Assembly (NCBI GenBank): GCA_016748015.1 | Contig: JAAOMT010000034.1 | Location: 372,001-436,000 of the forward strand | DNA: 64,000 bases | Origin: Geosiphon pyriformis uo1 | Taxonomy: Eukaryota > Fungi > Glomeromycota | Reading direction: 5' to 3' | In this document: positions 1-64,000 of the stretch, piece by piece | How the letters are laid out: every line of letters starts with the position of its first letter | Numbering within the stretch: position 1 is the stretch's first letter | Notes under the pieces: generated by a model | Database searches by the model: none | Seen by the model: the letters and a program-made list of their open reading frames with translations, nothing else | Told to the model about the DNA's origin: nothing | Position numbers and translations under genes: made by a program

Positions 1-62
1 TCTTGATGATTTTCATTTTTGATATGGCTCTTATGAACCAGAAATACGTTGAACTTTCACAG

Positions 63-271
63 AAAATCAAGCTATCGATAGGGTTCATCGCATTGGCCAA
101 CAAAAGCCTGTGGAGGTCCATCGAATCATTATACCAAACACTATTGAGAAAAGAATTCTTGATCTTCAAGAAGCAAAACAACAATTAGCATCAAAGGTGC
201 TGGGAGAGGGAGGTACTGCACCTCTTGGTCGACTTGGGCTTCAAGATTTAATGTACCTCTTCCAGGGTTAA
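63..271 (+). CDS. Terminal exon of a SNF2-family (RAD5/RAD16/ULS1-like) helicase
   Basis: After acceptor-like tttcacag (61-62) the frame reads (E)[71 protein letters not shown](269-271). [11 protein letters not shown] is SNF2 helicase motif VI. Not in the ORF track, which shows a different frame. Confidence 0.85.
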
Positions 272-779
272 AGAGAAACTTCTTCAATGACAAATTATAA
301 TAAAAGGTCCACAGTATAAATATGCAAAGCTTATATATTTCAATTTAGGATTAATAATCTTAAGCCTAGGATTTATAATGAAAAAGTTCATTCTAAATAA
401 AATCATTTATAAATAAAATGTCTAAATTTTTTTTAGTAATTTTTGAGAAACTTTACTTATTGTGCTGCTGAAAATTTTTGTTGCTTATCAATAAATATTT
501 CACCATTCTTTTACTATGTATTTATTTATTTTCCAAATTTTCATTAAACCATTTTTGTAATGTTTACTATTAACAAAAAATGTGATTTTTAAGAATTTTT
601 TAAGAAAAATTAAATTCTTTTGGTTAATATATATTAATATATTATTTTAATGTAAAAAAATTGCCAATTGTTTTGTATTTTTGTTTTTGTTGCAAAATAT
701 TAAAATAACATAACAAAAAATCCAAGTTTTAAAATTTTTTTATTTTAAAATAAATATAACTTATGTATTTTCTATATAT

Positions 780-1480
780 TGTTATGGCTAAAAACCATAG
801 TTTTTATTAATTATCACATTTATTAGCCACTAATGTCACATAATTAGCCATTTTATTTTTAAATAATAATTATTGGCTTAATCAATAATTTGATTAATGA
901 CCTGATTATTAACTTAATTGTTAACTTGATTATTGACTACTTTTAATAACTATATAAGTAATAAATTTCTTAACTATAGAAAAATATAATCAAAGTAATA
1001 AAATAAAACCCACTATTAATTACTTTTTCTCATATTGCTTATTTTTTTTTCTTACTTTCAAGTATTTAAACATCTTGAAATAAAAGATTACTTGTTGATA
1101 TTTACATACTTTTCTCTTTTTTTCTTTTTAATTTATATTATTAAAATTAGTTTAAGAAATAATTGCTTGTTTTTGTAATTTATTAAATAAAAAAATAATT
1201 AAAAAGCACAACAATATCTGTTATTGATTCTAAAAATTACTGAATTAAGACATAAAATAATAATAGTAGTATTATCTTGTTAACAATTACAAACTATTCC
1301 TCTACCTTCAAATTTCTAAAAAAAATTTACAATTGTGATTTTTATAAAACTGATTACATATATTGAATTTTTATTTATTTAATTTACTCTCTTATTGTAA
1401 TTCACTCTTTAATTAATTTTATTAATCTACCATTTTATTTTTTCTTGTTATTTGTTAGCTTATTACTTTAACCTGTAATA
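780..1480 (+). mobile_element. Putative heavily decayed solo LTR
   Basis: Starts TGTTA and ends CCTGTAATA (compare CCTGTAACA at the end of the element D LTR). Flanked by ATAT on both sides (776-779, 1481-1484). Short 12-nt repeats near 901-937 and a TATA-like motif near 951. The AT-rich context weakens all of these signals. Confidence 0.4.
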
Positions 1481-1493
1481 ATATATTTAAATA

Positions 1494-2368
1494 ATTTTTT
1501 TTTTTAACGTTTAACGAGTAAAGTCCAAACACTGCCTAGTGCAATACATCATACAAATGATCTAAACTAGGTGTGAATCATGCACTTTCTACACATAACT
1601 AGTTACTTGGACCAATCAGAACAACACTATACACCTATATAAACAGAAACTATGTCACCTATGTCTGAAAAAAACAAATAAAACTTATGAAAACTGAAAC
1701 CAACACCAATTATCTCCACAACACCCAGTAATCCAACCACACCAGCTGACAGCACTGAAGAAAGCCTAAAAATCAAGATAGGAACAGATTTATTGCATGG
1801 AATAAGTCCATTTTTTTTCATAAAAGCACAGTGCTTGACACAAACCAACCAAATGTCTTCCCAAAAAGCAAGACTAAACTTATGCACAAAGACCACAATG
1901 TTTGACTTGCCATTTTAGAATCCTTGAAAACAGAAACAGATTCATGAAACCAATCCTTGAAAACAAAACTCTTGCACAAAGCAGTACTAACCAAAACATT
2001 GGATGTACAAGTGAACAACAGCTGTAAAACATCTGAGAAAAAATAACCCAGGCCAGATCGCACCTTCCAAGCTAATACATGAGTGTTCAATAACCAAGTA
2101 TGATTATCAGCATCAAACAAACAAAAAAAAACATGGTCCGAAACTTTGACATCACCACAAAACAAACACACCACACTAGAGTAACTTTTATCATAAAGCC
2201 ATTTATGCATGACAACAGAAAGCCAATAATGCAATGTCTTCATAAAATATGTCCAGAAACCAGCAGTCTACTTACTAGTGAAGCCAGCAGCCATGTAAGA
2301 ATCTGGATGCCATACTAATGATGATCTAAACCAATCAATATCTGCATGCAGACTATCCACCACCATCT
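1494..2368 (-). mobile_element. 5'-truncated LINE fragment (ORF2 C-terminus, 3' UTR, poly-A)
   Basis: Encodes ...CLFCGDVKVSDHVFFC...SVYIGV-stop, homologous to the end of ORF2 at 4558-5230. Same 3' UTR, with a T run at 1494-1505. Confidence 0.9.
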
Positions 2369-2499
2369 GTTTAAATATAAATTCAATTTATATTAAAAAA
2401 AATTTATTTTAAGAAAATATCTTATATATATAAATAATTAATATATAATTATTTTTAATAATATTATTAATATTTGATTTATTATTAGACATCTATATC

Positions 2500-3060
2500 T
2501 AATATTTTTTTGGCTTTGTCTACAGTTTTTTAGGATTTGGTTTTTTGTGTTTCTGATATAAGTTTATATATAACATTATAAAAAAATTTGGTGCTTGAAA
2601 ATTAATTGGTGGAAACAAAATTTTTTCTTGAAAGCATTAGTAATGCTGCTGCTAAGTTAGTTAATCTTGTTTAGAGTTTGGTTGTCAGATATAAAAAAAG
2701 AATTTAATTGCTTAATTTAAGACTACAAACTAATATAAATTGTAAAGATTTGTTGATTAAGAATTGTTTTTTATTTAATGTTATTTATGATCTTCCTATT
2801 AAGATTTAGATGATATTATTTGATTGCTTAGAATTGAATAAGATTGTTTAATTGGCTTTGGTTTAAAAATGGGTCATTTGTTCTTTGCTAATATAACTAG
2901 AAGTATTATTATTAATATAATTATGTAGTATAGCTTTAATTGGCTAGATGGCTGGTTACATGTAGTAAATATGTAATTTACATTTAATTTAGAACTTTTG
3001 GTAGTTGTATTATATTAGATAGTGAATGGACTTAACTCATAAATGCAAATAAAAAAAAAA
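2500..3060 (+). mobile_element. Highly degenerate LINE 3' fragment
   Basis: tggctagatggctggttacatgtagtaaatatgt matches the LINE 3' UTR at 44073-44110. Poly-A at 3051-3060. Upstream decayed reading CVSDISLYITL.KNLVLEN resembles the ORF2 C-terminus. The 5' boundary is approximate. Confidence 0.7.
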
Positions 3061-4414
3061 GATTTATTATTTTTTTGTTTAAATTATTAACAAATTTTTC
3101 AAAAATAATAATAAATTATTTAATTATAAAATTTTTATTTTATTTTAATATTTAAAAAAAAATATTAATCAATTTTATAATTAAAAAAATTAAACTATTA
3201 AATTTAATAATAAATTTGACCAATAAAGTTAATTTAATTAATTTAAATTTCAAAAAGTTAACTTAAAATTAATTGTAAAATTAATAAAAATAATAGTAGC
3301 AAAAAAACCAAAAAACAGCAATTTTAATATATAATTTAACAACAATAAAATAAATTTTTTTTAGACTAAATTAAATTTAATTTGTTGTAAAAATTATAAA
3401 AAATTTAATTATTGTATTATAATATAATTTTTTTATTTTTTTTAATAATTTATTTAAAAAGTTTTTTAAATAAGTATTTTTAAAAAAAATTGTTTTTAAA
3501 TAATAAATTTTGAATTTAAATAGTGTTTTTTAGTTAAATATTTAATAATAATAATAAATAAGTATTATTTTTATTTAAAACTTTTTTTAATAATATTTTT
3601 TTATTAACAATTTTATATTTAAATAAGTTAAAAAAAATTCAAAGTTTTTTTTTTAAATTTTTAAATATTAAATATTTTGTATTTTATATTTTTTTTAAAA
3701 AAATCTGACTTTAATTTAATTTTAATCGATTTTTAAAAAAATTATTAATATATTATCTATAAATTTTAATATTTTTATATATATTATTTTTTAATTAAAT
3801 AGTTTTAAAGTAAATATTTCCAAGTTTTTAAGCTTTGTTATTGCAATAATACTAAGATTAAATAAGATGTTTTTTAAGAATAAATTAAGTTTATATAATT
3901 TTTAATAATTAATTTAATTTATATATAATATAAAAAGAATAAACAATTTTGCCAAGCAAAAAAACATTATAAAATAGCACAAAAAATTTAACAATTTAAT
4001 ATTTATTATAATTAAAACAAAATTAAAGAATCAAATCAAATCTTAAATTAAAAATAAGTTTGTTAATTTAAAAATTTTTGTATTAATTTAAATTTTAATT
4101 ATATAAGTTTTGATATAATAATTATTATAAACATTAATTTGGTTAAACATATAAACAAAATTATTAAAATAATTAAATAATTTTTGTTAATTAAATTATT
4201 GTTAAAAAATAAGTTTTTTGACTTAGTTTTGGCTTTTTATATTAATATTTTTCTGGAAAAAAAGTTTGTTTAAATTAATATTATCAACTTTTTAATAATT
4301 AAAACTGTAAATAAAAGTTCTTTATGATTTTGAAAAGTAATTTTAATAAAAATAATATTAAAAAAAATATTAATTTTAAAAAATATTCTGATTTTAGTTT
4401 GATCAAATTTTTAA
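3061..4414. other. Extremely AT-rich non-coding tract (similar tracts at about 11190-11880, 14330-15800, 57990-58745)
   Basis: Almost no G/C, no ORFs, no clear periodicity. Confidence 0.7.
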
Positions 4415-4557
4415 TAGTATTATTTTTTTATTTTTTTTATTTTAACAAGTGAGGTCCAAATGTGATCTAGTGCTATATATCATACACATGATCTAAACTA
4501 AGTGCGAATCATGCGCTTTCTACACGTGACCAGCCACTCAGGCCAGTCAGGACTACA

Positions 4558-7500
4558 CTATACACCTATATGCACAGAAACTGGATCTCCAATACCTGAA
4601 AAAAATGGACAAAACTTACGAAATCCGAAACCAACTCCAAAAGCCTCAGCCACTCCCAGCAATCTGACCACACCAGCCGAAAACACCATAGGCAAACCAG
4701 AAACTGAAGCAGGAGCGGAGCCATCACGTGGAATCAAACCATGTCTTTCCATAAACACTCGGTGTCTGGCCCAAACCAACCAAACATCATCCCGAAATGC
4801 TAGACAAAATCCACGCACAAAGCTTACAATCCTCTTAGCACCTTCCTTAGAATCTTTAAAGACTGAAACAGACTCATGAAATCATTCATCAAAAACAAAG
4901 CCCTTACACAAAGCAACACCAACTCCAACCTCAGAAACACAAGAAGCCAAGACCTGTAAGACACATGAAAAAGAGCGAGAAAGACCAGAAAGAGTCTCCC
5001 AAGCCGAAACATGTGTGCCCAACAAATGAGCACAGCCAATAGCGTCCTGAGGACATGAAAAAACATGATCCGAGGTCTCAATGTTACCACAAAACAGACA
5101 GACCACACTGGGATATCTTCTATCATATAAACGCTTGTGCACTGCAACAGAAAGCTGATGATGGAGAGCCTTCATAAAGTAAGTACAACAGCCTGCTGTG
5201 TGCATGCTGGTAAAACTGGATGCCAAATGAGAATTGGGGTGTCACACCATAAAAGACTTAGACCAATTGATATCAGTGCGTAAACTATCATCCACAACAC
5301 GAGAACCAACTCCAATCTCCCAACAAGCTTGATGAACTGACTGGAAAACATCACAAACAAAGTGTCTAGAGTTACCAGAAACTGCCATACCATTAGCACA
5401 TAGAAAATGTTCACTAACTAAATGAGGTAGGTGCCAAGCAGAAAGAGCAGTGCCTTTGGCAAGCATATCAGCATGCTCATTGCCTGAGACACCTGAATGA
5501 CCTTTCACCTTAACCCAATTTACATCCAAATTCTTTTGATGAATGACGGTAGCAATGTGACGATGCTCGATCCAACAGTGGTTCCTGAAATCCAGACGAG
5601 CCAGCAAAGACTCTGACCTACATGCATCCAAAGCAGCCTGGCTATCCAAGAACAAGTCAATTGAATGAGAAAAGGAAACACACTCAAGGGCCAAAGCTAT
5701 GGCTTGCAGTTCAGTCAGAGTAGAAGAAACCAAACCAGACATCCCAACACCCAAACCCAAGTTAATGTTCTCAAAAAAAATGGCAGCACCTGCTCTCATG
5801 TCAACAGTGCCCAGACCAGAAAGAGATCCATCCGTATACACAGAAAGGCAGACAGCATCAATGGTCAGCAAAGTGTCACAAATCACACCAAAATCACGAG
5901 AAAGACAAATATCAGACACAGCATGACCATCCACCAAAGAAGAACTTGAGGAGAGAGGCACAACGCTACCAAGAAAGTGAACGGAAAGATTAAACCAGAA
6001 AGAGACTGGGCCACGAGGGTCCAGCCTCTTCCAGCGCCTGAAGGTCCCCCAACTGAAAACATCACCATTACAGTCACGAAGCTGTTCCATGAAAGCAACT
6101 CCATAACGCCTGAGCGAAGAGACGTACTTGAAAAAACAGGATTCACCAAGAACCAAAGACATAGGAGTACTGCGCCGATGACAAAAAGCACAAGCTAGAG
6201 GGCCTCCCAAAGACAAATCACACTCAGAAAAAATGCGAACCACACCTGCCAAAAAATTATCCGAGAGACTGATACCAACACGAGCCAGAAACAGCAAGAG
6301 ATGATGAGGATGCCAGCTGAGAACCTGGAGGTCATGAGACCTATGAAAAAACAAGCAACCCAAGACACTAGTAGAATTTGCAAAAGCAACAATGGAGGCC
6401 GATTTACTCTCAGCCTAGATCTGTTCGAAAGTTTTTAAATTGTACAAAGAGGGGTGATGAAGTGCATTACTGGGAAAATCACGTGGCAATCCAGACTTGG
6501 ACTTTAAGACTTTGTGTACCAAAGCATCTTATTTATTACAAACACCAACAGAAACGAAACTGAACTGAATCCTGTAGCTGACAATAGGGAAAAGAACTGC
6601 AGACACCAAATATGCATACTGTTTGTCCGAAATCGCCTTTCTCAAAACAAGATTCACAAAAAACCATACATCAGTCTGAGCTTTAGCCAAGCTAGGCTTC
6701 GAAAGACCCTCAGAAAACAAAAAAATACCCAAATAATGATGAGATTCCCCTCTCTTGGCAATGAAAATAGGCGCACCACTAATAGTTAAATGAAGATCCA
6801 GCATCCGGCAATTGATGGGGATGGCCACCATTTTGTTATTGTTTACAAAAATATCGTTAAACTTAAAAAACTCACTAGCAACATCAAGGATGCGTTGTGT
6901 AGCAGCCTGGCTGCTACCAATCCAAATAGTATCATTGACAAAAGCGCCGGCAGCAAGAAACGAAGACAGTCCAGCTTGAGGATTCACCTGGCCGGTTCTT
7001 GATATGAAATTAGAATTCAATCTGTAGCCATACACACTATCCTGTCTTTTGACCTCACACAAAAGTGAATCATAAAAAATACGCCAGAGAAGAGGCGAGA
7101 AGACTTCTCCTTGATCCAGCCCATCGTGGACACAATACCCATCAGTCAAGCCAAAGTCAGTCATCACTCTGTTGACGCGACCATTGTGAATACTGCCAAA
7201 AAATCTAATAAACTTGTTACACATTTTGATCCTAACTAGACTCCTCCTAAGATGTTCCCAACCCACCAAGTCATAAGCCTTGTGCATGTTCTGTAAAACC
7301 AGCCAAAGTTCACGGTTCTTCTCCAAGGCATCCTCAACCACAGAACTGATAGCAAAAATAGGAGACTGCATTGTCGTACCCTTCAAAACCAAAAAATTGT
7401 CCCCATGAAGAACATCAAAAGTGCTGCAAGCCAGAGAGATCCTATCTGAAAAGATCTTGGAGAGAATTTTGTGGGCCATTTTAATTAAAGCTATAGGATG

Positions 7501-9246
7501 GGTGTTTGTGAGAACACCTTCCCATTCATACAGTTTAGGAATCATCGAAACCCAAGCTTCTCTTCAAGGCCCAGAGACTGACTCGCCAACCAAACAGAAA
7601 TTCAAGAACACCAAAAGCATATCCAAAACAGATTTGTCACAATATTTTCATAATTTGTTAGAGATACCAGAAAGACCAGCCACTTTTCTATCAGGAAGAT
7701 CCTTAACAACAGTTGACAACTCATTAAAATTAATCGAACACATGACATCAGAGAAAGCACCATCGAACATGTAATCCAGAGGCCAATATTGACAAGCCCG
7801 ATCCTCAGACAAGTCAGACACCACCTCACGTTTTCTGATCCATCCCTCTATAATTTTGTCCACCTTAGACTTAACCAACACAGGCTCTAAAATCAACTCA
7901 TCTTTTACAACCAAATGATCCAGGACCACCTTGTGAAAAGGACGCTCCAAAACACTTCTAATGGTGTGACTCTTGTTCAGCTCAAAACTCTCCATTCTCT
8001 TACCAATAGCCTGCTTGATCAAGGATTTCTCAGCGTGCTTGGATTCCACTAATTTGAAGGAGCGGTATGATTTTCTTGCTTTGGCCAGCGCAGAATGAAT
8101 AAGATCAAAATTAGAACCTGAAAGAAACAGAGACTTAACCGCCGATGCACCAGGGAAGTTGAGTCTGTGCCACACCTCCAACAAAGAAGCAAAACCATCA
8201 CTAGAAGCCAAACGCGAAGCCTTGACCAACTTAGAAACCAGCAGCTCCAGCTTGTGAAACTTAGAAGAAGTCTTGGTAAACACGCCATCAAAACCTTTGA
8301 ACCATTTTTTTTTAAATGTACCACCCTCTGAAAGAACCATAATCTTGCGAACAATGTCTCACATAGCGTCCACGTCAGAAAATCTTACTGCCACACCAAA
8401 AGCATCCGAGAACATAGAGACATTAGCAGCTGAAGCATCCCTAAACTCCAACCACTTAGCTTTACTGGCACTATTGACGTCAAACTTCCAATGGTCTTTA
8501 TTCACTTGCTTGCGAAGAGAATTCAAATGCATATCCAAGAGCCTGCCCAAACCCAAATCCACTGAAACAGCTTGATGGTCCATGTCAAAATGCTCACTGA
8601 CATTCAAAACTTTACGAAGCACTATCATATTGACAAGATTCAAAGAGACAAACACGTAATTAATTGTTTTCTTAACACCCCTAGAATTTTCCCAAGTAGG
8701 TATTTTTGCAGCTGGACTACCAACTAAAGAATTGACCAGACCCAAATCAAAGCATCTTTTGAAACTCGCACTTTTATGAGAGCTGTCTTCATTGAAATCG
8801 CCACCGAGAATGATGAAAGAAGATTCGTTGACAGCCTTTGCAATGAGAGAATTGATCTCACCAGCCTGAGAGAACCGAACCACTGAAGAAGCACCAGCAT
8901 AAAGCCCCAAAATTGACACAGAAAGTTTACCCTCAAAAAGTAATTTAATGGAAAGGAGCCGACCAGGCACCTCAGAAACCTTGCACACATGATGAGCCAA
9001 AGAAACGTCCATGATAACAGCAACACTCACACCCAAGTGCCTAGAGTCCAAACCAGAAGTGAATACTCGGACACCATTGAACTTGTCTGCAATCCATGAA
9101 CGAACCCTACTTCTTAATTTTGTTTTAGTAACAATAGAGACCAAATTGTTCATTTCCTTATGCCACCTAATAATGTCTTCTTGCTTAGTGGGATTGTTCA
9201 TGCCTCTGACGTTGCATGTAGCAACCTTCCAGACTAAACTGCTCAT
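4558..9246 (-). pseudogene. LINE ORF2: AP endonuclease, reverse transcriptase, RNase H, C-terminal CCHC
   Basis: APE motifs ATCNVRGMN, GGDFNE, MDHQAV. RT motifs KAYD, GLDQGEVFSP, AFVND (FVDD in other copies), YLGI. RNase H motifs VYTDGS, ELQAI, DSQAA, WVKVKGHSGVSGNEHAD. Zinc motif CLFC...HVFSC. Several in-frame stops. Confidence 0.93.
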
Positions 9247-11027
9247 TGGGTGAGAGGTAGAGACACCAAAAGCGCACCTAAACTATCCACTTTGGCCGAA
9301 AGGCCCAAGACCGTCTCTATTAGACACTTCATGCTGTCTTCCAGCTTAGACACTGAAAACACATCAAAAGACACCACTCTCGCAACATTCCCACCACTAG
9401 TGGACACACTTGAACCCTCACTTATCACTACATCTGCCCCTTGATCCTGTGATGAAAGGGTCACCAATGGCTGACATCCAGGGCTAGGCTGGAGAACCAT
9501 TGGCCCAAGTGCATCCAACCTCTTAGCCAGCTCACCAACTTGCTCCACAAGGCTGGCGAGACTGTGCTCAAGAGCGGCGAACCTATCATTGACTTCCATT
9601 GCTATCTGTAAGAACGGCTTCATCTTTGAAGAGAAGCCATTATTCACCACAACGTTCTGACCAGAGAGGGGGGGCAAAGAACACCTGCGAGCAACCTTTG
9701 CCCAAAAGAGACCACCAAAAGAGACCAGACGGGCAACTGGAGCCGAGCATTTGGCATAGATGATTGCTAGCCTGCTTTTATCCGTATCCAAGAAAACCCT
9801 ATGCAGCGAACTACTAGAAGATAATTTCCCACCAACTGCACAACCCAATGACGTGTGACCCAATTTCTCACACTTGGCGCATTTAGTAGAAATGAGGCAA
9901 GACCAGTGGAGATTGGTGTTCCTGAGTACTGGCGTGGTTCCCATAGCAGCATTCAATGATTCAGCAGAGTTGAAACAAACAATAGCACACCTGGCCTGAG
10001 CATACGTAACAGAATAATGATCAATGACGCAAGTTTTCCCACCCACAGATCTAACAAAGTCCCAGATATCATGAGCAGTGGTCCCCATCGGCAATGTGTA
10101 AAGCAGCGCCTTATGTTGGTCCCTTACATCCCACACTTCCTTGTCTGAATTAGCCCTAGCCACATGTACAGCATCTTTTCTGATTAAGATGGACCACTCA
10201 GCTGCGGCCAAATCAGTTTGATCCAATCGTTCGAATTCCACCATCGCCTTCTGCCACAGCCCGATCAACTGCATCTTGATTGCCTTAATAACTCCAAACT
10301 CAGATAGTGCAGCATGCACAGCCTCAGCCAATGTTTCAACTGGAATTTCTTTCATGACCACAGCCCGATCTGATCACCCAGATGATCTTTTAAGATCAGT
10401 GTTTACCATGATATTCACACCAGTAGCCTTTTCGGTGGCCTTCATTAGACCTGATTCGGAAGTGAATGTTGCTCTGATGATCCCTGAGAATTTTGAGGGG
10501 GTAGACGCCCTTCCAAAACCATTAATTCCAGAAAATAAACTTCTGATCTTCTTGAGCTTCTCCTGGGCCAAATTTCCTTCTACTGCTTTCAGATCTAAAT
10601 CCAAAGCAAATAACTTCCTAACCAAAACATTGACCAGGTTCTTAAGAGGAAGGGGAAGCACCAGAGGGGCATTCAGAAGAACATCATCATTATTATTGTC
10701 ATCCAGGAAGTCGATTTTTCCCAAAGGTTTTCTCAATGCTTTCCTAGTTGTCAACCACGAACCTTTCGGCAAATCCCCACCAACGAGCGCACCATCTTCA
10801 CCATAATCAAAACTTGTCTCTTCAACAAGACATTCCTCTTCCATATCAACACTGTCAGATTCTGTGATATCACCAGTCTCCGAACCCCATGAACGACTAC
10901 TATGCACCCTAGCAGAACCTTCTTCAGCACCAGCATTGTCCTCAAGAACACCGCTTCTTCTCTTTTTTCTTGACAGAACAGCCTTGAAACCACCCTCAGA
11001 GCCAGAACTTTTAACCGTCTGTTTCAT
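9243..11027 (-). pseudogene. LINE ORF1 (gag-like nucleic-acid-binding protein)
   Basis: MKQTVKSS... with one in-frame TGA at 10374-10376. CCHC knuckle CAKCEKLGHTSLGC and a coiled-coil-like C-terminus. The stop overlaps the ORF2 ATG. Confidence 0.85.
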
Positions 11028-11996
11028 GACAGCAATATTAGGGCCAACAACAGCCTCATAATCAAGCAGAAATGGTTTGGATTTATTATACTGAATGGTA
11101 GAAAACTTCTTCCAAAAAACTTTTGACTCTTTTTTTTTAGGATTTGTGGAGGAACGAAAGAAAGAAGAATTCTGATTAGTATTATAATTAAGACAAAAAC
11201 ATAAAACAATTTAAAAAAATTTGTTAAAATAATTATTTATGTTTTTGTATTTATTTTATTTATAAATACTATAATTAATCAAAATATTTTTAATATAAAC
11301 AATTTTTTTAATACCAATTACAAAACTATTTTTGTTTTAATAAGTTAAATATTTGATTAAATGTTCAATTAAATTTTTTATAAAAATAAATAAAAAAAAA
11401 CTTTTTTTAGTTTTGTTTTTGGTTAATTTTTGACAAAATTACTTAAAACAATTAGTTTTTAAATAAAAACTTAATAGTATAAAAATATAAAATTGAATAA
11501 ACAAAAAATTAAAAGAAAAAAATTTATTTTTGTATAATATAAGGAACAATAGAATTACCACAAAGTTCTTTAGAGTAAAATTGGTTAAATTAAATTAAAA
11601 AATAAGTACTATTTTAAAAAAGATAAATAAATAATATTGTTTTTTTAAAATTATTGTATATATAAATAATACAAAAACTTTAAACTTTAACCTTAAAAAA
11701 AATCTATTTTGTATTAGTGTAAATAGTTAAATACATAACAAATGATTGTAATTATTTTAATCGATTATTATTTAGTTATAAAAAACAATGTAACAATAAA
11801 ATGATATTTTTTCTTAAAGGTCTTTAGGAGTAATAAGATTTTTATATTGTTTTTATTTAATTTGTGTTTTAATAGCAATTATTTTTCTTTAGATAAGTCT
11901 ATAGCTATGATACATAAGGATAATTAATACTCTTGGGCGAAGTTATAGAAAGTGTAAAATCAATCTCGCGAAAATCCAATTTCATTCTCATTTTGA

Positions 11997-13751
11997 TTAT
12001 CGTAACTTGGCGGACAGCAAAACTGGGTTTTCCAATAAATGTCGCCATGTTTCGGAAAATCTTGCGAGTGTAGCTCCATCAACGACCCGATGATCGGCGC
12101 AAAAACTGATTTTGACGATGCTCTTGCCCACCACTTTTTCTGTTAAATGACCAGTTACCTCATCCTTGAATATTTCAAATCTTGGTAATCGCCGAATTTT
12201 CCCGATGGCCCCAAGGCACAATTCTGAAGATACTACCACTGGACTAAGATACTCCCCTCCGATGACTCCGATATTTGATAAGGTAATAGTGCCATCTTTA
12301 AAATCTGCAGGAGAAATTGTTTTATTTTCCGTAGATTGTTGCAATCGAGCAAGGTCATCGGCAATATCAAGAATTGATTTTCGCTCGACATTTTTTATGT
12401 TCGGAACAATCAGCCCACCGGGTGTGTCCATTGCTATTCCTATATTGTGAGCAGCTCGGTAATGAATTTTCGCAGTATTCACATCTTCTGCATCTAAGAT
12501 CGTTGCGTTCAATATGGGATATTGTATTAATGCGGTAGAAAAGGTTTTAATGAAAAATGGCATTAATGATATTTTTTTCGGTTGTGATGATAAGTTTTTA
12601 GAGTTCATTTGAATCTGTTCGTTCAAAGCATTCCGAAATGCAATGACGTTATCCATAATATACTCATCCGAATATCCAAAATGCGGGATTTGGAGCGAAC
12701 GTGTCATTGATTTATACATTGCTTTTTGGATGTTTGAAAACCCAACAATTTTATCTTCAGCTGTAACTGATTGGTTGAACTGAAGGTTTGTGACTAAAAA
12801 ATAATTTTTAAGATATTTTAGTTAATCAGGTTTTTTTAGATTAAAGGATGCTGATAATTACATTTCGACTCTAATGGAATCGACCGCTTGGCCACATAAT
12901 TGAACAAGTCTTCTTTGGATACACGGCCACCTTTACCAGTTCCTTGAACTTCTGATAAGTCAACAGAGTTTTCCCGGGCAATTCTCCTAACTGCAGGCGT
13001 TGCAAAAGTAAAATTTTTCTCTTCCAGTAGAGAATTAGGACCGATAGATGAAGCTGTCGATTCATAGCTCTTTTGTTCGGCCAGAAGATTGGAAGGTGCT
13101 GAAACATCCGGTGTGGGCTCAATTGTTTCAATGTTTACAATGGGACTTCCAACTTTGGCCATTTGACCAACTTCATAATGTAATTTGGAAATTGTTCCAG
13201 AATAGCGAGAGGTTATTTCAACAGATGCTTTATCTGATTGTAATTCACATATTTTTTGAAATTCTGCAACTTGATCACCGGGTTTTATAAACCTTTGGGT
13301 TGAAGTGAGAACTGACTTGTTAGAAAAGTGAAATATAAAATAATGTTCCCATCTGTAATTTTACCTCACCATTGAACAACTTCACATTCCGTTATACCTT
13401 CACCAATGTCAGCCAGTAGGAATGGCACGGTTGCCTTAAGAGAGTGCGAGGTATAGAAGCCACGAACATTCGAGGAACAAAAAAAAGGTAGATTTAGGTT
13501 AAATGATAAGGTATTGATGGTAGTAAATGATATTGGAAGAGTTAAATGGGTAGTTTTCAGTCCTGACGACTAAATTGGTAAAAAAAATCTGATTAAAAAT
13601 TCGTAATTGCTGTCTTCTTGAATTTCAAAAATCATAGTTTCAATAAGCCTCGTCTTACCCTTGATGAATTGTAAAAAGCAGGAAATCGCCTTACCCCTGC
13701 GCGAAACGAGTGTATAATTTGGAACTTACAGAGTTTCCTATAAAACAGCAT
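11997..13751 (-). CDS. DBT: Mitochondrial branched-chain alpha-keto acid dehydrogenase E2 (dihydrolipoamide branched-chain transacylase), 4 exons, about 506 aa
   Basis: Exons 13751-13659, 13569-13370, 13292-12862 and 12793-11997 are joined by GT-AG introns of 89, 77 and 68 nt with consistent phases. Lipoyl domain FLLADIGEGITECEVVQW...QSDKASVEITSRY, E3-binding ATPAVRRIARE...GTGKGGRVSKED, catalytic DHRVVDG. Arg-rich N-terminal presequence. Exon 1 is the least certain. Confidence 0.92.
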
Positions 13752-14193
13752 CCATAGCAAAATAAAACGGTCAGCAAGAAGTTTTTTGAGCTGAGAAAAC
13801 TCTTTAAGCAACTAAATTCTATTGTAAACTTGGGGAAGGTTTTTCACAACTTTTACTAAGCTTTATTATGAAGTGACTTACATTAGGAGTAAAATGAAGA
13901 TAACGCCCGTTGAGGGGGTAAAAAATACGATCGGTTAGAAAAAACATTTAAAGTGCACTTGAACAGGATGTTGAAACGAAAATTATAGTTTAAAATTATA
14001 AATATTTTAAAAATTTATTACGAAATTTGTTATTATGATTTTATTAATTAAAATAAAATTATATATTTATTCAATATAAACTTGATTTAATTCTTCTAAA
14101 ATACGATCGCAAATCTTTTAAGGCCTAGATCCGAGACTTTGAGATACAATTTGTTGGAATCCTGGCCATGAATAATCACAATTTTCTCTGGCA

Positions 14194-14312
14194 TAAATTC
14201 AGTTTACAATGAAATTTAGAATAAAAAATACATTTGTCTTCTGCTTTTTCAATTACTTCTGCAATTGCTAAAAAATCTGGTTCCAAAGAAATTACTTGGC
14301 TTGCGCAATATA
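14194..14312 (-). pseudogene. Fragment of a Tc1/IS630-like DDE transposase
   Basis: Reads YCASQVISLEPDFLAIAEVIEKAEDKCIFYSKFHCKLNL, resembling the recalled fungal DDE motif CC..R.L...PDF.....E.I...GH.C.F.PKFHCELN.IE. Confidence 0.6.
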
Positions 14313-15021
14313 AAGTGTTTTTGTTTAATTGTTTAATTAAATATTCAGCAGTTTATTATTTATTATTATTATTTTTTGGTTTTAAATAACAATATGGTTG
14401 GGATACATGTTAAATAAATTAAAAAAATAACAATGTGCTTTTTTTTGGAATTGTTAAATGATTTTAAATATTAGCAATTTTTTTGCATAATAACAATTTT
14501 TTATTTTTGGCCCAAATTATTAAAATAAAAAATACACTTATTATATATGTTTTTTATTTATCTTAAAAAACAAACAAAACTCAAATTATATTTTTTTTAT
14601 ATTTTACTATTAATTTTTTATATTTTTAATGTTTTAAAAATTTTTAATAACATTTATTTTTAATAATTATCATAAAAATTTTTTGGTAATATTATTGAAA
14701 TTTATAATTTAATATTTTAAACTAATATAAAACAGTTTTATTAATAAAATTTTTTTGTAAATTTATAATTATTAATAATTTATTTTTTGAATTTTGTTAA
14801 AGTAACAATAAAATTTTGTGTTTTTAATAATTTTTTACAATTTGCAATTTAATTGTTTTTTTGTTTTTTTTTAATATAATATAGTCAAATATTTAATTTA
14901 TTATATATATTTAATTTTATTATTAATAACACTATTATTATATTTTTAAATAAATATTTATTCTGTTATAATTGTGTTTATTTAATTGTTAAAAATATTT
15001 AATAATGGTTTATTTTTATTA

Positions 15022-18000
15022 TATTTATTATTAAAATTTTTTTGTATTAATTTTAATTTAATATTAATTTTATATATATAATTTTAATATTGTTTATAGT
15101 AAATATTATATAATTTTAATAATATATTGATTATTTCTAAATAAAATTTATTCAATCTATACTTTTTATAATAAATTGATTTTTTGGTTTTATTTTTAAT
15201 AAAATATAGTTTAATTACTAATTATAACATAAAATTTTAAATTTATAAATAGCTATAATTAATATATTTTTTATAGATAATTAATTATTTAAATCAGTTT
15301 AAATCAAATTAAATTAAAAATTACAAACTTATTTCAAATAGTTATTTTTTATATAATTATAATTAGATTATTATTATTAAAAACAAAATTAACTAATTAT
15401 ATAGCAGGTTTATTTGTATTTAATTTAATATTAAAAATTTAAAATTATTATTTTAATAAAATTTTTCTTATTAACAAAAAAATTTAGTTAAATATATAAT
15501 ATTAAATAAATTATTTATAAATTATTTTATTTTAAAATTAATAAAAATGCCAATATTTTTTTTAATTACAAGAATTTTTCTTAATTATTACAAAAAACTA
15601 TTATAAAAAAATATAAATATATAATATAAAATTTTTTGTTATAAATATAAATTTATTATATAAAATTTAAATATATAAACAATTTTATTATTATTATTAT
15701 TTAATAAGTACAGTCTAATTATTATTTATTATAAAAACTTTTTTCTCAAAAAGTGTATTTTTTGAATTAGAAGTTTTTTTTATTTTTTTTTATTAGTTTA
15801 TATCAATATTTTTTTACCTAATAATCTATTTTTTGTGAACTTGAAGACTATTACAAGTAGCATCATGTTTAAAAAGAAGGCACCCAAAGGTGCTTTTTAT
15901 AGTCTTGCTGGTAGTTTTTTTTTTTAAAAAAAAAAAGTCATTCTTAGAAATATCAAACACTTTAGTAATAAAAATGATATCTCTTTAAGTAAATTTAGGC
16001 CTGATAATAGCATATATTCTGATGTGAATAGTCCATTTGGTGATGATGAAGATGTTAGCATGACTGGTGTAAATAATGAATCTCTTTTGGACTTGGTTGC
16101 TACTACTTCTAAGACAAAACATGTCAACATTAGTACTATTTTTGGCTTTCTATTCAGTTCTTCCAATTTTAATATGAATAATAATGAAGTTGTTCTTTCT
16201 CCTTACTTGCCCATCTCTCTAGATAAGAAGTAAATTGACCCAAAGATTATTCAAACTCCTATGGAAGTGTCAATTAAGAAGTCATTTGCTTTGGACATTA
16301 ATTTTTTGGCAGTTGAAAACAAATCTGCCATAGCCAAAACCCAATTCATCAGAAAATTATTTTCATCAATCAATGGTTTTAAAGGGTCACTACCTCCTTA
16401 AAATTTGAAAAGATTATTAAATCTATCTTTACTTCAGAAATTAGCATAAAAAAAGCTGTTTTATTGGCCAAGAAAAATAAGATTATTGCTAATATTGATG
16501 TTAAGAAACAAGAAATGCATTCAGATCAAACTGTGATTATTAAAAAAAATTTCATAGACACACCAAAGGAAATAATCATCACTGCAGTATCCAAATTTGG
16601 TATAATTAAGTTAATCAAAATTCAGTTAATTGAAATATGGCAGAAGACTGTAATAGAATTTGCTAAATTGGATTAGACTAAACAATTGACTATTAAATAG
16701 TTCTTTTTAATTGGAAAAGATTCAGTTCACATAACTATGGCTGTAAGAAATCACAATATCTGGACATCAAAAGATCAGTTCAGAGTTTTGTTATTTACTT
16801 TGTCTGTGAGTATAACTGCTCATAATTTGGGCACTCTTTTGGAAGAAATTAATAAAAAAACTTGTATTATCAATTAATCATTAAATACTGGCAATAAAAT
16901 TTGCTGTATTGTAGTTGGCTTTAAGTCAGAAAATGATATAAAGTTTGCATATTGTACTGAANNNNNNNNNNNNNNNNNNNNTATTTATTATTAAAATTTT
17001 TTTGTATTAATTTTAATTTAATATTAATTTTATATATATAATTTTAATATTGTTTATAGTAAATATTATATAATTTTAATAATATATTGATTATTTCTAA
17101 ATAAAATTTATTCAATCTATACTTTTTATAATAAATTGATTTTTTGGTTTTATTTTTAATAAAATATAGTTTAATTACTAATTATAACATAAAATTTTAA
17201 ATTTATAAATAGCTATAATTAATATATTTTTTATAGATAATTAATTATTTAAATCAGTTTAAATCAAATTAAATTAAAAATTACAAACTTATTTCAAATA
17301 GTTATTTTTTATATAATTATAATTAGATTATTATTATTAAAAACAAAATTAACTAATTATATAGCAGGTTTATTTGTATTTAATTTAATATTAAAAATTT
17401 AAAATTATTATTTTAATAAAATTTTTCTTATTAACAAAAAAATTTAGTTAAATATATAATATTAAATAAATTATTTATAAATTATTTTATTTTAAAATTA
17501 ATAAAAATGCCAATATTTTTTTTAATTACAAGAATTTTTCTTAATTATTACAAAAAACTATTATAAAAAAATATAAATATATAATATAAAATTTTTTGTT
17601 ATAAATATAAATTTATTATATAAAATTTAAATATATAAACAATTTTATTATTATTATTATTTAATAAGTACAGTCTAATTATTATTTATTATAAAAACTT
17701 TTTTCTCAAAAAGTGTATTTTTTGAATTAGAAGTTTTTTTTATTTTTTTTTATTAGTTTATATCAATATTTTTTTACCTAATAATCTATTTTTTGTGAAC
17801 TTGAAGACTATTACAAGTAGCATCATGTTTAAAAAGAAGGCACCCAAAGGTGCTTTTTATAGTCTTGCTGGTAGTTTTTTTTTTTAAAAAAAAAAAGTCA
17901 TTCTTAGAAATATCAAACACTTTAGTAATAAAAATGATATCTCTTTAAGTAAATTTAGGCCTGATAATAGCATATATTCTGATGTGAATAGTCCATTTGG

Positions 18001-18921
18001 TGATGATGAAGATGTTAGCATGACTGGTGTAAATAATGAATCTCTTTTGGACTTGGTTGCTACTACTTCTAAGACAAAACATGTCAACATTAGTACTATT
18101 TTTGGCTTTCTATTCAGTTCTTCCAATTTTAATATGAATAATAATGAAGTTGTTCTTTCTCCTTACTTGCCCATCTCTCTAGATAAGAAGTAAATTGACC
18201 CAAAGATTATTCAAACTCCTATGGAAGTGTCAATTAAGAAGTCATTTGCTTTGGACATTAATTTTTTGGCAGTTGAAAACAAATCTGCCATAGCCAAAAC
18301 CCAATTCATCAGAAAATTATTTTCATCAATCAATGGTTTTAAAGGGTCACTACCTCCTTAAAATTTGAAAAGATTATTAAATCTATCTTTACTTCAGAAA
18401 TTAGCATAAAAAAAGCTGTTTTATTGGCCAAGAAAAATAAGATTATTGCTAATATTGATGTTAAGAAACAAGAAATGCATTCAGATCAAACTGTGATTAT
18501 TAAAAAAAATTTCATAGACACACCAAAGGAAATAATCATCACTGCAGTATCCAAATTTGGTATAATTAAGTTAATCAAAATTCAGTTAATTGAAATATGG
18601 CAGAAGACTGTAATAGAATTTGCTAAATTGGATTAGACTAAACAATTGACTATTAAATAGTTCTTTTTAATTGGAAAAGATTCAGTTCACATAACTATGG
18701 CTGTAAGAAATCACAATATCTGGACATCAAAAGATCAGTTCAGAGTTTTGTTATTTACTTTGTCTGTGAGTATAACTGCTCATAATTTGGGCACTCTTTT
18801 GGAAGAAATTAATAAAAAAACTTGTATTATCAATTAATCATTAAATACTGGCAATAAAATTTGCTGTATTGTAGTTGGCTTTAAGTCAGAAAATGATATA
18901 AAGTTTGCATATTGTACTGAA
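15022..18921. repeat. Apparently identical 1940-bp direct duplication (15022-16961 = 16982-18921) around a 20-N gap; probable assembly artefact
   Basis: Offset of 1960, identical ORF translations in both copies, Ns at 16962-16981. Confidence 0.9.
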
Positions 18922-21900
18922 CCAATCTTAAATAATATTAAACTTTCTTGGACAAGATTGGATCTGGTTTGGTGTGAAAAATATGAGAAGTTTGGTTATT
19001 CTGCTTTAGAATGTGATACAACAAATGTGTCTGCTTTTAAGCCCCCAAAATTATTTAAAAAATCTATTTCTGAGATGAATCATCTTCAGCTGGCCAAGTT
19101 ATATATTAAGAAAAGTGTTACTATCTCTTGTTCTGCTGTTTTTGGTGACAAATCTTGGGCCCAGGTGGTTTTGACAGCATCTATCTCTCATGATTTTCTC
19201 ATTGGTTCTGGTTTTGGTTTCTTTTCTGGTGTTTCAGGTTTCAATAATAGGCTTTTTTCTTTTCCTAATGCTGATTTTTTTCTAAGTGCACATTTGGCCT
19301 CTCTAGAATGCTTCTTAGAATTGCTGGCTGATTAAGTATCAAGTATTGTATACAGATTAAATAGTGTGAAGTTGGTATCCCTGGTGCCTGTTTTTTATGT
19401 AATACCTCTGGTTATTTTTGTTCCTATATTGTTGATGTTAGATGTTGATATGGGTTTGAATGTTCTATGACTGTTTCTTCCTTCTTTCTTTTTAGTATTA
19501 AGAAACAAGATTGTGAATTTGGATTTAAGTAGTTTAAAAGTTCTCATTTCCAAAGTTGGCAGTTTAGAATCTAAAATGGTGGCTTTTAAAGTTTCTATTA
19601 ACTTAATTTTGGGGAAGTTGGATCTGTTATGCACAAATTCAGATTCCTTAGTGCATTATTTGTCTCAATAAGTAAGTTTATTTGGAGAGTAACTACATAT
19701 AATATTAGGAATATAACAAATTTAGCTAAACATAAAAACATTGTTGGTATAAAGATTTGGATAATATAGTTTTTATTATTACTGAGACAAAATTAAGGTC
19801 TAATATTAAGCCTTGGATTATGAATAAGTTTGATGAAATTCGGGTTTTTACTACTGGTTTGAATGTTCATTTTTATGATGCTAAAGTTGCTATAATTATG
19901 GACAATTTTTTGGCTTGGTATGTATCAAAAGTGGATAAGATTTCTGGTTATTTGATTTTTGTGCATTTTTTGTTCAAAAACAAGCTTTTAGTTACAATCT
20001 TGGGTCTTTATGCTAATGTATTTGTTGGCATGTATTTTGGCCAAGCTGTTGATATCAACTTTATGGTTTTTAAGACAGTTAATTCCAGCTCTTTTATGAT
20101 TTTGGGTGGCAATTTTAATGAGAATAGGTCTAAAAGAAGTGTAAGTTTCAAGTTTTGCTTGGATTTGGATCTAGTTAACACTTTTAATAGACATTTACTG
20201 GCCAAAGTTTTTACTTAAAGCAATTCTAAGAGTGTTAAAAAAGTGGTTAATTTTATTTTTGTGAATAGAAATTTGGCATCCACAATTATATTACATAAAG
20301 TCAATAATGTGTCAGAGTTTTTTAATACAAATTATAAGTTAGTTTTAGTTTTAATTAGTTTGGATAAATTCCTAAATGCTTATCTTATTAATACTTGTAA
20401 GCAAGCCAACTAAGACTGGTGAAAGTTCAAATTGAAAGATGTAGATAATATCTAATAGTTGGGCTTTAAAGACCATTTTTCTGTCAAATTGTTGGTCAGG
20501 TCAGATATGTTTAAGAATACAAAAGACAATATTAACTTAAATACAATATAGAAAATACTAAAAAAAGCCATAGTATAAGCTGTTAATGTGATATTCTCTA
20601 AGATTTGGTATAGTGAATATTATTGTTTGAGGAATAAACAATCTTTAAAATTCTTTAAATTAGAACTGCTCATTGTAAAAATTGTGAAATATTGGAATTT
20701 TGGTAATTTTCTGAATTTTAACTGTCTTATTAAAGTCTGGTTGGCTATTAATAAAGTTGAAACATCTAAGGTTACTAACATAGTTTTAAATAATGCAAGC
20801 TTAATGAATTTGGTTAAGCATTTGTTAATAGTAAGGAAAAAATATTAGAGATCTAAGTATTATGAATTTAAGATTGCTAAAAATACAGCTATTAAGAAAG
20901 CAATTGACTATTATATAAAAAATTTCTGCTCTGACAAAAAATAAATAATAAAAAGCATTCTGGAATGTCTGTTTCATAAAGTAGTTTTGGATCACTTAGT
21001 AGTAGATAATGAGCTGGTAGTTGAACTTAATAAGATAAAATTCAAGATTAATGAAATTATAGAAGAGTAAACAAAAAAGCAATCAGTGCTCTTAAAAATA
21101 CCTAATTTTTGGTTTCAACAATATATGCTTTTAAATTATGTAAATGATAATGCTTTCTTTGATGTAATAAAGAAGATTAATATGAGAGAATTGTCTTTGG
21201 TTATTAATAATTTGCTGAATAATAAAACAGTCAGGTTGTTTGGAATACTTAATAAACTTTGAAAACATTGTAGTAAAAAAGTATTGGTCTGTTTTTTGAA
21301 GCTGTTAAATTTGTGTTTGAATTTAAAAGCAGTTTCAGCTCTCTGAAAAAGAGCATAAGTTTCAATAATTCCTAAATTTTACAAATAGAATAGTGTTTTA
21401 ACAAATACTAAGCCTATTGCTTTAGTTGATACAGCACATAAAATCTTATTCAAAATTTTTTCTAATTGGATATTTTTGGCTTGTAACAAATTTGATGTTC
21501 TTTATGATAATAATTTTTTGGTATTGAAGGATACTTTAATCCAGTTTCCTATTTTTGCTATTGGGTTAATTGTTGAGAATGTTCTGAAAAAAAATAAAGA
21601 GCTTTGGTTAGTACTATAAGATATGTATAAAGCTTATGATTCAGTAGACTGACATCATTTAAGAGCAAGCTTGCATTACATTAAAATATGTAAGTGGTTT
21701 ATCCAGTTTTTTAGAAACATCCATGAGAATTGGGTCAATAGAGTGATAACAAATTTTGGGCTCTTAAAAGATTATAAAATATATGATGAGTTAGATCAGG
21801 AAAAAGTCTTTTCTCCACTTTTTTGGAGAATTTTTTATGATCTATTTTTGTGTGAAGTGAAAAAACATAAATATTTATACAAATACAGAATAAATATTAA

Positions 21901-22647
21901 GTTTATAACAAAGTCTAACAGAATTGAGGCAGTTGGAAAGAAGACTTTTTTTTTGGCTGCTGGTGTTTTTGTTGATGATACAATTTGGGTTGGAAGTTAT
22001 TAGGCTTCTATGCAATATATTTTGAACATTGCAAGTGAGTTTTTTGAGATCAATAATATCTTAATTAATAATGATAAGATGGTGGCTATTTCCATCAATC
22101 AAGATATTAAGACTGCTTTGCTATTGATTAATGATTTGCTGATTTTAATTGCTAAAAGAGATAAGTCATACCAATATCTGGGCATCTTTTTATTAACTAA
22201 GAGTCTTTTTAAACCCAGTTTGGTTCAAGCTTATATGGACATCAGATTTTTTTCTAATGTGGTATTAAGAAAAACTATTATAAATAAACAATTTTGTTAC
22301 TTGATTTCAGCAGTTTGGTAGTCTATAATTAGCTTTTGTATACAGTTTAGTTTTGTGTTTTTGGATGTGTATTATAAGTGAAATGTAATAATTAAAAAGA
22401 GTTTTAGAGCCAAGGCTGGTTTGTCATGTGACTTTTCCAGTGAGATTTTGTACCATTTATTTTTGTATGGTTTGAAACTCTTTGAACAAGTGCAGTCTAA
22501 AGAAAAGCTGGCTTCATTGATTTTATTTTCCAATGGCCATAGCATTTTTGGATGTCTATTTGATCATAGATTTTTGGATTTGCAAATTTTGGAATGGTCT
22601 TCTCTGAATTTTTTACAATTTCCTGCCAAGTTATGTCTTAGTTCTGT

Positions 22648-23623
22648 TGTTACCAGACGAAATTAGAGATATTATTTAGCATGAAATTATCTTTATAATT
22701 CCTATCATTAATTAGCATATATTATTGTTCAAAATTATCACTTATTACATTAGCAAAATGTCCAAAATTATTATTTAATTAATAATCCAATTTGTATATA
22801 ACATAAATATAACCTAATTGCAATGATTAATCATGCAATATCCTGAACTATGTAACATTCAAAAAGTTCGCTGAAATTTGTAGAAATTCACTGAAATAAT
22901 TGATAGTTTACCAAAATATCTAATAGTTTGCAGAAATAACTTGTAGTTTACCAAAATGTATCTTTAGTTCAATGAAATTGTAGAAAATAGCAGAGTTCAA
23001 GTTCAGAGAATAGTGTTATGACAAGTTGTATAAAAGAAGAGCTTCTCTCTTCGAGAAAATGTATCTTACTTCAGATTTAACAATTAGAATCATTTTTTAC
23101 ACACAAAAACAAAATAAATATCAAATAATTCAAAAAACCAAATTCTTTAATTATTGCACTTGGAAAATTCTCAAAACCCAACTAACGTTTTAAAATTGAT
23201 TAGCTACCAATTTCAATAAACTGTTAGTGACTCCAGGCCTGGATTAAAAACAATTTCCTTGACAGAATTCAATTTTCTTTTACATTTCTTTTATTTTTCT
23301 TTTATTTTCTTATTATAATCATTAGGATAACCTACAGACGAGATTTCTGTAGAAGAGTTGACTTTCACAGCAAAGTAACTACACATTTTTAGTGAGCTTC
23401 CAGACGAGCAATTCCTGGGAAAGAGTTGATGTTTATTACAACGTAACTAAGCAACTGGCACAGAATTGGTCATTCTACTTATAAGCTCAGCAGTTCAAAT
23501 TATAAGAGATAATTTGAAGATAAATTCAGTTATTGGAGGTTTAACTACTTCTAAAAAACGTGAATTTACAGCAAACAGGCATCAATAACCATTAAAAAAA
23601 GAGACCAAAAACTTCCGGTAACA
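22648..23623 (+). repeat. 5' LTR of element A (976 bp)
   Basis: Matches 41369-42349. TATAAAA at 23029-23035, AATAAA at 23215-23220 followed by a U-rich tract. Confidence 0.97.
22867..22976 (+). promoter_or_regulatory. U3 array of six TTCGCCGAA-like palindromes at 20/20/20/20/21-nt spacing, upstream of the TATA box
   Basis: Units start at 22867, 22887, 22907, 22927, 22947 and 22968. Equivalent arrays occur in the A, B, C and E LTRs; intact TTCGCCGAA is seen at 41608, 53576 and 53596. The enhancer role is inferred. Confidence 0.65.
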
Positions 23624-23625
23624 TT

Positions 23626-23640
23626 TGGTGCTCTCTCATA
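23626..23640 (+). other. Primer-binding site of element A
   Basis: TGGTGCTCTC starts 2 nt after the LTR and is complementary to a tRNA ending ...GAGAGCACCA. The same motif is in B (34899 down), C (45767) and D (59630, decayed). The tRNA species cannot be assigned. Confidence 0.85.
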
Positions 23641-26028
23641 GAAATAACACAGTAACAACAACTTCAAAAGTGGTGATTCAAACAGATTCAAGAACTCTAG
23701 AGTATTATCAGTCAATCTACACTCACTGTAAGCAGAGATTTAACATCCTAGACGGAATTGAAACATTCAAGAAAACACTTTACCAGTACATTGAAAATCG
23801 CATCAACAATTATCTTTTTGGAGACTACAATATTTCAGAAGTTAGACACAACTTATATGAAAGCTTAATACATCACTCTCGTCTAAACACTCAGGATTTT
23901 AACAGTCAAACACTTGAAACATACTTCCAAGAACTCAACTTCAATATCATTCAGTATTGTAAAGAGAATTACCCAGTAGAACAGAAATTTTCTCTTAGTT
24001 TTGAATTGGAAACAGAAGAAGGAAAAGGAAAAAGGAAACAAAAACTCAAAACTACTCCCAATACACCTAAAACCACTGCCAAACATTTACAAACTCCAGA
24101 ACAAGGAACCAGCTTTAAATTACCACTCTTAATCACACCATTTCCAGCTTCACTTGCTCAACCGCAAACACCAAGCTCACTACTTATTCAGTTTTCAAGA
24201 ATAGAAGATTTTCAGTCACCCAAAAGCCTTATTCAACAACAGGAACCAATATTAACCAGCACAAACCTTATTGACTACTTAACAGAAAATCAAAGTGAAG
24301 AGACCGAATCAGAACAAGAAACAGAAGACTCAGAAAACGAAGAAGAAATGGCCTCCACATATATTGCAAAAATTCCTGAGTTCACAGAAGAAGACAGCGA
24401 AACCAGTTCTCAAGAATGACTTGACAAAGTCTCAAAAGCAGAAGATGCAAATGGTTGGAATGCTGCCAGAATGTTAAAAGCAATTTCATACTTCTTACAA
24501 AAAACGGCTGGTGAATGGTTTGAAAACTTGGAAGTCCCATCAGAACACTGGAAAGCATTCAAAACTGCTTTTCTAGAACAGTTTACTGACAATAACACTT
24601 CCATTACCCTTTGAAATCAGTTCCGAAATATCAAGCAAGAACCAAGTGAATTAGTTATGACCTATTTTGGGAAATTCAACAAACTGTTTAGAAGGATTTG
24701 CCAATTAGAAACCAATGAATACTACTCCAATGCACAAATCTTGGATCAATTCATTGCTGAACTAAAAGACAAACTTATCAAGAAAGTTAGCCCACATGCA
24801 CCAGAAGATTTAGCCACTGCTATTCAACAGGCAAAAAACTATGAAATAGCCATAGAAGAAGCCAACTGTACCAAACTTGTTAACCTGGCTATTGGAGAAA
24901 CCAGCTCAGCAGCTGAAGAAAAGATTGACCAATTAACCAAGAAAGTTGAAAACTATTTCACCAACCAACAGCAACAACAGCAGCCACAGTAATTACAACA
25001 ATCACAAAGATACCAACCCCCACAACAATGCAATCAAAACAACTTCGGACCACCATCCAACAACCAAATCCAAAATTGTCATTATTGTGGAATTCCAGGA
25101 CACTGAAAACGTGATTGTAGAAAATTGCAATGAGACCAACAACAGAGAAATAATCAATGTTATTCCCAACCACAACAATCATATTATCCACCACCACCAG
25201 CTCAATATTTACCAAGACCACAATATCCAAACCACTATTATCAACCTGCTTCACAACCAATCCAACAACAGTATCAACAATCATCCAAATCACAATATCA
25301 AGTGCCAGCTAGAAGATTGATTCAACATAATCAATTTACACCACAAAACCGTTTTTCAACAAACAACAACAGATTAAATTCCAACAACCAATTAACCACT
25401 CAAAATTCGAATCAACATAGACCCACATACTATTACACTCAACCCAGTTATCTTACAATACCAAAGGAATCAAATTTTCAGTAAACTGCACTTTTTGAAG
25501 GTGAAGCTGTAGCACCAAGACAAAACCCTTTCAACAATACTATCCCACCAGCCAGAATTGCCTGAAATGCCAATCTTTCAGACATCTTTCCATTCGAATT
25601 TGAAGCCAATGAATCACCATCTCTACTCAGCAATGTAGCAGTTAATGAACAAAAAGCTATTACAGCAATGTATACTGAAGCTGAAGTAGAAGGAAAACAA
25701 ATTTGCTTAATATTAGACAGTGAATCTGCTGGAAGTATTATCACCTACCAATTAATACAACAGCTTCAACAAACTGTTGACAGACCAGCTCAAACTGTCA
25801 TCGTTATGACAGATGGTATGAAAAAGACACCAGTAGAAGAAATTGATAATTTTCCATTCACTATTGATGGAATCACTATTCCAATTAAAGTTTTAGTCAT
25901 GGATGCACCCCAATACCAAGCTCTCGTCGGAAATAATTGGTTTCTCAAGGCCAATGCAAATTTAGATTGGGAAACTCAGGAATTAAAAATCTTATATTAA
26001 GGACAACACACTATAGTATCTGTTATAT

Positions 26029-27017
26029 TGTTACTGGAGGTTTTTGGTTTCTTTTCTTAAATGTTGTTGATGTTGATTTGCTGTGAATTCATGTTTCCAG
26101 GAAGTAGTTGAACCTCCAGTAACTGAATTTATCTTCAAATTATTTCCTATAATTTGAACTGCTGGGCTTATAAGTAGAATGGCCAATTTCATGCCAGTTG
26201 CTTTGTGTAGTTACATTGTAGTAAACATCAACTTTTTCCCAGAAATTGCTTGTCTGGAAGCTCACTAAAAATGTGTAGTTACTTTGCTGTGAAAGTCAAC
26301 TCTTCTACAGAAATCTCGTCTATAGGCTACCTTAATGATTATAATAAGAAAACAAAAAAAAGAAAATAAAAAAAATATAAAAAAAATAGAATTCTGTCAA
26401 GAGAAACATTTTCTATTCAGGCCTGGAGTCACTAACAGTTTGCTGAAATTGGTAGCTAATCAATTTCAAAATGTTAGTTGGGTTTTTGGAGATTTTCTAA
26501 GTGCAATATTTAAAGAAATTGGTTTTTCGAATTATTTGATATTTATTTCTTTTTGTGTGTATAGGAATGGTTCTAAGTGATAAATCTAAAGTAAGATAAG
26601 ATATATTTTCTCAAAGAGAAAAGCTCTTCTTTTATACAATTTGTTGTAACACTATTTTATAAACTTGAACTTTGCTATTTTCTACAATTTTGCTGAACTA
26701 AAAATACATTTTGGCGAACTACAAGTTATTTCTGCGAACTATTAGATATTTTGGTAAACTATCAATTATTTCGGCAAATTTCTACAAATTTTGGCGAACT
26801 TTTTGAATGTTATATAGTTTGGAGTATTGCATGATTGATCATCACAATTAGGTTACATTTGTGTTATATACAAATTGGGTTATTAATTAAATAATAATTT
26901 CGGATATTTTGTTAATGTAATAAGTGATAATTTGAAATAATAATATATGCTAATTAATAATAAGATTTATAAGGGTAATTTCATGCTAAACAATATCTCT
27001 AATTTCGTCTGGTAACA
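26029..27017 (-). repeat. 3' LTR of element B
   Basis: TGTTAC...GGTAACA termini, matches 34902-35890. Confidence 0.96.
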
Positions 27018-27705
27018 TAACCTTCTTCTTAAAACTAAGCTCCATTGAAGTCCAAGTACTGTCTGTAATTTCCAGATAATAATCCAAAATTATTAAAGAA
27101 ATTTGGTCTGAAAATTGTTGAAATTTCAGTTCTGTAAGCTTTCCAATGTATTGAATTTTCAAAGGTTGTAAAATTGGGTTTTGTAAGACGTTTTCACAAG
27201 TGTAGAATAAGTCATAAAGTCTAAGAGCAGCTCTGAGCTTGTAATGACTGTTTGTTGGTCCAGATGTTGTTTTGAATTCATTGTGGAGTTGTTTCTGAAT
27301 AGCTTCTTTTGTGAGGTTTGCTGTTGTAAGTTCCAGTTTTTGTTCATAGAGTGTTTTTTCAATGTGAAAATATCTATATATTGGGGGGTATTTGCTGTTT
27401 TCTTTATTAAGACACAGTTGAAGTTTTTGTTGAATAGTAGCATTTAGTGGAACACTAATAGGAGTGAGTAATAAGTTTTCTCTTAAAGCAAGCTTCAAAA
27501 GTTCTGATAGGTAAATTCCAGAATAACTTCTTGTGTTTTTTCTATAAGAGTGATACTTCCGTGAATTTGGGGCTAAATTTGTAACTACTCCTGTTTGGGT
27601 ATAATTAATGTGGTTTTCAGTAATAGTAATGGATAATTTGGGTATTGTTTTTAAAGCTAGCATTAGTTTTTGAGATAATTGTTGAATATTTTGAGGGATA
27701 GTCAT
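26986..27705 (-). CDS. Element B accessory ORF3, 239 aa, unknown function
   Basis: Intact, closely similar to 40681-41400. Confidence 0.85.
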   Translation of the reverse strand: MTIPQNIQQLSQKLMLALKTIPKLSITITENHINYTQTGVVTNLAPNSRKYHSYRKNTRSYSGIYLSELLKLALRENLLLTPISVPLNATIQQKLQLCLNKENSKYPPIYRYFHIEKTLYEQKLELTTANLTKEAIQKQLHNEFKTTSGPTNSHYKLRAALRLYDLFYTCENVLQNPILQPLKIQYIGKLTELKFQQFSDQISLIILDYYLEITDSTWTSMELSFKKKVMLPDEIRDIV

Positions 27706-27857
27706 TATAAAAATTGGAATGAAAAGAACTAGATTGAATTTATTTTTGATATATAAGGTTTTTATGTTATTTTTGTCTTCCAGTGTGTTTTGTTTTGTTT
27801 TTGTTTTTGTAAAATCATTTTTTATAAATTATAAAAGAATAACTATAGTAAATTAAA

Positions 27858-29243
27858 TTAAGTGTTCAAGTTTGGAGATTGTTCAATGACAACTATTGGT
27901 TCTAAGTTTCGGGGAATATCTTCGGGATTGATTAAAGGAGAATGTGTACCAATTTGTGGAATTAATGGTTCAGGATTGTTTCTGGAATTATAGTGTTTCA
28001 AACAATCTCCATGTGCAACTTTTGCTAGGATTTTGTTATCAAGTCTTAGCTTGTATGATCCATTGCCTAGAACTTTATGGATAAAGAATGGTTCATCCCA
28101 TTTATTTTCAAATTTCCCACTCCATTGTTTTTCAGCTTTAGTTCTGTGTAAAAAAACTTTGTTTCCAATTTTAAATTTATTGGTGACTGGTGGCAATTTG
28201 TTGTCATGCCATTTTTTTTGTTGAGCTTGGGAGTGTTCAATATGGGTGGCTGTTATTCGTCGTTTTCTTTCCAATGTGCTAAGAAGATTGTAGACTCTTC
28301 ATCAAAGTGTTTCCTGAAAGTTTTTTTTATTGATTGGCTGCACTGAATATGGTTCCACAGTAAAATTAATTGGTAACATTGCTGTCCTTCCATAGGTTAA
28401 ATCAAATAGTGTGTGTTTTGTGGTATCTTGTTTTAGTGTCTTATATGCTAGTAACACTGATGGAATAAAGATATCCCATTCTTGCTCAAAATCGGTTGAG
28501 ATTTTGGCTAATGATTTACACAGTGTCCTATTGAAATGTTCTACAAGCCCATTTGTTTGTGAATGGTAGGGCAAAGATAATAGTCTTTTAACATTAAATT
28601 GTTCACAAATTTCCTGGATTAAATTGTTCACAAAATGTGTTCCTTGATCAGATAAAAGTTCTATTGGGCATCCATGTCTACAAATAATGTCTTCGTAGAT
28701 AAAGTTTGCTACTGATTTCACATCTGCTCATTGAATGGCTCTGACTTCAGGCCATTTGGTGAGATAGTTTACAGCTATTGCAATATAACGGTTTCCTTGG
28801 TTTGTGATAGGTAGTGGTCTGACTAAATTGATACCAACTCAGTCAAAAGACTGTTCAACTTTGATTGGGTTTAAAAGTTCTGTAGAGCAAGTTCCTCTTC
28901 TTCTTTGACAACTATCACAAGACTTAACATATTCATGAATGTTTTTTCTCATTTGAGGCCAAAAATAATATTCTAGTGTTCTCTGGGTGGTGCTGTCTTT
29001 TTCTAGGTGTGCTGATGAAAGATCTGAGTGCATGTTATATAAAATGGTTTTTTTTTCATGTTCTTGTATTAATCTGAGCGGACTGTCTGGATTTCTGAAG
29101 TTTTGATAATAAATAATGTTGTTGTGTAGAAAATATTGTTTGGCTTTTTGTTTTAATTGGTGTTTTTCATCTGAAAACCAATCTGTTGGGATTGTTAGTG
29201 TCTTCAAATATTGTTTAAGATTGTTGTAGTTTTCAGAGTTCAT
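27858..29243 (-). pseudogene. Element B stand-alone integrase ORF (461 codons)
   Basis: ATG at 29243 in context ACAATGA. HHCC, LLSDQGTHF, NGLVE and GPF-module remnant. Contains internal stops. Confidence 0.9.
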
Positions 29244-29299
29244 TGTTTGTTGTTGTTTTTTTTTTTACTGCTAATTCGAATGGGTGTTGGTTTTGTGTT

Positions 29300-32200
29300 C
29301 TAATCTTGCCTCATTCTTGAGAGACAATTAATATTGGTGTGGAATTTTTCTGGTTTGTGATGTACAATGTATTAGTAGTTGGCTAAAAATCCTGTCCATC
29401 GGGTTTGTTTGGCATTCAGCTGAGTGTTTTTGTTTTGAAGCCATTTGAGTCTAATATTATCAGTAATAATGTCGAATTCTTTAGGCCTGAGATAAAGGTT
29501 GAAGTGGTGTAAGGCCCAAATTATGGCTGCTGTTTCTAGTTCTGTGGCAGGGTAGTTTTTCTCAGCTGGTTTTAATGTTTTGCTAGTATAAGCAATTACT
29601 CACTCATTTCCATTGTCATCTAATTGAGATAAGATGGCACCAAAGGCAGTGTAAGAAGCATCTGTAGCTAGTCAAAATCGGTTACTGAAGTCTGGGTAGG
29701 TGAGAATTAGAGCTGTTGTCAGCTTTTTCTTGAGAATTTCAAAAGCTTTTTGGTGTTTTTCCATCCATTTGTATTCGACATTTTTAGTAGTGAGCTGGTT
29801 GAAGGGTTTTGGGATTTCTGAGAATCCTTTAATAAATTTTCGGTAATAGGATGCTAATCCAATAAATCCTCTTAATTCTGTGGTATTTCGTGGAGTTTTA
29901 AAGTTTTTGACAGTGCTGATTTTTCCGGGGTCTGGTTTAATTCCATCTTTGCTAACAATGTGACCAAGAAAGGCCAAACTTGTTTTTCCAAAGTAGCATT
30001 TTTTAATGTTCAGTTTCAATCCTGCTTTCTGTAATAGTTGAAAAACTTTGCACAGGTGTTTTAAGTGTAATTCAAAAGATGGTAAATAAACATCAGTATC
30101 ATCAAGATAGACAACTACTGATTTCCAAAGGAGGCCTTTGTAAACAATGTCCATGAGTTTTTGAAATGTTGCTGGTGCATTGCATAATCTGAAAGGTATT
30201 ACATTGAACTTGTAATTTCCTTCTTGAGTGGTGAATGCTGTTTTGGGGCAATCTTTAGGATCCATGGCAACTTGTCAGTATCTATTTTCTAAATCTAATG
30301 TTGAAAAGTATTTGGACTTCCCAAGAGCATCTAGCATGTTGTCAATTTGGGGAAGAGAGTAAGCATCTCCAATGGTGATACTGTTGAGTTGTCAATAATC
30401 AACACAAAATTGTATCTTTCCATTTTTCTTTTTAACTAAGACCACAGGTGAAGCCTATAGACTCATTAATGATTGAATAAGCCCATTGTTAAGCTCTTCT
30501 TGGATAAATTGGTAACTTTCTGGAGCAACTCAGTAGGCTTGTTGTTGCCTTGGTTTGGCATCTCCTGTATAGATTTAGTGTTGAACCAAATCAGTTCTTC
30601 CTAAGTCATTGTTGTTTTTGGCAAAGATATCGGCAAATTCTGCAATTAGCTCTTTAAGCTGGTTCTGTTGTTGTGATTCAAGTTGTCTTATGTTGATTCG
30701 AGATAGTTTTTCTATGACAACATGGTAGTTTTTAGAGCTGGGGTTTGGATTGATTTTTGGTAGTAAATGTCCAATAATTTCAGAGAAATCAGGGACTGTT
30801 TGGAGTAATTCTTGTTGAAAGATATTACTGTGAATAATTCCAATTTCTAAGTTATTTAATAAAACTATGGGGAAATTGTTGGGATTGTAAAAAGTAATTC
30901 GGATTTTCTTTGTTCCTTCTGGAATATAAATGTTTGGGATCGAGATATTATATTCCAAGCAGATTTGTTCATTAGACTCAAAAATTTTGTTGTGTGGTTG
31001 TTGGCTTTTCACAAGTGTAAATTTCAGGGTGTTCTTCAAAGGATGAAATGGTAATTGGTTGTGGAAGTCGTAAAATCTGGTGAGATTCTTTCTGTTCATT
31101 GAGGGGTATGTTTACTGGAACTGTAAATCATTCAGTTGAACCAAAACCTTGGGTTCTTTTTTCACTTTTTCCCAATAGTTCTTTTTGATTGACTAATTGT
31201 AAACCCAAAATGTTGATTAAGAGTAAATAAATAGCTTGGGCAATTTTCTCAGCATGTTCAATCTTAAATGGCTTGTCAGTTTCATTTTGGAGTATTATTG
31301 TTATGTTACCAGTATATCCAACATTGATTATTCCTTCTCTAACATTGATTCCTTTGCTTGCCAGAGAGGACCAGGAGGTAATTTGAACTATTGCTTCTGG
31401 CAGAATTTCGAAAGCAATTTTAAGGTTGATTTTTGTAAGAAATTTGGGTTTGAGAACAAGTGTATTCTTGTCTAAATATCTTAGGTCATATCCAGCATCA
31501 CTTTTATGTGCTTTTTTGGGTTTTATTCCTTGTCCATTGTTGTTGAAGTATTTGAGTTGTGAAGCAGACTGATTTTTGATAAGATAGATGGATGTGGCTT
31601 TTATTTTTTCTGTTGCTTCAAGTTCTCCAAATTCAATTTTATATTCGTCACTTTTACTGGGTAATGGAATGCTAAGGACATAGCATTCAGAACACCATTG
31701 TTCATCACAAGACATTATGCATTCCTCACATAATTTAATGTTTATTTGCTCTAGCTGTTAAGCTTGAGCTTTTTTGGTTAGGTAGGTGTGACTGGCAATT
31801 TGGTGATATACTTCTATTTCATCTTTGTAGTTGTATTCAGCAATTTCAAAGGTGTATGCAATGTATTCTGATTCTTTCATTTGATGAATATTTTCTTGAG
31901 TGGTTCCATTGATTAAAGCCATTGCTAGATCAAAAATCATTTTGGCATCGTAAGGGTAATGGTACAGTTTGTTGAGAGCGCTGTTGTAAGCAGCATTAAA
32001 AAGTGTTCCTCTTTTGACTTTTTCCGAAATTGATAAAGCATATTGGCAGGTTTGATCACAGACTCTTCCTCTTATTGCTACATCAATCCAATTGCATTCT
32101 TCTGGTAGCATATCTTCACAAGTCAAACAAGAAGTATTGTCCTATTTTCCACTTCTTTTTATTAGGTGGCCCTATCGTTCTCTGTGGCAAGTCTTGCAGT

Positions 32201-34856
32201 AATAACAAGTATGATTTTTATATTCTTCTTCAGGTGAAATGCAGGCTCTCATTGATAAAAGCTTCTTGTGGCAATCTTTGCATTTAAGTAGAATGTAGGG
32301 GCGTCATTTCCTTGGTTCAGACTTTGAGTAAGGGATATTCTATCCAGGAGTTTCAGGTTCAGAGTGTGGAGTAAAATGTTCTTGTTCAGTTTCATTGGCC
32401 CAATTGGACATTGATCCAAGAGCCATGAATGTTTTGATTATTGGTTTTTCTTCTTCTGGTTCAAATTCAAAAGCCGGGGCTTTTTTGGAGTGTTTGTTGA
32501 ATGTACCACAAGTGGCAGGTACTCAGACGTGTTGTCCTTAGTAGGAGATTGTTAACTCTTATGTCTCCCAACTCAGATTAGCATTGGCTTTTTGGAGCCA
32601 ATCATTTCTGATGAAAGCTTGGTATTGGGGAGCATTCATGACCAGAACTTTGACTGGAATGGTAATTCCATCAATTGTGAATGGGAAGTTGTCAATCTCT
32701 CCTACTGGAGTCTTTTTTATGCCATCAGCAGTGACAATGATTGTCTGAGCTGGTTGGTCAACATTTCTTTTTAGCTGCTGCATCAATTGATATGTGATAA
32801 TGCTTCTGGCAGATCCACTGTCTAAGATCAAGCAAATTGGCTTTTTTTCTACTTCAGCTTCTATGTATATTGCAGTGATGGCTTTTTGCTTGTTAGCTGC
32901 TGCATTGCTAAGCAAGAATAGTGATTCATTTGCTTCAAATTTGAAAGGGAATATATCTGAAAGGTTGGCGTTTTCAGCAATTCTGGCTGGTAGGATTATG
33001 ATAAAAGTATAGGAAGGGTTTTGTTGTTGTGCTGCAGCCCTACCTTCCGACAGTGCAGTATGGTGAAAATTCTGTTCTTCAGGTATTGTAAGATAGCTAG
33101 GTTGAGTATGATAGTAGTTGGGTCTTGGTTGAGCTGAATTTTGGGGAACCAATTGGTTGTTCAAATTGGTTCTATTGTTGTTTACTTGGTATCAGTTTTG
33201 TGATGTGAATTGATTTTGTGGAATTAATCTTCGAGCAGGCACTTGATAATATTGTGTGGGTGGTTGTTGGTATTGCTGTTGAATTGGCTGTGGGGTGGGC
33301 TGATAATAGTTACTTTGGTATTGGAGTCTTGGTGGATAGTAAGCTGGTGGTAGTAGTTGATAATAAGATTGCTGTGGTGGAGAGTAATGTTGATTACTTC
33401 TATTTTGTTGATCTTGTTGTAGCTTTCTGCAATCTCTTTTCCAGTGGCCAGGGATTCTACAGTAATGGCAATTCTGAGGCTGGTTATTAGAAAATGATGC
33501 AAAATTATTTTGATTTCGTTTTTGGGATGGTTGATATCTTTGGGGTTGCTGTTGTTGTTGGTTGGTGAAATAGTTTTCAACTTTTTTAGTTAATTGGTCA
33601 ATCTTTTTTTCAGCTGCTGAGCTGGTTTCTCCAATAGCCAGATTAACAAGTTTGGTACGGTTGGCTTCTTCTATGGCCATTTCATAGTTTTTCATCTGTT
33701 GAATAGCAGTGGCTAAATCTTCTGGTGCATATGAGCAAACTTTCTTAATGAGTTTGTCTTTTAGTCCAGCAATGAATTGATCCAAGATTTGTGCATTGGA
33801 GTAGTATTCATTGGTTTCCAATTGGTGAATCCTTTTAAGCAGTTTGTTAAATTTTCCAAGATAGGTCATAATTGATTCACTTGGTTCTTGCTTGATATTT
33901 TGGAACCAATTTCGAAGGGTAATGGAAGTGTTATTGTCAGTGAACTGTTCTAGAAAAGCAGTTTTGAATGCTTCCCAGTGTTCTGGTAAGGCTTCCAAGT
34001 TTTCAAACCATTCACCAGCCATTCCTTGTAATAAATATGAAATTGCTTTTAACATTCTGGCAGTGTTCCAACCATTTGCATCTCCTGCTTTTGAGACTTT
34101 GTCAAGCCATTCTTGAGGACTGGTTTCGCTGTCTTTTTCTGTGAACTCAGGGATTTTTGCAATATATGTGGAGGCCATTTCTTTTTCATTTTCTGAGTCT
34201 TCTGTTTCTTGTTCTGATTCAGTTTCTTCACTTTGATTTTCTGCTAAGTAGTCAATAAGGTTTGTGCTGATTAATATTGGTTTCTGTTGTTGAATAGAGC
34301 TTTTGGGTGACTGAAAATCTTCTATTCTTAAAAACCGAATAAGTGGCGAGCTTGGTGTTTGCAGTTGAGCAAGTGAAGCTAAAAATGGTGTGATTGAGAG
34401 TGGTAATTTAAAGCTGGTTCTTTGTTCTGGAGTTTGTAAATGTTTGGCAGTGGTTTTAGGTGTATTGGAAGTAGTTCTGAGTTTTTGTTTCCTTTTTCCT
34501 TTTCCTTCTTCTGTTTCCAATTCAAAACTAAGAGAAAATTTCTGTTTTACTAGGTAATTCTCTTTACAATACTGAATGATATTGAAGTTGAGTTCTTGGA
34601 AGTATGTTTCAAGTGTTTGACTGTTAAAATCCTGAGTGTTTAGACAAGAGTGATGTATTAAGCTTTCATATAAGTTGTGTCTAACTTCTGAAATGTTGTA
34701 ATTTCTAAAAAGATAATTGTTGATGCGATTTTCAATGTATTGGTAAAGTGTTTTCTTGAATGTTTTAATTCCGTCTGAGATGTTAAATTTCTGCTTGCAG
34801 TGAGTGTAGATTGACTGGTAATACTCTAGAGTTGTTGCGTCTGGTGTGGTCACCAC
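29300..34856 (-). pseudogene. Element B polyprotein: N-extension, Gag, protease, Cys-rich domain, dUTPase, RT, RNase H
   Basis: GTG at 34856 and ATG at 34178. CHYCRIPGHWKRDC, ILDSGS, DAGYDL...GYTGNI...IAQ...QGFGST, YLDD. Ends SRMRQD-TAG at 29302-29300. Gag, PR, Cys domain and dUTPase fragments are all in one frame. Confidence 0.92.
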
Positions 34857-34901
34857 TTTAAAGTTGTTTTTGCTGTGTTGTTTCTGTAGAAGAGCACCAA
34901 A

Positions 34902-35890
34902 TGTTACCAGAAGTTTTGGGTCTCTTTTTTTAAATGTTGTTAATGATGATTTGCTGTGAATTCACGTTTCCAGGAAGTAGTTGGACCTCCAGTAACTGAA
35001 TTTATCTTCAAATTGTTTTCTATAATTTGAACTGCTGGGCTTATAAGTGGAATGACCAATTCTATGCCAGTTGCTTTGTGTAGTTACATTGTAGTAAATG
35101 TCAACTCTTTCCCAGAAATTGCTCGTCTGAAAGCTCACTAAAAATGTGTAGTTACTTTGCTGTGAAAGTCAACTCTTCTATAAGAATCTCATCTGTAGGC
35201 TACCTTAATGATTATAATAAGAAAATAAAAGAAAGAAAATAAAAGAAATATAAAAGAAATAGAATTCTGTCAAGAGAAACGTTTTCTATCCAGATCTGGA
35301 GTTACTAACAGTTTACTGAAATTGGTAGTTAATCAATTTCAAAATGTTAGTTGGGTTTTTGGAGATTTTCTAAGTGCAATATTTAAAGAAATTGGTTTTT
35401 CGAATTATTTGATATTTATTTCTTTTTGTGTGTATAGGAATGGTTCTAAGTGATAAATCTAAAGTAAGATAAGATATATTTTCTCGAAAAAAGAAGCTCT
35501 TCTTTTATACAATTTGTCGTAACACTATTTTATGAACTTGAACTTTGCTATTTTCTACAATTTTGCTGAACTAAAGATACATTTTGGCAAATTACAAGTT
35601 ATTTCTGCAAACTATTAGATATTTTGGTGAACTATCAATTATTTCAGCAAATTTCTACAAATTTCAGTGAACTTTTTGAATGTTGCATAGTTCGGGGTAT
35701 TGCATGATTGATCATCACAATTAGGTTACATTTATGTTATGTACAAATTGGGTTATTAATTAAATGATAATTTCGGACATTTTGTTAATGTAATAAGTAA
35801 TAATTTGAAATAATAATATATGCTAATTAATGATAAAAATTATAAAGATAATTTCATGCTAAATAATATCTCTAATTTTGTCTAATAACA
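34902..35890 (-). repeat. 5' LTR of element B
   Basis: Followed on the minus strand by PBS TTTGGTGCTCT. Confidence 0.96.
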
Positions 35891-38800
35891 ACGTGTGGAA
35901 CTTTTAACAAATGATTAGAAAAAGCCTCAGTACTTGAATTTGAAGAAGAGAAAGAAATGCCACTTACTGAAACCTACATGGCTCTTGAATCAACATCTAA
36001 TTGGGCTGAGAAAACAGAACAAGAAATCTTTAAAGAATCAAGAGGATAAAAGAAAGTTAGATTCTACACCAGAATTATGAGAACAATCACCCTACATTTC
36101 ACTTAAATTCAAAGATTGTAACAAAAAACTTTCATCAATAGGAGCTTGTATTTCACCCAAAGAAGAATATGGAAATCATATCTGTTACTATTGCAAATCC
36201 TGTTACCAAGAACAATGGGAACACCTAGTCAAAAGAAGTGGAAAATGGAACAGAATGTCCTGTTTGACTTGTAGAAAATGATTACCTGATGAATACAACT
36301 GGATTGATGTTGCATTCAGAGGAGGAATCTGTGATCAAACATGCCAATATGCTCTTTTAATCTCAGAAAAAGTAACAAGAGGAACTTCTTTTGATGCTGC
36401 TTACAACAATGCCCTCAACAAACTGTACAATTACTCTCATGATGCCGAAATGATTTTCGATCTAGCAATGGCTTTAATCAACAGAGCCACTCAGGAAAAT
36501 GTTCATCAAATAAAAGAATCAGAATACATTGCATATATTTTTGAAATCACTGAATACAACTATGAAGATAAAGTAGAAGTATATCACCAAATTGTCAGTC
36601 ACACTTACCCGACCAAAGAAGCTCAAGCTCAATGGCTAGAGCAAATGAACATTAAATTGTGTGAAGAATGCATAATGCCTTGTGATGAGCAATGGTGCTC
36701 TGAATGCTATGCTCTTAGCATTCCCCTGTCCAGTAATGAAAATGAAATTGAATTTAGAGAACCTGAAGCAACAGAAGAAATTGAAGCAACACTCATCTAT
36801 CTCATCAAAAATCAGCCTGTCTTACAACTCAAATACTTCAACAACAATGGACAAGGAATAAAACCTGAAAAAGCACATGAAATTGATGCTGAATATGACT
36901 TAAGATATCCAGACAAGGATACTTTTGTCCTCAAACCCAAATCTCTCACAAAAATCAACTTCAAAATTGCCCTCAAAATCCTGCCAAGAGCAATGGTTCA
37001 AATCGCCTCCTAGTCCTCTCTGGCAAGCAAAAGAATCAATGTTAAAGGAGGAATAATCGATGCTAGATATACTGGTAACATAACAGTAATACTCCAAAAT
37101 GAAACTGATAAACCTTTCAAAATTGAACATGCCGAAAAAATTGCTCAAGCTATTTATTTACTCTTAATCAACATTTCGGGTTTACAGTTAGTCAATCAAA
37201 GAGAACAATTGGGAAAAAGTGAAAGAGGAACACAAGATTTTGGTTCAACTGAACAATTCACAGTTCCAGTAAACATAGCTTTCAATGAACAGAAAGAATC
37301 TCACCAGCTTCTACAACTTCCACAACCAATTATCATTTCATCCTTTGGAGAACATTATGAAGTTTACACATGTGAAAACTCCATGACTACTCAACAAATC
37401 TTCGAATCCAATGAACAAATTTGCTTAGAACACAACATTTTAATCTCAAACATCTATGTTCCAAGAGAAGCAAAGAAAGTTCAAGTTACTTTTTACAATC
37501 CCAACCATCAACCCGTTATTTTATTGAACATGTTAGAAATAAGAGTCATTGACAGCAACATCTTTCAGCAAGAACAACCTCAAACAGTTTTAAATTTCTC
37601 AGAAATCATCAAACACTCTTTACCAAAAATCAGCCCCAAACCAAGCTCTGAAAACTACCATGTTGTCATGAAAAAACTATCTCAAATCAACATGGGACAA
37701 CTTGAACCACAACAACAGAGCCAGCTTAAAGAACTAATTGCAGAATTTGCTGATATCTTTGCCGAAAACAACAATGACTTAGGAAGGACCAATTTGGTTC
37801 AACACCAAATCTATACAGAAGATGCCAAATCAAGGCAACAACAAGCCTACCAAGTTGCTCCAGAAAGTCACCAATTTATCCGAAAAGAAGTACAATGGAT
37901 GCTTAACAATAGGCTTATTCAACCATCAATGAGTCCATAGACCTTACCTGTGGTTCTAGTTAAAAAGAAAAATGGAAAAATACGATTTTGTGTTGATTAT
38001 CAACAGTTCAACAGTATCACTATTGGAGATGCCTATTCTCTTCCCTGAATTGATGACATGTTGAATGCTTTTGGAAAGTCCAAATACTTTTCGACATTAG
38101 ATTTAGAGAGTGAATACTGGCAAGTTGCTATGGATTCCAAAAATCACCCCAAAACAGCATTCACCACTCAAGAAGGAAATTACGAATTCAACATAATGCC
38201 TTTTGGATTATGCAATGCACCCGCAATATTCCAAAGACTCATGGATATTGTTTACAAAGGCCTCCTTTGGAAATCAGTAGTCGTTTTTCTTGATGATACT
38301 GATGTTTATTTACCATCTTTTGAATTACACTTAAAACACCTGCAAGAAGTTTTTCAACAATTACGGAAAGCAGGACTGAAACTGAACATTGAAAAATACT
38401 ACTTTGGAAAAACAAGTTTGGCTTTTCTTGGTCATATTGTTAGCAAAGATAGAATTAAACCAGACCCTGGAAAAATCAGCACTGTTAAAAACTTCAAGAC
38501 TCCACAAAATACCACAGAATTAAAAAGATTTATTGGATTAGCATCCTATTACTGAAAATTCATCAGAGGATTTTCGGAAATCGCAAAACCCTTCAACCAG
38601 CTCACTACTAAAAACATTGAATACAAATGGACAAAAGAACACCAAAATGTCTTCAAGATACTTAAGAAAAAACTCACAACAGCTCTAATTTTTGCCTACC
38701 CAGATTTTAGCAACTGATTCCAGTTAGCAACAGATGCCTCTTATACTGTCTTTGGTGCCATCCTATCACAGTTAGATGACAATAGAAATGAGCGAGTAAT

Positions 38801-39144
38801 TGCTTATGCTAGCAGAATATTAAAACCAGCCAAAAAGAACTACCCTACAATAGAATTAGAAACTGCAGCTGTAATTTGGGCCTTACACCACTTCAACCTT
38901 TATCTCAGGCCTAAAGAATTCGATATTATCACTGATAATATTGGACTCAAATGGCTTTAGAACAAAAACACCCAGCTGAATGCAAAACAAACCTAATGGA
39001 CAGAATTTTTAGCCAACTACCGATACATTGTACACCACAAACCAGGAAAATTCCACACTAAAATTGATTGTTTCTCAAGAATGAGACAAGATTAGAAAAC
39101 AAAATCAACACCTATTTGAATTAAAAACAACAAAACAACAAACA

Positions 39145-40530
39145 ATAAACCCTGAAAACTACCACAATCTTAAACAATATTTGGAAACATTAACAATCCC
39201 AACAGATTGGTTTTCAGATGAAAAACATCGACTACAACAACAAGCCAAACAATATTTTCTACACAACAACATTATTTATTATCGAAATTTCAAAAACTCA
39301 GACAAACCACTCAGATTAATACAAGAACACGAAAAAGAGACTATATTATACAACATGCACTCAGATCTTTCATCAGCACACTTTGGAAAAGACAACACCA
39401 TCCAAAGAACACTAGAATACTATTTTTGGCCCCAAATGAGAAGAAACATACATCAATATGTTGAATCTTGTGATAGTTGTCAAAAAAGAGGAGAAACACG
39501 CCCTACTGAACCTTTAAATCTAATCAAATTTGGACAACCTTTTGACTGAGTTGGTATTAATTTAGTCGGACCACTACCTATTACCACACAAAGAAACCAA
39601 TACATAGCAGTAGCAATAGATTATCTTACCAAATGGCCCAAAGCCAGAGCTATTCAATAAGCAGATGCAAAATCAGTAGCAAATTTTATCTATGAAGATA
39701 TTATTTGTAGACATGGATGTCCAATTGAACTTTTATCTGATCTGGGAACACATTTTGTGAACAACCTGATACAAAAAATTTGTGAACAATTTAATGTCAA
39801 AAGATCTTTATCTTTACCCTACCATCCACAGACAAATGGATTAGTAGAACATTTCAACAAAACATTGTGTGAATCACTAGCCAAAGTCTCAACAGATTTT
39901 GAACAGAAATAGAATATCTTTATTCTATCAGTGTTACTAACATATAGAACACTAAAACAAGATACAATGAAACACACACCATTTGATTTTACTTATGGAA
40001 GAACAGCAAAACTATCAATTGAATTCACAGTGGAAACATATCCAGTACAACCAATCACAGAAGAAAACTTACAAAAAACACTTCAGCGAAGAGCTTATAC
40101 TTTTTTCAGTACTTTAGAAGGAAAAAGATATATAGCAGCCACCCACATTGAAAATTTACAAGCCCAACAAAAAGAAAGACATAACAACAAACTGTCACCA
40201 GTTACAAATAAATTTAAAGTTGGAAATAAAGTTCTTTTACACCAAACTAAGGCTAAAAAACAATGGAGTGGAAAATTTGAACATAAATAGGATGGACCAT
40301 TTTTTATCTAGGAAGTTCTAGGCAATGGATTATACAAGTTAAGACTTGATGACAAAATCCTAGCAAAAGTTGCACATAGAGATCGTCTAAAACACTATTA
40401 TTTCAAAAACAATCCTGAACTATTAATTCCACAAATTGGTACACATTCCCCTTTAATTAAGCCCGAAAATATTCCCCAAAATTTAGAACCAATAGTTGTT
40501 ATTGAACAACCTTTCAACTTGAACACTTAA
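39145..40530 (+). pseudogene. Element A stand-alone integrase ORF (461 codons)
   Basis: HHCC (MHSDLSSAH...CDSC), DDE core, GPF module. The start is ATA where B has ATG. Contains internal stops. Confidence 0.88.
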
Positions 40531-40680
40531 TTTAAATTTACTATAGTTATTCCCTTATAAATTAAAAATAATTTTACAAAAACAAAACAAAACAAAACAC
40601 ACTGAAAAACAAAAATAACATAAAAACCCACATACCAAAAATAATTTCAATCTATTTTTTTTTTTGCTCAAATTTTTATA

Positions 40681-41400
40681 ATGACTATCCCTCAAAATAT
40701 TCAACAAATATCTCAAAAATTAATGCTAGCTTTAAAAACAATACCCAAATTATTTATCACTATTACAGGAAAACATATTAATTATACCCAAACAGAAATA
40801 GTTGTCAATTTAGCCCCAAATTCCCGAAATTATCACCCCTACAAAAAGAACACAAGAAGTTATTCTGGAATTTATCTACCAGAACTTTTGAAGCTTGCTT
40901 TAAGAGAAAATTTAATGTTCATTCCTATTAGTATTTCACCAAATGCTACTATTCAACAAAAACTTCAACTGTGTCTTAATGAAAAAAACCATGACTATAC
41001 TCCAATATATAGATATTTCTACATTGAAAAAACACTTCATGAACGAAAATGGGAGCTTACAGCAGCAAATCTCACAAAAGAAGCTATTCAGAAACAACTA
41101 CACAATAAATTCAAAACAACAGCTGGACTTACAAACAGTTACTATAAACTAAGAGCTGCTCTTAGACTTTATGACCTATTCCACATCTGTGAAAACGTCC
41201 TACAAAACCCAATTTTACAACCTTTAAAGATTCAATACATTGGAAAGCTCACAGAACTGAAATTTCAACAATTTTCAGACCAAATTTCTTTAATAATTTT
41301 GGATTATTATCTGGAAATTACAGACAGTACTTGGACTTTGATGGAGTTCAGTCTTGAGGAGGAAGTTATGTTACCAGACAAAATTAGAGATATTATTTAG
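40681..41400 (+). CDS. Element A accessory ORF3, 239 aa, unknown function, overlapping PPT and 3' LTR
   Basis: Intact ATG-to-stop frame. Homologues sit at the same position in B and C. Confidence 0.85.
   Translation: MTIPQNIQQISQKLMLALKTIPKLFITITGKHINYTQTEIVVNLAPNSRNYHPYKKNTRSYSGIYLPELLKLALRENLMFIPISISPNATIQQKLQLCLNEKNHDYTPIYRYFYIEKTLHERKWELTAANLTKEAIQKQLHNKFKTTAGLTNSYYKLRAALRLYDLFHICENVLQNPILQPLKIQYIGKLTELKFQQFSDQISLIILDYYLEITDSTWTLMEFSLEEEVMLPDKIRDII
41356..41365 (+). other. Polypurine tract of element A
   Basis: GAGGAGGAAG then TTA then the LTR. Equivalents at 27021-27030 (B, -) and 53355-53364 (C). Confidence 0.85.
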
Positions 41401-42349
41401 CATGAAATTATCTTTATAATTCCTATCATTAATTAGCATATATTATTATTCAAAATTATTACTCATTACATTAGCAAAATGTCCAAAATTATCATTTAAT
41501 TAATAACTCAATTTGTACATAACATAAATGTAACCTAATTGCAATGATTAATCATGCAATATCCCGAACTATATAACATTCAAAAAGTTTGCCAAAATTT
41601 GTAGAAATTCGCCGAAATAATTGATAGTTCACTGAAATATCTAATAGTTCACAGAAATAACTTGTAGTTCACCAAAATGTATTTTTAGTTCAACAAAATT
41701 GTAGAAAATAGCAGAGTTCAAGTTCAGAGAATAGTGTTATGACAAGTTGTATAAAAGAAGAGCTTTTCTCTTTGAGAAAATGTATCTTACTTTAGATTTA
41801 ACAATTAGAATCATTCTTTACACACAAAAACAAAATAAATATCAAATAATTTGAAAAACCAAATTCTTTAATTATTACACTTGGAAAATTCTCAAAACCC
41901 AACTAACATTTTGAAATTGATTAGCTACCAATTTCAATAAACTGTTAGTGACTCCAGGCCTGAATCAAAAATAATTTCCTTGACAGAATTCAATTTTCTT
42001 TTACATTTCTTTTATTTTTCTTTTATTTTCTTATCATAATCATTAAGGTAATCTACAGACAAAATTCCTGTAAAAGAGTTGATTTTCACAGCAAAGTAAC
42101 TACACATTTTTAGTGAGCTTTCAGATGAGCAATTCCTGGGAAAAAGTTGACGTTTACTACAATGTAACTACATAAAGCAACTGGCATGGAATTGGCCATT
42201 CCACTTATAAGCCCAGCAGTTCAAATTATAAGAGATAATTTGAAGATAAATTCAATTATTGGAGGTTTAACTACTTCTAAAAAACGTGAATTTACAGCAA
42301 ACAAACATCAATAACCATTAAAAAAAGAGACCAAAAACCTCCAGTAACA
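41369..42349 (+). repeat. 3' LTR of element A (981 bp)
   Basis: Direct repeat of 22648-23623, differing by transitions and a 5-nt indel. Confidence 0.97.
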
Positions 42350-44813
42350 CTGTGAACAATTTTTTGGCTGGAGTGGTGAAAATTTTTTTGGAAAATGAGT
42401 TGTTATTGGCAAACAATTTGCCTAATGCCTTTTATAGATCTGGTAATTTTCTGATGTCTAGTATCTTGAATCAGTCTTTGTATTACAAATCTGTTCTTTT
42501 ATTGAAGCAGTTTAGCATCACATTTGGTAATAGACTTTTAGACAAGAAAGGGAATATGATGGACTGGAAAACATTTTGGCATTGGAAACAGTTAGATTCA
42601 AAGGGCCCTGTGTCTTACTGGTTTATATTGGTATCTGAGTTTATGTCCAAATCTGTTTCTTTGAAAGTTGGGACTACTGCTGTTTATGAGAAAAATATGC
42701 TAAATGTTCTGAATTCTGAAAAGTTCTCTAATGTTTATAATTGTTTAATAGGTATGTGATCTGATTACATTGAAATCTATATAAATAGGTTCTTAAAAGA
42801 TGCTGGTTCTGTTAAGGTGACAGGTAAGGCAGCTGCTTACTTTTTAGCTGCAAACATAAGTATTAAGATTAGAATGGCCAGGCTTCTGTCTTCTACTTTA
42901 ACTAAATTGCAAGCTATAGCTTTGGCTTTGGAGTGTGTTCTATTTTTATGCTCTGTGGTTTTGTACTTGGACAGCCAATTTGCAATTAATGTCTATGTGT
43001 CTGAGGCTTCTTTTACTGCACCCAACTTTCATAGCCAATGTTAGATTGAAAGATTGCAGATAGTTAATTTCCTTAGGGTAAAAGATATTTCAATTAAGTG
43101 AGTAAAGTTTAAGAGACATTCAGATATACCAGGTAATATTAAGGCTGATACATTGGTTAGTAAAGCCACTTTCTCATTTTTTTCTTTGCCAGTTAATATT
43201 CAAAAAAGGTTTTTGGTTACTGAAAAAACTGCTGTATCTGGCAATGTTTGTTATTTTGTTTATAATCTGTACTGATTAATTTGCTGTGCTCATTGAAAAA
43301 CTGGTCTTGGTTTTGATATAATTCCAAATGCTATGATTAAAGAAATAGATTGGAAGACTATTACAAAGATTTGGCACTCTGATTTACATATGCTTTTTGA
43401 ATTTACTAGTACGAAATTGGCCAATTTGCACACATATTTAATGAAGACTATTTATAGATAACTGCCAGTTGTAGTTAAGAAAAGATTGTATAACAGAGAT
43501 TATTCTAGGGTGTTATGCTTGCAGTGTGATAAGATAAAGTTATCTGATTATGTTTTTACTTGTTCTGGTAACTCTGGTTTCTATGGAGATATTTTGGTTG
43601 AAGTTGCTAAAAAATGGGTGTTGTTGTTTAGTTTTTTATATTCATCTACTTCTATTATTTTATGTTCACTTTCAATGTGTTTTTCGAATATAAAACTATA
43701 CACAACTGTTTGCAAGAGTTTTGTGTTAAGAGATTGGTATGCTGAGGCTGTTTTGGTTTTTGAAAGAAAGAGAAAAACCATTCAGACCCTTGTAAAATAT
43801 GTTAAATTTGTGGTGGAGTTGTATCATACTAAGGTACAAATTGTTAGGACCAAACATAGAGTAGATATAGAAAAAACTGGCTTAATTAGAGATAATAGTG
43901 TGGTTTTGGGCATGTCTTGTTATATAGTATTTATGTTATTGATTGGAATTGTTCATATGCTTAGTATTATAGAATCTTTTATTGTTAAGTTTGATAGATG
44001 CAAATTGTGTTATTTTTTTTCTGGTTTAGGTGGTAATATATTTGTTAGCATAGATATATAATGTTGTCTTGTCTGGCTCAAGTGGCTGGTCACATGTAGT
44101 AAATACATGAGTTGTGTTTAGTTTGTTCTATTTAATTTGATTCTATATTCTAGATAGCAGTTGAACTTCACTTATAAAACTTGTAAAAAAAAAAAAAACT
44201 TATTATAATATAATTATAAAAGATTTTAAAATAAATATAGCTAGTTTTTTAAATAAATTAAAATAATATTATAATTTAAAATTACAAAAAACATAAATAC
44301 TATTAACAAATTCAAAAAAAACAAAAAACAAAAAATCTATAAATTTAAAATTAAACAACAATACTTATAAGCAGACCAACCAAAACCAATAGAAGTTTAA
44401 GTTGGGTAATACAGATGAGATTCAATGGTTGAGTTTCAGAGAATGTTCTTTTGCTGAGTTATTAGTTAGATCAAACATGTTTGAAAATGCAAAAAACAAT
44501 AAAGATTTAGATACAATGTGGAAAATGCTGGAGAAAGCCATAGGACAGGCTGCTAATATAGTGTTCTCTAAGATTTGATATAGTGAATATATTTGTTTAA
44601 GAAATAAATATTCTTCAAAATTCTTTAAATTGGAGTGGCTTGTTACAAAGATTATAAAAAGTTGGAATTCTGAAGATCTTTTGAATTTTGACTGTCTTGT
44701 TAAAATTTGGTTAGCTATTGATAAGATTAAAGTGTTCAAGGTTATTACTATGGTTTTAAATAATGCAAGTTCAATGGATTTAATTAAGCATCTGTTAATA
44801 GTATGGAAAATGT

Positions 44814-45764
44814 TGTTACCAGTGGAATTTTAGCTATTAATTAGCACGAAATTATCTTCATAATTCCTATTATTAATTAGCATATTATTATCATTTCGAT
44901 TATCACTTTTTAAATTAGCCAAATTATCAAATATCATTACTTAATCAATAATCCGATTTGTACTCTAGAAATTAAGATGATCAAATTACACAATATCCTG
45001 AACCATTTAACATAGTCAAAATTCGCCGAAATAATCAATAGTTCAGTGAAATAACTTGTAAATTTACTGAAATGTATCTTTAGTTCACCCAAATTGTAGC
45101 AAAGAGAAAAGTGCAAGTTCAAAAACTAGTACTACAACAAGTTGTATAAAAAAAAAGCTTTTTTCTTCAAGAAAATGTATCCTTCCCATATTTTACCATA
45201 GTATCTTACTTTAGATATCTTAATTGAAACAAATCACTTTTTACAAAATCAAATAAAAATTAAATATTCGAAAACCAAATCCTCAAAATTATTACACTTG
45301 AAATTCCCTCAAACACAACTAACGTTTTGAAATTGATTAGCTACCAATTTCAATAAGCTGTTAGTGACTCCAGGCCTGGATAAAAAACGTTTCCCTTGAT
45401 AAAATCCTATTTCTTTTACATTTTTTTTATTTTTCTTTTCTTTTCTTATTACAATCATTAGAGTAGCCTACAGACAAAATTCTTGTAGAAAAGTTGACTT
45501 TCACAGCAAAGTAACTACACATTTTTAGTGAGCTTCCAGACAAGCAATTCCTGGGAAAGAATTGATGTTTACTACAACCTAACTACATAAAGTAACTGGC
45601 AAGGAATTGGCCATTTCACTTATAAGCCCAGCAGTTCAAATTATAGGAGATAATTTGAAAATAAATTCAGTTATTGGAGGTTCAACTACTTCTAGAAAAC
45701 ATGAATTTGCAACCAACAGACATTTACAACATTCAAGAAAAGAGACCAAAAACCTCTGATAACA
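44814..45764 (+). repeat. 5' LTR of element C (951 bp)
   Basis: Matches 53368-54337 except that it lacks one 20-nt U3 repeat unit. Confidence 0.96.
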
Positions 45765-45809
45765 TTTGGTGCTCTCCCACAGAAATAACACAGCAACAAC
45801 AAATTCAAA

Positions 45810-48800
45810 GTGGCGACCACACTAGACACAACAACTCTAGAGTATTATCAGTCAATTTACACCCACTGCAAGCAAAGATTCAACATCCCAGACGGAATTG
45901 AAGTTGTCAAGAAATCAGTATACCAATACATTAAAAATTGCATCAACAATTATCTTTTTAGAAACTACAACATTTCAGAAGTTAGAAACAACTTCTACAA
46001 TAATTTAGTGCACTATTCACAATTGGAAACAGAAGACCTGAACAGTGAAACACTTGCTACCTACTTCCAAGAACTTAATTTTAATATTATTGAGTATTGT
46101 GAAGAAAAATACCCAGTACAGTCCAAATACTCTTTTAACTTTAAATCAGAAACAGAGACAAGCAACAAAGACAAACAAAAAGTGAAACAATACTCAAGAA
46201 CCACTCCAAACACTTCAATACTACCAAAGACAACTGCCAAACACTTGCAAACACCTGAACAAAGAACCAGTGTCAAATTACCACTTTTTATTACACTATT
46301 TCCAATTTCATTTGTTCAACCACAAACACCAAGTTTACCACTTAACCGTTTTTCTAGACCAAAAGATTTTCAGTCACCTAGAAATCCTATTCAAAAACAA
46401 GAAGCAATATCAACAAGTGCCAATATCATTAATTACTTACAAGAAAACGAAAGTAATTATTCAGAAAGCTTGGAAAGTGAAGAAACTGAATCAGAACCAG
46501 AAGAAATCACAAGAAATAAAGAAAAAATGGCAACTGCTTACATTGCAAAAATTCCAGAATTCACTGGTGAAGACAATAAACCAGTTCTCAAGAATGGCTT
46601 GACAAAGTTCAAAAAGCAAGAAATGCAAATGGTTGGATTATAGCAAGAATGCTCAAAGCAATTTTCTACTTTCTCTAAGAAACAGCAGAAGAATAGGTTG
46701 AAAATTTAGAAGAACTATTTGAGAACTGGCAAGCATTCAAAGATGCTTTTTTATAACAATTCACTAACAATAACATCTTTATCACTCTCCACAATCACTT
46801 TTGCAATATCAAACAAGAAACATTTGAAACTGTCATAACCTATCTTGAGAGATTTAACAAACTTTTTCAACGAATTTGACAATTGGAAACCAATGACTAC
46901 TATTCTAATGCTCAGATTCTGGATCAGTTTATAGCAGGATTAAAAGACAAATTGATTAAGAAAGTTTATCCACATGCACTAGCAGACTTAGTAACTGCCA
47001 TCAAACATGCAAAAAACTATGAAATGGCTATGGAAGAAGCAAACCACACCAAACTCGTTAACCTAGCTATTGGAGAAACCAGTTCAGTAGCTGAAGAGAA
47101 GATAGACCAACTCACAAAGAAGGTTAAAAGCTACTTTACAAACCAACAACAACAGCAACAACAACCACAAAGATATCAACCCTCACAATGACACAACCAA
47201 AACAATTTTGGATTACCATCCAACAACCAATCTCAAAATTGTCATTATTGTGGAATTCCAGGATACTGGAAACAAGATTGTAGAAAATTACAAAGAGATC
47301 AACAAAACAGGAGTAATTAATGTTACTTTTCACCACAACAATCTTATTATCAATCTTTACCACCAACCTATTATTCACCAAGACCACAAAATCAAAACAG
47401 TTACTATCAACCAGCTTTACAACCAATGCAGCAACAATATCAGCAATTTTTACCAATTCAGCCATATCAGACACCACTCACTTAACAATATCAAGTACCA
47501 GCAAGAAGATTGGTTCAACATAACCAATTCACATCCCAAAATCAATTTCAGAATAACAACAACAGAATCAATTTAAATAACCAGTTGGTTCCCCAAAATT
47601 CTGGTCAGCAAAGACCCAATCACTATTACACTTAATCCAGTTATCTTACAATACCAGAGGAATTGAATTTTCAACAACCTGCATTTTCTGAAGGTAAAGT
47701 TGTAGCACCTAAATCAAACCCTTCCAACAACACTATTCCACCAGCTTAAATTGCCCAAAATGCCAACCTTTCAGATATATTCTCATTCGAATTTGAAGCA
47801 AATAAATCACCATTCTTGCTTAGTAATGCAGCAGCTAATGAACAAAAAGCTATCACTGCCATGTACACTAAAGCTATAGTAGAAAGAAAACCCATCTGAC
47901 TAATTCTAGACAGTGGATCAGCTGGAAGTATTATTACCTACCAGTTAATACAACAGCTTCAAAGAACTGTTGACAGACCAGCCCAAACTGTAATTGTTAT
48001 AACAGATAGTATAAAAAAGACACCAATAGGAGAAATTAACAATTTTCTATTCACCATTGATAGAATCACCATTCCAGTCAAAGTTCTAGTCATGGATACA
48101 CCCCAATACCAAGCTCTGGTTGGAAATGATTGGCTTCTTAAGGCCAATGCAAACTTGGACTGGAAAACTCAGAAATTAAAAATCTTATACCAAGGACAAT
48201 ACACCATAGTACCTGCTATTTGTGGTACTTTTAACAAACAATCAGAAAAAGCCCCAGTATTTGAATTTAAAGAGAAAAAAGAAATGCCACTTACTAAAAC
48301 CTACATGGCTCTTGGATCAACATCCAATTGGGCTGAAGAAACAGAACAGGGGATTTTTGAAGAATTAAGAGGATGGAAGAAAGTTAGATATTTTACACCA
48401 GAACCACAGAAACAACCACTCTATATTCTACTCAAATACAAAGATTGCAATAAGAAACTTTCATCAATAAGAGCATGTATTTTTCCAGAAGAGAAATATG
48501 AAACTCGTACCTGTTACTTTTGCAAAGCATGCCATAGAGAACAATTTAGATCTCCAAAAAGAAGTGAAAAATAGGACAACACATTTTGCCTTACATGTGG
48601 AGATATGTTACCAGAAGAATACAACTGAATTGATGTTGCAATGAGAGGAGGAGTATGTAATCAAACCTGTCAATATGCTCTATCAATTTCGAAAAAAGTC
48701 AGAAGAGGAACACCATTTAATGCAGCATACAACAGTGCTCTCAATAAACTTTACCACTACTCTTATGATGCTGAAATGATTTTTGACCTAACAATGGCAT

Positions 48801-51063
48801 TGATCAATAGAGCCACCCAAAAAGATATCCACCAAATGAAAGAAGCTGAATATATTGAGTATACCATGGAATTAGCTGGATTTGATTATGAATATGAAGT
48901 AAAAATCTACCACCAAATTGCAAGCCACACATACTCGACTCAAGAAACTCAAATTCAACAATTAAAGCAAATGAACATTCAATTATGTGAAGAATGCATT
49001 ATGTCTTGTGATGACAAATAGTGTTCAGAATGCTATGCTCTTAGCATTTCCCTGCCAGAGGAAAATGATGAAAATGAAATTGAATTTGGAGTATCCGAAC
49101 TGGTAAAAAAAACTACCAACCACTCTTATCTATCTTCTTGAAAAGCAACCACCTCTACAACTTAAATATTTCGACAACCATGGCCAAGGAATCAGACCAA
49201 AAAAAGCACACGAAATTGATGCTGGATATGACTTAAGATATCCAGGAAAAGATACTTTGGTTCTCCAATCAAAGTCTTTGACAAAAATCAATCTCAAAAT
49301 CACTCTTGAAATTCCACCTAGAGCAATAGTTCAAATTGCATCCAAATCATCATTGGCAAGCAAAAAAATCAATGTTAAAGAAGGAGTTATATATGCAGGA
49401 TATACTGGAGATATTATTATCATGTTACAAAATAAAACAGACAAACCATTTAGGATTGAACCCCAATAATTAACCCATTGTCTTATTGAACAAACTAGAG
49501 ATTAGAATCATACACAGTAACATTTTTCAAGATGAAAACCCTCAAATTGTCTCTAATTTCATCGAAATTATAAGACATACACTACTTCCAAATCCAAACA
49601 TCATTTTTACTATTGAAAATTACCATCTTTTGAAAGAAAAACTCTCTCGAATCAATATGGGTTCCTTGAAACCCCAACAACAAAGACAATTGAAACAATT
49701 GATAGCTGAATTTGCAGATATATTTGCAAAAGACAACAATAATCTTGGAAAAATGAATATTGTTTAACACCAAATCTATATAGGAGATGCTCCACCAAAA
49801 CGACAACAAACCTATCGAGTTCTACCTGCTAGCCACCAATTTATTAAAGAAGAGATCCAAAAAATGCTCAATAACGGATTGATTCAATCATCAAAAAGTT
49901 CATGGGCCTCATCAATAGTTTTTGTTAAAAAGAAAAACGGAAAAATCAGATTCTGTGTTAATTATTGACAATTGAATAGTGTTACAATTGGAGATGTCTA
50001 CCCTCTCTCAAAAATTGATAACATGTTAGATGCTTTAGGAAAAGCCAAATTCTTCTCAACTTTAGACTTGGAAAGTAAATACTGGCAAGTCAAAATGGAC
50101 CCAAAAGATAGACCCAAAACAGCATTCACCACTTAAAAAGGAAACTATGAATTCAATGTTATATCTTTTGGACTCTGCAATGCACCAGCAACATTTTAGC
50201 AACTTATAAATGTTGTCTATGAAGGACTCTTATGGCAATCAGTAGTTATCTACCTTGATGACACTAATGTATACTCACCAAGTCTTAAAGCCCATCTTAT
50301 CCACCTGCAAGAAGTTTTTTAACAATTACAAAAAGCAAGATTAAAGTTGAATATTGAGAAATGTCATTTTGGAAAAACAAGCTTGATCTTTCTTGGACAC
50401 ATAGTTAGTAAAAAAGGAGTCAAACCAAATCCAGGAACAATCAGTGCTGTCAAAAACTTTCAAACTCCCAGAAATACCACAGAACTATGAGGATTTGTAG
50501 GATTAGTCTCCTACTATTGGAAATTCATAAAGAGATTCTCAGAAATTGCCAAACTACTCAATTATCTTACCAACAAAAATGTGCCATACAAATGGACAAA
50601 AGAACAACAAAAAGCTTTTGAAACCCTCAAAACAAGATTGACAACAGTCCTAGTTCTTGCTTATTCAGACTTCAACAAACAGTTCTAACTAGCCACTGAT
50701 GTTTTACACATAGCTTTTGGTACCATTCTATCACAATTGGATGAAAATGGCCAGGAACAAGTCATTGTCTATGTTAGTAAAACACTCAAGCCAACAGAAC
50801 TCAAATATGGCTCAACAGAACTAGAAACTGCCACAGTCATTTGGGCTCTCAAACACTTTCAACAATACCTGAAGAATAAAAAAGAGTTTGACATCATAAT
50901 TGATAATATTGGCCTCAAATGGCTCAATAAAAACAAAAAAAAACAAAGTGCCAAACAGTCTCAATGGAATGATTTTTTAGCAGACTACAAATATATAGTA
51001 CATCACAAACCAGGAAAACTACACACCAATATTGACAGCCTTTCAAGAATGAGACAATATTAA
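45810..51063 (+). pseudogene. Element C polyprotein (dUTPase partly deleted)
   Basis: GTG at 45810 and ATG at 46527. CCHC remnant, ILDSGS, Cys-rich domain, DAGYDL, YLDD, RNase H. Ends SRMRQY-TAA. Confidence 0.9.
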
Positions 51064-51130
51064 TACCAAAATCAATACCAACAAAACACCAACAAACTTA
51101 ACAGCAAAACAAATAACAAAATCAACAACA

Positions 51131-52516
51131 ATAGATCTAAAAAACTACAACAACATCAAAAACTATTTGGAGACTCTCACCATGCCAGAAAATTGGTCTT
51201 CAAGTAAAAAACATTGATTACAATACCAATCCAAACAATATTTTATACACCACAACAAATTTTATTACAAGAATCATAGAAATCCAAACCAACCACTCAG
51301 ATTAGTACAAGAGAATGAAAAAGAAACAATCTTATACAACATGCACACAAATCCTTCTTCAGCACACTTGGAAAGAGATGGAACAATACAAAGAACTTTT
51401 GAACATTACTTTTGGCCTTAAATGCAAAAAGACATTCGACAATATATAGAATCTTGTAATAGTTGTCAAAGAAAAAGAGAAACTCACCCCACAGAACCTT
51501 TAAATCCAATCAAAGTTGGACAACCTCTTGACAGAGTTGGAATTGATTTAATCGGACCATTACCTATCACAACTCAAGGAAATCATTATATTGCAGTTGC
51601 AGTAAATTATCTCACCAAATAGCCTGAAGCTAGAGCCATCTAAAGAACAGATGCAAAATCAGTAGTAAATTTTATCTATGAAGACATTATTTGTAGACAT
51701 GGATGCCCAATTAAACTTTTATCTGATCAAGAAACACATTTTGTGAACAACTTGATACAAGAAATTTGCGAACAATTTAATGTCAAAAGACCTCTATTAT
51801 TACCTTATTACCTCCAAACAAATGGATTTGTAGAACATTTCAACAGAACATTGTGTGAATCTTTAGCCAAAGTTTCAACAGATTTTGAGCAAAAATGGGA
51901 TATTTTTATTCCATCAGTGTTACTAGCATACAGAACACTAAAACAAGATACTATGAAACACACACCATTTGATCTTACTTATGGAAGGACAGCAACATTA
52001 CCAATTAATTTCACAGTAGAAACATATCCTGTGCAACCAATTAATGAAGAGAACTTTCAAGAAACACTCCAAAGAAAGGCCTACACCTTTTTTAATACAC
52101 TGGAAGAAAAAAGAAAAATAGCAGCAACTCATATTGAACATTCTCAAGCTTAACAAAAAGAAAGACATGACAACAAATTACCACCTATAACCAACGAATT
52201 TAAAGTTGGAAATAAGGTTTTCTTACACAAAACTAAGGCTGAAAAACAATGGAGTGGAAAATTTGAAAACAAATGAGATGGACCATTTTATATTCATGAA
52301 ATTTTAGGCAATAGATTATACAAGTTAAGACTTAATGACAAAGTACTAGCAAAAGTTGTACATGGAAATAGATTGAAACACTATCATTTCAGAAACAATC
52401 CTGAACCATTAATTCCACAAATTGGTACACATTTCTCTTTAATTAATTCTGAAGATATTCCCCGAAATTTAAAACCAATAATTATAATAGAACAACAACC
52501 AAACTTGAACACTTAA
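51131..52516 (+). pseudogene. Element C stand-alone integrase ORF (461 codons)
   Basis: Same 1386-nt span as in A and B. VGIDLIGP, LLSD, NGFVE and GPF motifs. The start reads ATA. Confidence 0.88.
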
Positions 52517-52679
52517 TTCAACATAATTTTACAATAATCTTTTTAATAATACACAAAGACAAAAATAGTAAATAATTACAAAAACACCCAAAACCCAAAA
52601 ACAAATAAAACCCCATATTCAAAAAAATAATAATAATAATTTCTTTATTCTTCCTTTTCATTAATTAGTCAATTTTATC

Positions 52680-53387
52680 ATGATTATTCCCCGAAATATT
52701 CAACAAATATCCCAAAAATTAATGTTAGTCTTGAAAACACTTCCTAACTTATCCATAACGATTAATAGAAGTCAAATTAATTACATTCAGAAAGAAACCA
52801 CAGCCCCAATAGTAAATAATTCTCAGAACTATCCCTCTTATAGAAGAAAAACAAAAGGTCACTCTGAAAATAGGTTACCAGAACTTTTGAAGCAAGCACT
52901 AAAAAAAAACCTTTTAATTGCCCCTATTGACATTCTACCAAATGCCACAATGCAACAAAAACTTCTACTATTCCTCAATGAACAAAACAATAAACATACC
53001 CTTATATATAGATATTTTCATATTGAAAAAACACTTTATGAACGAAAACTGGAGCTTGAAGCAACCAACATTACTCCTGAGGCTATACAAAAACAAATTC
53101 ACAATGAATTCAAGACAGCAGCTGGACTAACAAACACTCGCTACAAACTTAGAGCAGCATTTAGACTCTATGATTTATTCAACATTTGTGAAAACATTCT
53201 ACAAAATCCAATACTCCATCCAATGAAGATTCAATACATTGGAAAGTTCACAGAACTGAAATTCCAACAATTTTCAGACCAGATCACTTCAATTATTTTG
53301 GACCACTATTTTAACATCACAGACAGTACTTGGACTTCAATGAAGCTCAGTTTTGAGGAGGAAATTATGTTACCAGTGGAATTTTAG
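52680..53387 (+). CDS. Element C accessory ORF3, 235 aa, unknown function
   Basis: Intact diverged homologue of the A/B ORF3 that ends inside the 3' LTR. Confidence 0.85.
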   Translation: MIIPRNIQQISQKLMLVLKTLPNLSITINRSQINYIQKETTAPIVNNSQNYPSYRRKTKGHSENRLPELLKQALKKNLLIAPIDILPNATMQQKLLLFLNEQNNKHTLIYRYFHIEKTLYERKLELEATNITPEAIQKQIHNEFKTAAGLTNTRYKLRAAFRLYDLFNICENILQNPILHPMKIQYIGKFTELKFQQFSDQITSIILDHYFNITDSTWTSMKLSFEEEIMLPVEF

Positions 53388-54337
53388 CTATTAATTAGCA
53401 CGAAATTATCTTCATAATTCCTATTATTAATTAGCATATTATTATCATTTCGATTATCACTTATTAAATTAGCCAAATTATCAAATATCATTACTCAATC
53501 AATAATCCGATTTGTACTCTAGAAATTAAGATGATCAAATTACACAATACCCTGAACCATTTAACATAGTCAAAATTCGCCGAAATTAATGAAAATTCGC
53601 CGAAATAATCAATAGTTCAGTGAAATAACTTGTAAATTCGCTGAAATGTATCTTTAGTTCACCCAAATTGTAGCAAAGAGAAAAGTGCAAGTTCAAAAAC
53701 TAGTACTACAACAAGTTGTATAAAAGAAGAGCTTTTCTCTTCAAGAAAATGTATTCTTCCCATATTTTACCATAGTATCTTACTTTAGATATCTTAATTG
53801 AAACAAATCACTTTTTACAAAATCAAATAAAAATTAAATATTCGAAAACCAAATCTTCAAAATTATTACACTTGAAATTCCCTCAAACACAACTAACATT
53901 TTGAAATTGATTAGCTACCAATTTCAATAAGCTGTCAGTGACTCCAGGCCTGGATAGAAAACGTTTTCCTTGATAAAATCCTATTTCTTTTACATTTCTT
54001 TTATTTTTATTTTTTTTTCTTATTACAATCATTAGGGTAGCCTACAGACAAGATTCTTGTAGAAGAGTTGACTTTCACAGCAAAGTAACTACACATTTTT
54101 AATGAGCTTCCAGACAAGCAATTCCTGGAAAAGAGTTAATGTTTACTACAACATAACTACATAAAGTAACTAGCAAGGAATTGGCCATTCCACTTATAAG
54201 CCCAGCAGTTCAAATTATAGGAGATAATTTGAAGATAAATTCAGTTACTGGAGGTTCAACTACTTCTAGAAAACGTGAATTTGCAACCAACAGACATTTA
54301 CAACATTCAAAAAAAGAGACCAAAACCTCCGGTAACA
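53368..54337 (+). repeat. 3' LTR of element C (970 bp)
   Basis: TGTTACC...GGTAACA termini. Confidence 0.96.
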
Positions 54338-57300
54338 ATGTATTAGAAGTTTAAATATTATAAGTCAAAGATTACTAAAGATACAGCTGTTAGAAAAGCT
54401 ATTGACTATCATATAGAAAATTTCTGTTCTAACAAAAAACATATGATAAAAAGCATTCTGAAATGTCCATTTTGTAAAGTTGTTCTGGACTATTTAGTGG
54501 TAGATGATAAACTAATAATAGAATCTGATAAGGTAAAACTCAAAGTTAATAAAATCATGGAAAAGTGGACAAGAAAGCATTTGGTGCTTCTAAAGATGCC
54601 TAATCTGTGGTTTTGTTAATATATGCCTCTGGATTATGTGGATAATAATGCTTTCTCTGACATAATAAAAGAAATTGATATGGGAGAATTGTTTTTAGTT
54701 GTTAATAATCTGCCAAATGGTAAAGCTGCTGGATTGTTAAAAATATCCAATGAACTTTGGAAACATTATGGTAATAAAGTGTTGGCCTATCTTTTGAAGC
54801 TGTTGAATTTGTGTTTAATTTTGGTGTGGTTTCAATTCCTTAAAGAAGAGCATGGGTTTTGATAATCCTGAAATTTTATGATTGGAATAGCATTTTGACA
54901 AATATTAGACCTATCATATTAGTCGAAACAGCTTGGAAAATTTTGTTTAAAATTCTTTTTGATCAGATATCATTAGCTTACAGCAAATTTGACATTCTTT
55001 GTGGTGATAATTTTTTAGTGTTGAAGGGCATTTTGACTTAGTCTCCTATCTTTGTTATTGGATTGGTTATTGAGGATGCTCTGAAGAAAAATAGAAAGCT
55101 TTGGTTGGTGCTTTAGAACATGTACAAAGCTTATAACTTAGTAGACTGGCATTATTTGAAGGCTAGTTTGCTTTACATTAAAATGTGTAATCAGTTTATC
55201 AAGTTTTTTGGCAACATTTATAAAAATTGGATTTATAGGGTAATAACAGATTTTGGTCTTTTTAATGATTATAGAATACATGACAGTTTGAATTAAGATG
55301 AGGTTTTTTCTCTATTTCTTTAGAAGATCTTCTATAATTTGCTTTTGTGTGAAGTAAAAAGACATAAGCACTTGTGCAAATACAGAATTAATATTAGGTT
55401 TGTGGCAAAGTCTGGCAGGATTGAAATGGTTAGAGAAAAGACTTCTTTTTTGGCTTTTGGTGTCTTTGTTGATAATACAATTTGGGTTGGAAGTTGTCAA
55501 ACTTTTACACAATATATTTTGAATATTGCTAGTGAGTTTTTTAAAGTCAATAACATTTTAATCAATAATAATAAGACAGTAGTTATTCTAATTAATTAAG
55601 ATATTAAGTTTGCTTCTCTGTTAATTAATAATTCATTAATTTTGATTGCTAAGAGAGGTGAGACACACAAATACTTAGGTATTTTCTTATCTACTAAAGA
55701 CTTTTTTAAGCTTAGTTTGGTTTAAGCTTATATAGATGTCAGGTTTTTTTCTAATGTTGTGTTGAAGAAGGCTATTACAAATAAACAATTTTTATACTTA
55801 GTTTTGGCTGTCTTGCAGCCAATTGTCAGCTACAGAACACAGTTTAGTTTTGTTTCTTTAGGTGTGTATTGCAAATAAGATGTAATGATCAGAAGGAGTC
55901 TTAGAGCCAAGGCCAGTTTATTACATAACTTTTCCAATAAGATTTTGCATTATTCATCTTTATATGGTTTAAAACTTTTTAAGCAAGTGCAGTATGAAGG
56001 AAAGCTGGCTGCTTTGATTTCTTTTTCTAATGTCTGTGGTATTTTAGATTATTTATTTAAGCATAAGTTTTTGGATTTGCAAGTTCTAAGGTAGTCTTTT
56101 CTAAATCTTTTGCAATTTTGTATTAGGTTATATGTTAGTCCAGTAAACAATTTTTTGGCTGAGGTGGTGAAAATTTTTTTGGAAAATGAGTTGTCTTTGG
56201 CAAATAATTTACCTAATGCTTTTTATGAGTCTAGTAGATTTTTAATGTCTTATATCTTGGAGCAGCTCTTGTATTATGATTTAGTTCTGTCTTTAAAATA
56301 GTTTGGTGTTGCTTTTAATAATAGACTCTTGGACAAAAAAAAAAGAGTAATAGACTGGAAAACATTCCAATAGTAAAAAAAATTAGATTCAAGGGACTTT
56401 ACATCTCATTGGTTTGTATTGGCATCCGAGTTTTGAGCAAAAGTGTTTTTTTAGAAATCAAGTCTGCTGTAGTTTCCAAAATGTCTGTAATAGACATCTT
56501 GGGATTTGAGGTTTTCTTTAATGTGCATGGTAGTTTGTTGGAAGTTTGGTCTGATTGTATTGAAATTTACACAGATGGGTTCTTGAAAAATGCTGGTTTA
56601 GCTGAAGTAGTGGGTGGGATGACTGTTTACTTTCCAGCAGTGGAAAGAAGTGTTGGGGTGAGAGTGAATGGGTGCCTGTTTTCCATTATGGCCAAGTTGT
56701 AAGCTGTTGTCTTGGCTTTAAAGTGTGTTCTATCTTCATGTTTTGTAGTTTTTTACTTGAACAGCCAATCTATTATTGACACTTGTATATCTGAGACTTT
56801 GTTAACTGTGCTTGATTTCCATAATTTTTGTTGAATTGAGGGATTACATATAGTCAATTTTCTTAGAAATAAAGACATTTTAGTAAATGAGATAAAGATT
56901 AAAGAACATTTAAGAGTGCTAAATAATGTTAAGGCAGACATGATAACAGATAAAGCCACTTTTTTTTCTCTTTTTTTGCCAATTGGGATTCAAGAATGTT
57001 TTTTGGTTGCTGAGAATATTGCCATGTCCAATAATGCTTGTTATTTTGTTTATAACATATACTAATCAATTTGTTGTGCTTATTGGGAGACTGGTTCTGG
57101 TTGTAATGTAATTCTAAGTATTATAATTAGGGAAATAGATTAGAATACTACTATAAAAGTTTGGCAATTAGATTTGCACATGTTTTCTGAATTTATTAGT
57201 TAGAAGTTAGCTAATTTGCAGATATATTTGATAAAAGCAGTACATAGACAGCTGTCTGTAGTGGTTAAAAAAAAATTATATAACAAGAGTTATTCTGAGA

Positions 57301-58745
57301 TGTTGTGCTTGCTGTATGATAAGATAAAGTTGTCTGATTATGTTTTTATATGTTTTGGTAACATTGGCCTCTATAGGGACATTTTGGCTAAAGTTGCCAA
57401 GAAGTGAATATCATTAACAGGTCCTTTTTGCTCATTTATATCAGCCATTTTGCACTCACTTTTGTTATGTTTTTTAAATGTAAGCCTATATATTGTGATT
57501 TGCAAAGATTTTGTTTTATACAATTGGTATACTGAGGCTGTTTTGAGCTTTAAAGGAAAAGAAAATGCTGTTTTGGCCTTTGTCAATTATATCAAGTTTG
57601 TGATAGAACTACATCACACTAAAGTATAACTTATTAGGTTTAAGCATAGAGTAGATATAGAAAGAACTGGCTTGATTAAGAACAATGATTTAATTTTAGA
57701 CTTGTTTTACTGTTTAGTATCTATATTATTTAATAAAGTGGTTTGTATGCTTGGTGTTATAAAATTTTTTGCAGTTAGTTTTAATAGATGCAGATTGTAT
57801 CATTTTTTTTCTGGTTTAAGTGGTAATATATGTGTTTACATAGACATATAGTATAATTTTATCTGGTCTGAATGGTTGACCATATGTAGTAAGTATGTAA
57901 GCTATATTTAGTTTGATCTATTTAGTTTGGTTTTATGTACTAAATAGTAGTTAAACTTCACTTATTAAATTTATAATAAAAAAAAACAACAAATCCTAAA
58001 AAAATTTATTAATACAAATAACCAAATTAGAACTGTATATTAAAAAATTATTAATTATATTACTAATCAAACTATTTGTAAAAATTAAACTATTAAATTT
58101 ATAAAATATTTATATATTAGTTATAAAAAATTATATATTTAAACAGTACCAAATTATAAAATTATATACAAATTTAACCAAACAAATAATTATATTTAAT
58201 ACATTAAAAAAAACACAAAAAGCTTCTATAAATTAATTTTAAAAAATAAAATTCTTAATAATTACTATATATAAATAATTATTAATTTTTATATTAAATA
58301 ATTAACAAATTTTTAAATAATAAATTAATAATAATATGTTAACTTATTATGATATTTGTAATAATAATTTTTTAACAGCAATATTTAATTTATATTAAAA
58401 TACATAATTAAAATTTTTTAATAAATTATAATACAAACAAAACATATTTAAATATAAAGTGTTATATAATTTTTTTTAATATTATTAGCAATTATTTGTA
58501 TAATTCTTTTATAAAATATAAGTATATTATAATAGACAAAAATTTAATTAATTCAATATATATATATTTATTTAAATACTAAACTAAAACTGTTTGTAAA
58601 AAATTAAAATTTTTAATTAAAAAATTATTTATATATTTTATAATATATTTAGTTTTTTAGACAACAAAATTAATAAAATCAAACAGATTATATATAAAAT
58701 AACAAATATTACCAAAAACAAAATAATTATAAACAACCAAAAACT

Positions 58746-58789
58746 ATTTTTTATTTATTAATGTTTTACGAGTAAGATCTAAATGCCAT
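58746..58789 (-). mobile_element. Extreme 3' end of another LINE, interrupted by element D
   Basis: ttttttatttattaatgttttacgagtaagatctaaatgcca resembles ttttaacgtttaacgagtaaagtccaaacactg at 1500-1535. Confidence 0.55.
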
Positions 58790-59627
58790 TGTTATTCATA
58801 GAATATAGGAAGTATATTAGCATAGAAATTAGCCAATCAGAAGTAGCCGTAGTAAAAGTGGAATTCCAGAATTCTTTTTATAGGAATTGCAGAATTCCAG
58901 GAATTTCAGGATTCTTGTACAAGAAATTATAGGATTCCTTTTAAAAGAATTGCAGGATTCCTGGTGTAAAGAATTAAGGAATTGAGGAATCTCAATTATA
59001 TATATATAGCAGTAGTATTAGAAGTAAAAAAGACAAATTTTTTAATTTAGATTTGATCTAAGCAACCTGTCTATTCACAAATATTAATAAATAATTATTT
59101 ACTATCTTAATCCACTCTTCACTATTAACACTTCCTGTTGATAACAATCAATACTTAAACCACACTAGAACAATAGCTCTTGATCACAGCTATTGACAGG
59201 ATATTAACATTTATTGTCTTGGCTTATTTCTTTTATTTTTCTGTTATTTTCTTTTATTTCTTTTCTGTTGTTATTTCTTTTGTTGTATGAATTGATTAAG
59301 GATTAAAAATACTGAGATAAAAACGTTATAGAGACTGGTAAAAAACCCATAAAACAAGGATAAAACATTTATAGATTTGAAGATAGCTTACCAGGAGGAT
59401 TACCAGCCACCATGTTAAGAAAAAAATTCGATGAAATTGCGATTCTGGAAGACTACTGAAAACAATTATTGAATTTCTGTCTATTATACAAAAGACTCAA
59501 CCAAAACCTTCAGATAATGATACCTTCGGATCTATAATACTTTTAACAACCAATATCAAGCAAAACATTGTGCACCAAGTTATGGATTTGGTATTTGATT
59601 TGAGACCCCAAATAATTACCTGTAACA
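58790..59627 (+). repeat. 5' LTR of element D (838 bp)
   Basis: TGTTA...TGTAACA followed by TTTGGTACTCT. CCAAT box at 58833, GGAAT-N6-ATTCC repeats and a TATA run near 58997. The partner LTR lies outside the window. Confidence 0.8.
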
Positions 59628-62600
59628 TTTGGTACTCTTTGTGAGATATAATCCTACAAAGAACTAGCACCAACAACAATTATCCAAAAGTGGCAAAATC
59701 AGAAATTATAGGAGCAAACTATTTAGAATTTGCCAAATCTTTGTTTCAACAGTACAGCCAACAATTAGAATTAAACAATAATTATTTTTCAGCAGAATCA
59801 GCCTTTAATTTTTATGTCAATGATAAAATCACAGACTGCTTAGGAGGAACAGTTAATATTAAATCTGCAAGAGAAAATTTCTATACAGAATTGTTTCAAC
59901 ATATCAACTTACCAAAAAACTACAGTTTTGCACTAATCATTAGAGAGATCAATCAAACCATTAAAAGATACACCCAACAACAATTCCCTATCACCTATGC
60001 AGACAAAGGCAAAGAAAGATTGCAAACACCAGTAGTAACACCCAAAAAGATACAACCACCCACTTGGAAGAAAATCAGAGTTGAATCACCAACCAATCCA
60101 TCATACTATTATATGCCAAGAAGTGCCATCAATATTTTCTCAGCAGATGCATCCACATTAAATATGACATCAACTTTTGGATAATTCCCATTTCAAAGTA
60201 AACAAAGAAGAGTAGAATTATTAGAATCATATGACAAATATTTTGAAGGATTTAAATTATGATCACCAATGCCATCAAGATTTCAATTACCACTATCTTA
60301 ACCAAATTTTGGAATCATGAGTTCATGGAAAGTAACAGAATTAGAAGAAGAAAGTGAGGATCAAGAATTTAATTACCAAAATTCGATCCTAGAAAATCCA
60401 AAAGTTGAAACTCTGAACATTCAAACCCAGCAAATTCAAAACAATCCAAACCCCAAAACAATTAATTAGCAAAACTTACCTCTAGTAATTGTCATCGATC
60501 AGCCATCAATTGAACCAATTCTTGAACCAATTCAATAGCAGCCACTTCAGCAACTTATTTAACAACCACTTCAACAATCCTAGCAGCTGCTTCAACAGTC
60601 ACAACAACAACTGCAATTACCACCATCTCAACAACAAATAACATATGCATCAATTGCAAAGTTGGAAAAAATTTTTAGTGAAGAGGATGATGCCCAAGCA
60701 TAGATCAATAATGTCACTAAAGTCATCACTACCAATAACTAAGATGACGCCAAAGCGCTTTAAGCAATCCTCTATTTTCTTCAGAATGCCATTGACTTGT
60801 GGTATTATAGTCTAGTTCAGAAACCCCAAACATTCAATACATTTAAATTGGAATTTTTAAGATATTTTAGTAACAACAACAGTATTAATCACTTGGCCAA
60901 CACCTTTACTACTATCAAATAGGAAGATACTGAAGCAGTTACTATTTACTTAGAACATTTTCATTGAAATCTGCACCAAATACAAGTCATTGACGCTGAT
61001 TATTTCACCACAGCCCAGATCTTGAATCAGTTTATTCGCAAATTGCACAGTAGCATTCTGCAATACATATGTTCTATGTACCCACAAACCCTCTAAAATG
61101 CAGTTACTAATGCACAAGATTTCGAATTCATGGAATTAGAAGTCAACTATGTTCAAGCAGTAAATCTAGTAATGAATGAATCATCTAACTTGGATTCCAA
61201 ATTAAAGCAATTCAGTGATTCTATCAACCAAAAATTAGAGAGATACTTAGCTAATAATCAAGCAATTTATCAATCTCTACAATAATGCAATAATCAAGGA
61301 AATACAAATTGCTTCCAGAATCAGTTGTGTTCATTATCCTTCACCAATTAACAGTGGCAGCAAGAGATACATGTTTGCCATTATTGTGATAAACAAGAAC
61401 ATTTGAGAATTAATTGCAAGTTAAGAATAGAAAACCAATGATTGGAAAATTAATATTGAAACCCCAATCACCAGTTTCAAACTTCGAGTTATCAATTAAA
61501 CTTAGAACTATATTAACTAAATTACATACCTATAACACAGCAACAAATTTATCAACCACCAATTTATTAGTCTTTAGTATCCATAGTTTATCAACTGCAG
61601 TCCCAATCTATCTATCAGCCACAGCCTTAAATAATATATCAACCATTACCAATTTTAACACTGCCATCAAACCTAGCTCAGATAACATCAGGGAATTCCA
61701 GATTAAGGGTTACCCAAAACTGGAAATTGTTAATAATTGTCTACCAACTAATCTCCAGTTTCTCCAACTAACTATTGGGATCATGACAGTAGAATTCAGG
61801 AACCAGGTACACCCAAAATCTGAATTCTCAATACTATTTAAGTTTCCTGGTTACTCCAGAAGATACCACACCCAATACACTGGAATTCAACCAATGGGAA
61901 GCACTTACCAGTAATATTCTACCAGCTATCATTACTGAGAACGAATTACTGAACACTATCTTCTCATTTGAACTCGAAGAACTGTAAATCATGTCATTAT
62001 TTAGTGAAGTCACTCTTGAAGAAAAACCTATTACTGCTATGTACACTGATACCAAAGTTGATGGCCACTCTATCAAACTGATCTTAGACAGTAAATCAGC
62101 TGGCAGTATCATCACAAGACAACTCATGAACCAATTAGGTTGTCAAATTGACTGAGCTGCCAGTGCATGAATCATTACTACTGATGGAGTGACCAAAACT
62201 CTGATCAGTGAGATTGATAACTTCTCTATAGAAGTCAATAACATCATTGTGCCAATCAAAGTATTAGTCATGGAAGCCACTCAATACCAAGCACTTGTTA
62301 GCAATAACTGGTTGTCTAAAACTAATGCAACACTTAATTAGAACATACAGGAGCTTCAACTTAGCTAGAATGATCAACACATATGTGTGGCTACTTCAAG
62401 ATTACTACCAATGACAAGCCACTTATTGAATTAGAAGAAAAAAAAAAAACCTATCTGGAAAGTGTACCAAGTTTCCTGGACCAACACCAAATACAACAAG
62501 CTACTATCAGTCCTTTCCTGAAACAATAAAGAAAAAGAAAAAGAAGAAGACACACCAGAAGAAGATGTTACTGCAGAGGAAATAACTAGTGGTTGGGAAA

Positions 62601-63617
62601 GAGAATACTCACATGAGCTGATAAAAAAACCACCATATATTCCCCTAAAATGTAAAGACTATGGCAAGAAACTCTTTTTTATGGAAGCATAAATCATGCC
62701 AAACGAAGACTATTGGATGAAAACTTATTATTATTGCAAGCCTTGCTACTGTAAATGCTACAGCTATCCAAAAAGACAAGGCAAGTGGAACAATGAACCA
62801 TGTTTTGCTTGTGGAAAACAATTGCTTGACAAAGGAATGTGGAACAACATTCCTAGTTGAGGAGGAACATGTAATACTTTGTGCCAATACACAATCTTTA
62901 TCAACAATTGGGTAAGTCATGGTACACCAATAACTGCTGCCTGACATTGAGTGATCTCTTGCTTAAATGGTTACCCATATGACAAAGATAAGATCTGGCA
63001 GATGGCAAATGCCAAAGTTGAAAGAGCCATGCCCAATAAAATATTAAAAATCAAAAATAACCCCCCAGAACCAGTCAACATCATCCTCATCCCAAACCCA
63101 AATGCTTTCCTTGACATAAAGACAGGCCCAGAAGAGTTTCATAAGCACTATCAGAACTTGACACCAACAAGAGAAGAGCAAGAGCAATGGTTGAAAGAAA
63201 TGAACACAAGACTATGTAATTATTGTTTGATTCCATGTGATTTTCAATATTGTAATGAGTCTGATGTCATTTACAATTCACCAATTTGCATGATCTACAT
63301 AATTCCAGAGAAAAACCAACCAATTAACAACTGTGCATCAGAATTGAAATCAATTTTCAATTTCAATTTAAACTCCGACAACAATGATGATAAAAACAAT
63401 GATTCCAGCTCCGTTTAAAATGACAACAGTGATAACCATAATGATTCTAACTTAGATTTAAACTCTGAGCAATACATTGCACTTCCTGATCTTACTAAGA
63501 ATCAAGAACTAAAGTGGTTCAGCAATAATGACGAAAGTATTATGCCAGAACAAGTGCATGATACTAATACTGAGATATCCAGAGAAGGATGCCATCAAAT
63601 TGGAACCACATTTGTGC
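58790..63617 (+). mobile_element. LTR retrotransposon D, second family, 5' part; interrupted in its dUTPase by element E
   Basis: LTR, PBS at 59630, ORF from GTG 59690, capsid remnant IAKLEK, CHYCDKQEHLRINC, protease ILDSKSAGSII, Cys-rich domain, and the start of dUTPase (IMPEQVHDT...RYP). Confidence 0.88.
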
Positions 63618-64000
63618 TGTTACCAGTAGAATTTTAGCCATTAATTAGCATGAAATTACCCTTATAATTCCTATTATTAATTAGCATATATTATTATTAT
63701 TTCGATTATTACTTATTATTTAATCAAATTATCAAATATTATTACTCAATCAATAATCCGATTTGTACTCTAAAAATTAAAATAATCAAATTACACAATA
63801 CTCTGAACCATTTAACATAGTTAAAATTCGCCGAAATTAATGAAAATTCGCCGAAATAATCAATAGTTCAGTGAAATAACTTGTAGTTCACCGAAATGTA
63901 TTTTTAGTTTACCCAAATTATAGCAACAAGAAAAGTGCAAGTTCAAAGACTAGTACTACAACAAGTTGTATAAAAAAAAAGCTTTTCTTTTTAAAAAAAT
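63618..64000 (+). repeat. LTR E (C-like subfamily), cut by the window end
   Basis: TGTTACCAGTAGAATTTTAGC start, collinear with 53368-53740, including the TTCGCCGAA array and TATA box. Confidence 0.93.

Follow-up and report, generated by a model that had tools for sequence, protein, structure and literature searches.

In LTR elements and retroviruses, integrase (IN) enters the particle as part of Gag-Pol or Pol. Foamy viruses make the enzyme apart from Gag, with pol expressed from spliced RNA, and their IN stays inside Pol; caulimoviruses are not known to carry an IN. Chromoviruses carry a chromodomain at the IN C-terminus, whereas the IN of the elements studied here gave no chromodomain match and ends after an SH3-like domain. 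These elements share with yeast Ty3 and canonical Ty3/Gypsy elements the LTRs, primer-binding site (PBS), PPT, target-site duplication, CCHC Gag and the order protease (PR)-RT-RNase H (RH)-IN, and differ in a probable GUG start, a Cys-rich domain and an ORF3 overlapping the PPT and LTR. The canonical IN is the last Pol domain, according to the available text of PMC3248453; here it has its own ORF.

Neither a dUTPase nor an extra 3' ORF is new in itself, judging from the accessible portions of two accounts: a dUTPase lies between PR and RT in fungal Ty3/Gypsy elements (PosPlaTy3-5, Phanerochaete, Tuber Tmt1; PMC2864245), and the bdelloid elements Juno, Vesta and TelKA have non-env ORF3s (PMC5408684). 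In the same portions, however, both groups have IN within pol, and the kinds of ORF3 described (env-like, GDSL, DEDDy) include none that matches ours. LINE-1 and SART1 ORF2, CHV1 and HvV190S are likely similar in reaching a long downstream ORF across a stop-start overlap or a spacer of about 60 nt, as excerpted from PMC5972666 and PMC10275272, but these are non-LTR elements or RNA viruses, whereas the elements studied here encode a DDE integrase in the downstream position. Caulimoviruses are described as having a polycistronic RNA and encoding their own reinitiation factor, TAV (PMC5972666, in part). A literature search found no description of such a split-integrase layout.

Three insertions with one layout

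The window, the whole 64-kb stretch of Geosiphon pyriformis DNA that was analysed, contains three independent LTR insertions, all decayed. Copy A (22648-26028 plus 35891-42349, + strand) is interrupted by copy B (26029-35890, - strand), and copy C lies at 44814-54337 (+ strand). Their direct LTRs end in TG..CA and lie, 5' then 3', at 22648..23623 and 41369..42349 in A (93.6% identity), 34902..35890 and 26029..27017 in B (92.9%) and 44814..45764 and 53368..54337 in C (96.5%), each on the strand of its copy; differences within pairs are almost all transitions. Four-bp target duplications are exact in A (CTGT/CTGT) and C (ATGT/ATGT) and imperfect in B (ATAT/ACGT). The PBS (TGG...) of copy A occupies 23626..23643 (+); a search of the window for tRNA genes found none. 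LTRs, target duplications and part-by-part coordinates confirm the original observation of three independent insertions with a single layout. With the PPT and the order PR-RT-RH-IN also kept, A-C are best explained as decayed copies of a Ty3/Gypsy-type (Metaviridae) LTR retrotransposon with a gene of its own for integrase. With metagenome relatives as queries, the best solved-structure match was Ty3, at E 6e-99 for RT-RH and E 1e-36 for a related IN.

A further family, D, had been noted to share the visible 5' half, and does. Its segment at 59627..63617 (+) is broken off at 63618 by an LTR of the C type; it holds a PBS and a GTG in the AAA-GTG-G context of copies A-C, and matches B in capsid, protease and Cys domain and at the start of the dUTPase, all in one frame.

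ORF1 has the order Gag-PR-Cys-dUTPase-RT-RH in all three copies. The 5' half in A (23670..26028, +) runs from the inferred GUG start through an N-terminal extension, capsid, CCHC and protease, and the 3' half (35891..39095, +) from the Cys domain through dUTPase, RT and RNase H to TAG. In B, ORF1 occupies 29300..34856 (-), with one private +1 nt near 30988, and in C 45810..51063 (+), where 372 nt are deleted to TAA and two 1-nt indels are private to the copy. Lengths from GTG to the RH stop are 1853.3 (A), 1852.3 (B) and, with the deletion, 1751.3 codons (C). Indels common to two copies are all multiples of 3, and frame-breaking indels are each private to one copy. The ORF1 of about 1850 codons noted at first is borne out, with no frameshift shared between copies, although C is about 100 codons short of that length. 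Gag profiles PF03732, PF19259 and PF00098 (capsid and CCHC knuckle) match the window copies, and neither the Cys domain nor the Gag extension has a PDB sequence match. ORF1 probably starts at the GUG, 45-46 nt after the LTR. The 226-239 ATG-free codons that follow have dN/dS of 0.21-0.23 for A/C and B/C and 0.56 for A/B; ATG avoidance there was not significant under synonymous shuffling. Apart from that one pair at 0.56, dN/dS was 0.08-0.29 over all parts tested (0.21-0.23 for IN), and on such substitution patterns we show ORF1, IN and ORF3 to be three ORFs under purifying selection.

Spacer 1 follows the RH stop and measures 49 nt in A (39096..39144, +), 56 nt in B (29244..29299, -) and 67 nt in C (51064..51130, +), in frames 1, 2 and 1; it is A/C-rich, lacks ATG and has a predicted fold of 0 kcal/mol. 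DNA contigs of one run span this junction, with the RH stop variant-free among 40 of 106 variants listed and the spacer masked; they are not counted as evidence. The IN ORF lies at 39145..40530 (+) in A, 27858..29243 (-) in B, where H2C2, rve and SH3 domains follow an intact ATG, and 51131..52516 (+) in C, with five, four and six stops, respectively, and the start changed to ATA in A and C. The RH stop occupies the same codon in all three copies (TAG 39093 in A, TAG 29302 in B, TAA 51061 in C), and none of 52 internal stop positions in ORF1 or 12 in IN is common to all. This shared stop, together with an IN of 461 codons (1386 nt) without a single indel in any copy, bears out the noted succession of RH stop, spacer and separate IN. 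The second spacer and the 235-239-aa ORF noted after it were likewise found in A, B and C: spacer 2, of 150 (40531..40680, +), 152 (27706..27857, -, with one out-of-frame ATG) and 163 nt (52517..52679, +), precedes a stop-free ORF3 of 239 (40681..41400, +), 239 (26986..27705, -) and 235 aa (52680..53387, +) that extends through the PPT (41356-41368 in A) into the 3' LTR.

The split in metagenome relatives

A continuous RH-IN frame, which had been named beforehand as counting against a genuine split, was looked for among 94 metagenome loci. All 22 relatives that include the junction are split, among them L048 and L073, which pair a stop-free ORF1 of 1606-1627 aa with a separate IN; a canonical Pol with IN inside occurs in none of these or of the three window copies. 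Because every relative's junction is split, stop-free elements included, the sequences support a separate integrase as a trait of the lineage and not a product of decay. The lineage is much wider than the G. pyriformis genome. A search for longer proteins with the IN N-terminus returned a single match, an IN of 423 aa standing alone, and none in which IN was fused, which counts as weak evidence; viral contigs gave no match for IN, the IN motif or the hairpin described below. No dUTPase matched in any of the 94 loci, so the dUTPase looks specific to the window's families.

Junction geometry was tallied for the 21 relatives with an IN Met. The Met overlaps the RH stop or lies within 2 nt of it in six (-8, -8, -4, -1, +2 and +2), spacers of 37-48 nt occur in another six, and seven have hairpin-bearing spacers (64-149 nt, one of 429 nt owing to a premature stop). 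One further spacer is 136 nt long, and in L035 two ORFs lie in 1600 nt between RH and IN. At the other end of IN, an ORF3 family is present at 30 of 55 relatives' loci, in many of which it overlaps the IN stop by -4, -11, -17 or -20.

Expression of the integrase

We favour, with modest confidence, as the likeliest mechanism the production of IN from genome-length RNA by termination after RNase H and reinitiation at the IN AUG. ORF1 would be translated from the GUG, and its protease would then release Gag, dUTPase and RT-RH. Some of the ribosomes that terminate would reach the IN AUG across the short spacer, which is A/C-rich and unstructured, much as proposed for LINE-1 ORF2 and its 63-nt spacer (PMC5972666, available text), and in relatives stop-start overlaps or a hairpin would do the same job. 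Less IN than Gag would then be made, where a single frame would impose a ratio of 1:1; lacking a Gag tether, IN would have to be loaded in cis onto the RNA that encodes it, or through an adaptor. ORF3 would come from a further round of reinitiation or from a subgenomic RNA. Support comes from the stop-start overlaps at both junctions of relatives and the short, ATG-free, unstructured spacer 1 of the window copies. Precedents for stop-restart in the consulted part of PMC10275272 include UAAUG/AUGA overlaps, CHV1, HvV190S and SART1. Pointing the other way are the ATGs inside the spacers of L023, L024, L042, L043, L053 and L062, and the 1.6 kb with two ORFs in L035.

Subgenomic RNAs, arising from an internal promoter or by splicing as for foamy virus Pol and many env or ORF3 genes, seem an unlikely source of IN, ORF3 or both. 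The AT-rich spacer 2 (150-163 nt) could act as a promoter, and an enrichment of YAG in the 15 nt next to the IN ATG among relatives (19 of 29, against 12.0 +/- 2.6 when shuffled) fits splicing, though TAG stops and the end of the hairpin account for most of it; spliced messages are the typical source of ORF3 in LTR elements, as far as the accessible text of PMC5408684 goes. However, neither spacer of the window copies has an AG common to all three, no CTRAY branch motif was found there, and stop-start overlaps at both junctions are not expected of separate transcripts.

Less likely still is internal ribosome entry at IN, independent of ORF1 termination, with ribosomes recruited by a hairpin or the A/C-rich spacer. 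A covarying hairpin does lie just 5' of the IN AUG in one sub-lineage, with between a few and about 16 nt separating its end from the ATG where the start is visible (14 loci). In 12 distinct rows 99% of cells pair and four of eight pairs change on both sides, a covariation score reached by 0 of 500 shuffles, although the structure was derived from those same sequences. The hairpin tracks a single IN clade (10 rows, support 88/93, in a tree without outgroup), had no Rfam match (nine loci) and is missing from copies A, B and C; a structure downstream of the SART1 stop, moreover, also serves reinitiation (PMC10275272, in part).

Programmed readthrough or frameshifting that joins RH and IN into a normal Pol-IN fusion is very improbable as the general explanation. 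It could join them in L023 and L062, where a single TAG precedes a 48-nt stop-free spacer in frame, and TGA-CTA-C or TGA-CCA-C stops inside ORF1 of five relatives suggest readthrough elsewhere in the clade. Yet spacer frame differs among A, B and C, stop identity varies, the in-frame spacer of L015 has two further stops, and the IN Met is conserved in a Kozak-like context: of 26 distinct starts, 25 have a purine at -3. Decay or assembly error deserves almost no credence: every window copy is indeed dead, with many C>T/G>A stops, but of the 64 internal stop positions counted over ORF1 and IN none recurs in all three copies, whereas the RH stop does, and stop-free L048 and L073 carry the same split.

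A candidate polycistronic lineage

A free integrase in a successful, high-copy lineage calls for another route to make, dose and package IN. It is possible, if rather doubtful, that these elements form an undescribed deep clade of fungal LTR elements, tied to Glomeromycotina and truly polycistronic: a single RNA would give rise to Gag-PR-RT-RH, to integrase as a free protein and to an ORF3 protein of new fold. Starts would be tuned by the GUG, by overlaps of stop and start, by readthrough and by an RNA structure of a new kind, and ORF3 would load integrase into particles or promote reinitiation like caulimovirus TAV. A lineage with free integrase puts one of the basic rules of retroelement life cycles within reach of testing, and it offers natural fungal reinitiation signals, including the candidate RNA element, and an uncharacterised protein family in ORF3. 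LTR elements are put at 41.2% of the G. pyriformis genome in the available text of PMC11952901, and annotation pipelines would score such split elements as broken.

ORF3

The sequences moderately support a link between the relatives' ORF3 family and the window ORF3 (HHalign 60%); a profile of the relatives' ORF3 alone gave no match to it. The predicted fold of the window protein is poor (pLDDT 42). The relatives' family gives a confident helical model, for which Foldseek returned nothing at E<=0.001, viral folds included, and the best VIA comparison gave Z 5.0 (rmsd 4.3, 84 aligned). There was no consistent Pfam or PHROG match, and Atlas hits were all under 0.9. The model-based comparisons found no fold family, and they do not show a new fold. 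A suspected likeness to DUF1016/DUF3102 was unsupported by a Pfam scan. An env-like membrane glycoprotein is ruled against: none of 44 ORF3 sequences has a hydrophobic segment scoring above 1.6, and the highest value in the window is 1.09. We tentatively regard ORF3, a basic, soluble, helical protein, as a candidate IN adaptor or nucleic-acid-binding helper. The window ORF3 has dN/dS of 0.22-0.29, and its named relatives are G. pyriformis proteins.

Element architecture in the window

Self-comparison resolved three LTR elements in the window: A (22648-42349), B (26029-35890, minus strand), which is inserted within A and splits it, and C (44814-54337). A and C landed at different points in two copies of one LINE family (20390-22642/42352-44215 and 44360-44810/54341-58006, respectively); another copy, with endonuclease, reverse transcriptase (RT) and RNase H (RH), lies at 5242-11210 (minus strand). 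Target duplications are 4 bp at all three elements, imperfect for B, and LTR pairs are 93.6, 92.9 and 96.5% identical in A, B and C, with almost all differences being transitions. Pfam domains follow the order capsid, CCHC, protease (PR), dUTPase, RT, RH, H2C2, rve and SH3.

The three separately inserted copies share the layout of the original prediction: ORF1 (the Gag-PR-Cys-dUTPase-RT-RH polyprotein), spacer 1, integrase (IN), spacer 2 and ORF3. In a three-way alignment, ORF1 indels common to two copies are all multiples of three, frame-breaking indels are each private to one copy, and the stop after RH is present in 3/3, bearing out a frameshift-free polyprotein that ends at RH. No internal stop is common to A, B and C at any of 52 positions in ORF1 or 12 in IN. 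Spacer 1 measures 49, 56 and 67 nt (frames 1, 2 and 1) and spacer 2 150-163 nt. The predicted 461-codon IN is confirmed and indel-free, though its ATG is retained in B only, and ORF3 runs without stops across the polypurine tract (PPT) into the 3' LTR, also as expected. Pairwise dN/dS is 0.08-0.29 in every region except one pair in the Gag extension (A/B, 0.56). We are confident that IN is a separate gene.

Relatives in metagenomes

A degenerate IN motif retrieved 94 metagenome loci, a set without a canonical control because the motif was derived from this lineage. RH and IN are split, rather than joined in the continuous frame that would have contradicted the prediction, in 22/22 loci where both are visible; these include four near-identical pairs and thus represent about 18 families. 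The IN Met is absent in one (L049). At the other 21 junctions, the genes overlap or lie ≤2 nt apart in six, are separated by 37-48 nt in six, carry a hairpin in seven and are 136 and 1600 nt apart in the remaining two. In L048 and L073, an ORF1 free of internal stops (1606 and 1627 codons; Gag, PR, RT, RH) accompanies a separate IN. No dUTPase match was found in any of the 94 loci. An unrooted tree of IN sequences sets the window copies apart on a long branch (100/100) and clusters the hairpin-bearing loci (88/93).

Several relatives have further features. Head-to-tail tandem elements occur in L055, L073, L070, L078 and L003, with the next Gag about 1 kb past the IN stop. Between RH and IN, L035 carries enzyme cargo, a NUDIX and deoxynucleoside-kinase ORF (4503-5813, minus strand). 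A NUDIX ORF lies 3' of IN in L020 (1945-2886), an apparently similar ORF begins in L050 and in L071, and an Mrr-type nuclease ORF lies 3' of IN in L041 (822-1460). Within ORF1 of five relatives, one TGA lies in frame before PR or before RT, with CTA-C or CCA-C directly after it (oriented coordinates L024:3552, L032:780 and L046:3109; also L043 and L035), a context that we take to resemble a readthrough signal.

Translation of integrase

On balance, IN is probably made by termination-reinitiation on one RNA, a reading favoured by the overlap of stop and start codons at either junction in relatives, by the conserved Met and by the short, open window spacers. IN starts have a purine at -3 in 25/26 cases. 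Precedents are SART1, CHV1 and HvV190S (available text of PMC10275272) and LINE-1, with a 63-nt spacer (available text of PMC5972666). Counting against reinitiation are YAG enrichment (19/29 versus 12.0 expected) and spacer ATGs in six relatives. Supply of IN from a subgenomic RNA appears unlikely and internal entry at IN more doubtful still. One relative family's spacer is open and in-frame, again counter to reinitiation, and an RH-IN fusion product seems very improbable. A, B and C are all dead, and decay as the origin of a split seen in every informative relative is scarcely credible. Candidate routes by which free IN might be packaged are cis loading or the use of ORF3 as an adaptor.

The hairpin motif lies shortly 5' of the IN ATG, after the ORF1 stop, in 14 loci (L005:187-221, L048:5748-5782, L018, L021, L027, L030, L039, L047, L055, L058, L059, L060, L073 and L078) and is absent from the window copies, whose spacers have no structure, no ATG and no AG common to the copies. 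Across 12 distinct rows, both sides changed at 4/8 stem pairs and 99% of cells are paired; the covariation score was matched by 0/500 shuffles, with the structure read from the same sequences. It has no Rfam match and is a candidate new RNA element. Hairpin elements also have a Cys/His-containing extension of ~260-290 aa past RH, without a Pfam match.

ORF3

Searching with window ORF3 returned 206 matches; among the 120 listed, 118 were named Geosiphon pyriformis and 2 were the window's own. A full-library profile search gave 35 matches, of which the more remote are two metagenome proteins and further proteins from Geosiphon. The element family is high-copy in Geosiphon pyriformis. Relatives encode an ORF3 family of 130-165 aa 3' of IN in 30/55 loci with ≥350 nt of flank, which frequently shares 4-20 nt with the end of IN and stops at the PPT. 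Of the 38 matches to this family, 4 are named, and its homologues in Rhizophagus irregularis and Glomus cerebriforme give a tentative indication of host range. HHalign gave this family a 121-column alignment to window ORF3 at 60% probability (E 8e-5). Because the relatives' profile alone missed window ORF3, we grade their homology as likely, not certain. The L078 ORF3 model, from a 56-row alignment, is confident and all-helical (pLDDT 85); Foldseek matched it to nothing in PDB or BFVD, and its highest VIA Z was 5.0. ORF3 proteins have no consistent match in Pfam or PHROG and are mostly basic (pI above 8 in 29/44). They lack membrane segments, which rules out an envelope.

Comparison with known elements

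The enzymes are Ty3-like, yet the elements lack the canonical placement of IN in Pol (available text of PMC3248453), and we therefore class them as a putative Ty3/Gypsy-type variant. A dUTPase between PR and RT (PMC2864245) and non-env ORF3s (PMC5408684) are already known from the available text of those papers. Searches of open-access literature, including passages of PMC11952901, PMC13468544, PMC11943222, PMC13524379, PMC5911963 and PMC2774666, turned up no LTR clade in which integrase has an ORF to itself; consensus models of this kind could be present in supplements on transposable elements of AM fungi.

ORF1 start and Cys-rich domain

We infer a GUG start for ORF1: no in-frame ATG occurs until 226-239 codons past a GTG that stands in the context AAA-GTG-G, 45-46 nt from the LTR. 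ATG avoidance downstream of the GTG was not significant. The context recurs in distant family D (59627-63617, plus strand), which, in keeping with the predicted sharing of the 5' half, has capsid, protease, Cys domain and dUTPase start in common with the window copies. The Cys-rich domain, which separates protease from dUTPase and is about 230 aa long (31600-32300, minus strand; 36063-36800; 48400-49100; 62636-63271 in family D), has no match in Pfam or PDB and is under purifying selection.

Elsewhere in the window, a host gene encodes an E2 subunit of 2-oxoacid dehydrogenase (11997-13360, minus strand), and an exact 1940-bp duplication (15022-16961/16982-18921) flanking a 20-N gap is probably an assembly artefact.
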